Below are positions 1-64,000 of a stretch of 64,000 nt of DNA, in pieces. Position 1 is the first letter of the stretch. Each line of letters opens with the position of its first letter. The translations under genes were made by a program, and so were the position numbers. The notes beneath the pieces were generated by a model. That model had not been told where the DNA came from. It saw only the letters and a list, made by a program, of their open reading frames with translations, and did no database searches. The DNA comes from a virus, in the IMG/VR virus record IMGVR_UViG_3300033412_000004, positions 1-64,000 of that record; one strand, written 5' to 3'.

Positions 1-663
1 CAACGTAGCTACGGTTTCACCGGGCGCGATGTCGACGGCGTTGTCGGTCCCAAGACGATGGGCCGGGCGATGACGATGGGTTTCGACCCGCTGTGGGACG
101 ACAGGGTCGATGATGACTCGAGCCCCAACTGGCCACCCACGCCGGCGGAGGGACCGCTGTCACCCGCGCTGCGGGGAGGCATCTTCGGCAACTTCGCCTA
201 CCGACCTGCGGGGTCGACGGCCAACCCGGAGGCGATCATCATCACTGACAACTGGGCCGCCTCCAACATCATGCAGGTCAACGTGCCGCAGCTGAAGGGC
301 GTGCAAGGCGCACCCACCACCTGCAACGTGCCGTTTCACAAGTTGGCGGCGAAGCAGCTGCAGGACACCTTTGCTGCTTGGGAAGCTGCGGGACACCGGG
401 ACAAGGTGTTGTCCTGGGCGGGCTCTTGGGCACCGCGGTTCATCCGCGGTTCGCGGGCGGTGCTGTCGAACCACGCTTGGGCGACGGCCTTCGACATCAA
501 CGTGCCCTGGAACGGCCTCGGCGCCCAACCGGCGTTGAAGGGCAAGAAAGGCTCTGTTCGAGAACTCGTCCAGATCGCCTACGACCACGGCTTCTATTGG
601 GGAGGCTGGTTCAAGGGCAGGCCGGACGGCATGCACTTTGAGGTCTTCAAGGTCCTTCCTTGA
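1..663 (+). CDS. Endolysin, M15-family Zn peptidase with N-terminal peptidoglycan-binding domain (5'-truncated by window)
   Basis: Frame is open from base 1 (QRSYGFTGRDVDGVVGPKTM, like the end of a PG_binding_1 domain). M15 motifs SNHAWATAFDIN and DGMHFE are present. Confidence 0.8.
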   Translation, partial: QRSYGFTGRDVDGVVGPKTMGRAMTMGFDPLWDDRVDDDSSPNWPPTPAEGPLSPALRGGIFGNFAYRPAGSTANPEAIIITDNWAASNIMQVNVPQLKGVQGAPTTCNVPFHKLAAKQLQDTFAAWEAAGHRDKVLSWAGSWAPRFIRGSRAVLSNHAWATAFDINVPWNGLGAQPALKGKKGSVRELVQIAYDHGFYWGGWFKGRPDGMHFEVFKVLP

Positions 664-836
664 GGCCCACCCGTGACCACAAGAAAAACCCGTGACGGCC
701 TGACCAAGGCCAACCTTGCTTTCTTTCGCAGAGTTCCTGTAGGGGACCGGGACCTACTTATCACGAGTCGTAGCCGGGACGGCGCCCCGGCCCGGTGCCG
801 GGCGGTATATTTCACCGAGGACGGGCAGGGCAGTAG

Positions 837-1280
837 ATGACGGCGCTCAGAGTCGTAACAGACCATCAGGAGCTAGAGAACTCGGGGTCAGTCACCCACG
901 CCGAGCTCGACTCCTATGTCAACACGACTCCGTTCGTCATCGCGTCGGGCGTCGCCGGCGCAGTACCGCCCAACGCTCGAAGGCTGAAGGCCGGTCCGGG
1001 CATCAACATCGTCGACACTGGAACCGAGCTGATCGTCTCAGCCTCGGCCGGCACCATCACCCAGTGGATGGAACTCCCCTCGGGAGTGCGAGACGGCGCC
1101 AACAAGGACTTCGTGCTAGCTTTCGCACCATCGCCTGCAGCAGCCTTGATGTTTTTCATCAACGGCGTCCTCCAGGAACAAGGCACCGACAGTGACTACA
1201 ACCTGGTGTCAGGCAACATCGTCCACGTCAACTACAACTATCGCAGCGGTTCGAACATGAGAGCGACGTACCCGTACTGA
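837..1280 (+). CDS. Putative virion structural/decoration protein
   Basis: DGANKDFVL...FINGVLQ...DY beta-sandwich pattern seen in large-phage virion proteins; TACTTA box upstream. Confidence 0.5.
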   Translation: MTALRVVTDHQELENSGSVTHAELDSYVNTTPFVIASGVAGAVPPNARRLKAGPGINIVDTGTELIVSASAGTITQWMELPSGVRDGANKDFVLAFAPSPAAALMFFINGVLQEQGTDSDYNLVSGNIVHVNYNYRSGSNMRATYPY

Positions 1281-1348
1281 GCGAATTCGGTACGAACGCG
1301 AATACTTATGACCGCGCGGGAAACCGGCCCGCTCAGAGGTAGACACCA

Positions 1349-2932
1349 ATGGCCCGCACATTCGTTTCACAGCCCACCCAGATCTTCAATACGGAGAACT
1401 ACGACGATACGCTTGTCGCAGGCTCCACGTTGCAGACGACTGCTTCCAACCTGGAGGCAGACCTCAACGCCATCAGGTCGCAGATCCGCAGGATCCTGTG
1501 GGCCGGCGTGTCGGGTTCCTGGTACGATGGCATCACCGCTCCGTCGGGTTCCAACTCGGCGCGTGGTCTGAACACCATCAACCTCGACCTGTCCGACCTC
1601 GAGCAGAAGCGGTTCCTCTTCCGTCGGCAGAACCTCAACCTCGTCAACGTGGCGACGGGCTCGAACTTTGCGCTGCTGAGCACTTCGCTGGGCACCGCGC
1701 CCGCGAACTTCGCCGCAGTCGGCATCACGCTGCAGACGGGTTCAGTCGTCGCGCTCCTCGGTCCAGGCGATGGCGAAGGCGTCTACGGCAGCCACTCGAT
1801 GGCGCAAGTTTCCGGTTCAACGGTGTTGACTCCGAAGAACCTCGTCATTGTCCGCGACGCGTGGACGGGTCTCCACCTGACCGGCTCGCCGGGCCGCGAC
1901 ATCTACGGTTTGATCCAGGTCGAATCAGGCACCCTGTCGGGTGATTCCTTCGACGACGTCATTCACCGTACTCAGATCTCGTTCGTCGAAGAGACGATCC
2001 TCAACGGCACCGCTTCATTCGTGGCGACCCCCGCGGGTCCCATCGGCGGCCGGACCATCATGTACTCCTACCCGCGTAGGACGGCACTTGATGACATCCC
2101 TGAGGATGCATACTTCAGCAACTCCGTCTTCCTCGACGTGGCCGAGACCTTCTCGGGCTCGTTCGCCACGCTGGCTGACATCACCCTCGATCGGGCGATC
2201 GACAACCAGGTCGGCCAAGTGTCAATGGACCAGAGCATCGCCATCCGCATCGCGGCAGGCTTCTCCTGGACCTTCCTCTCCGGCACCAAGGAACTGTGGA
2301 AGCTGACGTCGTCCGACTCCGGCGATTCGCTGGCAGTTGCGGTCGACAACTTGTCCTTCAACACCGCCACGCCGGCGCAGTTCACTGACGGCGTTCGCGT
2401 CGCCACGGGTCTCTCAGAGATCCAGCTCGGCGTCGTGTCCGGCACCATCAACACCCTGACGGGTACCTCGCTGTCGCTGAAGGGCGGTCAGCTGCTGAAG
2501 TTCAGCGATGTCTTCGGTGACACCTCGACCTACCTCGGCGGTCAGATCCCGTTTGCCACGGCAACGTTGGAGTGGAACAACTTCTCGTCTGACTTCGGCA
2601 ATGCGACTTCACTGCTCGGTGCGCTGCACATCCTGTCGCAGTCGCTCAGCAGCTCGGTTCGTCACAACCGCTTCAACGCAGGCGTCACGGTCGGTACGTT
2701 GGCAGACGTCAACATCACCTTCCCGACCAACCTGGATGCACAGTTGGGCAGCTACGTCGGTCGCGACTTCAAGAAGGACCTCGAGATCTACCTCAACGGC
2801 ATCCTGCTGTTGCCGGGCGCTTCGGTGGGCGATCCCAACGACGTCTACCCGGGCACCGCAGCATCGACGGGCGACCTCAAGTTCCCGTACAAGTTGCGGT
2901 CTGGTTCGCAGATCGCCATGGTCATCTACTGA
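1349..2932 (+). CDS. Putative virion structural protein, S/T/G-rich
   Basis: 527 aa, beta-rich, many xGS turns, C-terminal YLNGILL module; TACTTA at 1303 and GAGG RBS. Confidence 0.55.
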   Translation: MARTFVSQPTQIFNTENYDDTLVAGSTLQTTASNLEADLNAIRSQIRRILWAGVSGSWYDGITAPSGSNSARGLNTINLDLSDLEQKRFLFRRQNLNLVNVATGSNFALLSTSLGTAPANFAAVGITLQTGSVVALLGPGDGEGVYGSHSMAQVSGSTVLTPKNLVIVRDAWTGLHLTGSPGRDIYGLIQVESGTLSGDSFDDVIHRTQISFVEETILNGTASFVATPAGPIGGRTIMYSYPRRTALDDIPEDAYFSNSVFLDVAETFSGSFATLADITLDRAIDNQVGQVSMDQSIAIRIAAGFSWTFLSGTKELWKLTSSDSGDSLAVAVDNLSFNTATPAQFTDGVRVATGLSEIQLGVVSGTINTLTGTSLSLKGGQLLKFSDVFGDTSTYLGGQIPFATATLEWNNFSSDFGNATSLLGALHILSQSLSSSVRHNRFNAGVTVGTLADVNITFPTNLDAQLGSYVGRDFKKDLEIYLNGILLLPGASVGDPNDVYPGTAASTGDLKFPYKLRSGSQIAMVIY

Positions 2933-2972
2933 TACTGGTTACGCGGCCTGCTGATCGCCATACAATAAACGT

Positions 2973-3476
2973 ATGAGTGATTATCAGGCAGGCCGCACCA
3001 GCGCAGTATTTGCTGCCGGTGGCAAGGTCGAAGACCTCAGCGAAACGTACGAGTCTGAAGCCCGTAACCTGGAGGCGATGAAGGTCGCCTTCGGCATGGC
3101 GGGCAAGACGCTTGAGAACTACCAGCAGCAGATGCTCAAAGAGCTGCAGGAGTCCAAGATTCCGTTGAAAGAAGCGGAGTACGGCAAGGTCTACATCAAC
3201 CGTTGCATCGACCTGATGCGGCAGCTGTACAACGACACCGAAGCCAAACGCCTCCAGGCCAAGGGAGCAGCTGAGGCGATGAAGCAGGCTGTCGCTAGCC
3301 TGAAGCGGCTCTATGATGAGGAGCGGACCAAACTGTCCTCTCATGAGGAGTGGGAGAAGAATCCGAATCCCAAGGAGCGCCCCGTTGGCGCGGATCCGCA
3401 GGTGGCTGAGACCGAGAAGCCTGAACCGTCACCTCCCGACAAGAAGCGAAGGAAGTCCAAGGCCAGCGCGGCCTAG
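2973..3476 (+). CDS. Hypothetical coiled-coil protein
   Basis: 167-aa helical charged ORF; GTTACG-17-TACAAT immediately upstream. Confidence 0.6.
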   Translation: MSDYQAGRTSAVFAAGGKVEDLSETYESEARNLEAMKVAFGMAGKTLENYQQQMLKELQESKIPLKEAEYGKVYINRCIDLMRQLYNDTEAKRLQAKGAAEAMKQAVASLKRLYDEERTKLSSHEEWEKNPNPKERPVGADPQVAETEKPEPSPPDKKRRKSKASAA

Positions 3477-3488
3477 TTATGGCCTGGC

Positions 3489-3977
3489 ATGCCCAGGACA
3501 CCCGACTACTTTCCTGGTGAGCGAGAAGAAGAAAGTCTTCTCCTCATTTCGGGCTCTGAATCACCGGCGAAGAACGGCGAGATCACCTATGTCTCGGGTT
3601 CGGGCTTTCAGTTCTATGAAGAAGGCGTCGTCAGGACGCTGTCGTCTTCATCGGGCATTTCGTTCAACGACCACCAGACGCTGCGGCAACTCATCCACTT
3701 CATTGATGACGGACCGGCGCTCGGTTTCACCAATGGTTGTTACAAGGAAACGTTGCCGACCGCAGATCCTTTTCCTACTCTGGAAATCTGGTGGGAGTCG
3801 CCTGCAAAATTGAAGAAGATCGTGCAGCTCGAGGTGACGCGCAGCATGGGTACATTTCCGACGGAAGAGACATGGAAGATGTTTGGCAGCGATGGCATCT
3901 CCGTCATCGAGCGGGTGACGGACACCATTACCTACTCGGGTGCGTTTGAACTGTTCCGGTCGAGGTCGTTGGCATGA
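3489..3977 (+). CDS. Putative virion protein
   Basis: 162-aa ORF overlapping the next gene (ATGA); TAGTTA box at 3474. Confidence 0.5.
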   Translation: MPRTPDYFPGEREEESLLLISGSESPAKNGEITYVSGSGFQFYEEGVVRTLSSSSGISFNDHQTLRQLIHFIDDGPALGFTNGCYKETLPTADPFPTLEIWWESPAKLKKIVQLEVTRSMGTFPTEETWKMFGSDGISVIERVTDTITYSGAFELFRSRSLA

Positions 3978-6094
3978 GCTCTCGTAGTCCTGCAGCCATC
4001 CTGTTCGACATCAGCGGCAGCACCTTTGCAGTGCCGGGCAATCCGGCTTACGTGTCAGGCACCGTTGGAGTTACGGGCTCGATCGGCGTCACCAATTTTC
4101 CGACCATTCAACGCGTCACCGGCAGCGTCGGCATCGACGGCATCACCTTCCCCGAATCGATCACGGTGACGACGACAGGCTCACTGCCGGTCACTGGTTC
4201 GGTGGAGGTCACCAACAACGTGCCCGTGACAGTCACGTCGCCGGTCAAAGTATACGACACCGGTGTCCAGGCTGTCAGCGGTAGCGTCGCGGTCTACACC
4301 CAGGGCCCACAGGCCGTCTCAGGTAGCGTTACTATCGCCGGGTCGGTAGCAACCTATACGCAGGGTCCTCAGTTGATCTCGGGCACTGTCGCGGTGTCTG
4401 GTTCAGTCGCTGTCTACACCCAGGGTCCTCAAGCTGTAACCGGCACCGTCGGCGTCAACAATTTCCCGGCGACTCAGAACGTCAGCGGCACTGTCTTCGT
4501 CACTACGACAGGTTCCTTCCCGGTGACGGTGCAAGGCATTCCTCAGATCACCGGATCTGTTGGTGTGACGGGTAGCGTTGGGATCACCAACTTCCCGCCC
4601 GTACAGACGATCACCGGGTCTGTTTCTATCACGAACCAAGTGACCTTCACGTCATCGGGTTCTATCGCGGTTACCGGATCTGTCGCGGTGACTGGTTCAG
4701 TCGCTCTGACGGCCGCCGTCAATCTGGTCAGTGGTTCAGTCACTAAACCTTTCTCGGCCGAACCTACGGGCGGCCGCCGAACGATCCTCAGCGGCGCTAC
4801 AGTCACATCTGACGGCTATGCGGTGCTGACGTGGCAGGGCTGGAGCGAATGGTATCTGATCGTCAATGCGTCAGGTTCCATCGGCGGCACGTCTCCCACG
4901 CTGCAGTTCTTTATTGAAGAGGTTGACCCGATCGATCAGACGACCGTCGTTGGTCAGATGATCACCGGTTCGATCATCACCGGCAGCAACCGAGTTGATG
5001 TTTTGCAGTTGGTCGACACCCTGACGGACACCTTCAAGATCCGGTGGCACGTTACTGGAGCCAGTCCATCGTTTGCTGGCGTCAACGCCTCATGGGTGGG
5101 TCACGCAGCGGGCAACGCCATCGAAGGCCAGACCGCGGCCGGCAATCTGCTCGATGAACCGCCTGTTCCCATTGCCGGCATTGACGACAATGGGTTGGTT
5201 CAGTACGTTCAGATCGATGCGTCCGGTCGAATTCGAGTCTCACCCACGACTGCGGGTGTTCGACAATCGATTCGACTAGATGGAGGTCTGGCAGCAGCAA
5301 CGGCTTCCTACCTCGATTACACTGTACCTACGACGAGCTCGTTCTTGGCACAGTACTTCTATGTTGGTGGCGAGGGAGGCACTCTGCGGGGGACGCTGGC
5401 GGGGCACATGACCGGTAGCACGTCGATGATCCTCAATGGTGACATGGAAAATTCGGCATCCGTTCAGGCGTGGGCGGCGGTCGCAGGAACCTTCACCGCT
5501 CCGAGCCCCGACCTGTCAACTGTCCAGGCATACACGGGTACAGGTTCATTTCGTTGGATCTACGCCAGTAGTGCGACGGCACTGCAACGCCGACAGACGT
5601 TCAACCCGACGATTGATCTCTCCGGTTATCGCTACCTGCGTGTTCGTTTCTTCAATGACAGTACTACGGGTGTGACACGAACGATCAGCCTGGTCCTTGC
5701 GTCAGGTACGCCCACGCGTACTTACTCACTGTCGGCACTCTTGCCGAGCTCGGTGCTACAGTCAGGTAGTTGGACAACGTTGACGGCGGACCTAGAGAAT
5801 CCGACATCAACGACCGGCACGGGATTTGACTTGACGTCAATCTCTACGATCACTTTGCAGATGCAAGACAGCGCCAACAAGACGGGCACCGTCTATTGGG
5901 ATACCGTGCGCCAAGAAGACCAGTTTGACATTCGACACCGCCTCTACAGCTCCAACGGTAACACAGTCACCATCAATCTAGATCCTTCTGAGTTCTTTGC
6001 CGCAGGTTCACAGGTCTACGTAATCGTAAAGAACCTCGGTAACGTAAAGGTCAATGCTACCGCCATTGCTGGCGGCACCCTGGAGGATGCATGA
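3974..6094 (+). CDS. Tail fibre/adhesin-like protein with V-T/S-G-S-V repeats and a C-terminal carbohydrate-binding-like domain
   Basis: The N-terminal third is built of VTGSV/VSGSV/TNFP repeats. The C-terminal NGDMEN...VYWDTVR pattern resembles a CBM-type jelly roll. Confidence 0.55.
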   Translation: MSSRSPAAILFDISGSTFAVPGNPAYVSGTVGVTGSIGVTNFPTIQRVTGSVGIDGITFPESITVTTTGSLPVTGSVEVTNNVPVTVTSPVKVYDTGVQAVSGSVAVYTQGPQAVSGSVTIAGSVATYTQGPQLISGTVAVSGSVAVYTQGPQAVTGTVGVNNFPATQNVSGTVFVTTTGSFPVTVQGIPQITGSVGVTGSVGITNFPPVQTITGSVSITNQVTFTSSGSIAVTGSVAVTGSVALTAAVNLVSGSVTKPFSAEPTGGRRTILSGATVTSDGYAVLTWQGWSEWYLIVNASGSIGGTSPTLQFFIEEVDPIDQTTVVGQMITGSIITGSNRVDVLQLVDTLTDTFKIRWHVTGASPSFAGVNASWVGHAAGNAIEGQTAAGNLLDEPPVPIAGIDDNGLVQYVQIDASGRIRVSPTTAGVRQSIRLDGGLAAATASYLDYTVPTTSSFLAQYFYVGGEGGTLRGTLAGHMTGSTSMILNGDMENSASVQAWAAVAGTFTAPSPDLSTVQAYTGTGSFRWIYASSATALQRRQTFNPTIDLSGYRYLRVRFFNDSTTGVTRTISLVLASGTPTRTYSLSALLPSSVLQSGSWTTLTADLENPTSTTGTGFDLTSISTITLQMQDSANKTGTVYWDTVRQEDQFDIRHRLYSSNGNTVTINLDPSEFFAAGSQVYVIVKNLGNVKVNATAIAGGTLEDA
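4040..4740 (+). repeat. Imperfect coding repeats (VTGSVxVTNFP / AVSGSVAVYTQGPQ)
   Basis: Repeats are visible in the translation; GTCTACACCCAGGG recurs at ~4292 and ~4412. Confidence 0.7.
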
Positions 6095-7107
6095 GCCTTT
6101 CACTGAGCAATTCAGCGTTGACTGTGTACGTGTCGTGGCCGGCACTGAAAGTGCTGGCCGACCGCAAGTCACTATCGCTTCAGTACGTTCAGGATCTGGG
6201 AAACTACAATCAGTACCAGATCTTTGGACTTGATGGGCGAGTGTTGTACCGCAGCAACATCTACAGCGCTTCATTTCCCAATTTCATCGATCCCGATTCG
6301 GGCGACCCGGAGACGCGAGAGCTCAATGACGCGTACTTGTACGACTTTGAGTCGAACTACATGGCGTCCATGAACCTGGCGATCAACCTGTACCAGGACG
6401 GTGATCCTCGTTGGGTCTTCAGGTTGGGAAACATGACCACGACGGGTAGCACCGAACTGTTGGTGTCGAACAACGGTTACTTCGAACAATCGTCGCAAGG
6501 TCAACGAGGCGTCAAGTCAACCAGCGCTAACGACACCAACCCGGCAGGCAGCGGTGCGAAAGTTGTTAGGCTGACGTTCCTCAATTCGAACTACCAGAGG
6601 AAAGTCGAAGACATCGCCCTCAACGGTACTAACACAGTCGCCACGGTCGCCACTGACATCCGGTTCGTAGAGAAGTTTGAGGTCATCAGGGGCACTGCTG
6701 CTGCGGGCAAGATCACGCTGTGCACTGGATCGAATGGCTTGGGTGAAATCTGCAGCATCGGCGTCTCGACGACAGACGCATTTCTGTGTCACCACTACGT
6801 GCCGTCTGGATCGAAAGCCGAAGTCATTGAGTGGGACGTAACGTCCAGCGACGATGCGTTGATGAGGTTGAAAGGCCAACAGTGGGTCAACGGCAACCAG
6901 GTCGATCCCGTGATCTTTGACCTAGAGAACTTGGTCGGCATCGCATCAGGATCACTGCTCAATTTCACTCGGCGGTTTCGGTCGATGCCCCTTCAGGAAA
7001 AGACTTACGTTCGCATCACCGCTCAGTCTCAGCAAGGCACGCAGACGACCATTCGAGCTCGGTTGAACGTCTGGGAAGATGTCTTGTACGTTACCGGCTC
7101 ATCGTGA
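6091..7107 (+). CDS. Putative virion/fibre-associated protein
   Basis: STSANDT..GSGAKVV..EDIALNGT pattern typical of phage virion beta proteins; coupled to the previous gene. Confidence 0.5.
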   Translation: MSLSLSNSALTVYVSWPALKVLADRKSLSLQYVQDLGNYNQYQIFGLDGRVLYRSNIYSASFPNFIDPDSGDPETRELNDAYLYDFESNYMASMNLAINLYQDGDPRWVFRLGNMTTTGSTELLVSNNGYFEQSSQGQRGVKSTSANDTNPAGSGAKVVRLTFLNSNYQRKVEDIALNGTNTVATVATDIRFVEKFEVIRGTAAAGKITLCTGSNGLGEICSIGVSTTDAFLCHHYVPSGSKAEVIEWDVTSSDDALMRLKGQQWVNGNQVDPVIFDLENLVGIASGSLLNFTRRFRSMPLQEKTYVRITAQSQQGTQTTIRARLNVWEDVLYVTGSS

Positions 7108-7136
7108 TAAAATTCAACCCCTCAGGAGGACTCTCA

Positions 7137-8324
7137 ATGATGAAGAAACTGTGGTCTCTGCTAGCTACTGTCGTGCTTGTTGCATCGTGCGCGGGCGCCA
7201 ACTCTGAATCAGGCGGGGGAGGCAATGGACAAGTTCAGCAGGCGCTGGTCACTTGCCCGACGCCGGCCCAACTTGACACCGACCTGACGGCGGCGTCGCA
7301 GGGCGACGTCCTGAACTTGTCTGGTGTTGATCCCCTGGCGTGTCCGGAGATCCCGATGACACAGACGTGGGCGGGTGGCAGCCTGATCTTCTCTGATTCT
7401 CCCGAGACGGTGCCGACGCGGGGTAAGCTGTACGAGGACTCGTTCCCAGCGACCAGCGGCACCACGTACAATCGGATGTGGGTCTACCACGTCAATGGCA
7501 AAGCCAGCGGCAAGATGAAGCTGGCGATCCTGATCAAGAACACGGGTACGAGCACCGGCACGCTGACGATTCAAAAGAAGGGTCTAGCGGGTCCATCGAC
7601 GTCGTTCGTCACCGTGGGCAAGCTCGCCTTCCAGCGTTGGGAACAGTCGACCGCGGGCACCGGCGTCAGCGTTGCAGCAGGAGCGACGGTCCGACTCGAC
7701 TCAGCGAACTTCGAGCAGCTGTTCAACCCGGGTTACCTGATGCACGGCATCTACGACATCAGCATGACTCAGTCGTACAAGACAACGATCTGTGCCCTTG
7801 ATCAGAATGATAATCCGCTGACGGTGTGTCCGGGCCTGTCAGTGTTGGCGCGTGACGTCCATGACCGAGGTACCTTCCCGAATGCGGACAAGATCTACGA
7901 CACCCAGGCGGGCTTCGCCATCGACACCATTGATGGTATTCAACAGTTTCCGCTCAACAGCGATTCAGCTTCCGATCCGGCAGCAGTGGGAGTTGACGCA
8001 ACGGATGGGACCCCGATGACGCTCCACGGCAACATCGGCGTGCTCTATCGCATCCACTTGCTCAACGCATCAAGCGACGGCCAGAACGTGGGCTTCATTC
8101 TGAATCCGCGAGGTGGTTACTGGGGCAGTGCAGTCTATGCGATGCCGGGCCTACTGCCTGGAGGCGTGTTCCTGACGCCCGCAGCCAGCGAAGGCTTCAG
8201 CGACAACACCAAGGCGTGTGTCGAAGGTCGGTACACGCCAGGAGGTGGTCTGACGACATGGCTCCAATGGATGATGACCGGTGGGTCAAACGCCCCCGTC
8301 AGAGTCCTCGCTGTGCCGCACTGA
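7137..8324 (+). CDS. Secreted lipoprotein of unknown function
   Basis: AGGAGG RBS, signal MMKKLWSLLATVVLVAS-C (lipobox), Gly linker, QVQQAL, then an LIFSDSPE beta domain. Confidence 0.7.
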   Translation: MMKKLWSLLATVVLVASCAGANSESGGGGNGQVQQALVTCPTPAQLDTDLTAASQGDVLNLSGVDPLACPEIPMTQTWAGGSLIFSDSPETVPTRGKLYEDSFPATSGTTYNRMWVYHVNGKASGKMKLAILIKNTGTSTGTLTIQKKGLAGPSTSFVTVGKLAFQRWEQSTAGTGVSVAAGATVRLDSANFEQLFNPGYLMHGIYDISMTQSYKTTICALDQNDNPLTVCPGLSVLARDVHDRGTFPNADKIYDTQAGFAIDTIDGIQQFPLNSDSASDPAAVGVDATDGTPMTLHGNIGVLYRIHLLNASSDGQNVGFILNPRGGYWGSAVYAMPGLLPGGVFLTPAASEGFSDNTKACVEGRYTPGGGLTTWLQWMMTGGSNAPVRVLAVPH

Positions 8325-8329
8325 AAGTA

Positions 8330-8346
8330 GCGCTCGCCCGAGCGCG
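8330..8346 (+). terminator. GC hairpin after lipoprotein gene
   Basis: GCGCTC-GCCC-GAGCGC stem; no U tract. Confidence 0.3.
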
Positions 8347-8387
8347 AAGAGGCCCGCCGACGCCTACCTACGATCTAGGAGGTGTCG

Positions 8388-9254
8388 ATGCGGGCCTTGG
8401 TGCTTTCAGGGGGTGCAGTCAAGGGAGCTTATCAGGTCGGTGTCTTGAAGCGCTGGATGGGCGATCAGGGTCTCGACTACGACATCATGTGCGGCGTGTC
8501 GGTGGGCTCTCTCAACGTAGCCGGTCTAGCACTGACGCCCTTCGGTCACCCCGAAGTTGCCATCAAGTTCTTGGAAGACTTCTGGTTGTCGAAGGTCAAC
8601 ACCGCGGCAATCTACAAGCGTTGGTTCCCGTTCGGCCGCCTCCATGCACTGTGGTTGAAGTCAGTCTTCAACTCATCACCCCTGATCGACCTCGTCAAGA
8701 GCAACATGCACCTGGAAAAGATCGCATCCAACGGACGGCAGTTGGCCGTCGGCGCGGTGTGCCTGGACACGGGTGAAGAACGCTATGCACGGGAGACTGA
8801 ACCAAACTTCATCGACTGGGTCCTCGCCTCTGCCAGCTATCCCGTCTTCTTGAACCCAATCAAGATCGAAGGCAAGTGGTGGAGCGATGGCGGCATTCGT
8901 CACGTCACTCCCCTGGGTCAGGCCATCAGGATGGGAGCGACAGAGATCGACGTGGTGATGTGCTCCAACTTCAAGAACACTGACTTTGACGCTGAGAACG
9001 CGTCGGCAGTGCCTGACCTCGTCGTCAGGATGCTGGACTTGATGTCAGCGCAGATCATCCGCAACGACATCGAACAGTGCGGCTTGAAGAATGAACTGGC
9101 GGAGATCAACCCGAAGTACAAGAAGGTCACTGTCCGGGTCGTGATGCCCGAGAATGACCTAGTTAAGAACTCGCTGGAGTTTGACCCAGCGGATGTGCGT
9201 CGGATGATCGACCTCGGATACCATGACGCTGACCTTGCGGTAAATTGGACTTGA
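8388..9254 (+). CDS. Patatin-like phospholipase
   Basis: VLSGGAVKGAYQVG oxyanion loop, GVSVG nucleophile motif, DGG catalytic Asp; AGGAGG RBS. Confidence 0.9.
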   Translation: MRALVLSGGAVKGAYQVGVLKRWMGDQGLDYDIMCGVSVGSLNVAGLALTPFGHPEVAIKFLEDFWLSKVNTAAIYKRWFPFGRLHALWLKSVFNSSPLIDLVKSNMHLEKIASNGRQLAVGAVCLDTGEERYARETEPNFIDWVLASASYPVFLNPIKIEGKWWSDGGIRHVTPLGQAIRMGATEIDVVMCSNFKNTDFDAENASAVPDLVVRMLDLMSAQIIRNDIEQCGLKNELAEINPKYKKVTVRVVMPENDLVKNSLEFDPADVRRMIDLGYHDADLAVNWT

Positions 9255-9737
9255 ATGCTCGACCAGCTGCGTAACGCCAACTTCGGCAAGAATCGGGCCA
9301 ATGCCACCGGCTCGACCGGGGTGGGCTACACCCTGATGGACGTGTCGGGGTCGGTCATTGCCCCCAGGACCACGGCAGGTGTTTACCAGTTGGAGTCGGG
9401 TAGTGGACTGTATGCCGCCTATGTGACTTTTCCTGCTGACTTCCGTGGGCAGATCATGTGGGACACGGGCACCGCATTCGCCGACAAGTCGTACGCCGTG
9501 GAGCAGTACAACGTCGAGGAGAACAACCCGAAGGTCGATGACACCCTGCGGATGCTGACGATGATGTCTGGCACCTTGGCTCAGCTCTACGACATCAGCT
9601 TCGGTCGGTGGCACATCGTGGGCAATCAGATGGTCTTCTACAAAGAAGACAACGTGACTGAGGTTGCCCGGTTCAACCTGTTCGATGACACCGCGACGCC
9701 GTCGATGGACGCAGTCTTCCAGCGCACGAGGGTGTAA
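9255..9737 (+). CDS. Hypothetical (likely virion) protein
   Basis: 160-aa ORF, phage-like codon usage, coupled to its neighbours. Confidence 0.55.
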   Translation: MLDQLRNANFGKNRANATGSTGVGYTLMDVSGSVIAPRTTAGVYQLESGSGLYAAYVTFPADFRGQIMWDTGTAFADKSYAVEQYNVEENNPKVDDTLRMLTMMSGTLAQLYDISFGRWHIVGNQMVFYKEDNVTEVARFNLFDDTATPSMDAVFQRTRV

Positions 9738-10138
9738 TGCCGAGGATCATTGAAGGCACCGGCGGCGAGGCCACAGCACCGCACCCGTATGGACGGGTCA
9801 CCAATCGCATCATCACCCGTGGGATGGGGCCTCACATCAACCGCCTGGTGACGCAGGGTTACGGTGGCCCGCCACGGTCGATCACGGGGGTCATCACTCG
9901 ACGAATTGAGTTCGGTCCCAGCGGCAAGAAGCGCCGAACCGAGGGCCTCGACGAAATTATCGTTTGGGCCAAGCTGGTGGGCGTTGACGGCAAGCCCCCG
10001 CCCAAGAAGATCGAAGGCTTCGTTCGTGTCGGAGTCAACAAGGATGCTGGCTTTGCCCGAGCGATGGCAGAGCACGTATCGACCAGGGTCAGGCAGGCCT
10101 GGGAAGACATCAGCATCATCGTCAAACGCCTCAAGTGA
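9737..10138 (+). CDS. Hypothetical basic protein
   Basis: 133-aa ORF with TAATG coupling. Confidence 0.55.
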   Translation: MPRIIEGTGGEATAPHPYGRVTNRIITRGMGPHINRLVTQGYGGPPRSITGVITRRIEFGPSGKKRRTEGLDEIIVWAKLVGVDGKPPPKKIEGFVRVGVNKDAGFARAMAEHVSTRVRQAWEDISIIVKRLK

Positions 10139-10140
10139 GG

Positions 10141-10146
10141 TACTTA
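10141..10146 (+). promoter_or_regulatory. Late-type promoter box, probable leaderless start
   Basis: TACTTA-5nt-ATG, with no SD between. Confidence 0.55.
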
Positions 10147-10151
10147 AGCGA

Positions 10152-11597
10152 ATGAAGTTGACGCTGGGCGAGGTGCGACAGATCGTGCGGCGCGCCTTGC
10201 TGACGGAAGTGCAGCTTCTGGGTGGCAAGGAAGCTGCCCAGGCTGACATCTATCGCGTCTATGAACTGCAGACGACTCACAAGCGAGACGATGGTAGCTA
10301 CGGCGGCTACGCTGGTGGCAAGTTCATCGTGGTGCCTTATGACATGCCCAAGTACGGCAAGGAAGGCATCGACAACTACTTGAAGGACGTGTTGGGAGTC
10401 AATCAGGATTCCAACGACAAGACGAAGCCTTGGTACACCGCCATCGAAGACAAGGCACTGGTCGTCAACCACCGCGACAAGACGATTGAGACGGACGTTG
10501 CCGAACGATCCCAGTACATGAACCGCCGACCAGGCAAGCGAGGTAGTGGTAGTCGCTCCTACATGATTCCGCACGCTTCGACTTCATTTGAGAAGATCCA
10601 CGAGCTGCAGAAGATCCTGAAGGCGATCAAGTCGATTGATCCTCGCTTGACTGATGATTACAAGATCGTTGGCAATCCCAACCACGAAGGCAAGACGATC
10701 GGTGACATCATGAAGGAGGAGCGCCCTGGTGACGTGATGGTGAAGGGCGGGCAGGCAAAGCCGATGATCCTTTACCACGGCACCAGCGACAAGCGCCTGG
10801 CCAACATCAAGAAGAACGGTCTGGCACCGGGCAATGCACCCTTTGTGTATGCCGACCTCGTCCAGAACTACTCTGAGTTCAACATCTACTTGACGACCGA
10901 GATCGGTCAAGCCGAGAACTACGCGACGCGTGCCGCCGTGGATGATGGTGGTAAGGCAGTCGTCCTCAAGGTCATCGTTCGTGATCCAACGAAATTCATC
11001 ACCGACGAAGACAACATGAACTGGATGAAGGCGACGAATCCCGAGGGGGAAGAGACCGAAATCCACTTCAAGCACAACAACTGGAAATCATGGCCCAACG
11101 CTCAGCAGATCATGAACCAGTTCCAGCAGCGCATCGCGAGCTCGCTGAATAAGACCGGCGCCATCGCCTACCGTGGCAAGATTCCTGTGTCGGACATCTC
11201 GATCCAGGCGGTCTACAAGCCCGCCTCAATGTCAAAGGACCCAGACTGGGAGGAGTACAAGGCCGCCCGTGAGAAGACGTTGGGTACGTACGTCAAGGGA
11301 GAACCTGACAAGGAACGCACCCGTCGAGCAGCGCCACCTTCCGCACCTGAGCCCAAGGCTGAACCCGTCCACGAACCAGAGGCACCTCGTGTAGCAGCCT
11401 CGGGCGGAAAGACCTACAAGGTCTACGGCAAGCTGAAGGGTGCTCCTGCCCACACACGGTTGAAGGGTAAGGCCTTCTTGGCACCTCGAGACACCAAATT
11501 CAAGAACGGCGAACAGGCCGCCGTCGAGCCCGCGGGCGACAAGCTGCGGGTCAAGAAAACTGACTCAGACCACACGCAGTTGTGGGACCCGGAATGA
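10152..11597 (+). CDS. ADP-ribosyltransferase-fold (Tpt1/KptA-like) protein with N-terminal targeting helix
   Basis: Start reassigned to MKLTLGEVRQIVRR, 5 nt after TACTTA. LYHGTS..IKKNGL..IYLT..AENYA..VVLKV..IPVSDI fits the ART fold. P/A-rich linker and a shared C-terminal domain follow. Confidence 0.6.
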   Translation: MKLTLGEVRQIVRRALLTEVQLLGGKEAAQADIYRVYELQTTHKRDDGSYGGYAGGKFIVVPYDMPKYGKEGIDNYLKDVLGVNQDSNDKTKPWYTAIEDKALVVNHRDKTIETDVAERSQYMNRRPGKRGSGSRSYMIPHASTSFEKIHELQKILKAIKSIDPRLTDDYKIVGNPNHEGKTIGDIMKEERPGDVMVKGGQAKPMILYHGTSDKRLANIKKNGLAPGNAPFVYADLVQNYSEFNIYLTTEIGQAENYATRAAVDDGGKAVVLKVIVRDPTKFITDEDNMNWMKATNPEGEETEIHFKHNNWKSWPNAQQIMNQFQQRIASSLNKTGAIAYRGKIPVSDISIQAVYKPASMSKDPDWEEYKAAREKTLGTYVKGEPDKERTRRAAPPSAPEPKAEPVHEPEAPRVAASGGKTYKVYGKLKGAPAHTRLKGKAFLAPRDTKFKNGEQAAVEPAGDKLRVKKTDSDHTQLWDPE

Positions 11598-11616
11598 CGG
11601 AGGATATTTAATCGCC

Positions 11617-12258
11617 ATGGAGCCCATGCTGGAGACTATCGAACTCGACATGGAGGAGTCTCACGACCTCATGTTCAAAGTGAAGGTCGAGGGCGCTGAA
11701 CCGTCACCGGCCAAGGTCCGCCTCGTCTGTGAGAGCGGCGACGTGGCCTACATGTTCAACGGCCGACCCACCTCGGAAGAGGGCGTCGTGCAGTTCACAC
11801 TGCCGGTGATGAAGGGCAAGCTGCAGGAGGGCGACTACAACAGCCGCGTCGAGGTTCTCATCGAGAACCGCTACTTTGCCCCCGTCTTGTTCAACATCAA
11901 CTTCAAGAAGGCCGTCAAGGTCGTCGCTGAGGCCATCACCGTCCAGACAAAGAAGTCGGCGCCCGAAGTCAGGGTGTCGGCGGTCCCGGTTGTCATCCAG
12001 AAGCCCGTGGCTCCTGTTGCTCGACCCATCGTTGTCGAAGCCCCGCCGGCACCGAAGCCGGTACCGGCTCCCGCACCCCCGCCAGCGCCCGCAAAGCCCG
12101 AACGTCGTGCTCCGCCGCCCGCTCGCATCAATGCTTCTACGACCTTGAAGGAGCGCTACCAGCGCAAGCAGCTTGCGGTCGAAGACCTAGGTCTCGATGC
12201 CGAAGATCAGAAAGCAATTCGCGAACTGGCTCGAGACTTCGTCAAGAGCAAGAAGTAG
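11617..12258 (+). CDS. Hypothetical protein (beta domain plus Pro-rich linker)
   Basis: 213-aa ORF; TATTTA 6 nt upstream of ATG. Confidence 0.6.
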   Translation: MEPMLETIELDMEESHDLMFKVKVEGAEPSPAKVRLVCESGDVAYMFNGRPTSEEGVVQFTLPVMKGKLQEGDYNSRVEVLIENRYFAPVLFNINFKKAVKVVAEAITVQTKKSAPEVRVSAVPVVIQKPVAPVARPIVVEAPPAPKPVPAPAPPPAPAKPERRAPPPARINASTTLKERYQRKQLAVEDLGLDAEDQKAIRELARDFVKSKK

Positions 12259-12657
12259 TCAGCGGTACGGGTTCTCGCGGCACGGGCGACACAAGTAGAC
12301 GCCGTCGCTGCGGACCGCCCCAATGCCGAAGTCGCCACACTTGTCGCACTTCTCGCCTTTGGGCGCCGGCAAGTGCTTGAAGATAGCCATCCTGGCAGTG
12401 ATGAAGCAGCCGGTGTCACCGAGGAACTTGTCCTCCACTCCAAAGTAGCGAAGGTGCTGTTTGGTGATGGTGAAGGTCGGAAACCCGTACGGGACTCGCT
12501 CATAGGCGGGGACGTAGCACAGATACTGAGCTGAGTCGCTGTCGTTGTCTGCGTCGAAACCGAGGACCATCACCTTCAGGCGCGAGTAGACCTTGTCACG
12601 GTAACCGAACCGGTCTTCGACCTTGAGGATGACCTCGTCCCATTTCGAGTACCTCAT
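12259..12657 (-). CDS. Hypothetical protein with C-terminal Zn finger
   Basis: Likely start MRYSKWDE with AGGAG RBS; CDKC...CRPC motif. Confidence 0.6.
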   Translation of the reverse strand: MRYSKWDEVILKVEDRFGYRDKVYSRLKVMVLGFDADNDSDSAQYLCYVPAYERVPYGFPTFTITKQHLRYFGVEDKFLGDTGCFITARMAIFKHLPAPKGEKCDKCGDFGIGAVRSDGVYLCRPCRENPYR

Positions 12658-12756
12658 AGTTAGTCTCCTATCACCTGAGAGCCCTCTGCTACACCGGAGG
12701 CCAGAACTCAGGTTTCGTCGCTGTTCTCGCGCCATACCTATCGAAGGACGCTCGCG

Positions 12757-13959
12757 ATGCCTAACTTCATCGATACGCTCAGGCCAACTCCCTTCGGATT
12801 CTTCGACTCGGACACACAATTCCAGACCGAGGCGGATGGCATGGTTACGTTCGTCAAGAGGAAGCTCGGTGACGATGTCTTGTCGGTCGAGTTGACTCGA
12901 AAGGAAATCTGGGCGTGCTTTGAAGAAGCCGTCTGCGAGTACAGCCGTCTCATTCATGAGATGAAGATCCAGTCAGAGCTCATCAACGTGTTGGGTTTGC
13001 CCACGGGCAGCACTGACTTGACCAACATCCTCCCACGACAGTCGCTGGAGTTCTTGATCAGGCAAGCAGAGCCTTACGCCACCGAAGCCTACCTCGGCGG
13101 TTCCTACGACGCGCAGTTGGGTTACATCGACCTGATCGCAGGCCAGCAGGACTACGACATCTACGCCGACATCAAGGACGCTGTCAGTGGCAGCAACTTG
13201 TGGTTGGGAATTCCGTCGGAGTCGCGCGGCAGGATGAGGCTCGTCGAAGTCTTTCACTTTGAGCCGACGGCTGCACAGTCGACGTTGCTCAACGCATCGA
13301 ACATCACCAACTTCTTGGCGACGAACTTCAACTATGAGTCGTACGTCAACAGCACTATCTTCTACGTGCTACCCGTCTTCGAAGATGTGCTCCGCCGCGG
13401 CATGCTGGAGACTGCGTTCCGGGTGCGCCGGTCGAACTACAGCTACGAGGTCATCGGCAGCAAGCTGAGGATTTACCCGGTGCCGGCGACCGACCAGCAG
13501 TTGGGCAAGCTGTACGTCAAGGTGTTCGCCAAGCCGATCAACCCAGTCGCGCCTGACATCGGCATCTCAGTGATGGGCAGCGTCTCGGATCCCACCTTGT
13601 ACGGCATCTCAGGTCCCAGCAACGTGCCGTTGGACAACTTGCCGTTCAGCACCATCACGCAGCCGGGTCGCCAGTGGATCCGTCAGTACACGCTGGCTCT
13701 GGCGCGAGAGCTGTTGGGTTTGATCCGGTCGAAGTTTCAGACGATCCCAATTCCGAACGCCGACCTGCAGCTCAACGGCGAGACGTTGGTCACCCAAGGT
13801 CGAGAGGACAAGGAGAAGTTGAAGGACCAACTACGTGAATGGCTCAGCGGCTTGACAAATGCAAAGCTGTTGGAGCAACAGGCATCGCTGGCCGAAAGCC
13901 TGCAGAAGACGCTGCGGCTGATCCCGATGCCGCTCGGCAAATCAATCATCATCGGGTGA
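12757..13959 (+). CDS. Neck/head-closure protein (T4 gp13-like)
   Basis: KRKLG..VLSVEL N-terminus and WIRQYTLALARELLGLIRSKF..IP...LNG C-terminus; position in the module. Confidence 0.75.
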   Translation: MPNFIDTLRPTPFGFFDSDTQFQTEADGMVTFVKRKLGDDVLSVELTRKEIWACFEEAVCEYSRLIHEMKIQSELINVLGLPTGSTDLTNILPRQSLEFLIRQAEPYATEAYLGGSYDAQLGYIDLIAGQQDYDIYADIKDAVSGSNLWLGIPSESRGRMRLVEVFHFEPTAAQSTLLNASNITNFLATNFNYESYVNSTIFYVLPVFEDVLRRGMLETAFRVRRSNYSYEVIGSKLRIYPVPATDQQLGKLYVKVFAKPINPVAPDIGISVMGSVSDPTLYGISGPSNVPLDNLPFSTITQPGRQWIRQYTLALARELLGLIRSKFQTIPIPNADLQLNGETLVTQGREDKEKLKDQLREWLSGLTNAKLLEQQASLAESLQKTLRLIPMPLGKSIIIG

Positions 13960-13967
13960 GGTGAACC

Positions 13968-14645
13968 ATGGCGCGCTTGTTCCTCGGTCCCCGAGAGATG
14001 AACTTCATCAGTGACATCACCAAAGAGGTGATCAAGGACGTCGTCGGGCAGAAGATTTTCTACTACCCGATCTCTGAGATCAAGACGAAGTTCCACGGCG
14101 TCTACAATGAGGCGATGCAGAAGGTCTTCGACCAGCCCATCGCCATCGATGCTCTGGTGGATGCCAAGTTTCAGGAAGAGACCAAGATCAACCAGTTCGG
14201 TGTCGACCAACAGTACAAGCTCGAGGTCTACATCCAGTACCGCGACCTGGTGGAGAAGGGCATCGAGATCTGCATCGGCGACTTCTTCTCGTACAGCGAC
14301 ATCTTCTACGAGATCACCGAGACGCAAGTGATGCGAAACATCTACGGTCAGGCTGAGCACAAGGACGGCATTCGCATCGTCGGCACCAAGGCTCGTGACA
14401 CTCAGTTCAAGACAGCGCTGCGCGGACCTACCGACATCGAGTACACCGACCCTGACGCGGTGCAGAAGAAATTCGAGCAGCAGCGCGGCTTCGCTGAAAA
14501 CGATGCCGGCCCGACGGGCGACGTTCACGACCTGGTCAAGGAAGGCGTCCTTGATCCGCCGCTGACGGGTCCCAAGGAAGTGTCCGAGGCCGGCGCTGTC
14601 GCCGACAACTCACGTCACGGTTCAGCATTCTACGACGAGGACTGA
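13968..14645 (+). CDS. Neck/head-completion protein (gp14-like)
   Basis: E.I...GQKIFYY...YNEA...GDFF..FYEIT pattern; follows the gp13-like gene. Confidence 0.6.
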   Translation: MARLFLGPREMNFISDITKEVIKDVVGQKIFYYPISEIKTKFHGVYNEAMQKVFDQPIAIDALVDAKFQEETKINQFGVDQQYKLEVYIQYRDLVEKGIEICIGDFFSYSDIFYEITETQVMRNIYGQAEHKDGIRIVGTKARDTQFKTALRGPTDIEYTDPDAVQKKFEQQRGFAENDAGPTGDVHDLVKEGVLDPPLTGPKEVSEAGAVADNSRHGSAFYDED

Positions 14646-14648
14646 TTC

Positions 14649-15938
14649 ATGCCCACTCGTTACAACAGCAAGAGCAAGACGACACACGGGGTGCCTGGCC
14701 TTCCGTCAGGCTACGACGGCAACTCGTCTTCCACGCTGACGATTCCTTCGGTGGGTATGGAGGACGTCGACGTCGCGCTGTTCACCATGTTTGACAAGGA
14801 GATCCCGTTCCAGGTCTCCGGCGACGGTGCTCCCATGAAGGACGTGCCCGTCGTCTTTGCAGTGGGCGAAAAGGCGGCGGTCCTGAAGAAAGGACGCGCG
14901 CTGCGCGACAAGAAGAACACCCTCATCCTGCCGCTGATCACCATCCAGCGGACGACGGTCCAGCAGACCGCCAATGAAGACATCGCGGGGCGAGGCATCA
15001 ACCAGCAGACCGGCGAGATTGTCATCAAGAGGCGGCTGGATAAATCGGACCGCACGTACCAAGGCCTCATCAATCGACTGTTCTTGAAGCACCAGACCAA
15101 CCTCGCAGTGCCTCAGGCGGAGGCTGATGAGGGTCAGCTGACGACCGAACGATCGGTGGGCGAACTGTCCCCAGATCCGACCGTCAAAGAAGGCGGCCTG
15201 ATGATCCCGGACAGGATGAACAACATCTACGAGACGATCGTCATCCCGGCGCCGCGCTTCTACACCGCGGTCTACGAGGTCACCTTCTGGACGCAGTACG
15301 TCCAGCACATGAACCAGCTCCTGGAGCAGTTGGTCAACTCGTTCCTGCCTCAAGGCCAGAGCTGGCGCGTCGACACTCCCAAAGGCTACTGGTTCGTTGC
15401 CAAAGTCGACAATGACACCTACACGGCCGAGAACAACTTTGACGACCTGTCGACGACGGAGCGCATGGTCAAGTACAAGTTCACCGTCAAGGTGCCGGCC
15501 TACATCCTGGCCTCCGCAGTCCCAGGCGCGCCTGTTCCCTTGAAGCGTTATGTATCGCAACCGATCGTTCGCTTTGACGTGGGTCTCAACGTAGGTGAGG
15601 AGACGGGCGCTGGTGACACAGATGATCCCTTCTTGGGTGCTGATGACCCAACGCTGCCTCTGGAAGACGGCAAGTCCCGTCGACGAGACCAGCGCGCGTC
15701 AGGCCACGGACGGGTGTACCCGAACCAAGCAGCAACGAACCCCGACGATCCGGCGCTGAAGTCGCTGTCTCGCGGTCGAGGTACGGCACAGTACAAGAAG
15801 GTCCTCACCGTCGATGGGAACGGAAATGAGGTCGTCAAGTATGTACGAGTCACGTCGGTCAATCCACACACCGGTGAGACCGTCTTTGCCCCCGGCACCG
15901 ACCTCGGCGGGCTGACCATTGTGGTCACAGACGACTGA
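14649..15938 (+). CDS. Tail terminator/sheath stabiliser (gp15-like)
   Basis: VPVVF..E, LILPLITI, YEVTFWTQY..MNQLLEQL patterns; lies between neck and sheath genes. Confidence 0.6.
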   Translation: MPTRYNSKSKTTHGVPGLPSGYDGNSSSTLTIPSVGMEDVDVALFTMFDKEIPFQVSGDGAPMKDVPVVFAVGEKAAVLKKGRALRDKKNTLILPLITIQRTTVQQTANEDIAGRGINQQTGEIVIKRRLDKSDRTYQGLINRLFLKHQTNLAVPQAEADEGQLTTERSVGELSPDPTVKEGGLMIPDRMNNIYETIVIPAPRFYTAVYEVTFWTQYVQHMNQLLEQLVNSFLPQGQSWRVDTPKGYWFVAKVDNDTYTAENNFDDLSTTERMVKYKFTVKVPAYILASAVPGAPVPLKRYVSQPIVRFDVGLNVGEETGAGDTDDPFLGADDPTLPLEDGKSRRRDQRASGHGRVYPNQAATNPDDPALKSLSRGRGTAQYKKVLTVDGNGNEVVKYVRVTSVNPHTGETVFAPGTDLGGLTIVVTDD

Positions 15939-15969
15939 TGGTGCGTCGGGTTTTCACCTACGCGCCTGA

Positions 15970-15975
15970 TACTTA
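15970..15975 (+). promoter_or_regulatory. Late-type promoter box TACTTA (sheath 1)
   Basis: GATACTTA; the same box recurs before sheath 2, tube, neck and baseplate genes. Confidence 0.65.
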
Positions 15976-16010
15976 TCTTAGCGATTCAACACCGCTAGAG
16001 GAGCACGGTA

Positions 16011-19000
16011 ATGGCTGGAACCGAACAGACTTTCAGGTCGCCCAATTTCTTCGAACGTGAAATCGACCTGTCCGCGCCCGTCCTGGGAGGCCCGGTCGGC
16101 ACCCCCGCGGGCATCATCGGCACCGCCAACAAGGGTCCTGCCTTCGTCCCGGTGACGGTGGCAACGTTCGACGAATTCGTTTCGACCTTCGGCAACTTGG
16201 ACCCCAAGAGGTTTGGTCCTTACGCCGTCAATGAGTTTTTGAAGCACCGTCACGCTCTGACCTACATCAGGGTCCTGGGCGCCGGCGCGAATTCGACCGA
16301 CGGAGATGTGGCAGAGACCCTTCAGACGGGTCGAGTCAAGAATGCTGGTGTCAAGATCGAAGGCAATACTGCACCCCACGACACGCTGGGCCGCCACAAC
16401 GGCGCAGTGCAGTTCTTGGCCGCGCGGCACATGCTGCAGACCAACGAAGCCTTCGGCATGCCGATGTTCACCGACAACCGGTCGTTCTCGGGTGGCTTCG
16501 CCAACCTGATCCGCGGCGTGGTCCTGATGGCCAGCGGCGCCAGGATGATGGTCCTCGACTCAGACCAGTCGGCAGTCGGCGCCTTCACGGCGACCGGCCC
16601 CGACGACGTGGCGACCCCGACCAACGGCAAGTTCAAGCTGGTCATCTCGTCGACCTTGGGCAACGGCTTCGTCAACACTGACGGCAACCCGGGCGTCCGC
16701 ATCCTGACGGCATCGCTCAACCCGACCGACGCTGACTACTTCGGCAAGATCCTGAACACCGACCCCGACAACTTCGTCAGGGAGCAGCACCTGCTCTACG
16801 CTGACTTCGCGGTCGATGATGAGATTGCGACGCCGACCTTGGTCGCGGCGCTGTCCGGCACCGTCAACGCGTCCCAGACGTCGGGTGACACCAGCCTGAT
16901 CTTCCGCAAGATGTTTGGTGCCTTCGACACTCGGTACCAGACGCCTCACACCACGCCCTTCATCTCGCAGCCTTTCGGCGCGACGGAGTACGACCTGTTC
17001 TCCTTCGAGGCGCTGGACGATGGTGAGTTTGCCAACAAGCTCTACAAGATCTCGATCACCAACATCAAGGCGTCGCTCGACGACTCGAACCGTTACGGTA
17101 CCTTCACCGTCCAGATCCGAGACTACAACGACACCGACATCAACCCGCAGGTTCTCGAGTCATTCCCGAACTGCTCGTTGAACCCGACGGCACCCAACTA
17201 CGTCGCCAAGTTGATCGGCGATCGCAAGGTCACCTACAACTTCGACGCAACGGTCTCGACCGAGCGCCGCATCGTCACTTTCGGCAAGTACCAGAATGTG
17301 TCGAAGCTGGTTCGGATCGTGATGTCCGATGCTGTCGAACGTGCTCTCGTCCCGGCACTGGCACTGCCTTTCGGCTTCCGCGGCTACGAAGCCCCGAAGA
17401 CCAACGACGGTCTGAACGACACGGCCCCGGCTTCATCGCTGGCCCGCGTCGGCGGCGTCCTCGGTGTCGGTGCAGGATCTGCGCTGAGCGGTTCCATCGT
17501 TCCGCCGGTTCCCTTCCGCTTCAAGTGCACCAAGGGTGACATCCCGAACACGGGCGCCTTCGAAGGTGCACCGGGCCCGACCGAGTTGGCAAGCACCCAG
17601 CTCTACTGGGGTGTCAAGTTCGAGCGCAACACCAGCCCGCTCAACTCCAACCTGTCGTCGGAAAAGAACAACCTGCTCGCGTCCTTCACCAAGTTCCTGG
17701 GCATCAAGCAGCTTGACGCTCTGGTCACCGGTGCGGGTGCTGACCAGTTCAACGACAACAAGTTCACGCTGTCCAAGGTCGCCTTCTCCAACACGGCGTT
17801 GGCTGACCTGACGGGCACCGTCAACGACCACATGCGCGAAGCGGCCTACCTCCGCAACGCCAAGGTCGACCTGACGGACTACTCGGTGTCGACCAACATC
17901 GGTCGCCGCATCACCTTCGCCACGCTGTTGACGAAGGGCACGGCCCCGGAGTTCAACCGCTTCTCAGGTTTCGCCAAGTTCACCAACATGATGTTCGGTG
18001 GCTACGATGGCGTCAACTTCCTGGACCGCGACTCACGCCGCATGAACGACAAGGCCTCGTCCTTCGACGGCGGCGGCGGCGCGGAGCTGACCTACGTTGC
18101 TCCGGGCTTGCTGGTCAACCCGGCGGGCACCGGTCAGTCGAACTCGGCAGTGCTGTCCTACCAGACGGCAGTCGACATCATGACGGACCCGCTGACGGTC
18201 AACCACAACCTGTTGGTCATCCCGGGCATCCGTGAGTCCTTCATCACCGACTACGCGATGAAGAAGGTCCGTGACTACGGTCTCGCCTTCTACATCATGG
18301 ACATGGCGGCCTACAGCGACACCAACGTTCGTCTCTACGACGACTCGACGGGTCGTCCTGACGTCGACAAGTCGGCGAGCGCGTTGGATGCACGGGCCAT
18401 CGACAACAACTACGCAGGCACCTACTTCCCGAACGTCTTCATCGACGACACGACCAACAAGCGCCGCATCAAGGTGCCCGCTTCGGTCGCCGCCGTCGGC
18501 GCCCTGGCGTTCAACGACCGGGTTGCCTACCCGTGGTTCGCCCCCGCCGGCTTCAACCGTGCGGCTCTCGACTTCGTCACCAACGTCGAGGTTCGCCTCA
18601 ACGTCAGTGACCGCGACCGCCTGTACGAGTCGCGGATCAACCCGATTGCAACGTTCCCCCGCCTCGGCTTCGTGATCTACGGTCAGAAGACGCTGCAGGT
18701 GAACAAGTCGGCTCTCGACCGCGTCAACGTCCGCCGCCTCCTCCTGGAGGTCAAGCGGATCATCGTCCAGATCGCCAACCAGCTCGTCTTCGAGCAGAAC
18801 ACCCCTGAGGTGCGGAACAAGTTCGTTGCGGACTGCGTTTTGCAGCTCGGTCTCATCCAGACCCAGTCTGGCATCGAGAACTTCAAGGTCATCTGCAATG
18901 AGACGAACAACACTCAGGAAGACATCGACCTGAACAAGCTGAACGGACGCATCGTGGTCGTACCGACCAGGGTGATCGAGTTCATTGCGATCGACTTCAT

Positions 19001-19031
19001 CATCACCAACAGCGGCGTCCAGTTCGTCTGA
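16011..19031 (+). CDS. Tail sheath protein 1
   Basis: SPNFFEREIDLS, IIGTANKGPAFVP, PWFAPAGFNR, INPIATF, GQKTLQ, LDRVNVRRLL, PTRVIEFIAIDF. Confidence 0.93.
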   Translation: MAGTEQTFRSPNFFEREIDLSAPVLGGPVGTPAGIIGTANKGPAFVPVTVATFDEFVSTFGNLDPKRFGPYAVNEFLKHRHALTYIRVLGAGANSTDGDVAETLQTGRVKNAGVKIEGNTAPHDTLGRHNGAVQFLAARHMLQTNEAFGMPMFTDNRSFSGGFANLIRGVVLMASGARMMVLDSDQSAVGAFTATGPDDVATPTNGKFKLVISSTLGNGFVNTDGNPGVRILTASLNPTDADYFGKILNTDPDNFVREQHLLYADFAVDDEIATPTLVAALSGTVNASQTSGDTSLIFRKMFGAFDTRYQTPHTTPFISQPFGATEYDLFSFEALDDGEFANKLYKISITNIKASLDDSNRYGTFTVQIRDYNDTDINPQVLESFPNCSLNPTAPNYVAKLIGDRKVTYNFDATVSTERRIVTFGKYQNVSKLVRIVMSDAVERALVPALALPFGFRGYEAPKTNDGLNDTAPASSLARVGGVLGVGAGSALSGSIVPPVPFRFKCTKGDIPNTGAFEGAPGPTELASTQLYWGVKFERNTSPLNSNLSSEKNNLLASFTKFLGIKQLDALVTGAGADQFNDNKFTLSKVAFSNTALADLTGTVNDHMREAAYLRNAKVDLTDYSVSTNIGRRITFATLLTKGTAPEFNRFSGFAKFTNMMFGGYDGVNFLDRDSRRMNDKASSFDGGGGAELTYVAPGLLVNPAGTGQSNSAVLSYQTAVDIMTDPLTVNHNLLVIPGIRESFITDYAMKKVRDYGLAFYIMDMAAYSDTNVRLYDDSTGRPDVDKSASALDARAIDNNYAGTYFPNVFIDDTTNKRRIKVPASVAAVGALAFNDRVAYPWFAPAGFNRAALDFVTNVEVRLNVSDRDRLYESRINPIATFPRLGFVIYGQKTLQVNKSALDRVNVRRLLLEVKRIIVQIANQLVFEQNTPEVRNKFVADCVLQLGLIQTQSGIENFKVICNETNNTQEDIDLNKLNGRIVVVPTRVIEFIAIDFIITNSGVQFV

Positions 19032-19051
19032 GCGAAGCGATAGATGGCTGA

Positions 19052-19057
19052 TACTTA
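19052..19057 (+). promoter_or_regulatory. Late-type promoter box TACTTA (sheath 2)
   Basis: CTGATACTTA, identical to the sheath 1 box. Confidence 0.65.
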
Positions 19058-19078
19058 CAGGGCAGAGGATACGTAGAG

Positions 19079-22000
19079 ATGGCCCAGCTCAAGTTCGGAA
19101 GCGCAGGCGTTACAGCGAGGGAGATTGACCTGTCGGGGCCCGTGGCGGTCCAGCCGGTCGGTGTCCCCGCCGGCGTCATCGGCACCTCGGTGAAAGGCCC
19201 TGCCTTCGTCCCAGTGACGGTAGGAACGCTCAGCGACTGGTATGCCAAGTTCGGTCTGACCGACGGCAAGAAGTTCGGCCCGCTGGCTGTGACGGAGTGG
19301 CTCCGGAACGCAGGCGCGCTGACCTATCTCAAGGTCTTGGGTGTCGGTAACGGCAAACGCAAGAACGACGACGGTTCGGTCACATCGGCCGGTTTCGTGG
19401 TCGGTGAAGACGAGCCTCGGGCAGGCGACGGACGCCTGTTCGGTAACCCCTACGCCAACTCAGGCAGCCTCAGCGTCCCGGGCAGGACCTACTTCCTGGG
19501 CGCCTTCATGTCGGAGTCGGCAGGTTCAACGGTCTTCAGCCAGGCCGGTCTGCAAGGTCAAGGCAGCATCACCCCGGGTGTCGACTCGGCGGTGCCGATT
19601 GTTCGTGGTATCTTGATGGCTCCGTCAGGCGTTATCCTCCGCCTGTCATCGTCGGCCGAAGGCACCAACAGCGCACCGGCAAGCAACTTGGTCGCCACGG
19701 ATGCAACGGCTTCCGGCAGCCTCCTCGGTGCGGTCGTCCTCCTGGCCAACAACGTTCCGAAGCAGGAGTTCGTCCTGCTGCTCAACGGTCACCAGGGCAT
19801 CGACCCGCTGTACCCGAACGTCATCACGGCGTCATTCGACATGACGTCACCCAACTACTTTGCCAATGTGCTCAACACCGACCCGCTGAAGTACCAGCAG
19901 GCCGGTCACTTCCTGTACACGTCTTGGGACATCCACCCGTCCACGGCGGTGGTCACCGGCTCCGGCCTGGTGGCGACGCTGAGCGGTGCAGGTGCCGCGA
20001 CGGCAGTCAGGTCGGGAGCCGAGACGGCAGCCTTCCTGACGACCAGCTCGCTGGCTCGCAACACGGGCAGCGACACGGTCCCGAACTACGAAGCCTTCAC
20101 GGATCGCTTCTCTCACGCCAAGTCGCCTTGGATCATCTCGCAGAAGTTCGGTGGTGAGGCCACCAACCTGTTCCGGCTCCACGCTCTGGATGCCGGCGCC
20201 GGGGTGTCGGCCCTCTACAAGGTGTCGATCGAGAACATCGCACCCTCCAGCGACCCGGCCAACAAGTACGGCACCTTCGACTTGGTGCTCCGCGACATCA
20301 ACGACAACGACGGCAACCTGAAGCCGCTCGAGCAGTTCCGTGGCCTGTCCCTGGATCCGAGCTCGGACCGCTACATCGCCAAGATCATCGGTGACGCTCA
20401 CGTCTATTACAACTTTGACGCTGCTGACTCCGGTCAGAAGATCATCGTCGAAGGCAACTACCCGGCACAGTCCAACTTGGTCCGTGTCGAGGTGTCCGGC
20501 GACGTGGACAACCAGACGGTCGATGCAACGGCACTGCCCTTCGGCGTCCGCGGCGTCGCCCACCTGATGACCTCAGGCTCGATGCCGATGACGTCGCCGG
20601 CCAGCACTCAGCTGGCGGTTGCAGACGTCCTCAAGCGTGTCATCGAGGCGCCGCTGCCGATGCGCAAGGACATCACTGCAGGCACCGGCCAGAAGCTGAC
20701 GGTCAACCCGTTGCTGTACTGGGGCGTCCAGTGCGAGCACATCACCAGCGTGGCGACGCAGAACGCCAGCCTGTTGCAGAACAAGTCGATCTTCGCCTTT
20801 GCCAAGTACCTCCCGGACTTTGCTGAAGCACAGCAACTGTTCGTGGCGGGTGACAATGAGGGCACGCCGGCGACTGCTGAGAATGGCGAGATCGATGCAG
20901 ACAAGTTCTGCAAGAACCTCTTCACTCTTGAGAACATCAAGGTTGTCACCAGCTCCGTCGGCCTCGCCGACGCGACCAAGTGGGACTCGGCCGCCTACGT
21001 CCGCGACGGCAACATCACCGCGGACGACACTGCCAAGACCCGCCGCGTCAAGGCTGACGACTTCATCCAGTCGAACCGCCGCTTCCTGAAGTACACGTTC
21101 CTGATGCAGGGCGGCTTCGACGGTGTCAACCTGTTCGACAAGGACGAGTCCGAGATCAACAACAACGCAGTTGTTGCGGACATGAACGACACCAACCGCG
21201 GTCGTGACCAGGGTCCGAGCGTCAAGGCTTACGCCAAGGCGCTGGACATCATGAAGAACACGACCAACGTTGACATCCAGCTGCTGGCCATCCCGGGCCT
21301 GCGTCACCCGATCGTTTCCAACTCGGCTGTCGCCTCGGTGGAAGAGCGCTTCGACGCACTGTTCCTGATGGACATCGAGCAGATCGACACCTCAGGTGAG
21401 AACGTCGTCGCCGACAGCCAGCTGCCGTCGGTTCAGAACACCGTCGCTCAGTTGGCGGGCCGCACGCTGGACTCCAGCTTCGCTGCAGCCTACTTCCCCG
21501 ACGTGGTGATGACCGACCCGAACACGCTGACCAACGTCGTTGTGCCCCCGTCAGTCGTCGTCCTCGGTGCCTTGGCTTTGAACGACCGCTTGGGTCACCC
21601 CTGGTTCGCTCCCGCAGGCTTCACCCGCGGCGCGCTGCAGACGACCCTTGAGGCCCGCGTCAAGCTGTCCAAGGCCAACATGGACTCGCTGTATGACGTC
21701 AGCATCAACCCGCTGGTTGCCTTCCCGGGCAACGCTTCCTCGGGCACCAACCCGAAGGGCGGCGTGGTGGTGTGGGGTCAGAAGACGCTGCAGGCCGCCG
21801 CAAGCGCCCTGGACCGCGTCAACGTCCGCCGCCTCCTGATCGACATCCGTCGCCAGGTCCGCGAGATCGCACAGACCATCATCTTCGAGCCGAACCGCGA
21901 TGTCACCCTCGCCAAGTTCTCGGCTGCGGTCACCCCGCGCCTCCAGAGGATCCAGGCGCTGGCCGGTCTCGAGCGCTTCCGTGTCATCATCGACTCCTCG

Positions 22001-22123
22001 ACGACGACGCAGGCAGACATCGAGAACAACACTATCCGCGGCAAGATCTTCGTCCAGCCGACGAAGACCATCGAGTTCGTCTCGCTCGACTTCGTGGTTG
22101 CCAACAACATCAACCAGGCCTGA
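19079..22123 (+). CDS. Tail sheath protein 2
   Basis: SAGVTAREIDLS, KGPAFVPVTV, PWFAPAGFTRG, WGQKTLQ, LDRVNVRRLL, PTKTIEFVSLDF. Confidence 0.93.
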   Translation: MAQLKFGSAGVTAREIDLSGPVAVQPVGVPAGVIGTSVKGPAFVPVTVGTLSDWYAKFGLTDGKKFGPLAVTEWLRNAGALTYLKVLGVGNGKRKNDDGSVTSAGFVVGEDEPRAGDGRLFGNPYANSGSLSVPGRTYFLGAFMSESAGSTVFSQAGLQGQGSITPGVDSAVPIVRGILMAPSGVILRLSSSAEGTNSAPASNLVATDATASGSLLGAVVLLANNVPKQEFVLLLNGHQGIDPLYPNVITASFDMTSPNYFANVLNTDPLKYQQAGHFLYTSWDIHPSTAVVTGSGLVATLSGAGAATAVRSGAETAAFLTTSSLARNTGSDTVPNYEAFTDRFSHAKSPWIISQKFGGEATNLFRLHALDAGAGVSALYKVSIENIAPSSDPANKYGTFDLVLRDINDNDGNLKPLEQFRGLSLDPSSDRYIAKIIGDAHVYYNFDAADSGQKIIVEGNYPAQSNLVRVEVSGDVDNQTVDATALPFGVRGVAHLMTSGSMPMTSPASTQLAVADVLKRVIEAPLPMRKDITAGTGQKLTVNPLLYWGVQCEHITSVATQNASLLQNKSIFAFAKYLPDFAEAQQLFVAGDNEGTPATAENGEIDADKFCKNLFTLENIKVVTSSVGLADATKWDSAAYVRDGNITADDTAKTRRVKADDFIQSNRRFLKYTFLMQGGFDGVNLFDKDESEINNNAVVADMNDTNRGRDQGPSVKAYAKALDIMKNTTNVDIQLLAIPGLRHPIVSNSAVASVEERFDALFLMDIEQIDTSGENVVADSQLPSVQNTVAQLAGRTLDSSFAAAYFPDVVMTDPNTLTNVVVPPSVVVLGALALNDRLGHPWFAPAGFTRGALQTTLEARVKLSKANMDSLYDVSINPLVAFPGNASSGTNPKGGVVVWGQKTLQAAASALDRVNVRRLLIDIRRQVREIAQTIIFEPNRDVTLAKFSAAVTPRLQRIQALAGLERFRVIIDSSTTTQADIENNTIRGKIFVQPTKTIEFVSLDFVVANNINQA

Positions 22124-22137
22124 GCTGAGGTAAGGCG

Positions 22138-22395
22138 ATGAAGCTGACCCTCAAACAACTCCGGCAGGTCATCGGGGAGGCTCTTGACGAGTCTCCCGTG
22201 GTGAATGATGACGACAACGAATACGAGCTCGAGGAAGTCGACTCGGCGCTGAATGATGCCCTGGTCCTTGCTCAGGACTATCCGGACATCACCGAGGACG
22301 AAGTCCGTGAGTACCTTCTCAACGGTGGCTATCGTTCCGTCGTTGCCAACATCGCCGCACGCAAGTGCATGATGCGGCTTGGGAGAGGTGCATGA
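22138..22395 (+). CDS. Small acidic protein with N-terminal targeting helix
   Basis: MKLTLKQLRQVIGEALDE; GAGG RBS. Confidence 0.6.
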   Translation: MKLTLKQLRQVIGEALDESPVVNDDDNEYELEEVDSALNDALVLAQDYPDITEDEVREYLLNGGYRSVVANIAARKCMMRLGRGA

Positions 22396-22760
22396 GGATT
22401 ACCAAAGAAGCACTGCGACGCATCATTCGCGAAGCGGTCAAACGCAAGCTTGAAGAGAGTGACATCAACGAGGCCATGCCGGAGACGGCGGGCGATTCGA
22501 TGGGTGGCACTGTTGATGCAGTCGCCGCCGCGCTGGTCACTCAGTTGATCGAACGAGTCGACTCAACCCTTGCCAGCAACGCCTATGAAATGGTCATGGG
22601 CCTGGGCGAGGATGAATCGATGATGCGGCCGGGCCGGTACGAGGACGTCGAGCACTTCGCGTCCCAGGCCGTTGACAAGGCCTTGTCTGATCCTGAGTTG
22701 AAGGATGCTCTGTTGACGACCGCGATGGAAGTCATCAAGAACCTGATGGAACCAGGGTGA
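22392..22760 (+). CDS. Small acidic protein with N-terminal targeting helix
   Basis: MRITKEALRRIIREAV; ATGA overlap with the previous gene. Confidence 0.65.
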   Translation: MRITKEALRRIIREAVKRKLEESDINEAMPETAGDSMGGTVDAVAAALVTQLIERVDSTLASNAYEMVMGLGEDESMMRPGRYEDVEHFASQAVDKALSDPELKDALLTTAMEVIKNLMEPG

Positions 22761-22761
22761 C

Positions 22762-23067
22762 ATGGAAATCACCAAGGAGCAGCTGCAGGAGCTCATTGAT
22801 GAGGAGTTCGAAAGAGCGCTCCTGAGGCGGCGGGGCCACCTAGAGGAGGCTCTGATCCGCGAGCTGGCCGGTGACGTGGGCTCGGCCCTCGACGAGGTCA
22901 TCAAGGACCTCTACGAAACGACCAAGAAATTGGAACAGGCACACGAGTTGGCACCTGAAGGTCCGGCTCGGGCGATCATCGCCGGCCTGTACAGCGACTT
23001 TTTCAACAAGGTGGCCGAGTTCCGCAAGTACGCGGGTCAAGTGAAGGCGCTGGCGAAAAAGGGGTAA
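22762..23067 (+). CDS. Small helical protein with N-terminal targeting helix
   Basis: MEITKEQLQELIDEEFE. Confidence 0.65.
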   Translation: MEITKEQLQELIDEEFERALLRRRGHLEEALIRELAGDVGSALDEVIKDLYETTKKLEQAHELAPEGPARAIIAGLYSDFFNKVAEFRKYAGQVKALAKKG

Positions 23068-23083
23068 GGGCTACGCGCTCGAA

Positions 23084-23089
23084 TACTTA
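23084..23089 (+). promoter_or_regulatory. Late-type promoter box TACTTA (tail tube)
   Basis: GAATACTTA, identical to the box at 1300-1308. Confidence 0.65.
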
Positions 23090-23115
23090 CAGCTATCCGG
23101 TGACAGGAGACAACA

Positions 23116-23604
23116 ATGGCTGAGACACTTGACGTAACGTCGATGCTCCCGAACAAGTTCGAGCCCAAGCGCAAGAACCGTTGGGTGCTCATGATCGAAG
23201 GCATCGATGCCTACATTTGCAAGACCACGGCTCGTCCGACAGTGACGACCGAAGAGGTCGAGGTGCCGTTCATCAACGCGCGCCGTTACCTGGCAGGCTT
23301 GACCAAGTTCAACACGATCGCGGTCACCCTCCACGACCCCATCGCTCCTTCGGGCGCGCAGCAGGTCATGGAGTGGGTTCGCCTCCACTTCGAGTCGGTG
23401 TCGGGCCGCGCAGGCTACGCTGACTTCTACAAGCGCGACATCCAGCTGAAGGTCCTCGACCCGGTTGGTACCGTCGTCGAGCTGTGGGACATCAAGGGCG
23501 CTTTCATCACGGAAGCGAACTTCGGTGAGCTCACCTACGAAGACGGCACCCCGGCTGAAATCAGCCTGACGCTCCGCTTCGACAACGCAGTCCTCCAGTT
23601 CTGA
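23116..23604 (+). CDS. Tail tube protein (gp19-like)
   Basis: FEPKRKNRW, YKRDIQLKVLDPVG..VELWDIKGAF, ISLTLRFD; TACTTA box and AGGAG RBS. Confidence 0.88.
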   Translation: MAETLDVTSMLPNKFEPKRKNRWVLMIEGIDAYICKTTARPTVTTEEVEVPFINARRYLAGLTKFNTIAVTLHDPIAPSGAQQVMEWVRLHFESVSGRAGYADFYKRDIQLKVLDPVGTVVELWDIKGAFITEANFGELTYEDGTPAEISLTLRFDNAVLQF

Positions 23605-23617
23605 TCAGGAGGCGCCA

Positions 23618-23914
23618 GTGAAGCTGACCCTCAAACAGCTTCGCGGCCTCATCAGAGAGGCAGGCGAAGAGATGGACCAGGCCCGTCGCAAAGGCGGCGG
23701 CCGCGCAGCTCTGGGTTTTGCGATTCCGGAAGACTCATGGGGCAGCGATCCCGACGGTCCTCCGCCTCCGCAGGCCGAGACGCCGGAGCAACTTGCCAAG
23801 TCGCTGATGCGAGTCGTGGGCCGCAGTGCCGTGGACTTGGGCGGCGGCGAGGTCTACATCATGACGGGCGAGGCCGAAGGCGTCACCGTACGGTGCATGC
23901 GGAGGGGTCGATGA
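23618..23914 (+). CDS. Small protein with N-terminal targeting helix
   Basis: GTG start, AGGAGG RBS, MKLTLKQLRGLIREAGEE. Confidence 0.6.
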   Translation: MKLTLKQLRGLIREAGEEMDQARRKGGGRAALGFAIPEDSWGSDPDGPPPPQAETPEQLAKSLMRVVGRSAVDLGGGEVYIMTGEAEGVTVRCMRRGR

Positions 23915-24492
23915 AGCTCAATCTGGGCCAACTGCGCCAGGTCATCCGTGAGGAACTGACACGAGTCACCGAGGCGGCAAAGCCGACCGCGGTCATCGCC
24001 ACCATCCAACCGGGAGACCAGTCCAAGTGGGACGAGGCACTCCGGGCCATGAAACTGAAGTCGATGGTCAAGTTCGTACCGTCGGCTGGTGGCGTCGATG
24101 TCGTCTTTCAAGGTTACGGCACCCCTGGCGAGACCAAGCGCCGTGCCGAAGTCCTGGGACGCAAGCTGCAGAAGGTGGTCAGCAAGACGGCAGCGACGGA
24201 AGCACCTGTCGACGACGCCGTCGTCTACAAGCTGCTGACCATGGCATTCACCTCAACTGTCGGACCTGATGACGTAAAGTACATTAGATTCCAACCGTTG
24301 AAGAATGCTGTACGGATGGTCGATTATGACGGCATGCTGGGAAACATGGACGCCGGTGTCGGCGCCAGCGACCTGGCTCACTTTGGGATCACCGCCCGTC
24401 AGCTCGCCGATTGGTTGGCTGCACACGGCGCTCGTCCCATGAAACCACAACGTCGTCAGCGACCCATGGGCCCGATGGGCGGGTACGACTGA
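23911..24492 (+). CDS. Protein with N-terminal targeting helix
   Basis: Start reassigned to MKLNLGQLRQVIREEL (GGAGG RBS, ATGA overlap). Confidence 0.65.
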   Translation: MKLNLGQLRQVIREELTRVTEAAKPTAVIATIQPGDQSKWDEALRAMKLKSMVKFVPSAGGVDVVFQGYGTPGETKRRAEVLGRKLQKVVSKTAATEAPVDDAVVYKLLTMAFTSTVGPDDVKYIRFQPLKNAVRMVDYDGMLGNMDAGVGASDLAHFGITARQLADWLAAHGARPMKPQRRQRPMGPMGGYD

Positions 24493-24551
24493 ATCCAGCT
24501 GCTGGCGTTTCGTCTCCTGTCACGAGCGACGCCACCAGGTCTGGGCCTGAC

Positions 24552-24589
24552 AACCCCTGTCATCGGTAGCACGGTGTCAGGGGTTTCTC
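24552..24589 (+). terminator. Probable intrinsic terminator
   Basis: AACCCCTG-t-CATCG/loop/CGGTG-t-CAGGGGTT followed by TCTC. Confidence 0.55.
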
Positions 24590-24605
24590 GCATGTGGAGG
24601 TTGAA

Positions 24606-24878
24606 GTGAGCGATTCTAGCCGCAAGAAGGCCTCCCCGGCCGCCCTAGAAAAAATCATGAGGTACCTCAATAGAGTGGACCGCCCTACGTACATGGGATT
24701 TATTGCGTTGGAGATTGGGTACAGCCTCGCACAGACGCTGGCGATGATGCAGGAGCTCGAAGAGGCAGGTCAGGTGCGACTGCTGACGGTGGAAGACCTG
24801 AAGCGGCTCAAGCTCGACGAGCGAGCAAACATCTGGGAATTGACGGAGCGCGCTCACCCCTCGAAGGCCCGGTGGTAA
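24606..24878 (+). CDS. Winged-helix-like DNA-binding protein
   Basis: KIMRYL..PTYMGFIALEIGYS..TL..MQELEEAGQV HTH-wing pattern; GGAGG RBS. Confidence 0.55.
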   Translation: MSDSSRKKASPAALEKIMRYLNRVDRPTYMGFIALEIGYSLAQTLAMMQELEEAGQVRLLTVEDLKRLKLDERANIWELTERAHPSKARW

Positions 24879-24910
24879 ACACTCGGTTCCTGGCGATGTA
24901 CGGTTAGCCC

Positions 24911-25159
24911 ATGAACCTCGGACTGCAGACGAGGATGGACTTTGAACAGCTGCTGCGGCTGCAAAACGTCCTCGACTTGATGCTGTTTACAGAGCACCTG
25001 TCCTACGATGAGTACGATCGTGAATGGAATTCGCTGCTGTCGGTAGCGGGCTACACGATGCGGGACTACGAGGCAGGCATCGACCGAAGGTGGGACTACA
25101 TCTCCCAGGACTTCATCGAGAAGGCCTGGAACCGCACGAGCATCAGCCTGTTGAACTAA
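24911..25159 (+). CDS. Hypothetical protein
   Basis: 82-aa ORF; TAAACA-17-TACGGT upstream. Confidence 0.6.
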   Translation: MNLGLQTRMDFEQLLRLQNVLDLMLFTEHLSYDEYDREWNSLLSVAGYTMRDYEAGIDRRWDYISQDFIEKAWNRTSISLLN

Positions 25160-25235
25160 ACGGCTCACGTTTTCTGGTTGTGGACATTTACCAAGCGGAG
25201 TGGCTTGAGTACTGTTACCGACAACTGGAGAACAC

Positions 25236-26114
25236 ATGTCTGAAGAACGCGAACAGCGTAACGCCATCTTTACCGCTCCTGCAGGACCGCCCCCGGGCGT
25301 CGACCCCCGCATCCCAACCACGACCGCCGTCGAGAAAGTGAAGGCAGAGTTCGGGCTGGACATTCCGGTCGAGATCGTGCCGTTGCCATCAGCCGGCGTC
25401 GTCTACCCGCCGCACAGCCCGCTCCACAAGAAGGAGCTGGTTGAGATCAGGCCGATGACGGCTCGTGAGGAAGACATCCTCACCAGCAAGGCCCTCCTGA
25501 AGAAGGGAACCGTCGTCACTGAGCTGATCAAGTCGTGCATGGTCGACAAGGCCATCAATCCAGTCGACCTCCTGGTCGGCGACCGCAACGCTCTGATGGT
25601 CGCCATCCGCATCACCGGCTACGGTCCGGAGTATGATGCCGAGATCGAGTGCGCGGAGTGCAACACCAAGGCACCGCAGCAGTTCAACCTGGGTGCACTG
25701 CCCATCCGGCGCCTGGAGATCGCGCCGGTCGAGGAAGGTCTCAACCTCTTCGAGTTCAAGCTGCCCTACACCAAGAAGGCGGTGAGGTTCAAGTTCCTGA
25801 CCGGTCGTGACGAGGAAGAGATCGTGACGACGGCCGAGAAGCAGAAGAAGCTGGGCCTCCAGTCCGAGCAGCAGGTGACAACCAACCTGCTGTACAGCAT
25901 CGTTTCGATCGACGGCATTGAGGACCGTGGCAAGATCGCCGGGTTCGTCAGGATGATGCCGGCACGTGACTCACTCGCCCTCCGGAACTACATCAGGGAA
26001 AATGAACCTGGCATTCGCATGCGGCAGGACACCACGTGTCCGTCTTGTGGTCATTCCGAGGAGGTGAGCATGCCGATCGGCGTCTCGTTTCTTTGGCCTG
26101 CAGCCGGAAGATAA
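25236..26114 (+). CDS. Baseplate hub/tail assembly chaperone (T4 gp26-like)
   Basis: LPSAG..YP, IRPMTAREEDIL, GDRNALMVAIRITGYG, two CxxC pairs, C-terminal FLWP. Confidence 0.78.
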   Translation: MSEEREQRNAIFTAPAGPPPGVDPRIPTTTAVEKVKAEFGLDIPVEIVPLPSAGVVYPPHSPLHKKELVEIRPMTAREEDILTSKALLKKGTVVTELIKSCMVDKAINPVDLLVGDRNALMVAIRITGYGPEYDAEIECAECNTKAPQQFNLGALPIRRLEIAPVEEGLNLFEFKLPYTKKAVRFKFLTGRDEEEIVTTAEKQKKLGLQSEQQVTTNLLYSIVSIDGIEDRGKIAGFVRMMPARDSLALRNYIRENEPGIRMRQDTTCPSCGHSEEVSMPIGVSFLWPAAGR

Positions 26115-26361
26115 GGTCCAGCTCATCCTGGAGCCAGCCTTCCTGCTGATGTACTACGGCGGGTTTCTCTGGCACGAGACGCTGCACCTGCCCATTCCGT
26201 ACAAGCGTTGGTTCGTCGAGCGCATCGTCCAAGAGCTGAGGAAGACCAGCGATGATGGCTCGACGCAGTCCAAGGGGCTGCACGCCAATACGCCTGACGT
26301 TCGATCGGCCCAAGGTCGCGCCCGAGCGCAAGTTCCGGCACGTCTTCGTCGTTTCACCTGA
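26068..26361 (+). CDS. gp51-like tail assembly domain, probably expressed as a frameshift extension of the gp26-like gene
   Basis: Frame is open from 26068 and reads FFGLQPEDK..FLLMYYGGF..LPIPYKRWFVERI; no RBS before ATG 26149. Confidence 0.6.
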   Translation, partial: ACRSASRFFGLQPEDKVQLILEPAFLLMYYGGFLWHETLHLPIPYKRWFVERIVQELRKTSDDGSTQSKGLHANTPDVRSAQGRARAQVPARLRRFT

Positions 26362-26411
26362 TCAGCGGTCCTAGGTGATTGGGACTGACCTACCTACAGA
26401 AGGAGACGACC

Positions 26412-26696
26412 GTGAGCGAACCAAAGCAACTCAATGAGCTGAAGCTCAACTTGCTGGGGAAGATCTTCTTCACCGCGGTGGGCGCCTGGCTCGTGGGCAA
26501 GGCGACCAGCATGAAAATTCGGGGCACCCCCGATGAAGTACAGGCCGTTGCCAACGCAATGATGGCATCTCGCCGCTTCCAGGAGGAGCTAAACCGCTCC
26601 GGTGCCACCGTCGAGTCGGTGATGAACAAGCTGGGCCTCAAGCACGCCTCGGCACGCGAGTTCGAACGAATCCTAGGCGTGCCCTGGCCGCTGTGA
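26412..26696 (+). CDS. Hypothetical late protein
   Basis: GTG start with AAGGAG RBS; TACCTA box at 26391. Confidence 0.6.
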   Translation: MSEPKQLNELKLNLLGKIFFTAVGAWLVGKATSMKIRGTPDEVQAVANAMMASRRFQEELNRSGATVESVMNKLGLKHASAREFERILGVPWPL

Positions 26697-26701
26697 GGTG
26701 A

Positions 26702-29700
26702 TTGCCTGTGGCAGTTGACAAAGAACAGCTAGAGATCGCGACAAAGCTCAACGCCGTCATTGAATCGATGGCGCGGAACATGTCGCGCGTCGAAAAATCG
26801 TACGAGACGCAATTGACGTCCGTCGAGAAGCTGGCGGCTGCTGTCCAACAGGTCGATTCGACCGAGGCTGTCCAACACATCTCCAATCTCAACACTGCGT
26901 TGAAGGACCTGTCGTCCAAGATGAAGGACGTCAGCACCGTGTCCAAGCAGACGTTGGAGGACATGGCCAAGAAGGCTGAGGCGGCAGGAACTTCAGCGAC
27001 GTCACTGACGGGCAAATTGACAGAGACGGCTCAGGTCGCCAAGTCGATCGGCGGCGGAGAACAACTCGATGCGTTGAACGCGGGCATGAAGATGGCCCGC
27101 GAGACGGCGACGGGATTCACCGGCAAGCTGAAGGGCCTGGCACAGTGGTTTGAGAAGAAGTTCCCAACCAGCGTCGCCGTCGGTACTGCGGCTCTGTCGG
27201 GTTTCGTTCAAGGCATCCGCAACGTCACCGCCTTGACCAAGGGCGTGGGCGGCTTCTTCAGCACCTTCACTGACGGCCTCGTCAACATCGCTGCGTCAAT
27301 CATTGCGATTCCGTTCAAGATGTTCAATGCGTTGGTCGACCTCGCAGCCAATGCAGGCGGCGGCATGAACGAACTGGCACAGGCCATCGAGAACCTGCGC
27401 AAGGAGTTCGGTGCTCTGTCCGGTCCCACGCCTCACACCGTCATCGAAATGTCGAAGACGTTGAAGGGCTTCAGCGATACCGGCCTCAGCGCCTTCCGCG
27501 TCTTCGGCAACCTGGCTGAGCGCATCGAAGCGTTCACCAAGCTCGCCGTCGGCATGGGCGCCACGTTCCAGCGCCTGACGAAGGAATTCCAGAACAACGG
27601 CGGCGCCATCCTCGCCTACCAGAAGGGCCTCGGCATCTCTGACGAGCAGATGGCCGCATTCGGCCAGCGCGCCATCGCCCAGGGCGAGAAGATTTCTGAC
27701 GTCCTCAAGGACACTGCCAAGTACGCCCTAGAATTGGGCAAGGCCTTCGGCGTCGATTCCAAGGTCATCAGCAAGGACATGGCCAAGGCGATGGCCGACG
27801 TCAAGCACTTCGGTGGAGCGACGACCAAGTCGATCGCCGAGGCGGCGACCTACGCTCGCAAGTTGGGCGTTGAGCTCGACAAGATCACGGGCACCTTGGA
27901 CGCCTTCGAGACGTTCGACACTGCCGCTGAAAACGTTGCCAAGTTGTCGCAGTCCTTCGGCGTCCAGGTCGATGCCTTCAAGTTGATGGAGCAGCAGGAC
28001 CCGGCCTCACAGGTCGACATGCTGCGTAAGTCGTTCCTGGCCGCGGGTAAGTCGGCTGACACTATGTCGCGCCAGGAGTTGAAGCTGTTGGCGCAGACGA
28101 CGGGCCTCGATGAGGCGACGGCACGTATGGCCTTCTCGGCCAAGAACCAGGCGCTGTCGCTGGATGAGATCAAGAAGAAGGGCGGCGAGGCCGAGAAGAA
28201 GACGATGACTCAGACCGAGGCAATGTCGAAGCTGGCAGACAGCATCGAGCGCCTCGTCAAGTCGGGTGGCGGTCAGACCGGTGGCTTCTTCGACATGTTC
28301 TTCAAGGGCTTCCTCGGCGGCGTGCAGTCGACCAAGGAGTTCCGCGAGATCATCTGGAACATCAAGCGTGGTCTGCAGCAGGTCTACTTCGAGGGCGTCC
28401 GTCTGGGCCGTGCCTTCGTCGAGATGTTTCCCGGCGTCAAGGACTTCCTCCAGGGCATCGCTGACTTCTTCAAACCGGAGAAGTTCAAGCGCCTGGCTGG
28501 CGGCGTCACTGACGTCCTCAAGAACTGGATGAAGGACCTATCCGATCCTCACGGCAAGGCGTCCTTCGGAGACCTGATGGACAAGTTGAAGGACAAGTTC
28601 TTCGACTTCTTCAATTCAGAATCCACCTCGGGCAAGAAGATGCTCGAGGGTTTCAAGACCATCATGAAGACGGTCAGCCGCGTCGTGTCGGAAGGCATCA
28701 AGTGGATCGCCGATAAGATGACCGAGGGCATCACCTTCGTCACCGACCTGTTGACAGGCAAGAAGAAGCTTGACACCGGCGGCGCTGGCGCCGAAGGCTT
28801 GGGCTTCTTGGGTCAGATCTTGATGCCGTTGGTCGATGCGTTGAAGCACGCATGGAAGGTGCTTGCACCCGCTGTCTGGGAATTGCTCAAGGTCCTGGGC
28901 AAGAAGTTGATGGACTTCCTGACGTCGGACGAGTTCCTGGGCTTCATCAAGCCTGCGATCCCCTACATCGCGGCAGTGTTGTTCGGACCCGCTCTCACCC
29001 GGGCGATCCTCGGTGCGCTGGCATCATCGCTGGCCAAGGGAGCCGTCGGCTTCTTCACCGGCGGCGGCGGCAAGAAGGTCATCGAGGAGGCAGGCGGCGC
29101 CATCTCGAAGGTCACTGACGCGTCAAAGAAAGTTTCTGACAAGGGCGCCGGTTCGAAGGGCATCGACCAAGTCGGTGCTGTCAACAAGGCTGCAGGCGCT
29201 GCGATCGACAAGGGCGGTGCTGGTGACAAGTGGGGCGCCCGTGACGCTGTCAAGTTGGGCCTCAAGTTGGTGGCCTTGGCCGCGGCGCTCGCCGTCGGCG
29301 GCGTCATGATGGCGGGTGCCGTCGTGTTGATGGCCAAGATCTTGGACGCGGGTGGCATCAAGAGCGTCAAGGACGTCGTCGCACCGCTGCTCATCTTGGG
29401 TGCCATGGTCCTCGCCGGCATCCCGTTGATGCTGGGCATGAAGTTGGCGTCGAAGGCAGGGTCGATGGGAGACGTCCTGAAGGGCGGCCTCGTCATTAGC
29501 GTCGCTGTCGCCATCGTCGGCGTCGTCGCGGCCGGCATCGCCTACCTGCTGAAGCAGGTCGCCAACCCGGCCCAGCTCGAAGCCGCGGGCAGCATCATGT
29601 TGAAGATGTCGCTGGTCTTCCTGGCGATGGTTCCGCTCATCTTTGCGTCGATGGTCATCGGCGCCTTGGCGTCTGGTCCCCAGGCCATCGCTCTAGCTGC

Positions 29701-31804
29701 GGCCGCAGTCGGCCTCGGCGTCATCGGCGTCGCCGTCGGTGAGATGGCAGGCATTGCCATGGGCATCGTCAAGGAGCTCAGCGCTCTCAAGATTGACGCC
29801 ACGTTCCAACGCAAGATCGATGCCTTCCTCGGCATCATGAGAGCAATCCAGGCCTTCGCCGACACCTTGGTCAAGGTCATCGACCTGATGACGCCATCGT
29901 TCTCTGAGATCATCACCGGCAACGCCGTCAGCTTCCCCGAGAAGGTGGCCGCAGCGACCAAGTTGATCCGCGAGATGGTGGGAGCCAAGGGTTCGGGCAA
30001 CGGCATCATCGGCATCATCGAGACGGTGATGAAGGCGATCAGCGACCTCAGCATCGGCGGTCCCGGCATGGCCGAGGGCGCCAAGATCTTCAGTGAGATT
30101 CTGACTGGCGTCAGTGAGTTCATGAAGGCGGCCGCACCGCCTGACGCATTCTTCGAAGCAGGCAGCAGCTTCCTCGTCCAGTTGGGCGGTGGCAAGCCAT
30201 TCACCGACCTCGCGACTGACGTAGGCTACTACGCCAAGCTGATGCGCGAAGGTGCGATGGAGATGTTGACCGGCTCCAAGGACGGCAAGGGTCAGGACGG
30301 CATCCTCGGCATCATCATGAAGCTGACGGCGATCCCGATTCCTGATCCGAAGTCCGCGGAGGTCGTCGCCAACCTGTTGGCATCAACGGCACAGGTGATG
30401 AAGACCATCACGCCTGACCCGAACACCGTCAAGGCCTTCACTACGTCGGTCGAACAGTCGGCGGCCTGGGGTTTGATGAAGACCAAGGTTGAGAAGGTCA
30501 ACACCGGCGCAATGACGACGGTGCTGCAGACGATGGGTGATCAACTCAAAGAGATCTTGCCCGTCCTGACGTCGAGCGTCATCACTTCAGTCACCTCGAT
30601 TGCATCCAACCTCAGCAAGGATTCATTGGAAAAGATCAAGGTCCTAGGCGACATCTTCAAGATTGTCGTCGACCTGACGAACGCTATCGGCAATGCGACC
30701 AAGGCTGCGCCCGTCAGCGTCGGCAACGTCAGTGAGGGCGCCATCGTTCGTGTCACTCAGTCAGTGCCGTCATTGAAGTCTGCGCTCGACCAGGTCGGCT
30801 CGGGCATCGGTCCGCTGATGAAGTCGCTGCAGGACGTCGTCAGCAAGGTACCTCTCGACAAGGACTTCAAGGCGCATCTTGAAGTGGCGTCCAAGTTGTT
30901 CGCCTTCATCACTGAGCTGCCGAAGCTAGCGGCATCGATCTCCGATGCGTCGAAGGCGAGCGGTGGCGGCGGCGACATCAACCCCGAGCCTATGTTCAAG
31001 GCTGTCGCCACCATCGGCGTCTTCCTGTGGAAGATTGCCAATGAAAAGGGCTATGGCACCTCACGCCCGGTGCTGACTGAACTCATTGAGAACATGAAGG
31101 GTCTGCAGGCCCTGGGCGTCGACAAGGTAGGTCCTGCGCTGACCAAGACGGCCGATACGCTGAAGGCGATGTTCACTGCGATCTCGCAGCTGGGAGGCAG
31201 CATGAAGCTCGCCTCAGGCATCAACGCGACCTTCGGAGACAACGAAGCCCTCGCTGTCCAGGCTGTCTTGAAGCGAATCGCTGACATCACGACGAAGCTG
31301 ACAGCCAAGGACAGCCCGTTGGTGACGATCAACAACAACCTGACGGGCGCCGTCCTTGCACAGACGAAGTCAGCGGCAGACAACATCAAGGCGTACGGCG
31401 ACAGCATTGCCAAGACAGCAGACTCGATCAAGTCAGGAGCCATCACCTCGGCCCTCGATGCGGTCACCAAAATGGTCAAGTCGGCCAATGATTTGGATGC
31501 TGCCTTGGCTGACGGCAATGTCAACAAGTTGAACGTGGCGGCCAAGTTGGGCAACGTGGCAAAGGCCGCGGGCTTGGGCGGCAAGGCCAGCTATTCAATC
31601 CAGAACCGCGGCGTCAACATCACCATCAACATGCAGGTGACGATGGACGTGGGCCAGGTCGAGAAGGCAATGGTCCTGCGTGCCTCATCGATCGTTCGTG
31701 ACCGCCTCAACTTCCTGACCGACGAGAAGAAGGAACAGCAGCTGCCGCAGTCGCCGGATGGCGTCGTCAAGTTCCCGTTGGCGGGCGCGCCCAGCACCGG
31801 TTGA
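26702..31804 (+). CDS. Tape measure protein
   Basis: 1700 aa, Ala/Lys/Gly-rich and helical, with central hydrophobic segments; lies between chaperone and baseplate genes. True start may be GTG 26708. Confidence 0.82.
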   Translation: MPVAVDKEQLEIATKLNAVIESMARNMSRVEKSYETQLTSVEKLAAAVQQVDSTEAVQHISNLNTALKDLSSKMKDVSTVSKQTLEDMAKKAEAAGTSATSLTGKLTETAQVAKSIGGGEQLDALNAGMKMARETATGFTGKLKGLAQWFEKKFPTSVAVGTAALSGFVQGIRNVTALTKGVGGFFSTFTDGLVNIAASIIAIPFKMFNALVDLAANAGGGMNELAQAIENLRKEFGALSGPTPHTVIEMSKTLKGFSDTGLSAFRVFGNLAERIEAFTKLAVGMGATFQRLTKEFQNNGGAILAYQKGLGISDEQMAAFGQRAIAQGEKISDVLKDTAKYALELGKAFGVDSKVISKDMAKAMADVKHFGGATTKSIAEAATYARKLGVELDKITGTLDAFETFDTAAENVAKLSQSFGVQVDAFKLMEQQDPASQVDMLRKSFLAAGKSADTMSRQELKLLAQTTGLDEATARMAFSAKNQALSLDEIKKKGGEAEKKTMTQTEAMSKLADSIERLVKSGGGQTGGFFDMFFKGFLGGVQSTKEFREIIWNIKRGLQQVYFEGVRLGRAFVEMFPGVKDFLQGIADFFKPEKFKRLAGGVTDVLKNWMKDLSDPHGKASFGDLMDKLKDKFFDFFNSESTSGKKMLEGFKTIMKTVSRVVSEGIKWIADKMTEGITFVTDLLTGKKKLDTGGAGAEGLGFLGQILMPLVDALKHAWKVLAPAVWELLKVLGKKLMDFLTSDEFLGFIKPAIPYIAAVLFGPALTRAILGALASSLAKGAVGFFTGGGGKKVIEEAGGAISKVTDASKKVSDKGAGSKGIDQVGAVNKAAGAAIDKGGAGDKWGARDAVKLGLKLVALAAALAVGGVMMAGAVVLMAKILDAGGIKSVKDVVAPLLILGAMVLAGIPLMLGMKLASKAGSMGDVLKGGLVISVAVAIVGVVAAGIAYLLKQVANPAQLEAAGSIMLKMSLVFLAMVPLIFASMVIGALASGPQAIALAAAAVGLGVIGVAVGEMAGIAMGIVKELSALKIDATFQRKIDAFLGIMRAIQAFADTLVKVIDLMTPSFSEIITGNAVSFPEKVAAATKLIREMVGAKGSGNGIIGIIETVMKAISDLSIGGPGMAEGAKIFSEILTGVSEFMKAAAPPDAFFEAGSSFLVQLGGGKPFTDLATDVGYYAKLMREGAMEMLTGSKDGKGQDGILGIIMKLTAIPIPDPKSAEVVANLLASTAQVMKTITPDPNTVKAFTTSVEQSAAWGLMKTKVEKVNTGAMTTVLQTMGDQLKEILPVLTSSVITSVTSIASNLSKDSLEKIKVLGDIFKIVVDLTNAIGNATKAAPVSVGNVSEGAIVRVTQSVPSLKSALDQVGSGIGPLMKSLQDVVSKVPLDKDFKAHLEVASKLFAFITELPKLAASISDASKASGGGGDINPEPMFKAVATIGVFLWKIANEKGYGTSRPVLTELIENMKGLQALGVDKVGPALTKTADTLKAMFTAISQLGGSMKLASGINATFGDNEALAVQAVLKRIADITTKLTAKDSPLVTINNNLTGAVLAQTKSAADNIKAYGDSIAKTADSIKSGAITSALDAVTKMVKSANDLDAALADGNVNKLNVAAKLGNVAKAAGLGGKASYSIQNRGVNITINMQVTMDVGQVEKAMVLRASSIVRDRLNFLTDEKKEQQLPQSPDGVVKFPLAGAPSTG

Positions 31805-31815
31805 TATAGTTCACC

Positions 31816-32082
31816 ATGAAGTCACGTGAGGATGTGCTAAAACGGCTTCGTGCCGATCCGATGTACCGCAGGGCACTGGAAAAAGCCAAGGACGAGAAGG
31901 AACGGAAAGCCATCATCGCCTTCACCGAGGACTTCGTGACCAGCTTCGCCGATGTGTTGCTGCCGCTGGCCCAACAGGCTCAAAAGGATCCGGTGCTGCG
32001 CGAGCGCTTGGCTCGGTCCCTGGTCGAAGGCCGTGAAGTACTTAGCGATAGCGTGCCTGAAACCTCGGGTTCGCACGAGTAA
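31816..32082 (+). CDS. Hypothetical protein
   Basis: 88-aa helical ORF. Confidence 0.55.
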   Translation: MKSREDVLKRLRADPMYRRALEKAKDEKERKAIIAFTEDFVTSFADVLLPLAQQAQKDPVLRERLARSLVEGREVLSDSVPETSGSHE

Positions 32083-32085
32083 CCC

Positions 32086-35000
32086 ATGACCGAACCCATC
32101 CACAGCGGCAGCATCAAGACTGGCACCGGCGGATTCAACCTCGCTGGCAAGGTCTACACGTACGATGTTGGCGTGCCGGATGGCCAAGGCGGTGCACAGG
32201 GGGATTCATCACCGGGTGACATCAAGGTCGATCACAGCGTCAAGGACCTGTCAAAGCCGACCAAGACGACGCTGGCTGACTACCTCAGTAATCTGACGAA
32301 GGGTCAGACACCTCCCGACCTGGAGAACAACACCCTTGGCGTGCCCAATGCATACGCCATCGACTCAGGTTTCAATGAGATCAAGTTGTCGGGCGACAAG
32401 GGTAACCCGTCGCCGCTGCCGAAGACGGTCACCAACACTGCGGCCTTTGCACCCACGCCCCCGGATCCGTACTCCGTTGACTTTCCAGTCATCCAGCCCA
32501 AGATCAAAAAGGGAAAGGCCTCCGCACAATTGCGTGACGGCCATGAGCTGCTCAAGGGCGGAGATGCGGAGCCTATCAAGTCGTACCGTTCAGCGGTCCT
32601 CAGCAAGAATCGTTTCACTGATGCGGCGACGTTGGACTCGAACTCCTTCGGCGTCAAGGTCACCGACCAGCGAACGAAAGGCCAGTACGATCCCAAAGCG
32701 AAGGCGATCACTCAAGGTCAACTGGCGTCTGTCGGTCCAATCCTGACGATGCGCGCCGGCATTGAGCTAGGCGCGACTGATGATGGTGCTAACCCGAACT
32801 CAGGCGGTCTCGCCGCCAAGTCGCTGTTGCCGGGCGTAGCGCAGTTGGCAGTCAGCCGCGTTGATGAGATCGTCCTCAACGCCAAGGACGTCCTCGATGC
32901 ACTGACGACAGATGAACCGCCTGACGCTAACATTATCAGCCCAGGCAGTCTGTCGTGGGGCGCGCTCAACAACACTGAGGACCAGTACTCAGGCATCGCC
33001 GCTTTGGGCATGGCCGCGCTGTCGGCCGCCTTGATTGCAGGCCTGCTGCTCGTCATCGACCTGTTCAGCCTCATCCTGGGACTCATCACTCCGTCGTCGA
33101 AAGCGGCAACGCACGATGCACAGGGTCGTTACGCTTTGGGCCAGTACTACGCCAAGCCCAAGGAGTCGGGAGGAGGCCTGCTCGGAGCAGCGACCGCGCT
33201 CCTCTCGCTTGACATTGGCTCGCTGCTGGGCATTCACAAGACCAACAATCCGTTCGGCGACTGCCTGAAAAAGGGAGCCAACGCCTTCTTCGGCATTGAT
33301 GATTCTGGCGGTGTTCTGGGACAGTTGGCAGGAGCTGTCACCGACGCGTTGGGCCCGGACGCGGGATTCAACGCCATCGTCGCCCGCGCCATCATCCGTT
33401 CCAGCTTGACGATCGTCGATCAGATCAAGAAGATTGGCGGTAACCCGCTCAACATCATCAAGCAGATCATGGGCCTGATTGAGGTGCTGCGGGCCTCGAA
33501 GATCATCTCAGCGTGCAACGTCTTCGCCCAATTGGGTGATTCGATCCTGTCGATTCCTGAAAACTGGACCGACCCGGATGCGCTGGGCAGCACCAAAATC
33601 TCACAGACTGACACGTCGAGCGTCGATTCTGTCATCGGTCGCAACCGGCGCCCTAACTCACTGAAGCTAGCGTGGGCGTCAAACCGCGCCCCGGCGCAGC
33701 TGCTGGTGCCTGCGCAGATTGCTGCAGTGTCGCGGTTGGGTAAGAAGATCGGTTCGTACGATCCTTGGGCCGGCACTCAGAACCTCGACAATCGCCTCTA
33801 TTCACAGGTGACGAAGCAGGATGCAGTGCCCCGCATTGATCCGGACACTTCGGCGCTGTTTGAGAAGTCGCTGGAGGCGGAATACGTGCCGTTCTACTTC
33901 CACGACATTCGTACCAATGAAATTGTCGCCTTTCACGCCTTCTTGACGTCGCTGAACGACGACTACACCGCCAACTATGAATCGATCGATGCGTACGGCC
34001 GCGTCGAACCGGTCAAGATCTACAAGAGCACTTCGCGTCGCATCGGCGTCAGCTTCTACATCATCGCCACGTCGTCCGAAGACCTTGACGACATGTACGT
34101 CAAGATCAACAAGTTGGTCACGCTGGTCTATCCGCAGTTTACGTCGGGCAAGCAGTTGACGGACGAAAGCAAGCAGTTCGTCTTCACTCAACCTTTCAGC
34201 CAATTGATCGGTGCATCGCCCCTGATCCGTCTTCGCCTTGGCGACCTCTTCAGGTCGAACTACTCGCGGTTCAACTTGGCACGCCTCTTCGGTTTGGGCA
34301 ACACCAACTTCACTGTCGGTGGCCAGAAGTTCTCGAACTTTGACAAGTTTGACCAGGACGTGTTGACCGCAACGCTGCCCATTGCACTTGATGATGCCAA
34401 GAAGGAAGCAGGCAAGCTGTTCATCGCTCAGCAAGGCGTGACGTATGTTGCGCAGGACGAGAAGTCCGCGATTGCGATTCCCAATCCGTTGGGAGGTAGC
34501 AGCAGCGGTGCTGAAGGCTCCAAGTCGTTCACTCCGACGGGCGTGCCTGACTTCTTTGAGATCAAGATTGTCAAGGAGATTGACGACCGAAATGTGCTCG
34601 GTGAAGTGCAGCTGTCAACCGATCCCGAGATCATGTCGATCCTTGCGGACAAGCTGGACAGCATCAAGGCGGAGTATGGCAGCGACGACAAGAAGTTGTT
34701 GAAGGTCATCGGTTGCCAGTACGTTTTCCCGAAGAAGAACCTGCAGCCGACGGTGAAAACTCGTGATGAGGTCGTCGACAAGATCGTCGGCATCGCTGAG
34801 AATGACGCCTTCGTGCAGCCGTTGACTGACTTCATGGATCCCGCCAAGAACGTTGTCGCCAAATCCTTCAAGGATGCTGGCGGCAAGGGCCTTGCTGGCT
34901 TCATCGACACGATGAGCTTCGATTGGTACGACAAGGTGACGTGGGAAACGCAGTTTAAGGACCGCATTGTTCCCAAGATGTGCAAGGTCACGCTCGCCTT

Positions 35001-35103
35001 CTCGCCGATCCACGACATCGCTCCCGGCTTGGATCACTTTGGCACTAATCGGGCTCCTGTTTACCCAGTGGGCCTACTTGCTCCACGTTCGGAACCGAAG
35101 TGA
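32086..35103 (+). CDS. Baseplate/tube-initiator-like protein
   Basis: C-terminal FHAFLTSLNDDY..YGRVEPVKIYKSTSRRI..PLIRLRLGDL..PKMCKVTLAFSPIHD pattern; follows the TMP. Confidence 0.62.
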   Translation: MTEPIHSGSIKTGTGGFNLAGKVYTYDVGVPDGQGGAQGDSSPGDIKVDHSVKDLSKPTKTTLADYLSNLTKGQTPPDLENNTLGVPNAYAIDSGFNEIKLSGDKGNPSPLPKTVTNTAAFAPTPPDPYSVDFPVIQPKIKKGKASAQLRDGHELLKGGDAEPIKSYRSAVLSKNRFTDAATLDSNSFGVKVTDQRTKGQYDPKAKAITQGQLASVGPILTMRAGIELGATDDGANPNSGGLAAKSLLPGVAQLAVSRVDEIVLNAKDVLDALTTDEPPDANIISPGSLSWGALNNTEDQYSGIAALGMAALSAALIAGLLLVIDLFSLILGLITPSSKAATHDAQGRYALGQYYAKPKESGGGLLGAATALLSLDIGSLLGIHKTNNPFGDCLKKGANAFFGIDDSGGVLGQLAGAVTDALGPDAGFNAIVARAIIRSSLTIVDQIKKIGGNPLNIIKQIMGLIEVLRASKIISACNVFAQLGDSILSIPENWTDPDALGSTKISQTDTSSVDSVIGRNRRPNSLKLAWASNRAPAQLLVPAQIAAVSRLGKKIGSYDPWAGTQNLDNRLYSQVTKQDAVPRIDPDTSALFEKSLEAEYVPFYFHDIRTNEIVAFHAFLTSLNDDYTANYESIDAYGRVEPVKIYKSTSRRIGVSFYIIATSSEDLDDMYVKINKLVTLVYPQFTSGKQLTDESKQFVFTQPFSQLIGASPLIRLRLGDLFRSNYSRFNLARLFGLGNTNFTVGGQKFSNFDKFDQDVLTATLPIALDDAKKEAGKLFIAQQGVTYVAQDEKSAIAIPNPLGGSSSGAEGSKSFTPTGVPDFFEIKIVKEIDDRNVLGEVQLSTDPEIMSILADKLDSIKAEYGSDDKKLLKVIGCQYVFPKKNLQPTVKTRDEVVDKIVGIAENDAFVQPLTDFMDPAKNVVAKSFKDAGGKGLAGFIDTMSFDWYDKVTWETQFKDRIVPKMCKVTLAFSPIHDIAPGLDHFGTNRAPVYPVGLLAPRSEPK

Positions 35104-35111
35104 GGTGACAC

Positions 35112-35405
35112 ATGGCATTCAGCAGGTACTCACGAGCCCCCATCTTGAACCTCGGCGCCCAGTACGGCACAGCCCGTGCCATTGAAGCGATCCGCGCTGC
35201 CATCAAGAACGGTACAATCAACACGCGTGAGGTCATCGTTCGTGGCGCAGAACGCCTGGACACTATCGCAGGCAATCTCTACGGCGACGGCCGCTATTGG
35301 TGGGTGTTGGCGGCATGCAGTGACATCGGTTGGGGGCTGCAAGTTCCTCCCGGCACGGTGCTGAAGGTGCCACAACTATCACAGATCGCTGCGCTCGTAG
35401 GGTGA
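35112..35405 (+). CDS. LysM-type baseplate wedge protein (gp53/tail X-like)
   Basis: ERLDTIAGNLYGDGRYWWVLA...VPPGTVLKVP. Confidence 0.8.
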   Translation: MAFSRYSRAPILNLGAQYGTARAIEAIRAAIKNGTINTREVIVRGAERLDTIAGNLYGDGRYWWVLAACSDIGWGLQVPPGTVLKVPQLSQIAALVG

Positions 35406-35408
35406 TGC

Positions 35409-38309
35409 ATGGCAGGTGAGTTCAAGACACTTGAGTCAATCTTCGAGATGCTATCGCCTGCCGACTTGGCAGGCAAGAAGAAGCTCAACCTGGGTGGCTC
35501 CGCAGACTCGTACAACGATCAGTTTGCGCTGCTAGCCAAGATCTTGGAGAACGATGGTCGTGGCGTACTGACCACGGCGGAGTTGAAGTCTGCGCTGGAA
35601 GAGGTCCAGACGAAAGGCAGCGCCGTCACTTCCAAGGAACTCAACCTGTTCTTTGACTTCTACAGCACCCAAGGCTTCCTGAGCTTCGCCGATCCGACGA
35701 TCAAGAAGGCGATCGGCAAGGACGGTAAGCCAAAGGACGTCTCCGATTTTCAGGAGATGGTCGGCAAAGACCTGAAGCTACCGGACAAGTTCGACGTGAT
35801 GTACATGTTGAGCCGGTCTCCGTTCTTCCACCCGTCTAAGCGGCACACGAAGCGAATTGAGACCTTCCTCAACGCGATGCCGTCGATCGTCATCGCTCAG
35901 ATGTCGCCGTACCTGGAAGTCGAATTTCAGGTCGCCAAGGACTCAAGCGATTACCTCCAGACGACGAGCCAGTTGAAGTTCCTGCTCGGAGCCGAGAAGA
36001 AGGAATCGTTGGAAGGCGCCAACAAGGCGATGTTGGAAGGCCAGTCCAACAAGAAGGACGACAAGGAATACGACTTCTTCGGCATGGAGATGTTCACGTC
36101 ACCGCAGACGCTGGTCAATCCCACGCCCAACGTCTCGCCAGGTTCATCGGACACCTTCATCGGTCGGTACACTGACGTCCTCGATCCGTTCCGGCCTTTT
36201 GCGTCTCTTGAGAGCGCAACGGTGACGGTGACTCCGGCCGTCGGCATGTACACCTACAAGAAGGCGCACTTGGTGATCAAGCTGCACGATCGGTCGCGCC
36301 TCGCTGAAATCAGTGACCTCATTCGCCCCAAGTCGTACTCCAATGTGACGGTCTGGTTGACGTATGGCTGGCGCGCGCCCCGGACGAACACCGATCCCGG
36401 CATGCTGACGTACACCGACTTCATCAACAACAACATGTTGATGCGGGAAGCGTACGGCGTCATCAACTCAAGCTTCAGCTTTGATCAGGTGGGACAGGTC
36501 ACCATCAACCTCGAGCTCTACACCAAAGGCGTGTCAGAGATGAGGACGATGAAAATCACTGACACTTTTGGCGATGCAGCGAAGACCGTCGAAGACATCA
36601 AGAAGTTGGCGGAAGACATTTCGCTCTATCGCAAGAAGCTGAAGTTGGACCCGCCCGAAGGCATCAACAAGGAGATTCGCGCGTACCAAGTGCTCGACGC
36701 TGCACAGGTCGGTGAGTTCCCCGACATGAAGCCGTCTGACGTCCATGCAGCCGTTGCTTCGTTGAGGTCAGCATTCTCCAAGAAGGGACAGCCCGATCCT
36801 GATGAGGTGAAGAAGCTGTTTGACTCGCTGGACAAGCTCTACGCATCCGACCAGAGCAAGACGAAGTTCAGCCTCAAGGATCGGATTGAGAATCAGGCGA
36901 CGGCGACCGTCAAGAAGAAGTTCGATGAGATGTTGACGGGTCCTGACCCGTTCCTGCCGTCGGAAGAGAAGAATGCCGGCGCTCAGAACGGCAAGGACCT
37001 GGCGACTGACCTCGCCAACGAGATCAAGAAGTACAACCAGGCTCCTCTCACCACTGTCAAGGCCTTCAAGCCCAAGGCGGTGTCGTTCGGCAAGTTGTTC
37101 AGCGTCTTTGCGACCGATTGCGTGGCCCACGCTGGCATCGTCGATGAGCTGCAGGTCTTCTTCTACGCGCTCAACAGCCAGTGCGGTCCAGTCAGCAGTC
37201 ACAGCATCGCTGAATTTCCGATCGACATGTCGACGTTCCTCGACCAGTACCGAGACCACATCGTCAAGCGCGGCGGTGAGCGCATCACCCTCGAGGAGTT
37301 CTTGGGCCTGGTCATCAACGCTCAGGTCCTCGACAACCGCGCCATCGGCTACGGCCTGCGCAGCGTCTACCAGCCGTACGATCCCAAGAACAAGGATGCT
37401 CAGGTCAAGAAGGACGGCGAGAAGGAGCTGGAGAACGCTCTCGCGGCGCAGTCCAAGAAGTACGGTGCCTTCAAGAAGCCCGTCATCGAGATGTACATCG
37501 AGACGTCGCACCAGCGTCCTAAGGAGGCGGGCGACTCAGACATCCTGCACGCCTTGGCATACTCAGCCAAGGATGCGACCCTCGTCGTCGATGATGAGTT
37601 GAAAGCCGGCAAGCTCCAACGCATCATGCGCATCCACATTTACGACAAGCAGGTGTCGCCGTCAGTTGCAGCGACTCAACTGCTGCGGTCGACGGGCGGC
37701 GGTGGCTTCCTGCAGGTTCCATCGACGGAGTACGCCAAGCAGTTCGTCAAGAGCGACATGACGGAGCTGCAGCAGTTCTTCGCAGCGATGAACATCGAGG
37801 CCGACACTGATCCCAAGACGGGCAACGTCAGGATGGCGTCGTTCACGACAGCGCGCCAGGTCAAGGACGCAGTGTCGCGTTTGATGCCGACGATCACCTA
37901 CGGCGCCAATGGTACCACTGTCATCTCAGCCAACCTGACATCGAAGGCAGATCCCCTGTTGAGCACCGTCAACATGCTGCGCAGCAACACTGTCAAGAAC
38001 ACCGCGGCGCCCAACGGCTCAGGTGAAGGCGGCATCCCGCTGCGCGTCATCCCGGCGGCGCTGACGATGACGACGTTGGGTTGTCCTTTGGCGACGATGG
38101 CCCAGCAGTACTTCATCGACTTCAACACCGGCACGTCGGTCGACAACCTCTACATCGTCACCGGCCTGACCCACACTTTTGCCGCAGGCAAGTACGAGAC
38201 CCAGTGGACGCTCGGTTACTCCGATGCGTACGGCGTCTTCGAAGGCGCGCCGAACATCCTCGACTACCTGAAGTCGATCTCGTCTGACATTCCCAAGAAG
38301 CCGAAGTAG
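35409..38309 (+). CDS. Baseplate hub-like large protein
   Basis: LTYGW, YGVINSSFSFD, C-terminal GCP..QQYFIDFNTGT..DNLYIVTGLTH..GKYET; position in the module. Confidence 0.58.
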   Translation: MAGEFKTLESIFEMLSPADLAGKKKLNLGGSADSYNDQFALLAKILENDGRGVLTTAELKSALEEVQTKGSAVTSKELNLFFDFYSTQGFLSFADPTIKKAIGKDGKPKDVSDFQEMVGKDLKLPDKFDVMYMLSRSPFFHPSKRHTKRIETFLNAMPSIVIAQMSPYLEVEFQVAKDSSDYLQTTSQLKFLLGAEKKESLEGANKAMLEGQSNKKDDKEYDFFGMEMFTSPQTLVNPTPNVSPGSSDTFIGRYTDVLDPFRPFASLESATVTVTPAVGMYTYKKAHLVIKLHDRSRLAEISDLIRPKSYSNVTVWLTYGWRAPRTNTDPGMLTYTDFINNNMLMREAYGVINSSFSFDQVGQVTINLELYTKGVSEMRTMKITDTFGDAAKTVEDIKKLAEDISLYRKKLKLDPPEGINKEIRAYQVLDAAQVGEFPDMKPSDVHAAVASLRSAFSKKGQPDPDEVKKLFDSLDKLYASDQSKTKFSLKDRIENQATATVKKKFDEMLTGPDPFLPSEEKNAGAQNGKDLATDLANEIKKYNQAPLTTVKAFKPKAVSFGKLFSVFATDCVAHAGIVDELQVFFYALNSQCGPVSSHSIAEFPIDMSTFLDQYRDHIVKRGGERITLEEFLGLVINAQVLDNRAIGYGLRSVYQPYDPKNKDAQVKKDGEKELENALAAQSKKYGAFKKPVIEMYIETSHQRPKEAGDSDILHALAYSAKDATLVVDDELKAGKLQRIMRIHIYDKQVSPSVAATQLLRSTGGGGFLQVPSTEYAKQFVKSDMTELQQFFAAMNIEADTDPKTGNVRMASFTTARQVKDAVSRLMPTITYGANGTTVISANLTSKADPLLSTVNMLRSNTVKNTAAPNGSGEGGIPLRVIPAALTMTTLGCPLATMAQQYFIDFNTGTSVDNLYIVTGLTHTFAAGKYETQWTLGYSDAYGVFEGAPNILDYLKSISSDIPKKPK

Positions 38310-38338
38310 TGTAGACGCCGCGCTGATCGGCGTATGAT
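38310..38338 (+). promoter_or_regulatory. Sigma70-like promoter at the start of the replication module
   Basis: TGTAGA-17-TATGAT, 6 nt before the GTG start. Confidence 0.5.
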
Positions 38339-38344
38339 CGGAGC

Positions 38345-39574
38345 GTGGTACGCTTTTGCATTGACGCTGACCTGCTGGGCACCGAACAGCACCTCGTCTG
38401 CAAAGGCGAGGACTTCACGTGGAAGTCGGCAGTTCCCGCCAACACGTGGCACCTGTCGGGTCAGATCAAGCGAGACTCGGACTGGTGCCTCGACACCCTA
38501 CTGCGCCTGGGCAACGTGACCGTCGACCTGCGACCTCCCCAGCGGTTCGTGACGGCGATGGAACCGCTGTTGTCGGGATCGAACTACCAGGGTCCGGTCC
38601 CCTGGCGCTTTGCCATGCCTGGGAAGACGCACCGTGACTTCGTGAGGGCCCTCGTGTCCCAAGTGGCTGTGGCCATGGATAGCCTGCCGACGAATTACTA
38701 CAGGGGCACCTGGGTGCCCGGAAACGGCATCCTTCGGTCCCTGCTCCCGGCACGGATCGATGTCCCGACCTGGCAGGGCCTGATGGACGCCAGGGTGGGT
38801 AACGTGGCCTCGGTCCAGAGCTTCAGGCCGGGCCCAGGAGGGTTCACTGACACGGTGCAGTATGACCGGTTTGGGGCGCTCACGGGACGCCTGACGGTCA
38901 CATCCGGGCCCATGATCCTGACCCTCAAGAAGGAGTACCGCGGCATCATCCAGCCGTCGTCCCAGGGAGGTGAAATCGTCATCATTGACTTCGCCGCGCT
39001 GGAAGCGAGGGTGTTGTTGTACGAGGCCGGCCGCCGGTGCGATGAACCCGACCTGTACGGCATGATCGCCAAGGAGTTGGGCTACGATCGGAAGGCCGTC
39101 AAGGGTGCCGTCCTTTGCGAGCTGTACGGCAGCAGCAAGTACACGTTGGGCCGGTTGTTGGGCATCAAAGAAAAGGAGCTCAACAGCTTCATGCGGCGCG
39201 TCAAGCAGCACTTCCAGACTGAGAAATTGCTGAAGCGCATCAAGGACGAGTTCATCAAGTCGGGCCGCTTCACCAACCGCTACGGTCGTCAGATCACCGT
39301 CGATGAACCGTTGGATCACGTCTTCATCAACTACTATGCGCAGTCATCCGGCGTTGACGTGGCACTGATGGGATTCTCCACGCTGGTGGAACAGATGAAG
39401 ACGGAGGCGCCCAGCGTCAGGCCTCTGTTCGTGCTCCACGACGGCCTATTCCTCGACGTGCCGAAGGAACACCTGCAGTACATCGACAATGTCAAGTCGG
39501 TCAAAGTCAAGGGGTACGTTCAGGCCTTTCCGCTCAGAACAGAACGCGTCCCACCGTGTACAACAGAAGGGTGA
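38345..39574 (+). CDS. Minimal family-A DNA polymerase (no exonuclease domains)
   Basis: TGRLT, motif A DFAALEARV, motif B RKAVKGAVLCELYG, NYYAQSSGVD, motif C LHDGL. Confidence 0.75.
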   Translation: MVRFCIDADLLGTEQHLVCKGEDFTWKSAVPANTWHLSGQIKRDSDWCLDTLLRLGNVTVDLRPPQRFVTAMEPLLSGSNYQGPVPWRFAMPGKTHRDFVRALVSQVAVAMDSLPTNYYRGTWVPGNGILRSLLPARIDVPTWQGLMDARVGNVASVQSFRPGPGGFTDTVQYDRFGALTGRLTVTSGPMILTLKKEYRGIIQPSSQGGEIVIIDFAALEARVLLYEAGRRCDEPDLYGMIAKELGYDRKAVKGAVLCELYGSSKYTLGRLLGIKEKELNSFMRRVKQHFQTEKLLKRIKDEFIKSGRFTNRYGRQITVDEPLDHVFINYYAQSSGVDVALMGFSTLVEQMKTEAPSVRPLFVLHDGLFLDVPKEHLQYIDNVKSVKVKGYVQAFPLRTERVPPCTTEG

Positions 39575-39589
39575 GAGGTAGGGTTCTAC

Positions 39590-40189
39590 ATGTCTCAAGA
39601 GCTGACGCCCGAGGAAATCGAGCAGAACTGGAACAAGTTCCGTTCACTGTGTGAGCGGCTGGGAGATCGTTCGGAAGCGGCGCTTCGGATGGTCGATTCT
39701 CTGGGTGAGCGCCTCGCGATCTGTCCGGCTTCGGGCAAGCGCGACTACCACAACTGCTTTCCGGGCGGCCTGGTCGACCATTCGCTCCGGGTCCTCGGCA
39801 ATGCGATGAGGTTGGCGAAGGCGTTCGGCTGGGAAATCCCCAAAGACTCGCTGATCATCGGCTGCCTGTTCCACGACCTGGGCAAGGTGGGCGACCACGA
39901 GAAGGACTACTACATCCCCCAGACCGACGGATGGCGGGCCGACAAGCTCGGTGAGCTCTACACCTACAACAAGGACATCCAGTACATGACGGTGCCCGAC
40001 CGCGGCATCTTCCTGTGCCAGCACTTCGGTCTCCAGTTGAAGCGTGAGGAGCTCCTGGCGATTCGCCTGAATGACGGTCAGTACTCCGACGACAACGGCT
40101 CATACAAGCTCAAGGAGCCGATGCTAGCCGACGTCGTGCACATGGCAGATCTCATCTCGACGAAGCAAGAGAAGGGAATTTTGCCCTAG
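39590..40189 (+). CDS. HD-domain phosphohydrolase
   Basis: YH..FPGGLVDHSLRV, LFHDLGK, HMAD. Confidence 0.85.
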   Translation: MSQELTPEEIEQNWNKFRSLCERLGDRSEAALRMVDSLGERLAICPASGKRDYHNCFPGGLVDHSLRVLGNAMRLAKAFGWEIPKDSLIIGCLFHDLGKVGDHEKDYYIPQTDGWRADKLGELYTYNKDIQYMTVPDRGIFLCQHFGLQLKREELLAIRLNDGQYSDDNGSYKLKEPMLADVVHMADLISTKQEKGILP

Positions 40190-40207
40190 TCGAGGATACT
40201 TAGATCC

Positions 40208-40444
40208 ATGAGCAAAACGCTGCTCATGCGGTATATTCGATTGACGTTGGATGAGGCGCACCTGGCAAGGGTGCCGCAGCAGCTGATGTCGCCCACGGAT
40301 TCGGAAGAAGGTTCAGAGGATGAGGCTGAGAACGTACAAGAGTTCTCCGGTGTCGGAGCGATCATGGGCTACAGTGCCCCGCTCGGCATGGATCTCGACA
40401 AGCTTGGACGCAAAAAGAACGCGTCGCGTCGGAAGCGGAAGTAA
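40208..40444 (+). CDS. Small late protein with degenerate targeting helix
   Basis: MSKTLLMRYIRLTLDE; TACTTA 5 nt upstream. Confidence 0.55.
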   Translation: MSKTLLMRYIRLTLDEAHLARVPQQLMSPTDSEEGSEDEAENVQEFSGVGAIMGYSAPLGMDLDKLGRKKNASRRKRK

Positions 40445-40599
40445 CTCAAACCACCGCATGTTCTGCGCAGTTGGTAGGGAATTGTACGTTCACGCCACCG
40501 TGAACTTTGCATAGGCTTCGCAGTACGTTGCTAGAACTGCGCAGGTGCAGTTCAATGACGCGTCCTGCAAGGTAAGGAAAAAGGAAAGAGGAAAGCAAA

Positions 40600-41505
40600 A
40601 TGGCAGTAGATCTCGAGGCGATCCGTCGCCGTGTTCAGGAACTCAGTGGCAACCGCCGCAACTCGAACGTCCAGCTGTGGAAGCCGGGCGTGGGTGAGTA
40701 CAAGGTCCGTGGTCTTCCGTGGAAGAACGCTCCCGAAGGCCAACCGTTCATCGAGCGTTGGTTCTACTACATCGGCAACGGCCCGGGCATCCTGGCGCCG
40801 CACCAGTTCGGCAAGCCGGACCCGATCAAGAACCTCATCAACAAGCTGTACAGCTCGGGCAAGCCGGATGACCGGCTCCTCGCCAAGAAGCTGCAGCCGA
40901 AAATGCGTGCCTACATGCCCGTCATCGTTCGCGGTGAAGAGGCGAAGGGCGTCCAGGTCTGGAGCTTCGGCAAGCAGATCTACCAGAAGTTGCTCGGCTA
41001 CTTCCTCAACGAGGAGGTGGGTGACATCCTCGATCCGTCCGAGGGCTTCGACATCAACGTCAGCATCAAGCAGCAGGCTGGCAAGCAGTTCATGGACACC
41101 GAGGCTGAGGCCGCCCGTCGGCCGAGCAAGCTGTCCAACGACGGCGAGGCCGCGAAGAAGTGGCTCGACGGCGTGCCCAACATCGACGACATGTACCGTC
41201 TGAAGACGGAGCAGGAGATCGAGACCATCCTCAACAACTGGCTCAACGGCGGTGACGCTGTGGCTGAGGCGTCGGATGGCACGGCTCGCGGCGCCGACAA
41301 GGGCACCGATGAGCTCGACAAGCTCGTCAACGAGGTGAAGGCGGAAACCAAGCCGTCTGCTCCGACGGCCGAGGCTGCGCCTGCGAAGGCGAACGGCCGC
41401 AAGGCGAAGAAGGCTGCGGATGTCGACATGGACGAAGAGGCACCGAAGGGTGACACCAAGAAGGACCTCGACGCTGCGTTCGACGAACTGATGCAGGACG
41501 ACTGA
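40600..41505 (+). CDS. Single-stranded DNA-binding protein (gp32-like)
   Basis: WKP..VRGLP..PFIE..FYY..DPI..VIVRGEE..VQVWSFGKQIY..DP.EGFD core; acidic tail LDAAFDELMQDD. Confidence 0.82.
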   Translation: MAVDLEAIRRRVQELSGNRRNSNVQLWKPGVGEYKVRGLPWKNAPEGQPFIERWFYYIGNGPGILAPHQFGKPDPIKNLINKLYSSGKPDDRLLAKKLQPKMRAYMPVIVRGEEAKGVQVWSFGKQIYQKLLGYFLNEEVGDILDPSEGFDINVSIKQQAGKQFMDTEAEAARRPSKLSNDGEAAKKWLDGVPNIDDMYRLKTEQEIETILNNWLNGGDAVAEASDGTARGADKGTDELDKLVNEVKAETKPSAPTAEAAPAKANGRKAKKAADVDMDEEAPKGDTKKDLDAAFDELMQDD

Positions 41506-41514
41506 GGGTAACAC

Positions 41515-42762
41515 ATGGCAAAGGCGACAACCAAAGTCGCCCCTGCCGACTCAGTTGAGAAATCCAAGAAGGGGGCCGCCGAGGTCGATGACCTGACGGT
41601 GACCCTCATCAAGGATCTCAACAAAGAGTTCGGTATGAGGGTGGCGTACAACCTGAGCGAATCCGAAGCACCCACTATCGTCAAGCGGTGGGTCGACAGC
41701 GGTAGCATCCAACTCAACTACGCCATCCGCAACGCCATGGGAGGTGGCTATCCGGAGGGGCGAATCATCGAAATTTCGGGATTGCCCTCATCGGGCAAGT
41801 CGCACTTGGCGTACCATGCCGCAGCCGTCGTCCAGGCGATGGGTGGCCTGGTCGTCTACATCGACACCGAGAACGCGACTCCTGTCGACAAGCTGCGAAC
41901 GATGGGCATCGACGTCAAGAAGCGCTTCGTCTACTGTGACACCCACTGTACCGAAGAGGTCTTCAAGATCGTCGAATCGACCATCCTCAAGGCGAAGCAG
42001 GTCGCCAGTAAGGACATCCCGATCCTCGTGATCTGGGACTCCGTCGCGGCATCCTCTCCGAAGCAGGAGCTGGAGGGCGACTACGACGAGAACACTGTCG
42101 GTCTGCAGGCCCGCGTCATCAGCAAGGGCATGCGCAAAGTGACCGGCGTCGTCGGTCAGAACAACGTCACCCTCGTCTGCCTCAACCAGCTCCGCGAAAA
42201 GATCGGAGTCATGCACGGTGACCCGCTCACCACGCCGGGCGGCAAGGCGATCCCATTCCATGCCAGCGTTCGAGTCCGCTTGGGCTCTGGTTCGCCGGTC
42301 AAGGACAACAAGGGCAACATCATCGGCATCCACGTGACGGTGTCGATCAAGAAGAACAAGGTCGGTCCGCCTTTCAGGAAGTGCGAGTTCGACATCATCT
42401 TCGGCCGAGGAATCGTCGAACACGAGTTCATCTTCGATGAGGTTCGTTCCTTCTGCGATAAGAACAAGGTCATCATGGACCACGTCGACGCGAAGGGCAA
42501 CAAGACGCAGGTCGAGGTCAAGATCGCTGGCACGTCGTCGTGGAAGGAGCTCATCGTCAGTGACGTGACGACGGGCGAAGTCTACGCCGAGAAGAAGTTC
42601 TACAAGAGCGACTTCGACAGCATCATGAAGGACCCGCAGTACAAGGTTTTCGTCGACAAGGCCATCGATGCGGCGTACACCACTGACACTGGCGGCGAAC
42701 CCGCTAGCGAAGGTGAGTCGCCCGACGATGATGAAGATGACGAGGGCTTGGCCGATGACTGA
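41515..42762 (+). CDS. recA: RecA/UvsX recombinase
   Basis: GGYPEGRIIEISGLPSSGKS, YIDTENA, WDSVAA, NQLREKIG, PGGKAIPFHASVR, KKNKVGPPF. Confidence 0.92.
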   Translation: MAKATTKVAPADSVEKSKKGAAEVDDLTVTLIKDLNKEFGMRVAYNLSESEAPTIVKRWVDSGSIQLNYAIRNAMGGGYPEGRIIEISGLPSSGKSHLAYHAAAVVQAMGGLVVYIDTENATPVDKLRTMGIDVKKRFVYCDTHCTEEVFKIVESTILKAKQVASKDIPILVIWDSVAASSPKQELEGDYDENTVGLQARVISKGMRKVTGVVGQNNVTLVCLNQLREKIGVMHGDPLTTPGGKAIPFHASVRVRLGSGSPVKDNKGNIIGIHVTVSIKKNKVGPPFRKCEFDIIFGRGIVEHEFIFDEVRSFCDKNKVIMDHVDAKGNKTQVEVKIAGTSSWKELIVSDVTTGEVYAEKKFYKSDFDSIMKDPQYKVFVDKAIDAAYTTDTGGEPASEGESPDDDEDDEGLADD

Positions 42763-43195
42763 CGTCAAGGTCAAGGTCAAAAAGAAGGACAAGGAGCTGC
42801 CGACCCCCGCCTACAAGACGGTGGGGGCGGCTGGCGCCGATGTCTGCTCGGCCGAAGACGTCACCATTCGCACGGGTGGGCGCTGTCTGGTCAGCACGGG
42901 CCTGTACCTTGAAGTGCCGCCGGGCTACGAGTGTCAGATCCGACCTCGATCGGGCCTGGCGCTGTCACACGGCATCACCGTCCTCAACGCTCCAGGCACG
43001 TTGGACTCCGACTACCGCGGCGAACTGGGCGTGTTGCTGTTCAACACATCAACCAGCGACTACAAGATCCGAAAGGGTGAGCGCATCGCCCAGATCGTCA
43101 TCGCACCAGTTGTTCAAGCCGTCTTCGAAGACGTTGAAGAGCTGAGCATCACTGACCGGGGCGCCGGTGGATTCGGGTCGACGGGCAGGGCGTGA
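42755..43195 (+). CDS. dut: Trimeric dUTPase
   Basis: AGAD, RPRSGLA, GTLDSDYRGE, GERIAQ, RGAGGFGSTG. Confidence 0.95.
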   Translation: MTDVKVKVKKKDKELPTPAYKTVGAAGADVCSAEDVTIRTGGRCLVSTGLYLEVPPGYECQIRPRSGLALSHGITVLNAPGTLDSDYRGELGVLLFNTSTSDYKIRKGERIAQIVIAPVVQAVFEDVEELSITDRGAGGFGSTGRA

Positions 43196-43196
43196 C

Positions 43197-43568
43197 ATGG
43201 ACTTCACCGTTGAGTGGAAGGTGTCATCGAACGTCGAAAAGTTGGTCGATGCCGTCAACGAGTGCAAGCAGGGGCTGACCAACGGCACCTTCGGCAAGTA
43301 CGGTAGGGCGAAGCTACTGTCCTGTGACGTCTACGCCTCACCCAAAGTGATCGAACTGTTCGAATTGTCGGCACTATGGTCGCCATCCACTGAATTTTCT
43401 GAGGACGACCTGAGGGCAAAGAACGTATCTGAGCCCGTTGCCAACTTTGAACTGTTCAGGCTACACCGTCATCAGATCATGAGCGATGATACGGTGAGAC
43501 TCGTCTGCAACTATGACGTCATGGACGGCGTCGACAAGACGATGTACGGCAACGTCAGGCTTGTCTAG
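43197..43568 (+). CDS. Hypothetical protein
   Basis: 123-aa ORF directly after dut. Confidence 0.5.
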   Translation: MDFTVEWKVSSNVEKLVDAVNECKQGLTNGTFGKYGRAKLLSCDVYASPKVIELFELSALWSPSTEFSEDDLRAKNVSEPVANFELFRLHRHQIMSDDTVRLVCNYDVMDGVDKTMYGNVRLV

Positions 43569-43569
43569 C

Positions 43570-44337
43570 CTACGCAGTTTTCTTGGCGCGATCAGGAACG
43601 GTCGACATGTCACCCGAGTCCTTCTTGGGTCCGATGTTGGCCGTTTTTGCATTTGCAGCGTTGGTTGCGCCTGGCTTGACAGTCGCGGCGTCGGGCGGTG
43701 CTGTCTTGCGAGCCCGGTCCTGCGAGTAGTGCTTCTCAAAGACCTCACCGGTGAAGCCGTAGTCCAACAGGACGACACGCCCATCGGCAGACTTGCCCCA
43801 GTGGGTGATTTCTTTGATGTCGCCGAACATGAGGTCGTTGGCCTTCATCGTTGCCGCCATCGCTTGAGCCATCTCAGACGGATCTTCGACGGGTTCACCT
43901 TTGAACAAGGCTTTGACCTCTTTGATGAAGGTCGTCCAATCGAGCCCAGTTGCGTCAGCGAATTCTTTCTCGTTCTTCAGCTCTCGAACGGCGTCAGAGA
44001 TGACCCATTTGTTGTCAGGATCGGCCTTGTGCACCCTGGCGATGATCGCCTTGGTCTCCGGGTTAGTGGCAACTTGGACTTCAGTCTCGTTCTGCGCGAT
44101 TCCCTTGTTATTGATCGCGATCTTCAGCACGTACCGCGACGAGAAGACGTAGGCGGCGCGGGAGGACCCTTGGCCCAGCTTCTGGAGGAAGGAGTCCGCG
44201 TACGCCAGGAGCATGTTCGGGTTGTCGAGCGATTCGAACTTCTTCATGTTGAACTTGTCGCCGAAGGCACTGCCTTTCTTGGTCGACCGGATCTCTCCCA
44301 CCAACATGGAGATGTACTCGCGCAGCACGCTGCTCAT
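43570..44337 (-). CDS. Protein-kinase-like protein with N-terminal targeting-like helix
   Basis: LGQGSSRAAY Gly loop, VLKIA, QNETE, DIKEITHWG, VLLDYG; N-terminus MSSVLREYISMLVGE; TACTTA 5 nt upstream on the - strand. Confidence 0.65.
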   Translation of the reverse strand: MSSVLREYISMLVGEIRSTKKGSAFGDKFNMKKFESLDNPNMLLAYADSFLQKLGQGSSRAAYVFSSRYVLKIAINNKGIAQNETEVQVATNPETKAIIARVHKADPDNKWVISDAVRELKNEKEFADATGLDWTTFIKEVKALFKGEPVEDPSEMAQAMAATMKANDLMFGDIKEITHWGKSADGRVVLLDYGFTGEVFEKHYSQDRARKTAPPDAATVKPGATNAANAKTANIGPKKDSGDMSTVPDRAKKTA

Positions 44338-44342
44338 TCAGC

Positions 44343-44348
44343 TAAGTA
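44343..44348 (-). promoter_or_regulatory. Late-type promoter box for the inverted kinase gene
   Basis: TACTTA-5nt-ATG on the - strand. Confidence 0.55.
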
Positions 44349-44392
44349 GGCTCTCATGTACTGTGCTACAGATCAGAAGTACCCTTAACACC

Positions 44393-45355
44393 ATGTCACC
44401 ACCGCGTCCAGTCCTCATCGTTGACGCGATGAACCTCTTCGTTCGCTCCTATTCTGCATACCCCACGATGTCATCTCACGGGTACCAGATGGGCGGGGCC
44501 ATCGGCTTCCTGAAGACCCTGCGACGGATCGTGTCGGAGTGCTCCCCCAGCGCTGTCTATGTGGCCTGGGAAGGCGGTGGTTCATCGAGACGGCGGGCCT
44601 TGTTCAGCGAGTACAAGCTGAACCGCAGGCCCGAGAAATTGAACCGCTTCTACGAGGACGACATCCCAGACACCGAGGAGAACCGCAGGCACCAACAGAT
44701 TGCCCTGCTGGCGATGATCAAGTGTGCTCCAGTCTGTCAGCTGTATGCGTCTGACTGTGAAGGTGACGACGTCATCGCCTACCTATGCCGCGGTCCGATG
44801 AGAGGCTCACCCAAAATCATCGTGTCATCGGACAAGGATTTGTACCAGCTGCTCGACGAAGACACCAAGCTGTACAGCCTGCACAAGAAGACGTACGTCA
44901 CGCCGGTAGAGGTGATGGAAGAGTTCCGAGTTCAGTCGAAGAACTTCGCCCTCGCCAAAGCGCTGTGTGGCGACAATTCTGACAACGTGCCTGGCGTCAA
45001 GGGCCTCGGCTTCAAGACAGTCGCCAAGTTGTTCCCGTTCCTCGGCCAACCAGAAGGTGATGTCGTGCTGCAGGATGTGTTCGACTACTGCCACACCCAT
45101 GCCGATGAGAGCGTCATCTATCGGCGGGTCCTCGAGCACGAAGAAGAGGTGAAACGCAACTGGCGTTTGGTGTACCTTGACGGATCCATGCTTTCCGCGC
45201 AACAGGCTGCGAAGATTGACCACGCAGTTCAGGCGTTTTCGCCCCACGTGGACAGAATCGGCATGGTCAAACAGATGATCAAAGAGGGCGTCAACGATTT
45301 TGACGTTGAGAACTTCTTCTACGCCTTCCACTGCATTGAAGGCCTCAGCTTCTGA
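44393..45355 (+). CDS. 5'-3' exonuclease / flap endonuclease
   Basis: LIVDAMN, YKLNR, EGDDVIAY, SSDKDLYQL, GDNSDNVPGVKGLGFKT. Confidence 0.92.
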   Translation: MSPPRPVLIVDAMNLFVRSYSAYPTMSSHGYQMGGAIGFLKTLRRIVSECSPSAVYVAWEGGGSSRRRALFSEYKLNRRPEKLNRFYEDDIPDTEENRRHQQIALLAMIKCAPVCQLYASDCEGDDVIAYLCRGPMRGSPKIIVSSDKDLYQLLDEDTKLYSLHKKTYVTPVEVMEEFRVQSKNFALAKALCGDNSDNVPGVKGLGFKTVAKLFPFLGQPEGDVVLQDVFDYCHTHADESVIYRRVLEHEEEVKRNWRLVYLDGSMLSAQQAAKIDHAVQAFSPHVDRIGMVKQMIKEGVNDFDVENFFYAFHCIEGLSF

Positions 45356-45363
45356 CAGGAGAA

Positions 45364-46818
45364 ATGATGAGTGACGAGCGAACCGCAGCACCGGGCGCCA
45401 AGGCGTCTTTTGGCACCTATGGCAAGAGCTTCCAAGAGAAGATCATGCAAGCCTTGCTCTCCGACCGGCCGTGGGCCGAGCAGATGTTGGAGGTCTTTGA
45501 CGTCCAGTACTTTGAGCTCAGGTACCTGCAGTTCTTGGCGGACCGCTACTTTGGTCACGCCAAGAAATACAAGGTCTTTCCCACGCTGCAGCTTTTGGTC
45601 ACCATCATCCGTGATGAGCTGAGGGCAGGTACGGACATCATCCTGCGTGACCAGATCATCGACTACCTCCAACGGATGCGGTCCAATCCCGATCCGGGCG
45701 ACCTGGCCTACGTCAAAGAGAAGGCACTCGACTTCTGCCGCAAGCAGGCGTTGAAGCAGGCGCTGGAGAATGCCGTCGACGACATCGCTGCCGAGAAGTA
45801 TGAGCAGATCGTTGAAGGTATCAAGAAGGCGGTCTGCGTCGGCACCACGCCGCAGCTGGGCCACGATTTCTTCGCCGACTTTGACGCCCGGTTCACCCGC
45901 CTCCAGCGCAACTGTGTGCCCACTGGCCTCGACGAGCTCGACCGCAAGGACATCCTCAACGGTGGCCTCGGCGCCGGAGAGATCGGCGTCATCGTGGCGC
46001 CCACCGGCGTGGGCAAGAGCCACATGTTGACCTTCCTGGGTTGCAACGCCCTCCGCGCTGGCATCGACGTGTTGCACTACACCTTCGAGCTGTCGGAGGC
46101 CGCAGTGGGTCGTCGGTACGACTCCAACCTGTGTGATGTGGACTCCAACGACGTCATCGACAAGAAGGACTCCGTCATCTCCCAATACAAGGACATGAAG
46201 TTGGGTCGGCTCATGATCAAGGAGTTCCCGACTAACACGGCGACGATCTACACGCTGCGTAGCCACATCGAGCGACTCGACCTGAAGGGCTTCCGACCCG
46301 GCGTCATCATCATCGACTACGCTGACATCATGCGTTCAACGCGACAGTACGACTCGCTTCGGCACGAGCTGAAGTTGATCTACGAGGAGCTGCGTGGTTT
46401 TGCCGGTGAGAAGATGCTGCCCATCTGGACGGCGTCGCAGTCCAACAAAGAGGGCGCCAACCAGGAAGTCGTCGACCTGGGCAACATGAGCGAGGCCTAC
46501 GGCAAGGCGATGGTCGCGGACGTGGTGCTCAGCATCTCCAGAAAGGCCCACGAAAAATCGGACGGTCAGGGGAGGCTGTTCATTGCCAAGAACCGCGCCG
46601 GGCGCGACGGCATCGTCTATCCGGTCCACATTGACACAGCCCGCAGCAAGTTCGCCATCGCCGGGCGCGCCGCCAGCCCGGAGGACACCGCCAAGGACGA
46701 CGAGAAGGTGATGAAGAAAGCGCTCAAGCAGAAGTGGAATGAGCTACAGCGCGATCCCTCTCTCGGCAGCGGAACCCCCAGCGACGGGTCCGACGAACCC
46801 AAGGGTTCGAGCGAATAG
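45364..46818 (+). CDS. DnaB-like replicative helicase
   Basis: APTGVGKS, YTFELS, IIIDYADIM, WTASQSN, AKNRAG. Confidence 0.92.
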   Translation: MMSDERTAAPGAKASFGTYGKSFQEKIMQALLSDRPWAEQMLEVFDVQYFELRYLQFLADRYFGHAKKYKVFPTLQLLVTIIRDELRAGTDIILRDQIIDYLQRMRSNPDPGDLAYVKEKALDFCRKQALKQALENAVDDIAAEKYEQIVEGIKKAVCVGTTPQLGHDFFADFDARFTRLQRNCVPTGLDELDRKDILNGGLGAGEIGVIVAPTGVGKSHMLTFLGCNALRAGIDVLHYTFELSEAAVGRRYDSNLCDVDSNDVIDKKDSVISQYKDMKLGRLMIKEFPTNTATIYTLRSHIERLDLKGFRPGVIIIDYADIMRSTRQYDSLRHELKLIYEELRGFAGEKMLPIWTASQSNKEGANQEVVDLGNMSEAYGKAMVADVVLSISRKAHEKSDGQGRLFIAKNRAGRDGIVYPVHIDTARSKFAIAGRAASPEDTAKDDEKVMKKALKQKWNELQRDPSLGSGTPSDGSDEPKGSSE

Positions 46819-46904
46819 TTATGACCTGCACACAACTGAGCCGCGCATGGCCCAGCGGCTCCCTGCGAATTTTGCTGCTGGAAGTTCAGGAGAGAGCGAT
46901 CTAG

Positions 46905-49385
46905 ATGAAGACGTACGCCTACGATGAAGTAAGGGATGCATCGGTTCAATACTTCAGCGGGGACGAGCTGGCCGCCGACGTGTTCGCCGGCAAGTACGCC
47001 CTTCAAGACCTGAAGGGCAACATCTACGAGAAGACGCCCACGGACATGCACCGCCGTCTGGCTCGTGAGTTTGCTCGTGCCGAATCGAAGTACCCGAACC
47101 CGATGACCGAAGACGAGATCTTCGATCTGTTGGCGGATTGGCGCGTGGTGCCGCAAGGCAGTCCCATGTCTGCGATCGGCAACCCGTTCCAGATCCAGTC
47201 TCTGTCCAATTGCTTCGTCATCGAGTCTCCCTATGACTCGTACGGCGGCATCATGAAGACGGACCAGGAAGAGGTCCAAATCATGAAGCGTCGTGGTGGC
47301 GTGGGCTTTGACCTGTCGACCATTCGGCCGAAGGGATTGCCCGCAGCCAACGCCGCGCGCACCACGGACGGTCTTGGCGTTTTCATGGAGCGCTACAGTA
47401 ATACGTGCCGTGAAGTGGCCCAGGGCGGCCGCCGCGGTGCCTTGATGTTGACGATCTCTGTTCACCACCCTGAAGTGCTGACGTTCGTTAACATCAAGCG
47501 CGATCGAAATCTCGTCACTGGCGCCAACGTCTCCGTTCGGATGACCAACGAGTTCATGGACGCCGTCAAGCGCGGCGACAAGTACCAGCAGCGCTTTCCG
47601 GTCGACCCGAACGTGCCGCACATCATCGAACAGGAAGTTGATGCGCGGGAAGTGTGGCTCAACATCGTTAAGGCGATGCGTGACTGCTCAGAACCGGGCA
47701 TGTTGTTCTGGGATGCGATCCAGGAACGCTCGCCAGCCGACGCCTACGCTGCGTTCGGTTACGGCACCGTGTCGACCAATCCATGCGGTGAGATCACGCT
47801 GTCGCCATACGACAGCTGCCGCCTGTTGCTCATCAACCTTGCGAAGTTCGTTAAGAACCCGTTCACATCGAAGGCGCGCTTCGACTATGCGGCGTTCGGC
47901 ACCGTCGTCCAGAAGTCACAGCGCATGATGGATGACCTCATCGACCTCGAGCTGGAGGCGGTGGATCGCATCTTGGCGAAGATTGAGGCAGACCCAGAGC
48001 CCGCCGACATCAAGCGCCTTGAGAAGGAACTGTGGAAGAAGATTCGCAATGCCGCTGTCAACGGCCGCCGCACAGGCTTGGGCCTGACGGCGCTGGGCGA
48101 CACTTTCGCCTACCTCGGCCTGGCATATGGCTCTGACGACAGCATCGCGTTGACTGAGGAAATCTACAAGGCGCTGGCGGTGAATTCGTATCGCTCCAGC
48201 GTGACGATGGCGAAGGAACGCGGGCCGTTTCCCATCTTCTCACATGACGTGGAGAAGAATCACGTCTTCATCAAGCAGATCATGGCAGTTGACCCGGAGC
48301 TGCAGCAGGAGTACCTGCAGTACGGCCGTCGCAACATCGCCAACACGACGACAGCGCCGGCGGGCTCAACGTCAATCGAGACCCAGACCACGTCGGGCTG
48401 CGAACCCGTCCTCTTCGTCAAGGCACGCCGCAAGCGGAAGATCAATCCCAGCGACAAGCAGGCCCGCGTTGATGAAGTCGACAAGAAGGGCGACTCGTGG
48501 CAGTACTACGACGTCTTTCACCACGGCGTCAGCAAATGGATGGAAGTGACGGGTGAGTCAGACGTCGAGAAGTCGCCGTACCACGGTTCGACCGTCGAAG
48601 AAATCGATTGGCTCAAGAAGATTGACATCCAAGCTGCGGCGCAGAAGTGGATCTGTCACAGCATCAGCAACACGACCAACCTGCCCAAGGACGTGTCCGA
48701 AGAGACGGTCGAGAAGCTGTGCCTCCACGGTTGGGAAACGGGTTGCAAGGGCGTCACCATCTATCGCATTGGCTCCCGTGACGCTGTCATCGTCAAGGAA
48801 ACGGACGCACAAGGTCAGCCGCTGGAAATTGTTGAGACCCACGCCCCCAAGCGACCCAAGGAGTTGGAATGCGACATCCACCGCGCGACGGTGGGCGGCG
48901 AGAACTACCTCGTCCTGGTCGGGCTGCTCAACGACCGTCCCTACGAGATCTTTGCGGGCTTGTCGGCACACGTCGAGGTCCCCAAGAAGTCGAAGAAGGG
49001 CACCCTCATCAAGAACGGCAAGAACAAGGACGGCGTGGCGACCTACAACCTGCGCATCCCCATCGGAGACGATGATGAGCTGATGTTCAGGGACATCGCC
49101 CAGATGTTCGACAACCCGAACCACGGTGCCCTGACCCGGACCATCTCGTTGGCGCTGCGCCACGGCGCCCCAATTCAGTACTTGGTCGAGCAGCTGCGGA
49201 AGGACAAGCACAGCGACTTCTTCTCCTTCTCCAGCGTCATTGCCAGGACTTTTGCGAAGAACTACATCGCGGATGGCACCAAAGTCACTATCGAAAAGAC
49301 GTGTCCGAGCTGTGGTAGCACCCAGTTGGCCTATCAACAGGGCTGCGTCACGTGTATGAGCTGCGGCAACGGCAAGTGCGGGTGA
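46905..49385 (+). CDS. nrdJ: Class II (adenosylcobalamin-dependent) ribonucleotide reductase
   Basis: SNCFV, GGVGFD, RRGALM, TNPCGE, APAGSTS, HSISNT, KGVTIYR; C-terminal PYEIF domain and Zn ribbon; no beta subunit adjacent. Confidence 0.9.
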   Translation: MKTYAYDEVRDASVQYFSGDELAADVFAGKYALQDLKGNIYEKTPTDMHRRLAREFARAESKYPNPMTEDEIFDLLADWRVVPQGSPMSAIGNPFQIQSLSNCFVIESPYDSYGGIMKTDQEEVQIMKRRGGVGFDLSTIRPKGLPAANAARTTDGLGVFMERYSNTCREVAQGGRRGALMLTISVHHPEVLTFVNIKRDRNLVTGANVSVRMTNEFMDAVKRGDKYQQRFPVDPNVPHIIEQEVDAREVWLNIVKAMRDCSEPGMLFWDAIQERSPADAYAAFGYGTVSTNPCGEITLSPYDSCRLLLINLAKFVKNPFTSKARFDYAAFGTVVQKSQRMMDDLIDLELEAVDRILAKIEADPEPADIKRLEKELWKKIRNAAVNGRRTGLGLTALGDTFAYLGLAYGSDDSIALTEEIYKALAVNSYRSSVTMAKERGPFPIFSHDVEKNHVFIKQIMAVDPELQQEYLQYGRRNIANTTTAPAGSTSIETQTTSGCEPVLFVKARRKRKINPSDKQARVDEVDKKGDSWQYYDVFHHGVSKWMEVTGESDVEKSPYHGSTVEEIDWLKKIDIQAAAQKWICHSISNTTNLPKDVSEETVEKLCLHGWETGCKGVTIYRIGSRDAVIVKETDAQGQPLEIVETHAPKRPKELECDIHRATVGGENYLVLVGLLNDRPYEIFAGLSAHVEVPKKSKKGTLIKNGKNKDGVATYNLRIPIGDDDELMFRDIAQMFDNPNHGALTRTISLALRHGAPIQYLVEQLRKDKHSDFFSFSSVIARTFAKNYIADGTKVTIEKTCPSCGSTQLAYQQGCVTCMSCGNGKCG

Positions 49386-49410
49386 TACTTATCGCCCAGA
49401 GGTGTCGTCG

Positions 49411-49908
49411 ATGAAGCTCACTCCACGCATGGCTAAGGAGATCAATTCCATCGTTCAGGAAGAGGTACAAGGTGCCCTGGAGGGTCGCCGCCTGGCTGAA
49501 CGAATCACTCGCAAGGTCGATCAGAAGCCTGTCAAGCTGAACAAGCTGCAGCTGCGGTCGTTGCTCCGAGAGGCGATCCAGGGCAGGCAGCCCGGTGAGC
49601 CCGAGCCGTTCCAGATGACCGAGAAGTTCGGCGCCTACGACGTTGAGAACCGCTACGACATGGGCGAGGAAGAGCCCATGATGCCTCACAACTTCGAGGC
49701 CACCCACAAGGAGCTGTTCAGCCAGGCGCTGGACCCGGTGGTCGGCGAGTTCGTCGAAGGGCTGATGGAGATGTACGATGCCGGCTTTGCCCCTGAAGGT
49801 CGTGAAGGCGCTCGCAAGGCGTGTGAAGCGGCTGGCCAGGAGATGAAGGCCGAGCTGATGTCGGTCATCGAGAAGTGGCTCGAAGAGGGCATCGACAGGA
49901 TCGTCTGA
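49411..49908 (+). CDS. Acidic protein with two targeting-helix copies
   Basis: MKLTPRMAKEINSIVQEE and internal KLNKLQLRSLLREAI; TACTTA at 49386. Confidence 0.6.
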   Translation: MKLTPRMAKEINSIVQEEVQGALEGRRLAERITRKVDQKPVKLNKLQLRSLLREAIQGRQPGEPEPFQMTEKFGAYDVENRYDMGEEEPMMPHNFEATHKELFSQALDPVVGEFVEGLMEMYDAGFAPEGREGARKACEAAGQEMKAELMSVIEKWLEEGIDRIV

Positions 49909-50174
49909 TGAAGATGCGCGTCGGCGATCTCCGACGGGTGATCCGCGAAGAATTCATGCGCGGCGTCCCCGAGTGGGCACTTCGACAGGCGACGTCGAAG
50001 TACGTAGAGGAGATCCGTCAACACGTCAAGACGTTCATCATGATGAACAAGTCCCAGACAGGAGAAGGTCAGAAGGAAGCCATCGCGGCGGCCAACCTGG
50101 TCCTCGAAGAGTTGGAGGACGAGACCTACGATCTTCTGGAAGATAAGCTGTACCAGTTCATCAGGAGGGTGTGA
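49908..50174 (+). CDS. Small protein with N-terminal targeting helix
   Basis: MKMRVGDLRRVIREEF; TGATG coupling. Confidence 0.62.
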   Translation: MKMRVGDLRRVIREEFMRGVPEWALRQATSKYVEEIRQHVKTFIMMNKSQTGEGQKEAIAAANLVLEELEDETYDLLEDKLYQFIRRV

Positions 50175-50986
50175 TGCAGAAGATGACGTTGCTGCTTGAG
50201 AGCCAGCCTCGTTACGCTGGATTTTGGAAGGCATCCGACGGCAAGTGGTACCTCGACATGGCCGACCACCCGGAACCCGAGTCGGAGTACGACGAGGACG
50301 GTGAGGAGCGCGATTACTACGGCCCCGAGGGACAGTATGAGGACTCGACGACGTACGGTCCTTTCCCCTCGCAGCAGGCGGCTGATGACTTCATGAGCTC
50401 CAACTGGGCCAACCCCGGCTCGTTTTACGAGGACGACTCCGGCAAGAAGCCACCGCCCAAGAAGAGCCCGAACGGCAGGCCCATTGAGTCGCCTGGTTCC
50501 TCAGGTCGCCGCAGTGGCGTAGGCTACTACGGCTTCGGCGGCAGCTATGGTTCAGGCGGATTTTCAACCGGAGCGCGTGACTACTTCACTCGGCCGTCGA
50601 CTCCCAAGCCGGCGGCCGCTCCGGCCCCTGCACCGAAACCCGCCGCAGCAAAGCCCGCGCCCGTCGCGCCCGCGGGAAAAGCGGCGCAACCGCCTGCGAA
50701 ACAAGCTGAAAAGCCCAAAGGTCCGAAAACAACTTACAAGGTCTACAACGGCACCGGCACGGGCAAGGCAGTGACCGGATCATCGCCCATCCACACGCGG
50801 ATCAAAGGCAAGGTCTACGCTCCCACGGGCATCAGCAAGTTCAAGCCCAATGACAAGGCGAGCGTGGCAATCGATCCCGACGGCAAATCGGCGAAGGTAA
50901 CCGACGGCGACCGCTCGCAGGTGTGGACGCACCGCGAGGCGTTTGAGCAGCTGATCGGCGAGTTCATCGAGCTGATGAACGACTGA
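50174..50986 (+). CDS. Two-domain protein sharing its C-terminal domain with 10152..11597
   Basis: Acidic aromatic N-domain, G/Y and P/A linkers, then TYKVY..PIHTRIKGK..KFK..QVW. Confidence 0.65.
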   Translation: MQKMTLLLESQPRYAGFWKASDGKWYLDMADHPEPESEYDEDGEERDYYGPEGQYEDSTTYGPFPSQQAADDFMSSNWANPGSFYEDDSGKKPPPKKSPNGRPIESPGSSGRRSGVGYYGFGGSYGSGGFSTGARDYFTRPSTPKPAAAPAPAPKPAAAKPAPVAPAGKAAQPPAKQAEKPKGPKTTYKVYNGTGTGKAVTGSSPIHTRIKGKVYAPTGISKFKPNDKASVAIDPDGKSAKVTDGDRSQVWTHREAFEQLIGEFIELMND

Positions 50987-51012
50987 CCTGACGTACAGTA
51001 CTGTTCTCCGAC

Positions 51013-51303
51013 ATGGAGACGTCGTACTTTGATTGTCAGTGTAGTGACTTCGGTCACACCTTTCGTTTCATCCTAGACGAAAAGGACGGTGACCTCTGGC
51101 TTGAGGTCCAACTTCGAGCGTGGGAGCCGTGGTACAAGCGCGCCTGGCACGCACTGAAGTACGTGTTCGGCCGCAAAGTCGCCTACGGGTTCTACGATAC
51201 CACGATGGTGAAGCCGGAAGAGTTTGACCGCCTGCGAGCCCTGCTCGACAAGGCAGAAGCGGCCCACAGAAGGGCCTACGAAAAACCCGTGACGGAGGGA
51301 TGA
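51013..51303 (+). CDS. Hypothetical protein
   Basis: CQC..H motif; TGAACG-17-TACTGT upstream. Confidence 0.6.
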   Translation: METSYFDCQCSDFGHTFRFILDEKDGDLWLEVQLRAWEPWYKRAWHALKYVFGRKVAYGFYDTTMVKPEEFDRLRALLDKAEAAHRRAYEKPVTEG

Positions 51304-51311
51304 GGTAACCA

Positions 51312-52238
51312 ATGGCATACGGAGCGAGAGTTCTTGCGGACAGCGTTGCGCTGCACAGGTGGCCCAATCGCGTGGAGCAAGGTACGCGGCTGACGACGAT
51401 CGAGGTGACGTTCCCTCGGATCGTATTGGCGGAATTCAACACGCACCGCGTCTTCAGTCGCAACAGCGCCTCCAGTCGGGCGATTCCCGTCGAGAAGCGC
51501 ATCGCCGCCGTCGAAGCTGATCCCTTCGTTCCGGAGGTGTTTGGCAAGAATCAAAAGGGCATGCAGGCCAGTGAGAACCTCAGTGAAGAGGACGCTGACA
51601 TGGCCCGACAGGAATGGATGTTGGCGTGCAAGGACGCCGTCTATCGCGCCAGGCAGTTGGCGGCCCGCGGCGTCCACAAGCAATTGGCCAACCGCCTGAT
51701 CGAACCGTTCTGTTGGCACACTGTCATCGTCACCGCGACCGAGTGGGAAAACTTCTTCGCGCTGCGGTGTCACCCCGACGCTCAACCCGAAATTCGGGTC
51801 GCCGCCGAGTGGATGCAGGCCGTCTACGACCAGAGCGTCCCCCAGGAGCTCGACGAGGACATGTGGCACCTGCCGCTGCTCCCCGACGCGCCGCAGCTGC
51901 TGAGCGAAGGCTACTCGATGGCCGACCTGTGCCGCATCAGCGTCGGTCGCTGCGCTCGGGTGTCGTACCTGACCCACGACGGTCGTCGAGATCCGTCGGC
52001 CGACCTGGACCTAGCGGCGAAGCTGCAGTATTCAGGTCACATGAGCCCGTTTGAACACGTGGCACGTCCCATGAACCGCAGCGAGTGCGAGTACAAGTAC
52101 GGCACTCACGGCGAATTCGTCGGAGACAACATGACGCCCCAGAAGAACTTCTGTGGCAACTTCAAGGGATGGATTCAGCTACGAAAAGAGCTGCCCCATG
52201 AGGACAACTTCCGCGAGGCGATGCTGGCGAGGGATTGA
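51312..52238 (+). CDS. thyX: FAD-dependent thymidylate synthase (phage ThyX-like)
   Basis: AEFNTHRVFSRNSASSRAIP, HKQLANRLIEPF, FFALRCHPDAQPEI, GHMSPFEH. Confidence 0.85.
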   Translation: MAYGARVLADSVALHRWPNRVEQGTRLTTIEVTFPRIVLAEFNTHRVFSRNSASSRAIPVEKRIAAVEADPFVPEVFGKNQKGMQASENLSEEDADMARQEWMLACKDAVYRARQLAARGVHKQLANRLIEPFCWHTVIVTATEWENFFALRCHPDAQPEIRVAAEWMQAVYDQSVPQELDEDMWHLPLLPDAPQLLSEGYSMADLCRISVGRCARVSYLTHDGRRDPSADLDLAAKLQYSGHMSPFEHVARPMNRSECEYKYGTHGEFVGDNMTPQKNFCGNFKGWIQLRKELPHEDNFREAMLARD

Positions 52239-52250
52239 ATAGGTACTGCC

Positions 52251-52598
52251 ATGTATCAGTACGCCTCAAAAGTCACCCACGTCGTCGACGGTGACACCGT
52301 TGACCTGTCGGTCGACCTCGGATTCATGGTCAGCGTCCTCGTTCGTTTCCGGCTCGCCGACATCAACGCTCCTGAAATGAAGAACGAGACGTTGGCGGCA
52401 GGCAAGGCGTCGAAGGCACACCTGGAGGCGCTGCTCGGCGACGCTCAGATGGGAATCATTCGCCTCGACTCGTTGGGCAAGGACAAGTACGGCCGCTGGG
52501 TCGCCAAGCTCTACTACGTCAGCGTAGCGACTGGTGAGACCGTCGACGTCAACGCCAAGATGATTGCCGACGGTTTCGCCGTAGCCTACGTTCCGTGA
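52251..52598 (+). CDS. Thermonuclease (SNase-like)
   Basis: VVDGDTVD, RLADINAPE, DKYGRWVA. Confidence 0.88.
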   Translation: MYQYASKVTHVVDGDTVDLSVDLGFMVSVLVRFRLADINAPEMKNETLAAGKASKAHLEALLGDAQMGIIRLDSLGKDKYGRWVAKLYYVSVATGETVDVNAKMIADGFAVAYVP

Positions 52599-52630
52599 AC
52601 TGAGAACTGCGCGGAGGGTACTATGGCACC

Positions 52631-53218
52631 ATGTTCGCAAACTTGGTTGCCGTTGAAGGCCCTGATCGGGTAGGAAAGCAGACACAGACTCGGTTGTTGA
52701 CCGAGCGTCTTCGCAGTGAAGGTCACAAGGTGGCGTTGGTGGAGGTGCCGTTCAACGACGGCAGCACGTATCGCCTCATCTACTGGATGTTGAAGCGTGG
52801 CTACGCCAAGACGCTGCCCAACCTGTTTCAGCTCGTCCAGTTCTTCAACAAGTTCTTCTTTCAGGCGACGGTCCTGGTGTGGTTGTGGTTGACCCACGAC
52901 TACGTCGTCTTCGACCGTTGGAGCCTGTCAGCGATCGTCTATGGCGACGCCACTGGCGTCAACAGAATTTTCAATCGCGTCCTCCTCTTCTTGCTGAAGG
53001 ACCCGAACCTGACGATCGTGCTGCACGGTCCCCGGTTGACCGATCAGACCGAGGACGTCTATGAGCGCGACACCGACCTGCAAAAGGCAGTACGCCGCGG
53101 TTACTACGATTGGGCACTGGCTCACCCGTGGAACCACGAGCTCATCGACAACAAGGGCACTCGCAGTGAGGTCCATGAGCGCGTCCTCGACGCGATGGAA
53201 CGGTCAGGTGTCCTGTGA
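52631..53218 (+). CDS. tmk: Thymidylate kinase-like protein
   Basis: VAVEGPDRVGKQTQ P-loop, VFDRWSLS..YG, PNLTIVL, YE. Confidence 0.78.
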   Translation: MFANLVAVEGPDRVGKQTQTRLLTERLRSEGHKVALVEVPFNDGSTYRLIYWMLKRGYAKTLPNLFQLVQFFNKFFFQATVLVWLWLTHDYVVFDRWSLSAIVYGDATGVNRIFNRVLLFLLKDPNLTIVLHGPRLTDQTEDVYERDTDLQKAVRRGYYDWALAHPWNHELIDNKGTRSEVHERVLDAMERSGVL

Positions 53219-53838
53219 AATTCCAAGTCATCGTCTCTGACCCGCCGTGGTCGTTCGAAGACGGCCTCAAGAAGATGAAGTCCCCGACGCGGCGGTCAGC
53301 CATCTCACAGTACTCGACGATGTCGTTGTCTGAGATCTGCGACATCAGGGTGCCCGACCTCGTCGATCCTGCCGGCTGCGTCCTCGCACTGTGGGTTCCG
53401 TCGACGCTGCTGCCCGACGGGCTGAAGGTGATGGACGCCTGGGGTTTCAAGTTGAAGCAGACGTTCGTTTGGGTCAAGACGAAGAAGCCCAAGCAGGTCA
53501 AAAAGCAGCTCGTGGTCTACACAGATCCGAACGATGCGTTGGCATTCGGCATGGGCCGCCTGTTTCGCCAGTCTCACGAACTGGTGCTGATCGGCACTGC
53601 GGGAAAGACAGTCTATCCGTGGCTGGAGGACCACTCGCAGCGCTCCGTCATCATGGCGCCGAACCTCGGCCACTCTCGAAAACCTGAAGGGCTGCAGGAT
53701 CGCCTCGATCTGATGTTTCCCGAGGCGCAGCGCCTGGAGATGTTCGCCCGCCGGAAGCGTGATCCGTGGATCTGCCTCGGAGACGCCATCGACGGAAAGG
53801 ACATCCGGGACGCTGTACATGATCTCTCGCTAGTGTAG
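53215..53838 (+). CDS. MT-A70-family N6-adenine methyltransferase
   Basis: VIVSDPPW, LALWV, WGFK..FVWVK, HSRKP, LEMFAR. Confidence 0.9.
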   Translation: MKFQVIVSDPPWSFEDGLKKMKSPTRRSAISQYSTMSLSEICDIRVPDLVDPAGCVLALWVPSTLLPDGLKVMDAWGFKLKQTFVWVKTKKPKQVKKQLVVYTDPNDALAFGMGRLFRQSHELVLIGTAGKTVYPWLEDHSQRSVIMAPNLGHSRKPEGLQDRLDLMFPEAQRLEMFARRKRDPWICLGDAIDGKDIRDAVHDLSLV

Positions 53839-53848
53839 AGTCGAGGCC

Positions 53849-54190
53849 ATGAGCGAACATTTGATTGAAGGTCTGCACGTTGACGTCAAGGGAACCGAGC
53901 TCAAGGAGCTGCTCCTGGGCCGCTTGAAGTACCACAACGACAAGGTCTCGAACTACGAGAAGCAGCTGGTTGAGCTGAAGCGGGTCGACAAGGCCCTCGC
54001 TGAAGACGCCGAGCAGATCTCGAAGTTTTCGACGCAGTCTCCGGCGCAGAGCCTGGAGCAGGCGATCAAGAAGCACAAGGACCAGACGATCTACTACCGA
54101 TTCGTCGCTGATCACATCATCACGGCAGCGGTGTACCGTTTGGGAGAGCACGAACTGCAGCGGCTCGGCATTCAGAGCGACCGCTACTGA
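53849..54190 (+). CDS. Hypothetical protein
   Basis: 113-aa helical ORF; TGTACA-16-TAGAGT upstream. Confidence 0.6.
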   Translation: MSEHLIEGLHVDVKGTELKELLLGRLKYHNDKVSNYEKQLVELKRVDKALAEDAEQISKFSTQSPAQSLEQAIKKHKDQTIYYRFVADHIITAAVYRLGEHELQRLGIQSDRY

Positions 54191-54198
54191 GGAGAACC

Positions 54199-54459
54199 AT
54201 GTCACAATTGAAAATCGCAGACACCGTCTGGCACCGAGTCGTGCAGATCATTCAAGAGGCAATGTTGGAGGGCGTCGATTGCGCCGACCTCCTGCGCCAG
54301 GTCCGGGTCGTCCCGGATTCATCGGATCCGCACGTTTTGACGCTATCGCCGGAGTACGAGCACCAGGTCAAGGAGATGCACGACAAGCTCTTGGCACGAG
54401 CGGAGGAGCTGCAAGCTGCTCAAAAGCCGAAGCTACTTATCGGCGATGGGAACAACTGA
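54199..54459 (+). CDS. Hypothetical protein
   Basis: 86-aa ORF with GAGGAG RBS. Confidence 0.6.
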   Translation: MSQLKIADTVWHRVVQIIQEAMLEGVDCADLLRQVRVVPDSSDPHVLTLSPEYEHQVKEMHDKLLARAEELQAAQKPKLLIGDGNN

Positions 54460-54520
54460 GTTCATCGCCCTAAGCATCATCCTGATCTTCTGTTGGATGT
54501 TTCCTGGAGAGCCTGACGAC

Positions 54521-54907
54521 ATGAGTGACCTGCCGAAGCCCAGTGACCGCTTGAAGCAGATGTGGGACCAGCAGGAGTCTTTCATGAGGCTCCTCCAGGA
54601 ACGCCGCAACTTTCCGCAGTTCCCAACCGACATCACGTCGAAGAAGGGACAACAGTTCCTGAAGGACATCAGGAACCACCTCATGGAGGAGCTGTTCGAA
54701 GCAGGTCAACACCTCAAGAACAGCAAGTCCCACCGCGCGACTGAACTGCCTGAAGTCGATCGCGAGGCATACAAGGAAGAGTTGGTTGACGCGTTGCACC
54801 TGTACTTCGAGCTGGCGATTGCCTCCGGCGTGTCGCTCGATGAACTGTTCGAGGCCTACATGGGCAAGGGCGAGGTCAATTTCGACCGGATCAAGAATGG
54901 GTACTGA
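54521..54907 (+). CDS. All-alpha NTP pyrophosphohydrolase (dimeric dUTPase/MazG-like)
   Basis: Q..F, EELFEA, KEELVDALH, K..VNFDR...GY. Confidence 0.75.
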   Translation: MSDLPKPSDRLKQMWDQQESFMRLLQERRNFPQFPTDITSKKGQQFLKDIRNHLMEELFEAGQHLKNSKSHRATELPEVDREAYKEELVDALHLYFELAIASGVSLDELFEAYMGKGEVNFDRIKNGY

Positions 54908-54922
54908 CCACTAGGTAACCCC

Positions 54923-55465
54923 ATGACTGATTCTGCGATGATGGTGAGCGTCAATAGCAGCCAATTTGGCAGCGGCAAACTGACGTTGGTTGACGATCCG
55001 ACAAAACACGTATACGTCGGCGATGTGCCGGCAGGCAACAACGTCTGGATCGGTGATTGGCCGCCACAGCGTCCTTGGGACATCACACCCGTGGTGCCCA
55101 ACGTGCCGTGGAACCCGCCCATCGACGCGCAGCCCTATCCACTAGGCGGCGTCACCATCACGACATCCGGCTACCTGTCGGTGTCACCTTGGCGAGTCGA
55201 CACTTCGGTCGTCGACCGCATCACGCTGGCGCTCGACGTGCCTGGTGTCAAGGTACAGGACCTGAAGGTTGAAATCGACGATGGTTGGGTCCGAGTCAGT
55301 GCCGTCCGATTCGACACCAAGGCAACCAACAACCAGACGTACTACGTCGGTCCGGCCTTCGACCCCACGACCTGTGAGGCGACGCTGGAAGCTGGCGTGT
55401 TGACGTTGATCGTCATGAAATTTGTCGACCGGCTCCCGCGCAAGGTCAACGTCAAGGTGAAGTGA
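54923..55465 (+). CDS. Hsp20/alpha-crystallin-domain protein
   Basis: LDVPGVKVQDLKVEI...ATLEAGVLTL...KVNV. Confidence 0.7.
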   Translation: MTDSAMMVSVNSSQFGSGKLTLVDDPTKHVYVGDVPAGNNVWIGDWPPQRPWDITPVVPNVPWNPPIDAQPYPLGGVTITTSGYLSVSPWRVDTSVVDRITLALDVPGVKVQDLKVEIDDGWVRVSAVRFDTKATNNQTYYVGPAFDPTTCEATLEAGVLTLIVMKFVDRLPRKVNVKVK

Positions 55466-55839
55466 TGCCGCCGCCCCGCAAGAAGTTCCAGCCTCCGCCC
55501 ATGGTGCGACCCAACAAGGTCTCAAAGATGAAGGTCCCGCTCAACGTCGTCCAGAACGACGTCGACGGCGTGCTGTCGCTGGAAATCGACATCCCGGGTT
55601 GTACCTCGGCCGACTTGGCGCTGGAGATGCACGACAACGTGCTGCGCGTCCTCGGCAAGCGAGGTGGCGTACCTTTTGAAGAGCGCGTCAAGATCGATGA
55701 CAAGCGGTACGACGTGTCGACAATCGATGCAGTGCTGCAGGACGGCCTGCTACACGTTGTCTTTGACGCGGTTGCTCCCGTGCAGCCTGTCGTGGTGACG
55801 GTGACCGTCGTGGACGCCAACGTGTCCGGCAGCGTGTAG
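55465..55839 (+). CDS. Hsp20/alpha-crystallin-domain protein
   Basis: IDIPGC..DLALEM..VLRVLG...IDAVLQDGLLHV. Confidence 0.7.
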   Translation: MPPPRKKFQPPPMVRPNKVSKMKVPLNVVQNDVDGVLSLEIDIPGCTSADLALEMHDNVLRVLGKRGGVPFEERVKIDDKRYDVSTIDAVLQDGLLHVVFDAVAPVQPVVVTVTVVDANVSGSV

Positions 55840-55869
55840 ACCCGGCGTCCCGCGGTGTAGTGTCACCGC

Positions 55870-56853
55870 ATGAACTTCAACGTTGAGCCGCGAACCATCC
55901 TCATGGTCCGCCACGGTTCCCATGCTTACGGTCTCAACACGCCGACGTCCGACATCGACATCAAAGGTGTCTGCATCGAGCCACGTGAGTACCACTTGGG
56001 CTTCATGCACGTGTTCGAACAATACGAGCGCATGAACAATGTCTACGGCGGCGACCTGCCGTCGCTTCAGTCGCTCAAGGGTACCGAGGTCGACCTCGTC
56101 GTCTACTCGTTGAAGAAGTTTGCGCGCCTGGCCGCCGACTGCAACCCGAACATCATCGAGGTGCTGCACGTTGCCGACGAGGACGTACTTCACATCAACA
56201 GGTGGGGCGAGACGCTGCGCGCTCACAAGGACGAATTCCTGTCGAAGAAGGCGAAGTTCACCTTCGCCGGCTACGCCCACGCGCAGCTGAAACGCATCAA
56301 GACTCACAAGGCGTGGTTGCTCGACCCGCCCAAGGCGCCGCCCAACCGCAAGGACTTCGGCCTGTCGGAGACGACCAAGGTGTCGCAGTCTGAGCTGGGC
56401 GCGTTCGAGGCCGCGGTCAAGGACGGCATCGAGATCGAGTTGCCCAAGGACGTGTTGACGCTGTTCACTCGTGAGAAGCAGTACCAGGCAGCGAAGTTGC
56501 ACTGGGACCAGTACCAGAACTGGGTGAAGACGCGCAATGCCAAGCGCGCCGAGCTCGAGGCAAAATTCGGCTACGACACCAAGCACGGCATGCACTTGCT
56601 GCGCTTGATGCGGATGTGCCGTGAAATCATGCTGACGGGCAAGGTCGTCGTCAAACGACCTGACCGCGAAGAACTCCTGGCCGTCCGCTTCGGCGGCATG
56701 CCCTACGATGAGCTCATCCAAGAGGCAGAGAACCTCGAGGCCGAGTGTGAAGAGCTCTATGAGTCATCGCCGCTGCCGCGGACGCCCGACCGCGAGAAGC
56801 TCGACCGCCTCATCATCGAAATGACCGACGAGTTTCTCGGCCTGTACGGGTGA
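55870..56853 (+). CDS. Pol-beta-superfamily nucleotidyltransferase (RlaP-like)
   Basis: HGSHAYGLNTPTSDIDIKG, NPNIIEVL, YDTKHGMHLLRL. Confidence 0.82.
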   Translation: MNFNVEPRTILMVRHGSHAYGLNTPTSDIDIKGVCIEPREYHLGFMHVFEQYERMNNVYGGDLPSLQSLKGTEVDLVVYSLKKFARLAADCNPNIIEVLHVADEDVLHINRWGETLRAHKDEFLSKKAKFTFAGYAHAQLKRIKTHKAWLLDPPKAPPNRKDFGLSETTKVSQSELGAFEAAVKDGIEIELPKDVLTLFTREKQYQAAKLHWDQYQNWVKTRNAKRAELEAKFGYDTKHGMHLLRLMRMCREIMLTGKVVVKRPDREELLAVRFGGMPYDELIQEAENLEAECEELYESSPLPRTPDREKLDRLIIEMTDEFLGLYG

Positions 56854-57359
56854 GTGTACTGTTCGACATGCTCCTGATCATCGGCACCTTCCTGGTCTCG
56901 CTTCTCATCAGCAGCTTCTGCGGGTACTGGATCCACAGAGGACTCCATTCCAGGCGCCTCAGTTTCATCAACAAGGGGCACATGGAGCACCACCTCCAGC
57001 ACTATCCGCCGAAGCGACTGGTGACCGACAAGTACCTGCGAGCCAAGTGGTTCAATTCTGGGCCATTCCTCTTCACCCCTCCCTTCGTGATTTTGCTGGC
57101 GGTGTTCGGTGGGCTGCTGTGGCTGCTCGGGCTGCCGATGTGGTGCCTCGCCATCTTCGGCCCGGTGATGCTGGCGTACGGGCTGTTCAATGACGCGGTC
57201 CACGACAGCTTTCACGTCAAGAATACGTGGCTGCGATTTTTGCCCTTCTGGACGAAGTTGCGGGAGCACCACTTCCTTCATCACCACGACATGAAGCGCA
57301 ATTTCGGCATCATCTCGTTCGAGTGGGACCGGGTCTTTAAGACGTTCAAACGCCTCTGA
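56850..57359 (+). CDS. Fatty-acid hydroxylase/sterol desaturase family membrane enzyme
   Basis: His boxes HRGLH, HMEHH, HDSFH, HHFLHH between TM segments; NFGI. Confidence 0.82.
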   Translation: MSVLFDMLLIIGTFLVSLLISSFCGYWIHRGLHSRRLSFINKGHMEHHLQHYPPKRLVTDKYLRAKWFNSGPFLFTPPFVILLAVFGGLLWLLGLPMWCLAIFGPVMLAYGLFNDAVHDSFHVKNTWLRFLPFWTKLREHHFLHHHDMKRNFGIISFEWDRVFKTFKRL

Positions 57360-57391
57360 ACACCGGCGCTGCCGGGGAGTAGGTTGTGCGC

Positions 57392-57916
57392 ATGGACCAG
57401 ACGCCGTGTCCCAAGTGCGGACATCCGATGTGGGAACACCGCAAGGAGTCAAGTCGTGGTCGCTTCATGTGCCATGAACGCATGAGCTACGACAACAACG
57501 ACTTCTGTGGTTGCTCCCATGGAGCGCCGCTCAAGGCCGCACTGCTGCTGTACGCGATTCGCAACAGCAAGGGTGAGTACTTCCGGGCCAAAGGCCGCGA
57601 CGGCTACGGCAAGAAGTCGTGGGTGCCCGACCTCATCGATGCCAAGCTATACGCCAAGGTGTCGCAAGCCCGCGCTCGCATCACCTACTTCGCCAACAAC
57701 AACCCGCAGAAGCTGCCGGTGCCTGAGCTGATCGAGTTCAAGGCCGTCGAGGAGCGGGTCATCGACGAGACCGACCGAGTCCGAGACGCCAAGCGCAAGA
57801 AGGAGCTCGAGGTCGAGAATCGCAAGAAAGCGCAAGCGAAGTGGGAGCTTGAGCAAGCGCAGAAACAACTGGCCGCCGCACAAGCCAAAATCGACAAGCT
57901 GAGGAGAGGTGAATGA
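57392..57916 (+). CDS. Hypothetical protein (Cys/His N-terminus, coiled-coil C-terminus)
   Basis: CPKCGH..H..C..CGC; TGAACA-17-TAGGTT upstream. Confidence 0.6.
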   Translation: MDQTPCPKCGHPMWEHRKESSRGRFMCHERMSYDNNDFCGCSHGAPLKAALLLYAIRNSKGEYFRAKGRDGYGKKSWVPDLIDAKLYAKVSQARARITYFANNNPQKLPVPELIEFKAVEERVIDETDRVRDAKRKKELEVENRKKAQAKWELEQAQKQLAAAQAKIDKLRRGE

Positions 57917-58923
57917 TGCGAACGCTGATGATTTTCAAGGGACTCCCGGGCAGTGGCAAGTCGACGGAGGCCGCCGCGCTCGTCAAGCGAGAGCCCAAGC
58001 GCTGGATTCGCATCAACCGTGACGACCTGCGCGGCATGGTCGTCGGGCCAGGCAACAACCCGCACGCCCGAGACAACGACCGTGAAGAGCTGGTTCGTGG
58101 CATGAAGGAAGCGCTGATGCGACAGGCCTTCGACGCCGGCTATGACGTCATCCTCGACGACACTCACCTGGTGCCGATGACGGTCAAGAAGCTGCACGCG
58201 GCCGCGGCTGCCTACGGCGACGTCAAGGTCATCGAGCGCGGTGTCAACGTCGACATCAAGACGGCCATCGAGCGAGACTCAAAGCGGACCGGCTTTGCCC
58301 ACGTCGGCGAGAAGGTCATCATGGACATGGCGCGCGGCGCCGGCATCGACAAGGGCCGGAAGCTGAGCGACAAGGAAGCGTACTACGAGCCGCGCCCCGA
58401 CTCGTTCGCCACCATCATCCAGGACGAGTCGCTGCCCGAGGCCATCATGTGCGACCTCGACGGTACCTTGGCCATCATCAACGACCGGACGCCTTACGAC
58501 GCGACTGACTGCGACCTCAAGGACCTGCCCAACTGGCCGGTCATCCACTGCGTCCTGGCGATGCACGCCCGCGGCGCCAAGATCATGTTCATGTCGGGCC
58601 GCGACCAGAAGTACCGGCCCGAGACGGAGCGCTTCATCGAGATGTACTGTCGAGTCCCGGCCAACTGGGCCTTCTCGAAGGAGAACGACGACAGGCCGAA
58701 GGACGTGCCCATCCCCTACGAGCTCCACATGCGCGGGGAGACGGCACCCGATCCCGACAAGATGGACATGCGCAAGGACGCTGTCATCAAGCAGGAGCTG
58801 TTCGACAAGTACGTCCGCGGCAAGTACAACGTTCGCTTCGTGCTCGACGATCGCAACCAAGTCGTCGACTTCTGGCGATCGATCGGACTCACCTGTTTTC
58901 AGGTGGCCCCGGGTGCGTTCTAA
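57913..58923 (+). CDS. pseT: Polynucleotide 5'-kinase/3'-phosphatase (T4 PseT-like)
   Basis: GLPGSGKST and RINRDDLR kinase domain; HAD motifs CDLDGT, SGR, DDRNQVV. Confidence 0.9.
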   Translation: MMRTLMIFKGLPGSGKSTEAAALVKREPKRWIRINRDDLRGMVVGPGNNPHARDNDREELVRGMKEALMRQAFDAGYDVILDDTHLVPMTVKKLHAAAAAYGDVKVIERGVNVDIKTAIERDSKRTGFAHVGEKVIMDMARGAGIDKGRKLSDKEAYYEPRPDSFATIIQDESLPEAIMCDLDGTLAIINDRTPYDATDCDLKDLPNWPVIHCVLAMHARGAKIMFMSGRDQKYRPETERFIEMYCRVPANWAFSKENDDRPKDVPIPYELHMRGETAPDPDKMDMRKDAVIKQELFDKYVRGKYNVRFVLDDRNQVVDFWRSIGLTCFQVAPGAF

Positions 58924-59669
58924 TCGAAGACGTTGAAACGTTTTGAGTTGATTGCAGAAACGTATTCATCATAACGTTTCTCAGCGTCTTCGTAAGCGCT
59001 GATCAAGCCTTGATCAGTGTAGTCAACGTGTCCTAGACGTGACAACCGAGGTGCCAATAGTGATCCGATCACTCCCAAGCCTCGAACTCGATCACCGTGC
59101 TTTCGCCAGGCCCAGATGAGATGCTGAATCTCAGCATCTTGAGTTTTCATTGCACGGTGCACGCCATAGCGAAATCCCTGAAGATTACTGGCGTGGTGAC
59201 AATGAAATCCAACGAACTTCAACGTGGGAGGCAAATCTGCGCCTCGGATGACGTTCGTATTTCCAAGCTCAACGTTGCGGTCGCAGTAGAGCTTGTCAGT
59301 TGTTCCCAAGAAAACTACGCGTGGAGTGAAAGCATTGAGACCGATGATCAACTTGTCGGTCATGTAGTCATGAAGGGGTGCTTGAAGCCCAGTCGCGTCC
59401 TTTGCTCGAATCGTCTGAAAAATCTCTGATAGGATCCAAGGTTGCGAGAGGACAGTGTCAGCATCGATCTTGACGAAAAGGTCGTGACTAGATTGTTCTT
59501 CGCGCCATTTCGCCCAAAGTGTGTTGTGAGCATCCTTTTCGTTGAGCCCAGAGACGATATGATGTGTCACAATCACATTCGTCTGCGTATTGATCGCTGC
59601 ACAGCATTTTGCAAAGTCACCTTCGCCGCTGTGCAGCGTTCCTACGAAAATTCTGGGATCATCCGTCAT
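58920..59669 (-). CDS. GT-A-fold glycosyltransferase-like protein
   Basis: DLFVKIDADTVL DxD motif after a GT2-like N-terminus; TTGTCG-17-TAGAAT upstream. Confidence 0.6.
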   Translation of the reverse strand: MTDDPRIFVGTLHSGEGDFAKCCAAINTQTNVIVTHHIVSGLNEKDAHNTLWAKWREEQSSHDLFVKIDADTVLSQPWILSEIFQTIRAKDATGLQAPLHDYMTDKLIIGLNAFTPRVVFLGTTDKLYCDRNVELGNTNVIRGADLPPTLKFVGFHCHHASNLQGFRYGVHRAMKTQDAEIQHLIWAWRKHGDRVRGLGVIGSLLAPRLSRLGHVDYTDQGLISAYEDAEKRYDEYVSAINSKRFNVFD

Positions 59670-59688
59670 AAGACGGATTCTACACTAC

Positions 59689-60717
59689 TCAGTAAGAGAC
59701 GACAACCACGATACCATTGGCGCCGTTACCACCTGAACCCGCAGTAGCGCCTGCTCCGCCGCCTCCTCCGCCACCTCCATAAAGACCTCCGTTACCCCCA
59801 TTGCCTGCCGTACCTCCCGAACCGGCACCGGAACCTCCGCCTCCTCCGCCACCGCCAACCTGTGGTTGATTTGTTGTAACGTTTGATCCATTCGAACCGT
59901 TGTTACCCACTCCGCCAGCTGCGCCACAACCTGTACGAGATACACTGGGCGATCCGCCGTCTCCAGCGGGGCCAACGACAGAGACTGACACCTTGTAACC
60001 GCCAGCTCCACCGCCCCCAGGCGTTTCACCAAAAAAGACCGCGGTGTTCGTTGTTGCGGGCAGCGCACCGGTTGAATCGAGAACATCACCACCATTGCCA
60101 CCTCTTGTGTCTCCATAACCTCCAAAACTTTTATCGCCAGGCAATAGTGCGTCGTAAGTAACTGTAGCTGAAGCCCCGAACGCAATCAACAGTGCATCGA
60201 AAGTCGAATCACCGCCAGCTGATCCAGTTACTCCAGGTGTAGCGCCCGCTCCTCCCGAGCCTCCTGTGCCGACGACAACACTTGCAGTTGCAGGCAAATC
60301 AGACGCAAGGAAAAATCCACGCGTTTTTCCACCGGCACCGCCACCAGGTCCGCCGGGCAAACCATAACCAGAAGCTTGGTATCCGCCTCCGCCACCCGCA
60401 CCTCCTCCGACAAGGAAGACTTCTACAATAGACGCACCATTGGGTTTCGTCCATGTGCCTGAACCAGTGAAGATTTGTCGATCAGGCGTGATGCTACCCG
60501 TAGCAACTTGACCAGTTGCAGTGATAAGCACTTGCCCGTTAGATTGAGACGTAATCGTGATGCCAGGTCCAGCGACGAGGTACGTCTTACCGTCAGTGAG
60601 TCGCTGAAGCGATCCTGACAGACCACCATAGAACAACGCAGGTGTCAAGTAGCTTGACCCCGTCGTCGACATCTGCACGATCACTACACCATCAATTTTC
60701 GTTTCTGAAGACGCCAT
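59689..60717 (-). CDS. Glycine-rich tail fibre/receptor-binding-like protein
   Basis: GGLSGSLQRLTDG..LVAGPGITIT anchor, then FTGSGTWTKP..VGGGAGGGG..GGNGANGIVVV Gly-rich domain; TACCTA box and GGAGG RBS. Confidence 0.68.
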   Translation of the reverse strand: MASSETKIDGVVIVQMSTTGSSYLTPALFYGGLSGSLQRLTDGKTYLVAGPGITITSQSNGQVLITATGQVATGSITPDRQIFTGSGTWTKPNGASIVEVFLVGGGAGGGGGYQASGYGLPGGPGGGAGGKTRGFFLASDLPATASVVVGTGGSGGAGATPGVTGSAGGDSTFDALLIAFGASATVTYDALLPGDKSFGGYGDTRGGNGGDVLDSTGALPATTNTAVFFGETPGGGGAGGYKVSVSVVGPAGDGGSPSVSRTGCGAAGGVGNNGSNGSNVTTNQPQVGGGGGGGGSGAGSGGTAGNGGNGGLYGGGGGGGGAGATAGSGGNGANGIVVVVSY

Positions 60718-60782
60718 GATTTTCCTCCCGCGGTAGGTATGCACATACGCCGTTTTGAGTGGTACAACTTCAGCAGAAAATC

Positions 60783-60977
60783 ATGCGCTCCTACAAGCTG
60801 AAACTCAAGCTGATGCTGGGCCTTCGCGGTCTGGCCGTCGTCTCATGTGCGTTCGGGGCGTACCGACTGTTCTCGGTGGGCAGTCCCCTGGGCGTGATGC
60901 TGTTGGTGCTGATCGTACCGCAACTTTTCCTTGCTCACCGCGACGTCAAGGAACTTCAATTTCTGAGGGGTTCATGA
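60783..60977 (+). CDS. Small two-TM membrane protein
   Basis: Two hydrophobic segments; TGCACA-17-TACAAC upstream. Confidence 0.45.
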   Translation: MRSYKLKLKLMLGLRGLAVVSCAFGAYRLFSVGSPLGVMLLVLIVPQLFLAHRDVKELQFLRGS

Positions 60978-61246
60978 TCTACTCAGAATTCCAAGTCGGA
61001 CAGAAGTTCAGGTGTGGCAGCAAGGTCTGGATGTGCACTGACAAGGGCACACGCATCATCACCGCGATCTGCTTGACGGTGTGTCGCACCAATGACTGGG
61101 CGCGGAACTTGGATGAAGACATCCAGGAACGTGCCTGGGAACGCAAGACGCCAGAAGTTGATCCTTCATGGCTGAAGGGACCACCCTATGCGTTGGCTGA
61201 ACACGTGTTCGACGAAAACGACCAGAAAGGGTGCGAATCACTGTGA
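60974..61246 (+). CDS. Hypothetical protein
   Basis: MIYSEFQVGQKF..WMCTDKGTR..GPPYALAEHVFDE. Confidence 0.55.
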   Translation: MIYSEFQVGQKFRCGSKVWMCTDKGTRIITAICLTVCRTNDWARNLDEDIQERAWERKTPEVDPSWLKGPPYALAEHVFDENDQKGCESL

Positions 61247-61809
61247 AACGACGAAGAATTTTGCTTGACTGTGACGGCGTCATCGCCGACTTCTGCACTG
61301 CGTGCTTCAACCTCATCGAGGAGCACACGGGCGATCGACACACTCACGATGAAGTGACTCACTGGGACTTGTTCACCATCGTGGGCAAGGGTCACCTGAA
61401 GCCGCTGATGAAAGAGACGGCGGCCAAGTCGGGTTGGTGCATCAGTTTCCCGATGTACCCGGGTTCACAGGAGGCGGTGAAGAAGCTCGAGGAGTACGGC
61501 GAAGTCGTCGTCGTCACCTCGCCCATGACGACGCCGTTCTGGGCCTATGAGCGGACCGTCTGGCTCGAGCAGCACTTCGGCATCCCGAAGCCGCGCATCG
61601 TCCACACTGAAGGCAAGCAGTACGTCAAGGGTGACGTCCTGATCGACGACGCTGATGAGAACTGCCTCAAGTGGCACAAGGAGTACCCGGAAGCGCTGAC
61701 GCTGTTGTGGGACGCTCCCTACAACCGCGAGGCCGATCTGGCGGGCACCGGCATCATCCGCGTCAAAGGCTGGGACGAGGTCTTTGCGCTCCTGGAGAAG
61801 GGCACGTGA
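61231..61809 (+). CDS. 5'(3')-deoxyribonucleotidase (HAD, NT5C-like)
   Basis: LLDCDGVIADF, VVTSP, WLEQHF, DVLIDD, PYN. Confidence 0.85.
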   Translation: MRITVKRRRILLDCDGVIADFCTACFNLIEEHTGDRHTHDEVTHWDLFTIVGKGHLKPLMKETAAKSGWCISFPMYPGSQEAVKKLEEYGEVVVVTSPMTTPFWAYERTVWLEQHFGIPKPRIVHTEGKQYVKGDVLIDDADENCLKWHKEYPEALTLLWDAPYNREADLAGTGIIRVKGWDEVFALLEKGT

Positions 61810-61976
61810 TCGAAAAGCTGACTCTCACCGCTGACATCCTGATCTTCGCCTGGTTGGTCGGCACCTGGTTCTACGAAGGACACCACAAGAAGTGCAAGGT
61901 CACGGTGACGTGTCCACACTGCGGCGAGGAATCGGAACAAGCGTGCTTGGCTGACCACCGGCACGACGAGACTTGA
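61806..61976 (+). CDS. Small membrane-anchored Zn-ribbon protein
   Basis: GTGA overlap, TM helix, CPHCG. Confidence 0.45.
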   Translation: MIEKLTLTADILIFAWLVGTWFYEGHHKKCKVTVTCPHCGEESEQACLADHRHDET

Positions 61977-62148
61977 TCGGTGAGTGCAAGGTGGCATGCA
62001 TGACACCTGACGAAAGGGTGAGTACACCAGAAGGGTGCTTCCGAACGAAGCGGTAAAACAGTCGTAACCCTTCAAGGCGGCGGTGGTGCAAGCCGTGGAC
62101 GACCGCAAACGACAAGCACGCGGGGATAACAGGCCCGTACCGATCGAG
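61972..62148 (+). ncRNA. Candidate structured non-coding RNA
   Basis: 10-bp closing stem CTTGATCGGT/ACCGATCGAG with at least five internal stems and a possible pseudoknot; no credible ORF. Strand is inferred from G-U pairs and context. Confidence 0.6.
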
Positions 62149-62170
62149 GTTGACCATGAGAGAGACGAAG

Positions 62171-62485
62171 ATGGGAATTCGCCAGTACAACTACCACACC
62201 TGGTCGAAGTACATGGTGCGCGAGCCCAAGGACATGCCCAAAGGCAGCCACTACGCGGCGGTGCTGTTCGGCACCCGCACCGAATGGACACCGGCGTACG
62301 ATCGCCACGATAGCGACTCTTCATGTTCGGTTCCAGAGATCACATATTTCGCCTTCTACTCCTTGGAGGAGCTCGAGACGTGGGTCGCCGAGGCAGCCCA
62401 GGACAAGAAGCAGTTCTTCTTCTACCACGTGCCCAAATTGGGCGAAGCTACCATCAAAGTCAGTGTACACACGGAGTTGAAATGA
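62171..62485 (+). CDS. Hypothetical protein
   Basis: Coupled to pyrE by an ATGA-type overlap. Confidence 0.55.
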   Translation: MGIRQYNYHTWSKYMVREPKDMPKGSHYAAVLFGTRTEWTPAYDRHDSDSSCSVPEITYFAFYSLEELETWVAEAAQDKKQFFFYHVPKLGEATIKVSVHTELK

Positions 62486-63012
62486 AGTCAGCGCTCGATT
62501 TCCTTCGCCAAAAGTCAGTCCTCCATGCACCGCCCGGCAAGCCTTTCATCCTAAAGTCGGGTGCCGAGTCGATGACGTACATCGACGTTCGCCTGACGGC
62601 ACTGTCGTCCGACGGACTCCACGCGGTGGCCGAGGCGCTGTACGAACGCTTGGCGGGCATGAAGATCAATGCCAACCTCGTCGCTGGCGTCGCTCTGGGC
62701 GGTTGTCCCCTGGCGACGGGCGTATCGCTGATGTCGGGCCTGGACGCGCTGTACGTCCGGCCTGAAGCAAAGGACCACGGCACTGGCAAATTGGTCGAGG
62801 GTGCGTTTCACCCAGGCGACCGCGTGGTGCTGCTCGAGGACGTCATCACCTCAGGCGGATCAACATTGAAGGCCATTGCTGCGCTGCGGTCAGCGGGTCT
62901 CACCGTCGCCGGCGTCATTGCCGTCCTCGACCGAGAGCAAGGCGGCGCCGGACCCATCCAACAGGAGTGCCCGTTCACGGCGCTGTTCACGTTGAAGGAG
63001 CTACTCGCATGA
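62482..63012 (+). CDS. pyrE: Orotate phosphoribosyltransferase
   Basis: FILKSGAES..YIDVR, R.EAKDHGT, VLLEDVITSGGS, VLDRE. Confidence 0.92.
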   Translation: MKSALDFLRQKSVLHAPPGKPFILKSGAESMTYIDVRLTALSSDGLHAVAEALYERLAGMKINANLVAGVALGGCPLATGVSLMSGLDALYVRPEAKDHGTGKLVEGAFHPGDRVVLLEDVITSGGSTLKAIAALRSAGLTVAGVIAVLDREQGGAGPIQQECPFTALFTLKELLA

Positions 63013-63695
63013 ACAACCCGATCTGCTTTGCCCTTGACGGCATGGGCGCCACGGCGGCCCAGTACCACGTCGACATGCTCGAGGAACACGTCGGCGCCTT
63101 CAAGGTGGGCCTCGAACTCTTCATCCGGTCGGGCAAGCTGCCTGCCACCCAACGTCCCATCGTCCTCGACCTGAAGCTGCACGACATCCCGGAGACAGTC
63201 GCCGGCGCGGTCCGAGCAGGTGGCGACCTGGGCGCCAAGTACATGACCCTCCACATCCAACAGCGAGAAACGTTGGAGAAGGCGGTGCAGGCCGCTGAGC
63301 CCTATGACATCACGCTGTTGGGCGTCACGGTGCTGACGTCGATGACCCGAGATGACTTCAAGGACCTTCGTTTCCAGGACGGAGCGTTCGACGACGTCCG
63401 CAGCCGCGTTCACAACCTGGCGCGCTTTGCCGTCGCCCGGTGCGGGTTGCGAGGCCTGGTGTGCTCGCCGCAGGAGGTCGAATTCCTGCGAATGAACTTC
63501 ACCGACGAGGAGCAGCCTTTCCTGTTGGTGCCCGGCATCCGACCTGCGGGTTCGGCGCTCAATGATCAGAAGCGAGTCGGCACTCCGGCACAGGCGATGA
63601 AGGACGGCGCCAACCTGCTCGTCATCGGTCGGCCGATCCGAGACGCCAATGACCCGGTCCAGGCCGCAAAGGACATCCTCGCTGAGATAGCGTAG
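63009..63695 (+). CDS. pyrF: Orotidine-5'-phosphate decarboxylase
   Basis: ALD, FKVGLEL, DLKLHDIPETV, VTVLTS, VPGIRP, DQKRV, VIGRPI. Confidence 0.95.
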   Translation: MNNPICFALDGMGATAAQYHVDMLEEHVGAFKVGLELFIRSGKLPATQRPIVLDLKLHDIPETVAGAVRAGGDLGAKYMTLHIQQRETLEKAVQAAEPYDITLLGVTVLTSMTRDDFKDLRFQDGAFDDVRSRVHNLARFAVARCGLRGLVCSPQEVEFLRMNFTDEEQPFLLVPGIRPAGSALNDQKRVGTPAQAMKDGANLLVIGRPIRDANDPVQAAKDILAEIA

Positions 63696-63953
63696 ATGTC
63701 GTGGTGTAGGCGCTGCCTCGTCTACCACACGCCGGGACCCAACGGCGGTACCTTTCGTTTCATCAACGATCCTACCATCGGCGACATTCGCCATGGACGT
63801 GAACGCGGTGCATTCTTGCTTCGCCGTGTAGTAGAACGGAGAGGCAACAGGCTCTACGGAGCGTGGCTCACTGACGAGGGCCGCGCTGTCGTCGTGTGGG
63901 AAAGCGAGGTGCGCGATGCACAAGTACCCGAGGACAAGGCACATCAGGGGTAG
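63696..63953 (+). CDS. Hypothetical protein
   Basis: 85-aa ORF starting immediately after the pyrF stop. Confidence 0.4.
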   Translation: MSWCRRCLVYHTPGPNGGTFRFINDPTIGDIRHGRERGAFLLRRVVERRGNRLYGAWLTDEGRAVVVWESEVRDAQVPEDKAHQG

Positions 63954-64000
63954 CAGGTTTCAGCACGGCGACCACGACCTCGAGGCCGCCGAGTGGCAGG

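What the first reader, a model, noticed from the sequence alone, without database searches (positions are those of the whole stretch)
10152..50174. A shared N-terminal 'KLTxxxLRxIIxEE' helix on ~10 unrelated proteins: candidate capsid-targeting tag for a packaged effector arsenal
Seen in sequence: 10152 MKLTLGEVRQIVRRALLTE; 22138 MKLTLKQLRQVIGEALDE; 22392 MRITKEALRRIIREAV; 22762 MEITKEQLQELIDEEF; 23618 MKLTLKQLRGLIREAGEE; 23911 MKLNLGQLRQVIREEL; 49411 MKLTPRMAKEINSIVQEE plus an internal KLNKLQLRSLLREAI; 49908 MKMRVGDLRRVIREEF. Weaker copies are 40208 MSKTLLMRYIRLTLDE and 44337(-) MSSVLREYISMLVGE. The sequence after the tag differs in every case: ART-like, kinase-like, or small acidic. All of these genes sit behind a TAnnTA late box or directly downstream of sheath/tube genes, even the ones embedded among replication genes. 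Established: T4 internal proteins carry a short N-terminal capsid-targeting sequence removed by prohead protease gp21 at (I/L)-x-E. The tags here end in IxE/LxE. Inference: this is a modular address label that loads diverse cargo into the head for ejection into the host, which would also be an engineerable protein-delivery tag.
Basis: partly seen in the sequence, partly recalled or inferred. Interest (0 to 1): 0.88.

Follow-up and report, generated by a model that had tools for sequence, protein, structure and literature searches.

The report
Capsid-address-like leader on jumbo-phage proteins
About one gene in nine on this fragment of an uncultured T4-like giant phage starts with the same 15-residue peptide, which is most likely an address tag that loads varied proteins into the phage head and is then cut off, as T4 does on a small scale; no virion has been examined.

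Summary
A profile of the leader (M-K/R-L/I-T-x-x-Q-L-R-x-I/V-I-R/K-E-E) finds seven N-terminal copies and one internal copy in the window, plus five N-terminal copies further along the 91.6-kb record. These score 10-31 bits against at most 4-6 bits for anything else in six frames. The three "weaker copies" (40208, 44337-, the N-terminus of 49411) do not score.

Codons differ synonymously, and the protein bodies are unrelated apart from a known shared C-terminal domain.

The tag is widespread in uncultured viruses: 6,323 clusters among 1.84 billion representatives. It is absent from isolate bacterial genomes and from six cultured T4-like phages.

All 10 tag-bearing viral records that are at least 65% complete encode a T4-type head protease (Peptidase_S77). 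In 11-12 relatives, the conserved small protein next to that protease begins with the same motif (hhalign E 7e-8). The capsid protein keeps an invariant hydrophobic-[RK]-E site where T4 gp23 is cut, which matches the tag's I-[KR]-E end.

Tagged genes share a TACTTA box with the sheath and tube genes and sit in hyperplastic gaps.

Verdict: a capsid-targeting-like leader, a new variant of the T4 CTS. Packaging and cleavage are inferred, not shown. The scan met this tag before on other DNA (e1-5895365) and on this genome (e1-5985549).

The parts
10152..11597 (+). Tagged gene (481 aa). The tag is residues 1-16 and ends VRR...LTE. The body has a sub-threshold ART-PolyVal/DUF7578 hit and a basic C-terminal domain.
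   Evidence: 23.3 bits. Pfam and PHROG results. C-terminal domain shared with G000 72785 and 75855. TACTTA box at 10141.
22138..22395 (+). Tagged gene (85 aa, pI 4.3), 14 nt after sheath 2.
   Evidence: 31.2 bits. No Pfam or PHROG family.
22392..22760 (+). Tagged gene (122 aa, acidic). Its start overlaps the preceding stop.
   Evidence: 24.7 bits. The identical protein is recorded on 4 contigs, the longest 357,674 bp.
22762..23067 (+). Tagged gene (101 aa) with a less canonical tag (E2, Q9, D13). This family is conserved just upstream of the tube gene in several relatives.
   Evidence: 23.9 bits. Homologous N-termini in L128, L138, L142, L144 and L146.
23618..23914 (+). Tagged gene (98 aa, GTG start) directly after the tube gene.
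   Evidence: 23.0 bits. AGGAGG Shine-Dalgarno sequence upstream.
23911..24492 (+). Tagged gene (193 aa, pI 9.8).
   Evidence: 28.7 bits. The single-sequence fold was uninformative.
49411..49908 (+). Gene (165 aa) with an internal tag copy at residues 41-56 (nt 49531-49578). Its own N-terminus does not score.
   Evidence: 10.3 and 10.0 bits for the internal copy. TACTTA box at 49386. Lies between ribonucleotide reductase and unrelated genes.
49908..50174 (+). Tagged gene (88 aa). Its start overlaps the stop of 49411-49908.
   Evidence: 27.4 bits.
15970..15976 (+). TACTTAT box 34 nt before sheath gene 1 (16011-19031). Candidate late promoter element.
   Evidence: Sheath identified by phrog_23.
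19052..19058 (+). TACTTAC box before sheath gene 2 (19079-22123). Heads the unit that carries tagged genes 22138, 22392 and 22762.
23084..23090 (+). TACTTAC box before the tube gene (23116-23604). Heads the unit that carries tagged genes 23618 and 23911.
40208..40444 (+). Listed 'weaker copy'. Not a member by profile. It has a TACTTA box 4 nt before the ATG and may belong to a second leader class (L-R-x-Y-I...L-x-E).
   Evidence: No score. Box. Similar N-termini in G004 at 137866 and 139305.
43570..44337 (-). Listed 'weaker copy'. Not a member by profile. phrog_4301 family protein with its own TACTTA box.

Best explanation
The 15-16-residue leader is a capsid-targeting-type propeptide of a large clade of uncultured T4-like jumbo phages.

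Proposed mechanism, all steps inferred:
1. Tagged proteins are made late, together with virion proteins.
2. The amphipathic N-terminal helix has hydrophobic residues at positions 1, 5, 8, 12 and 16. It docks them into the assembling prohead core, using the same interaction as the conserved core-module proteins p138 and p91 that carry the motif.
3. The gp21-type head protease then cuts after the near-invariant I12-[K/R]13-E14 and frees the cargo inside the capsid.

Some cargo is probably ejected with the DNA. Some of the small acidic proteins may instead be accessory core components that are degraded.

Shown here: the motif, its strict N-terminal position, its modularity, its restriction to viruses, its link to S77-protease phages and to head-module proteins, and the co-regulation signal. 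Inferred: binding, cleavage, packaging and delivery.
For: 1. The motif is real, N-terminal and modular.

The profile finds 321 copies in 0.96 Mb of those loci, and 314 of them begin at ATG, GTG or TTG.

3. An unbiased logo from 141 tags gives L8 96%, I12 95% and E14 95%. Conservation ends after residue 16.

4. 6,323 representative clusters match at E<=0.001 among 1.84 billion proteins.

5. In 596 Gb of prokaryote genomes there were only 50 pattern hits. About 30 are chance matches, including all but one of those in isolate genomes. Nineteen loci hold profile-scoring copies: 18 lie on MAG contigs, five of them with 4-16 copies each, and one is a marginal 14-bit match in an isolate, Pedobacter miscanthi.

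6. All 10 tag-bearing viral records that are at least 65% complete encode Peptidase_S77. They carry 15-32 tags each, often in arrays.

7. Relatives G004 (sheath 50% identical) and G054 (73% identical, syntenic with this record) have Portal_T4, S77 and Gp23.

8. Relatives share the head module terL-portal-p280-protease-p119-p138-p91-...-scaffold-MCP, most completely in ten of them.
   - The p138 N-terminus matches the tag profile in 11 genomes, with hhalign probability 94.6% and E 7e-8.
   - The p91 N-terminus gives 73.9% and E 2.8e-5.

9. Tagged-gene arrays lie inside or beside the head module in G048, G002 and G047.

10. The capsid proteins of 12 related genomes (13 sequences, one genome carrying two copies) keep an invariant [VIL]-L-[RK]-E at about residue 61. 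T4 gp23 loses 65 residues (521 versus 456 aa in the PDB), and T4 residue 76 aligns to residue 69 here.

11. [LIV][KR]E is rare in other N-termini of this record, 2 of 80.

12. The TACTTA box is shared with the sheath and tube genes. Nine recognised DNA/RNA enzymes carry neither tag nor box.

13. In T4, CTSs are 10-19 residues long, suffice for packaging, and are processed at residues 8 and 10 (PMC9026906, PMC3012670, PMC5694885).
Against: - There are no virion proteomics and no cultured member, so nothing shows that any tagged protein is in a particle or is cut.
- The 91.6-kb fragment holds no protease, scaffold or capsid gene. The link rests on relatives.
- There is no detectable sequence similarity to the T4 CTS (MKTYQEFIAE).
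- Hydrophobic-x-E is a short motif that arises easily in a charged helix. It occurs in 12.5% of other N-termini.
- Two core copies (10152, 71068) lack E14 and only have a site 3-5 residues later.
- Most cargo is acidic, unlike T4's basic internal proteins.
- That the TACTTA box is 'late' is inferred only from the genes it precedes.
Confidence: 0.62

Rival explanations
1. The leader is a generic docking or oligomerisation helix. It brings diverse proteins to some hub other than the prohead, such as a phage or host complex, and it is not removed.
For: - The heptad-like hydrophobic pattern would suit any helix-helix contact.
- Several cargoes, such as DnaJ+WGR, could act in the cytoplasm.
- No cleavage has been shown.
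Against: - The motif heads two conserved proteins encoded between the head protease and the scaffold.
- Tagged arrays sit in head modules.
- Conservation stops right after a protease-type tripeptide that matches the capsid protein's site.
- The tag is found only in S77-protease phage lineages.
Confidence: 0.18
2. The tagged genes are one fast-diverging paralogous family made by tandem duplication. The N-terminus is kept for folding, stability or translation and has no addressing role.
For: - Arrays of 10-25 adjacent tagged genes occur, some with extended shared starts such as ...EEKAKLL.
- ORFs with several tag copies exist in the databases.
Against: - Bodies range from 59 to 465 residues and include distinct known domains (DnaJ, WGR). 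They show no residual similarity.
- The same tag sits on conserved, non-paralogous head-module proteins.
- Duplication explains the origin of the copies. It does not explain why only 15 residues stay invariant across soil, freshwater and marine lineages.
Confidence: 0.1
3. The repeat is a nucleic-acid element, for example a translation-initiation or mobile cassette boundary, and the peptide is a by-product.
For: A 43-nt stretch is 79% identical between two copies. Tagged genes occupy insertion hot spots.
Against: Codons for the conserved residues vary freely. Upstream DNA is not conserved. Conservation follows amino-acid classes across genomes of 45-60% GC.
Confidence: 0.02

Closest known systems
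Capsid targeting sequence (CTS) of phage T4 internal proteins IPI, IPII, IPIII and Alt (Mullaney and Black 1996; reviewed in PMC9026906 and PMC3012670; sequence MKTYQEFIAE in PMC8442874)
   Same: - A short N-terminal leader, 10-19 residues in T4 and 14-16 here.
- It sits on otherwise unrelated proteins of a T4-type phage.
- It ends in hydrophobic-x-E, the gp21 protease motif.
- The genes are scattered outside the head cluster.
- The cargo is variable between relatives.
   Different: - No sequence similarity to the T4 CTS.
- Far larger scale: 12 genes on this fragment, 15-32 per related genome, and thousands of clusters in metagenomes, against a handful in T4.
- The cargo is mostly acidic.
- Function is untested.
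T4 prohead-core and shell propeptides (gp23, gp24, gp67, gp68, gp22) processed by gp21 (PMC5694885)
   Same: - The head-module proteins p138 and p91 and the capsid protein of relatives carry the motif or the same hydrophobic-[RK]-E site.
- The capsid-protein site lies where T4 gp23 is cut.
- From memory, the 10-residue gp24 propeptide ends LLRE.
   Different: p138 and p91 match no Pfam or PHROG family. Equivalence to gp67 or gp68 rests on gene position only.
Long propeptides of ejection proteins in phiKZ-like giant phages such as SPN3US and 201phi2-1 (PMC5694885, PMC10052503)
   Same: Jumbo phages with a T4-type protease that load many proteins into the head through N-terminal propeptides.
   Different: Those propeptides are 80-160 residues long, are not a shared portable motif, and are cut at A/S/G-x-E.
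N-terminal capsid-targeting signal of P1 DarB (PMC9024508)
   Same: An N-terminal signal sufficient to load a protein, and a reporter, into a myophage head for delivery.
   Different: About 30 residues on a single protein, in an unrelated phage. It is not a multi-gene tag.

Membership tests
T4-type capsid targeting sequence (CTS) | Short leader at the extreme N-terminus of otherwise unrelated proteins | tested here: met
   12 N-terminal copies on the record. Bodies are unrelated. 314 of 321 copies in IMG/VR loci begin at a start codon.
T4-type capsid targeting sequence (CTS) | Ends in the head-protease motif (L/I-x-E) | tested here: met
   I12 95% and E14 95% in the unbiased logo. 10 of 12 copies here have [ILV]-x-E at residues 12-14. 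This is sequence-level evidence only.
T4-type capsid targeting sequence (CTS) | The phage encodes a gp21-type (Peptidase_S77) prohead protease | tested here: inconclusive
   Absent from the 91.6-kb fragment, which is about 25% of the genome. Present in syntenic relatives G054 and G004 and in 10 of 10 tag-bearing records at least 65% complete.
T4-type capsid targeting sequence (CTS) | Leader is removed in the mature virion | not testable with these tools
   Needs N-terminomics of particles.
T4-type capsid targeting sequence (CTS) | Leader suffices to package a foreign protein | not testable with these tools
   Needs a cultivable tag-bearing phage or a reconstituted prohead.
T4-type capsid targeting sequence (CTS) | Sequence relatedness to the T4 CTS | tested here: not met
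   By eye the consensus MKITKRQLRRIIREE shares only the M-K start and the I-x-E end with MKTYQEFIAE. No tag was found in six cultured T4-like cyanophages or pelagiphage. It is therefore an analogue or a distant variant, not a demonstrable homologue.
T4-type capsid targeting sequence (CTS) | Late expression with virion genes | tested here: inconclusive
   The shared TACTTA box also precedes the sheath and tube genes. Timing is not measured.
T4-like phages (gp20/gp21/gp23 head, contractile tail) | Portal_T4, Peptidase_S77 and Gp23 capsid protein; T4-type sheath, tube and baseplate | tested here: met
   Window: sheath phrog_23, tube phrog_4542 and PF12322 T4_baseplate. Relatives: PF07230, PF03420 and PF07068.

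The most novel reading that the evidence does not exclude
The leader is a portable, computationally recognisable address label derived from the N-terminus of a prohead-core protein. If so, it marks the whole packaged, and partly injected, proteome of a cosmopolitan clade of uncultured T4-like jumbo phages. That proteome comprises thousands of cargo families, among them J-domain, WGR and ART-like proteins and many small acidic candidates for anti-restriction factors. The set of proteins a phage brings into the cell could then be read directly from metagenomes.
Probability: 0.35. Interest if true: 0.8.

Novelty: new variant of a known kind. Interest (0 to 1): 0.6.

Why it matters
If the tag works as inferred, it turns an open question into a sequence search: which phage proteins travel inside the capsid and act first in the host. 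It would apply to a large, uncultured and globally distributed phage group, and would yield thousands of candidate early-acting or anti-defence proteins. It would also show that the T4 CTS principle scales to a tenth of a genome, and that the label is borrowed from the core proteins themselves. That points to the receptor in the scaffold core. A 15-residue packaging tag has obvious uses as a protein-delivery handle, as the T4 and P1 signals already do.

Tried and rejected
- Complex prediction with the tag (40 residues, alignment A6) and the G001 scaffold protein (A5) gave no verdict. It is not evidence either way.
- Structure prediction of 23911-24492 without an alignment gave pLDDT 48.8, which is unusable.
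- tblastn of a 23-residue tag against cultured phages found no match.
- The word-index homologue search of residues 1-40 of 22392 found only itself.
- blastn of the sheath region against cultured phages found no match. The closest cultured sheaths are only 30-37% identical.
- P-SSM2, HTVC008M, Syn9, S-PM2, S-RIM44 and Syn1 carry no tag.
- No paper holds the motif strings.
- Rejected as evidence: internal tag copies in database ORFs are often preceded by E at -3 and K at -1. This looked like a second cleavage site. It is more simply a Shine-Dalgarno sequence (GGAG/GAGG) read in frame, because the same E(-3) appears in frame upstream of the separate genes 22392, 23618 and 23911 here.
- Rejected as members: 40208, 44337(-) and the N-terminus of 49411.
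- The similarity of the capsid-protein N-terminus (MSKKFTLxQLTEGIRQRH) to the tag is suggestive, but it did not score with the profile.
Full report
**What the record is.** The window is the first 64 kb of a 91,612-bp IMG/VR virus record. CheckV rates it about 25% complete, which implies a jumbo phage of roughly 350 kb. An identical protein is on record on a 357,674-bp contig. The window encodes two tandem tail-sheath paralogues, a tube protein, a T4-type baseplate protein and a 1,700-residue tape-measure-like protein. After these come RecA, a 5'-3' exonuclease, a DnaB helicase, ribonucleotide reductase, ThyX, thymidylate kinase, an MT-A70 methylase, RlaP and PNKP. No cultured phage is close. 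The best sheath matches are 30-37% identical over a third to half of the protein.

- All quoted N-termini are present.
- A profile of 11 copies scores them 19-31 bits. A variant two residues shorter, at 84016, scores 13.6 bits, and an internal copy at 49531 scores 10.3. Everything else in six frames scores 4.2 bits or less.
- A profile made mainly of tags from other phages independently recovers the copies it was not trained on.
- Each N-terminal copy follows ATG or GTG on the + strand. The codons for conserved residues differ, so selection acts on the peptide.
- Without the tag, the bodies (59-465 residues, pI 4.1-9.9) share nothing by BLAST. The exception is a basic C-terminal domain of about 60 residues in three of them.
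- Firm domains are rare. There is DnaJ plus WGR on the copy at 75855, a sub-threshold ART-PolyVal hit on 10152, and nothing for the small ones.
- The three 'weaker copies' are not members by either profile.

**How widespread is it?**
In those 0.96 Mb the profile finds 321 copies, and 314 of them begin at start codons.
- A logo was made from 141 copies that the pattern did not force. It reads M-K-I-T-K-R-Q-L-R-R-I-I-[KR]-E-E-[LI], with L8, I12 and E14 at 95-96%. Conservation is gone after residue 16. The median tagged ORF is 108 residues.
- A profile search of 1.84 billion representative proteins gives 6,323 hits at E<=0.001.
- The same pattern hit only 50 places in 596 Gb of prokaryote genomes. 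About 30 are chance matches that the profile rejects, including all but one of those in isolate genomes. Nineteen loci hold profile-scoring copies: 18 lie on MAG contigs, five of them with 4-16 copies each, and the remaining one is a marginal 14-bit match in an isolate, Pedobacter miscanthi.
- Six cultured T4-like cyanophages and a pelagiphage have none.
- No paper in the library holds the motif.

**Link to the head.**
- The fragment itself has no protease or capsid gene.
- Its relatives do. G054 has a sheath 73% identical and is syntenic from the first gene of this record. G004 is 281 kb with a sheath 50% identical. Both carry Portal_T4, Peptidase_S77 and Gp23.
- In G054 the head module lies immediately upstream of the region that matches the start of this record. 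The module here was therefore simply cut off.
- All 10 tag-bearing viral records that are at least 65% complete encode S77. Five of them carry 15-32 tags each, often as arrays of adjacent small genes.
- Relatives share the head module terL-portal-p280-protease-p119-p138-p91-p160-p200-scaffold-capsid protein, most completely in ten of them.
- The N-terminus of p138 is M(A)K[IVM][TS][KR]xxLKx[LIV][VI]KECLVEILxEG. Across 11 genomes it matches the tag profile with hhalign probability 94.6% and E 7e-8 over 18 columns. p91 matches more weakly, at 73.9% and E 2.8e-5.
- Tagged arrays lie between protease and scaffold in G048, and directly after the capsid gene in G002 and G047.

**The cut site.** The capsid proteins of 12 related genomes (13 sequences, because G001 has two copies) keep an invariant LLENQ..[VIL]-L-[RK]-E near residue 61. 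A variable linker and the conserved mature N-terminus follow. PDB entries show T4 gp23 as 521 residues full-length and 456 mature, so 65 residues are removed. T4 residue 76 aligns to residue 69 of the G004 protein. The conserved site therefore falls where T4 is cut. Its tripeptide, hydrophobic-[RK]-E, is the same as I12-[KR]13-E14 of the tag. [LIV][KR]E occurs in the first 20 residues of only 2 of 80 other ORFs of this record. In T4 the CTS is 10-19 residues long. Targeting depends on residues 4 and 7, and processing on residues 8 and 10 (PMC9026906). The CTS is the only conserved part of otherwise diverse internal proteins (PMC3012670).

**Regulation and plasticity.**
- TA[CGA]TTA occurs 26 times on both strands, and 16 distinct genes carry it within 60 nt upstream of the start. 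These include both sheath genes, the tube gene, other structural genes, five core tagged genes and 49411, whose tag copy is internal. The other seven tagged genes follow in units headed by a box, six of them tightly packed.
- None of the nine DNA/RNA enzymes tested has the tag or the box.
- That the box is a late promoter is an inference from the genes it precedes.
- The sheath-to-tube gap holds three tagged genes here. It is only 46-85 nt long in about half of 75 relatives. In the rest it holds one to four different tagged genes, sometimes with GIY-YIG-like endonuclease ORFs. This is the behaviour of a hyperplastic cargo locus.

**Interpretation.** The best-supported reading, at about 0.62, is a capsid-targeting-type propeptide. 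It would dock into the prohead core in the way the core-module proteins that share it do, and the S77 protease would remove it after E14. Whether the cargo is delivered is less certain. Many of the proteins are small and acidic, and they could be accessory core proteins.

The rivals are:
- a non-capsid docking helix (0.18);
- a diverged paralogue family with no addressing role (0.10);
- a nucleic-acid element (0.02, contradicted by the synonymous variation).

**Limits.** There are no particle data, and this phage's own head module was not seen. There is no similarity to the T4 CTS. The complex and single-chain fold predictions were uninformative. An apparent second cleavage motif before internal tag copies in database ORFs was discarded as a Shine-Dalgarno footprint.

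**Earlier scan notes.** The scan had noted the same tag on a marine T4-like phage (e1-5895365), and another reader had noted it on this genome (e1-5985549). The tests reported here were made independently of those notes.

Noticed in passing
window 16011-19031 and 19079-22123; loci L140, L145, L150: There are two tandem tail-sheath paralogues of about 1,000 residues, conserved in G004 and G054. Some relatives carry a third sheath-like ORF of about 1,040 residues between sheath 2 and the tube gene.
   Followed up: partly
window 10141, 11605, 40197, 44348(-), 54434; G000 70795, 75844: In seven genes the TACTTA/TAGTTA/TATTTA box ends only 4-5 nt before the start codon, with no room for a Shine-Dalgarno sequence. 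This would give leaderless mRNAs. The sheath and tube genes have the box 27-41 nt upstream, with a Shine-Dalgarno sequence.
   Followed up: partly
proteins P0002-P0151: The top 150 database hits carry 2-4 tag-cargo units in one ORF. Of 160 internal copies, 141 begin with M, V, L or I and follow a Shine-Dalgarno-like footprint. They could be true polyproteins, fused gene calls or read-through; this is unresolved.
   Followed up: partly
G054 (L239/L240) 39039-40736 and 34611-38171; G058, G048 portals; G001 (L244) 11269-15150: The G054 head protease ORF is 565 residues, with an insertion of about 320 residues splitting the S77 match (possibly an intein). Portals of G054, G058 and G048 are 950-1,190 residues against about 650 elsewhere. 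The G054 portal ORF has an in-frame 128-residue extension that starts with a tag-like peptide. G001 has two tandem capsid-protein genes.
   Followed up: no
G000 75855-76853 (L234:5855-6853), beyond the window: A tagged protein with a J domain immediately after the tag, a WGR domain and the shared basic C-terminal domain. It is a candidate packaged co-chaperone.
   Followed up: partly
L296, L285, L301 (NHDW01000006.1, 305,838 bp); L283, L271 (PBIO01000025.1); L255, L262, L270, L277, L279 (JBBAUR01): Contigs filed in MAGs of Methylococcaceae, Halobacteriovorax and Bdellovibrionota carry dense tag arrays. They are probably jumbo-phage contigs binned with bacteria.
   Followed up: partly
window 40208, 44337(-); G000 91043; G004 137866 and 139305; L131 5550: A second, shorter leader-like N-terminus (…L-[RK]-x-Y-[IV]-x-x-[ML]-L-x-E-E) recurs on different proteins behind TACTTA boxes. 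It may be another tag class. There are too few cases to test.
   Followed up: no
loci L129, L131, L139 between sheath 2 and tube: GIY-YIG-like ORFs (N-termini such as MHVVYKHTNRLNGKAYVGFT) sit beside tagged genes in the hyperplastic gap. This suggests that homing endonucleases help to shuffle the cargo genes.
   Followed up: no

Follow-up and report, generated by a model that had tools for sequence, protein, structure and literature searches.

Genomic context of the RNA element

We analyzed a stretch of DNA (the window) that makes up the first 64 kb of a 91.6-kb virus record in IMG/VR whose completeness is estimated at 25%. Close to its end, on the plus strand, the gene for an NT5C-type 5'-nucleotidase (61231 to 61809; Pfam PF06941, 1.2e-22) is followed by a small open reading frame (ORF) of 56 aa (61806 to 61976), a noncoding gap (61977 to 62155), an ORF of 109 aa (62156 to 62485), and the genes for a PyrE-like phosphoribosyltransferase (62482 to 63012; Pfam PF00156, 8e-08) and OMP decarboxylase, or PyrF (62967 to 63695; Pfam PF00215, 7.7e-41). 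The subject of this study is an RNA element of 177 nt on the same strand (61972 to 62148), closed by a helix that we call P1 and containing nine helices in all. The TGA stop codon of the 56-aa ORF (61974 to 61976) lies within the 5' strand of P1. At the other end, a Shine-Dalgarno (SD) sequence read from the DNA, GAGG (62146 to 62149), is separated by a 6-nt spacer from the ATG of the 109-aa ORF (62156 to 62158), the first gene downstream of the RNA.

The 109-aa protein could not be assigned a function by sequence. It belongs to no Pfam or PHROG family, and all of its Atlas structure matches fall below a TM score of 0.5. Its homologues (46 to 85% identity) share an N terminus of the form MR..K, which fixes the start codon of the ORF. 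Because an identical protein is encoded on a contig of 357,674 nt, we regard the source of the window as a fragment of a jumbo phage, with a G+C content of 59%. DNA of the window is present in soil and rhizosphere metagenomes. One soil relative differs at 3 of 92 nt over positions 62069 to 62160, compared to 14 of 85 nt in a segment of the nucleotidase gene. In this relative, the downstream coding sequence can no longer be aligned at 80%, yet it begins with the same motif. The lower divergence of the RNA segment would speak for selection on the RNA. The sole contig from an RNA library that matches the region spans 61700 to 61879, outside the element.

Folding, coding potential, and family assignment

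The initial annotation had proposed, from the pairings that it read in the window, a structured RNA upstream of the pyrE and pyrF genes that belongs to no known family. The predicted minimum free energy of the element is -65 kcal/mol, which is lower than that of dinucleotide-shuffled sequences (z = -2.55 or -2.98), and the minus strand of the region folds less well (z = -1.75). The gap is noncoding: there are stop codons in all three sense frames, and GC content shows no third-position periodicity across it. ARAGORN detected no tRNA in the window, and none in the six homologous loci that were also scanned. Within the window, we found neither a sigma-70-like promoter nor a simple terminator.

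Nor did the element correspond to a catalogued family. We scanned Rfam 15 with cmscan (4,227 models, including the self-cleaving ribozyme classes, the PyrR site, GOLLD, ROOL, and HEARO). There was no match in the window at the gathering score, and no meaningful match at E ≤ 10 when 701 nt were scanned; the four homologous loci that were scanned likewise gave none by gathering or E-value thresholds. The subthreshold matches were to CyVA-1 (E = 0.3, on the minus strand), mir-619, and rli47, all of which were on the wrong strand or unrelated. Full-text searches of the literature returned no description of this family. The RNA is thus a member of an uncatalogued family, of the class of structured cis-regulatory or orphan RNAs.

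Relatives in phages and metagenomes

We searched IMG/VR with an exact word from the 3' hairpin of the element (CGGGGATAACAGGCCCG) and recovered four loci, L014, L015, L017, and L018, whose similarity to the window extends over the whole element. L014 comes from a 94-kb phage genome that is complete and has terminal repeats; the other three belong to a group of 69-kb phages. An 18-mer search of JGI metagenomes added two metagenome contigs, L035 and L038, together with duplicates of L035. The family therefore comprises five lineages: the window, L014, the 69-kb group, L035, and L038.

All model searches used a covariance model, R1, built from the window sequence alone. L014 and L035 scored 49.6 and 51.0 bits, respectively, and members of the 69-kb group scored 34.7 to 35.1 bits. 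The E values of all these relatives were between 1e-7 and 1e-12. The other exact matches to the seed, from three collections, reached at most 19 bits, with alignments limited to the seed. At 17.4 bits, L038 aligned only partially owing to large insertions; it was recognized and aligned by hand. When full genomes were searched with cmsearch, each contained a single copy.

Further searches added no member. In IMG/VR, the 15-mer GGGGATAACAGGCCC gave 11 additional loci, all chance matches in coding sequence, and none of the six loci found with GGTAAAACAGTNGTAACC was genuine. GATAAAAACTCNCGACAGC returned only the three loci already known, and 32 of the 35 loci that fit a gapped pattern of H2 plus loop were chance matches in AT-rich coding sequence. 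Across the genomes of 185,579 prokaryote species, the 18-mer had nine matches, none of them genuine. GenBank phages contained no match to the RNA region of the five lineages by blastn, or by tblastn to a 420-aa protein that adjoins the RNA in two of them.

Conserved architecture

Members of the family are 165 to 225 nt long and share one architecture, in which P1 leads into a three-way junction with hairpin H5, and a second helix, P2, then opens a five-way junction with hairpins H1 to H4. P1 and P2 are separated by 0 to 2 nt or, in L035 and L038, by a small additional hairpin. H5 comes immediately after the 3' strand of P2 in all lineages and is itself followed by the 3' strand of P1.

In the window, P1 pairs CUUGAUCGGU (61972 to 61981) with ACCGAUCGAG (62139 to 62148) over 10 bp, one of which is G-U. 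Every lineage has a P1 of unrelated sequence: CUUGAACG/CGUUCAAG, GGUGGG/CCCACC, UGGGU/ACCCA, and GAG/CUC. P2 joins GUGC (61984 to 61987) to GCAC (62116 to 62119), and all four of its pairs show compensatory changes between lineages.

Hairpin H1 (61989 to 62008) consists of AGGUG, a loop of 10 nt, and CACCU, with compensatory changes in five of five pairs in the model-fitted alignment; its counterparts include AGGAGG/CCUCCU in L014 and UCGGGC/GCCCGA in L035. Hairpin H2 (62017 to 62028; GGUG-AGUA-CACC) has compensatory changes in three of four pairs. In homologues, the H2 stem is CUGCG, UGCG, or UCCG, and the loop is an AAnnRA hexaloop. This part of the fold differs from the one proposed at the outset, which paired CACCT (62004 to 62008) with GGGTG (62016 to 62020). 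Only the window can form that helix; the homologues instead support the pairing of 61989-61993 with 62004-62008 and of 62017-62020 with 62025-62028.

Hairpin H3 (62030 to 62073) has an outer stem (62030-62036/62067-62073), all seven pairs of which are compensatory in the model-fitted alignment, and an inner stem (62037-62041/62047-62051). Its 3' internal loop (62052 to 62066; GGUAAAACAGUCGUA) is A-rich and conserved, taking the form GGUAAAACAGUGGUA, CGAUAAAAACUCkCGACA, or AACGAAGAACACGCGAAA across homologues, with a length of 15 to 18 nt. The AAG that follows H3 is a conserved unpaired element.

Hairpin H4 (62077 to 62106) comprises a covarying outer stem (62077-62080/62103-62106), an inner stem (62084-62087/62092-62095) capped by GCAA (62088 to 62091), and a 3' bulge. 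A GNRA tetraloop caps H4 in four of the six sequences (GCAA, GUAA, GAAA, and GAAA). The inner stem had been read as CGGT/GCCG. It may equally well be in the register UGGU/GCCG, in which GCAA forms a tetraloop like the GUAA and GAAA of the homologues. The strand that joins H4 to P2 (J4/2; 62107 to 62115; AAACGACAA) is A-rich and contains ACGAC. It starts with AAA or AAG in four lineages, and in L014, AAA comes after AUCGC. A pseudoknot between GTCGT and this ACGAC had also been suggested. On the present sequences, it is not a property of the family: only L035 has a counterpart in the same place (UGGU/AUCA), other bases provide a similar complementarity in L015 and L014, and L038 has none.

Hairpin H5 (62120 to 62138), made of GCGGG, a 9-nt loop (GAUAACAGG), and CCCGU, abuts the 3' strand of P1. 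Its stem, first read as CGGG/CCCG, was borne out and extends to 5 bp (62120-62124/62134-62138). All 18 bases of H5 are identical across lineages, apart from a closing pair that is G-U or G-C; this invariance is partly due to ascertainment, as four of the five lineages were found through an exact H5 seed, and it gives no measure of the conservation of H5. The H5 loop shares 11 nt with positions 2445 to 2456 of 23S rRNA or with the I-SceI site. We left mimicry of either as a coincidence with no supporting context. The same was concluded for a CRISPR I-E repeat, with which H5 shares 10 nt, CCCCGC being missing upstream, and for a DnaA box (7 of 9 positions), which likewise had no supporting context.

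Covariation across lineages

The initial annotation had named covariation among homologues as a test, and three analyses detected it. Six sequences aligned by hand gave canonical pairs in 257 of 258 helix cells and compensatory changes at 33 of 41 aligned positions. A model-fitted alignment of five sequences has 97% of its cells paired, versus 77% when partners were shuffled among sequences and 29 to 43% when they were slid by one to three columns; changes on both sides occurred at 27 of its 48 pairs. Both alignments were fitted to the structure, and they represent five lineages only. Unaided, RNAalifold recovered P2 and H1 to H5, with compensatory changes in 23 of 36 pairs. All helices except H5 change sequence between lineages yet stay paired, such that eight of the nine are compensatory. 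Among the helices proposed at the outset, P1, GTGC/GCAC, GAAGGGT/ACCCTTC with the enclosed GCTTC/GAAGC, and GCGG/CCGC are all confirmed by covariation.

The hand alignment also identifies the strand. It contains 11 G-U cells and one mismatch when read on the sense strand. Because the opposite strand would have A-C mismatches in place of these G-U pairs, the folded molecule is the transcript of the gene strand. Together, these data confirm that the window contains a real, conserved, structured RNA of no catalogued family.

Could the conserved sequence instead be a DNA-level site, such as an origin, a recombination site, or a protein-binding site, or a product of chance complementarity in a GC-rich spacer? 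The element does sit in replication modules, the DNA of H5 is invariant, and energy z-scores were significant only for the window and L014, leaving four of the six sequences without a significant value. However, a DNA site or chance would not be expected to yield compensatory changes in eight of nine helices and G-U pairs on the sense strand only, and the chance matches to the exact seed do not extend on the covariance model. We consider this explanation highly improbable. Homologues resemble the window in being noncoding, as five of the six sequences, with L038 as the exception, have stop codons in all three sense frames.

Genes adjoining the RNA

In all five lineages, the RNA lies in sense orientation between co-directional genes. 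In L014, a gene for a 417-aa zinc-ribbon protein precedes the RNA, which is followed by genes for RecA and a UvrD-type helicase. In L035, a family-B polymerase gene and two small ORFs come first, and the RNA is followed by a homologue of the zinc-ribbon protein (35% identical to that of L014) and an MT-A70-type methylase. This gene of about 420 codons is thus upstream of the RNA in one lineage and downstream in the other. L015 and L018 have a Sak4-like annealing protein, two small ORFs, and a terminator-like hairpin ahead of the RNA, with an HNH endonuclease and a UDG-PolA fusion behind it. In L038, the RNA follows a homologue of a 199-aa protein of L015 and precedes further ORFs and then UDG-PolA; in this contig, the 460 nt after the RNA contain no second structured RNA (z = -0.71). 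The neighbors fall, in all lineages, under DNA replication, recombination, or nucleotide metabolism, but they are different genes.

These settings do not support a general link between the RNA and pyrimidine synthesis. The initial annotation had linked it to PyrE through 5-phosphoribosyl-1-pyrophosphate (PRPP). The homologues have no pyr genes as neighbors and precede recA, the gene for the 420-aa zinc-ribbon protein, or UDG-PolA modules. Conversely, among relatives of the PyrE-like gene (eight loci) and of the 109-aa gene (L002, L011, and L012), nhmmer and covariance model searches found no homologous RNA, and there was no comparable gap.

A position between cistrons of phage operons, along with a complex conserved core and invariant nucleotides, is also what might be expected of a ribozyme that cleaves or processes a polycistronic transcript between replication genes, and several self-cleaving classes are common in phage genomes. 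However, no ribozyme family of Rfam 15 matched, the RNA exceeds most self-cleaving classes in size and number of helices, and nothing in its sequence points to a cleavage site. We therefore view self-cleavage as improbable.

The distribution of the RNA is much wider than that of its genomic background, given that the carriers have almost no proteins in common. Among three sequenced carrier phages, BLASTP identified only ThyX, RecA, dCMP deaminase, a methyltransferase, and a peptidase as shared. Such behavior as an independent module, together with its occurrence on either side of the 420-aa gene and as one copy per genome, would fit our main alternative to cis-regulation. Under this alternative, the element is a stable, stand-alone noncoding RNA that acts in trans or as part of a ribonucleoprotein in phage DNA metabolism or counter-defense. 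It would be released by processing of the operon transcript or by termination at P1 and a U-tract, and its paired ends would guard it against exonucleases. Paired 5' and 3' ends are seen in many stable RNAs, and those of this family form a strong P1 (10 bp in the window and 8 bp in L014). U-tracts follow P1 in L035 and L038, and a stem and loop of H5 that are identical in all members would be consistent with recognition by a protein. On the other hand, the upstream ORF leaves no room for a promoter, since in four lineages its stop codon is 0 to 12 nt before P1 or inside the P1 5' strand, and the window has no sigma-70-like site. Downstream of the RNA, the window, L014, and L015 lack a terminator. 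In L035, an SD sequence comes directly after the U-tract, an arrangement that fits attenuation better than the end of a gene. On balance, we judge a stand-alone RNA to be rather unlikely, though the least so of the alternatives to a riboswitch-like element.

Position of P1 next to ribosome-binding sites and U-tracts

In four lineages, the 3' strand of P1 adjoins signals for gene expression. In the window, three of the four SD bases form the last three pairs of P1, which are its weakest, and the ATG follows the helix by 7 nt. L014 has the same layout before recA (CGUUCAAG|GUGAUCA|AUG). L035 and L038 have another: a U-tract begins 2 nt after P1, consisting of nine U's in L035 and UAUUUUUU (six U's) in L038, in DNA that is 58 to 61% GC. 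In these two contigs, H5 abuts P1 without a spacer, so that P1 stacked on H5 would make a helix of 10 to 11 bp beside the U-tract, a predicted arrangement that matches the geometry of intrinsic terminators. The U-tract of L035 is separated from the ATG by 21 nt containing AAGGAG, and the downstream gene should therefore be reachable only by read-through.

Read in this way, both layouts would repress when P1 forms. We propose that the RNA is a cis-acting, riboswitch-like OFF switch with a putative effector. The effector, bound at the conserved junctions, would stabilize the folded core, and P1 would close as a result. In the window and L014, a closed P1 would take in the first bases of the SD sequence and lower translation of the next gene. 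In L035 and L038, P1 stacked on H5 before the U-tract would terminate transcription. We rank this reading first because the two P1 layouts would both repress, with different platforms on one core, and mixed expression platforms of these kinds (SD overlap and terminator) on a single conserved core are typical of riboswitch classes. Even so, we give it somewhat less than an even chance. We infer that P1 forms conditionally and that there is an effector, specifically a small molecule; that this might be a nucleotide-related metabolite is a guess drawn solely from the gene neighborhoods.

Several features count against an OFF switch. P1 in the window and L014 is long and stable, more so than is usual for a ligand-gated P1, which suggests constitutive folding. 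A long-range P1 is an unusual terminator stem. The genes downstream vary (the 109-aa ORF with pyrE and pyrF, recA, the 420-aa protein, and PolA modules), and no single regulated function stands out among them. In L015, P1 has only 3 bp and is 87 nt away from the next ATG. A 5-bp hairpin competes with this P1, with no clear output. A search for an alternative, antiterminator-like pairing yielded none that is conserved across lineages.

The same cis layout could serve a leader or attenuator that responds to a protein instead of a small molecule. The effector would then be a phage or host regulator, a repressor of the RegA, gp32, or gp43 type, or the ribosome that terminates on the upstream ORF. 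T4-type phages place replication genes under translational repressors, and the invariant H5 looks like a possible protein-binding site. Moreover, with the upstream stop codon inside the 5' strand of P1 or at most 12 nt from it in four lineages, a terminating ribosome would open P1. Against this, BLASTP revealed no candidate RNA-binding protein common to the carrier phages, and the phage translational operators known to us are short hairpins or pseudoknots, not junction RNAs with nine helices. A protein effector thus appears unlikely to us, and more so than a stand-alone RNA.

Relation to known structured RNAs

The initial annotation had likened the 3' hairpin to P3 of the ykkC family, which would make the RNA a divergent riboswitch of the guanidine-I, PRPP, or ppGpp type, with PRPP sensed on behalf of the PyrE operon. 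By the P3 sequence given in that annotation, H5 (CGGGGAUAACAGGCCCG) loosely resembles this hairpin: both are short, G+C rich, and located toward the 3' end, and their A-rich loops are similar in sequence. In addition, the ykkC riboswitches (guanidine-I, RF00442; subtype 2, PRPP and ppGpp) lie upstream of metabolic genes, and PRPP is the substrate of PyrE, although this link applies to the window only. The resemblance found no support on closer comparison. No model of the ykkC clan, including those for PRPP and ppGpp, matched at E ≤ 10, even in a scan of 101 nt centered on H5. The clan has a two-domain architecture with a conserved, unpaired ACGR 5' of P3, unlike the P1-closed three-way and five-way junctions described here. 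The four bases before H5, supposed to be ACGR, are GCAC, GCAA, or CUGC and pair with a covarying 5' strand as P2. Homologues do not adjoin pyr or other PRPP-using genes. Hence, the RNA is not filed as a ykkC member, and we regard such membership as very improbable.

In general design, the family would work like the lysine and FMN riboswitches, in which P1 closes a junction (five-way and six-way, respectively), the 3' strand of P1 feeds an SD sequence or a terminator, and platforms vary. The core of those riboswitches is built from loop contacts and from conserved bases that are unpaired. The differences are that Rfam models reveal no similarity in sequence or structure, that an additional three-way junction with an invariant hairpin is inserted between P1 and P2, that P1 itself rather than a separate hairpin precedes the U-tract in two lineages, and that the RNA has been found only in phage or metagenome DNA.

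Among phage translational operators, the T4 gene 32 pseudoknot, the gene 43 hairpin, and RegA sites act as sites of translational repression immediately before the start codons of genes for replication and recombination. Those operators are short, single motifs bound by a protein that is encoded downstream, whereas this RNA has nine helices and varying downstream genes.

An ornate junction with a GNRA loop also recalls GOLLD and ROOL, orphan phage-associated ornate RNAs of about 500 to 800 nt (PMC5737381), which might favor a stand-alone function. Like them, this RNA is phage borne, elaborately structured, and patchily distributed among unrelated phages. It differs in being three to four times smaller, in matching neither model, and in its location, tightly placed between ORFs with an SD sequence or U-tract attached rather than near tRNA clusters.

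Implications

The family is well defined by nine helices, eight of which covary, and its five lineages are soil and environmental phages that are otherwise unrelated. To our knowledge, very few riboswitch or ornate-RNA classes are phage only, and we know of none that controls phage replication or recombination genes. As a tentative extension of the OFF-switch reading, and one that we hold to be less probable than the switch itself, the RNA may represent a phage-specific riboswitch class that is unrelated to known aptamers. Such a class would read a nucleotide-derived signal (for instance, pools of dNTPs or pyrimidines, an alarmone, or a second messenger of host immunity) and shut off genes for replication, recombination, and nucleotide synthesis, in some phages by using P1 stacked on H5 as the terminator stem.

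If the RNA instead stands alone, the replication module of phages would gain a new orphan RNA of compact size. For a riboswitch, the identity of the ligand would reveal what the phage monitors to time DNA synthesis, and the use of P1 as a terminator stem, if true, would be a new logic for an expression platform. Should both the ligand and the terminator design be confirmed, the family would constitute a distinctly new riboswitch class restricted to phages.

Other structured elements and insertions

Another multi-stem RNA lies in the window at 40453-40599, ahead of a gene for a gp32-like SSB. Because it did not match the covariance model of the RNA found upstream of pyrE/pyrF, the two are different elements.

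In the 69-kb phage locus L015, which carries a homolog of the pyrE/pyrF-upstream RNA, the segment about 30 nt downstream of that RNA (L015:4100-4150, plus strand) contains a second hairpin resembling H5, the 3' hairpin of the RNA, with the sequence AGG-UAUAAACAGG-CCU. On its 3' side is a hairpin similar to a T arm (CGGAG-UUCGAUC-CUCUG), and GGGGAGU and GCUCUCC form a pairing that resembles an acceptor stem. The segment has the appearance of a tRNA-like fragment or a minihelix, but ARAGORN predicted no tRNA there. At L015:4079-5804 on the same strand, a duplicate of the N-terminal fragment of UDG-PolA, containing DPKSLGARCNECPLRGSKPVPP, is followed by a gene for an HNH_3 homing endonuclease and then by intact UDG-PolA. 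This arrangement suggests that a free-standing homing-endonuclease gene was inserted here and its target duplicated.

An insertion was also seen just upstream of the RNA in a rhizosphere relative (sequencing run X3), which carries 191 additional bases between the NT5C gene and the small ORF (window 61800-61807).

Genes of the carrier phages

Downstream of the RNA, a 109-aa ORF (window 62156-62485, plus strand) is conserved in jumbo-phage contigs, and its relatives there share an invariant YNYH.W, FFF, and a K.G close to the C terminus. We found no family assignment for this ORF, and its structural neighbors in Atlas all had TM values of <0.5. Two RNA-carrying phages encode, on the minus strand, a protein of roughly 420 aa that has a zinc ribbon at its C terminus (L019:1716-2969 and L035:424-1689; 35% identity). 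In one phage its gene precedes the RNA, and in the other the gene follows it. The protein had no match in Pfam, PHROG, PDB sequences, or GenBank phages.

The only protein common to all three sequenced RNA-carrying phages is ThyX (window 51312-52238; G001 78914-79663; G004 37492-38241). The copies in phage genomes G001 and G004, which are otherwise unrelated, are 58% identical.
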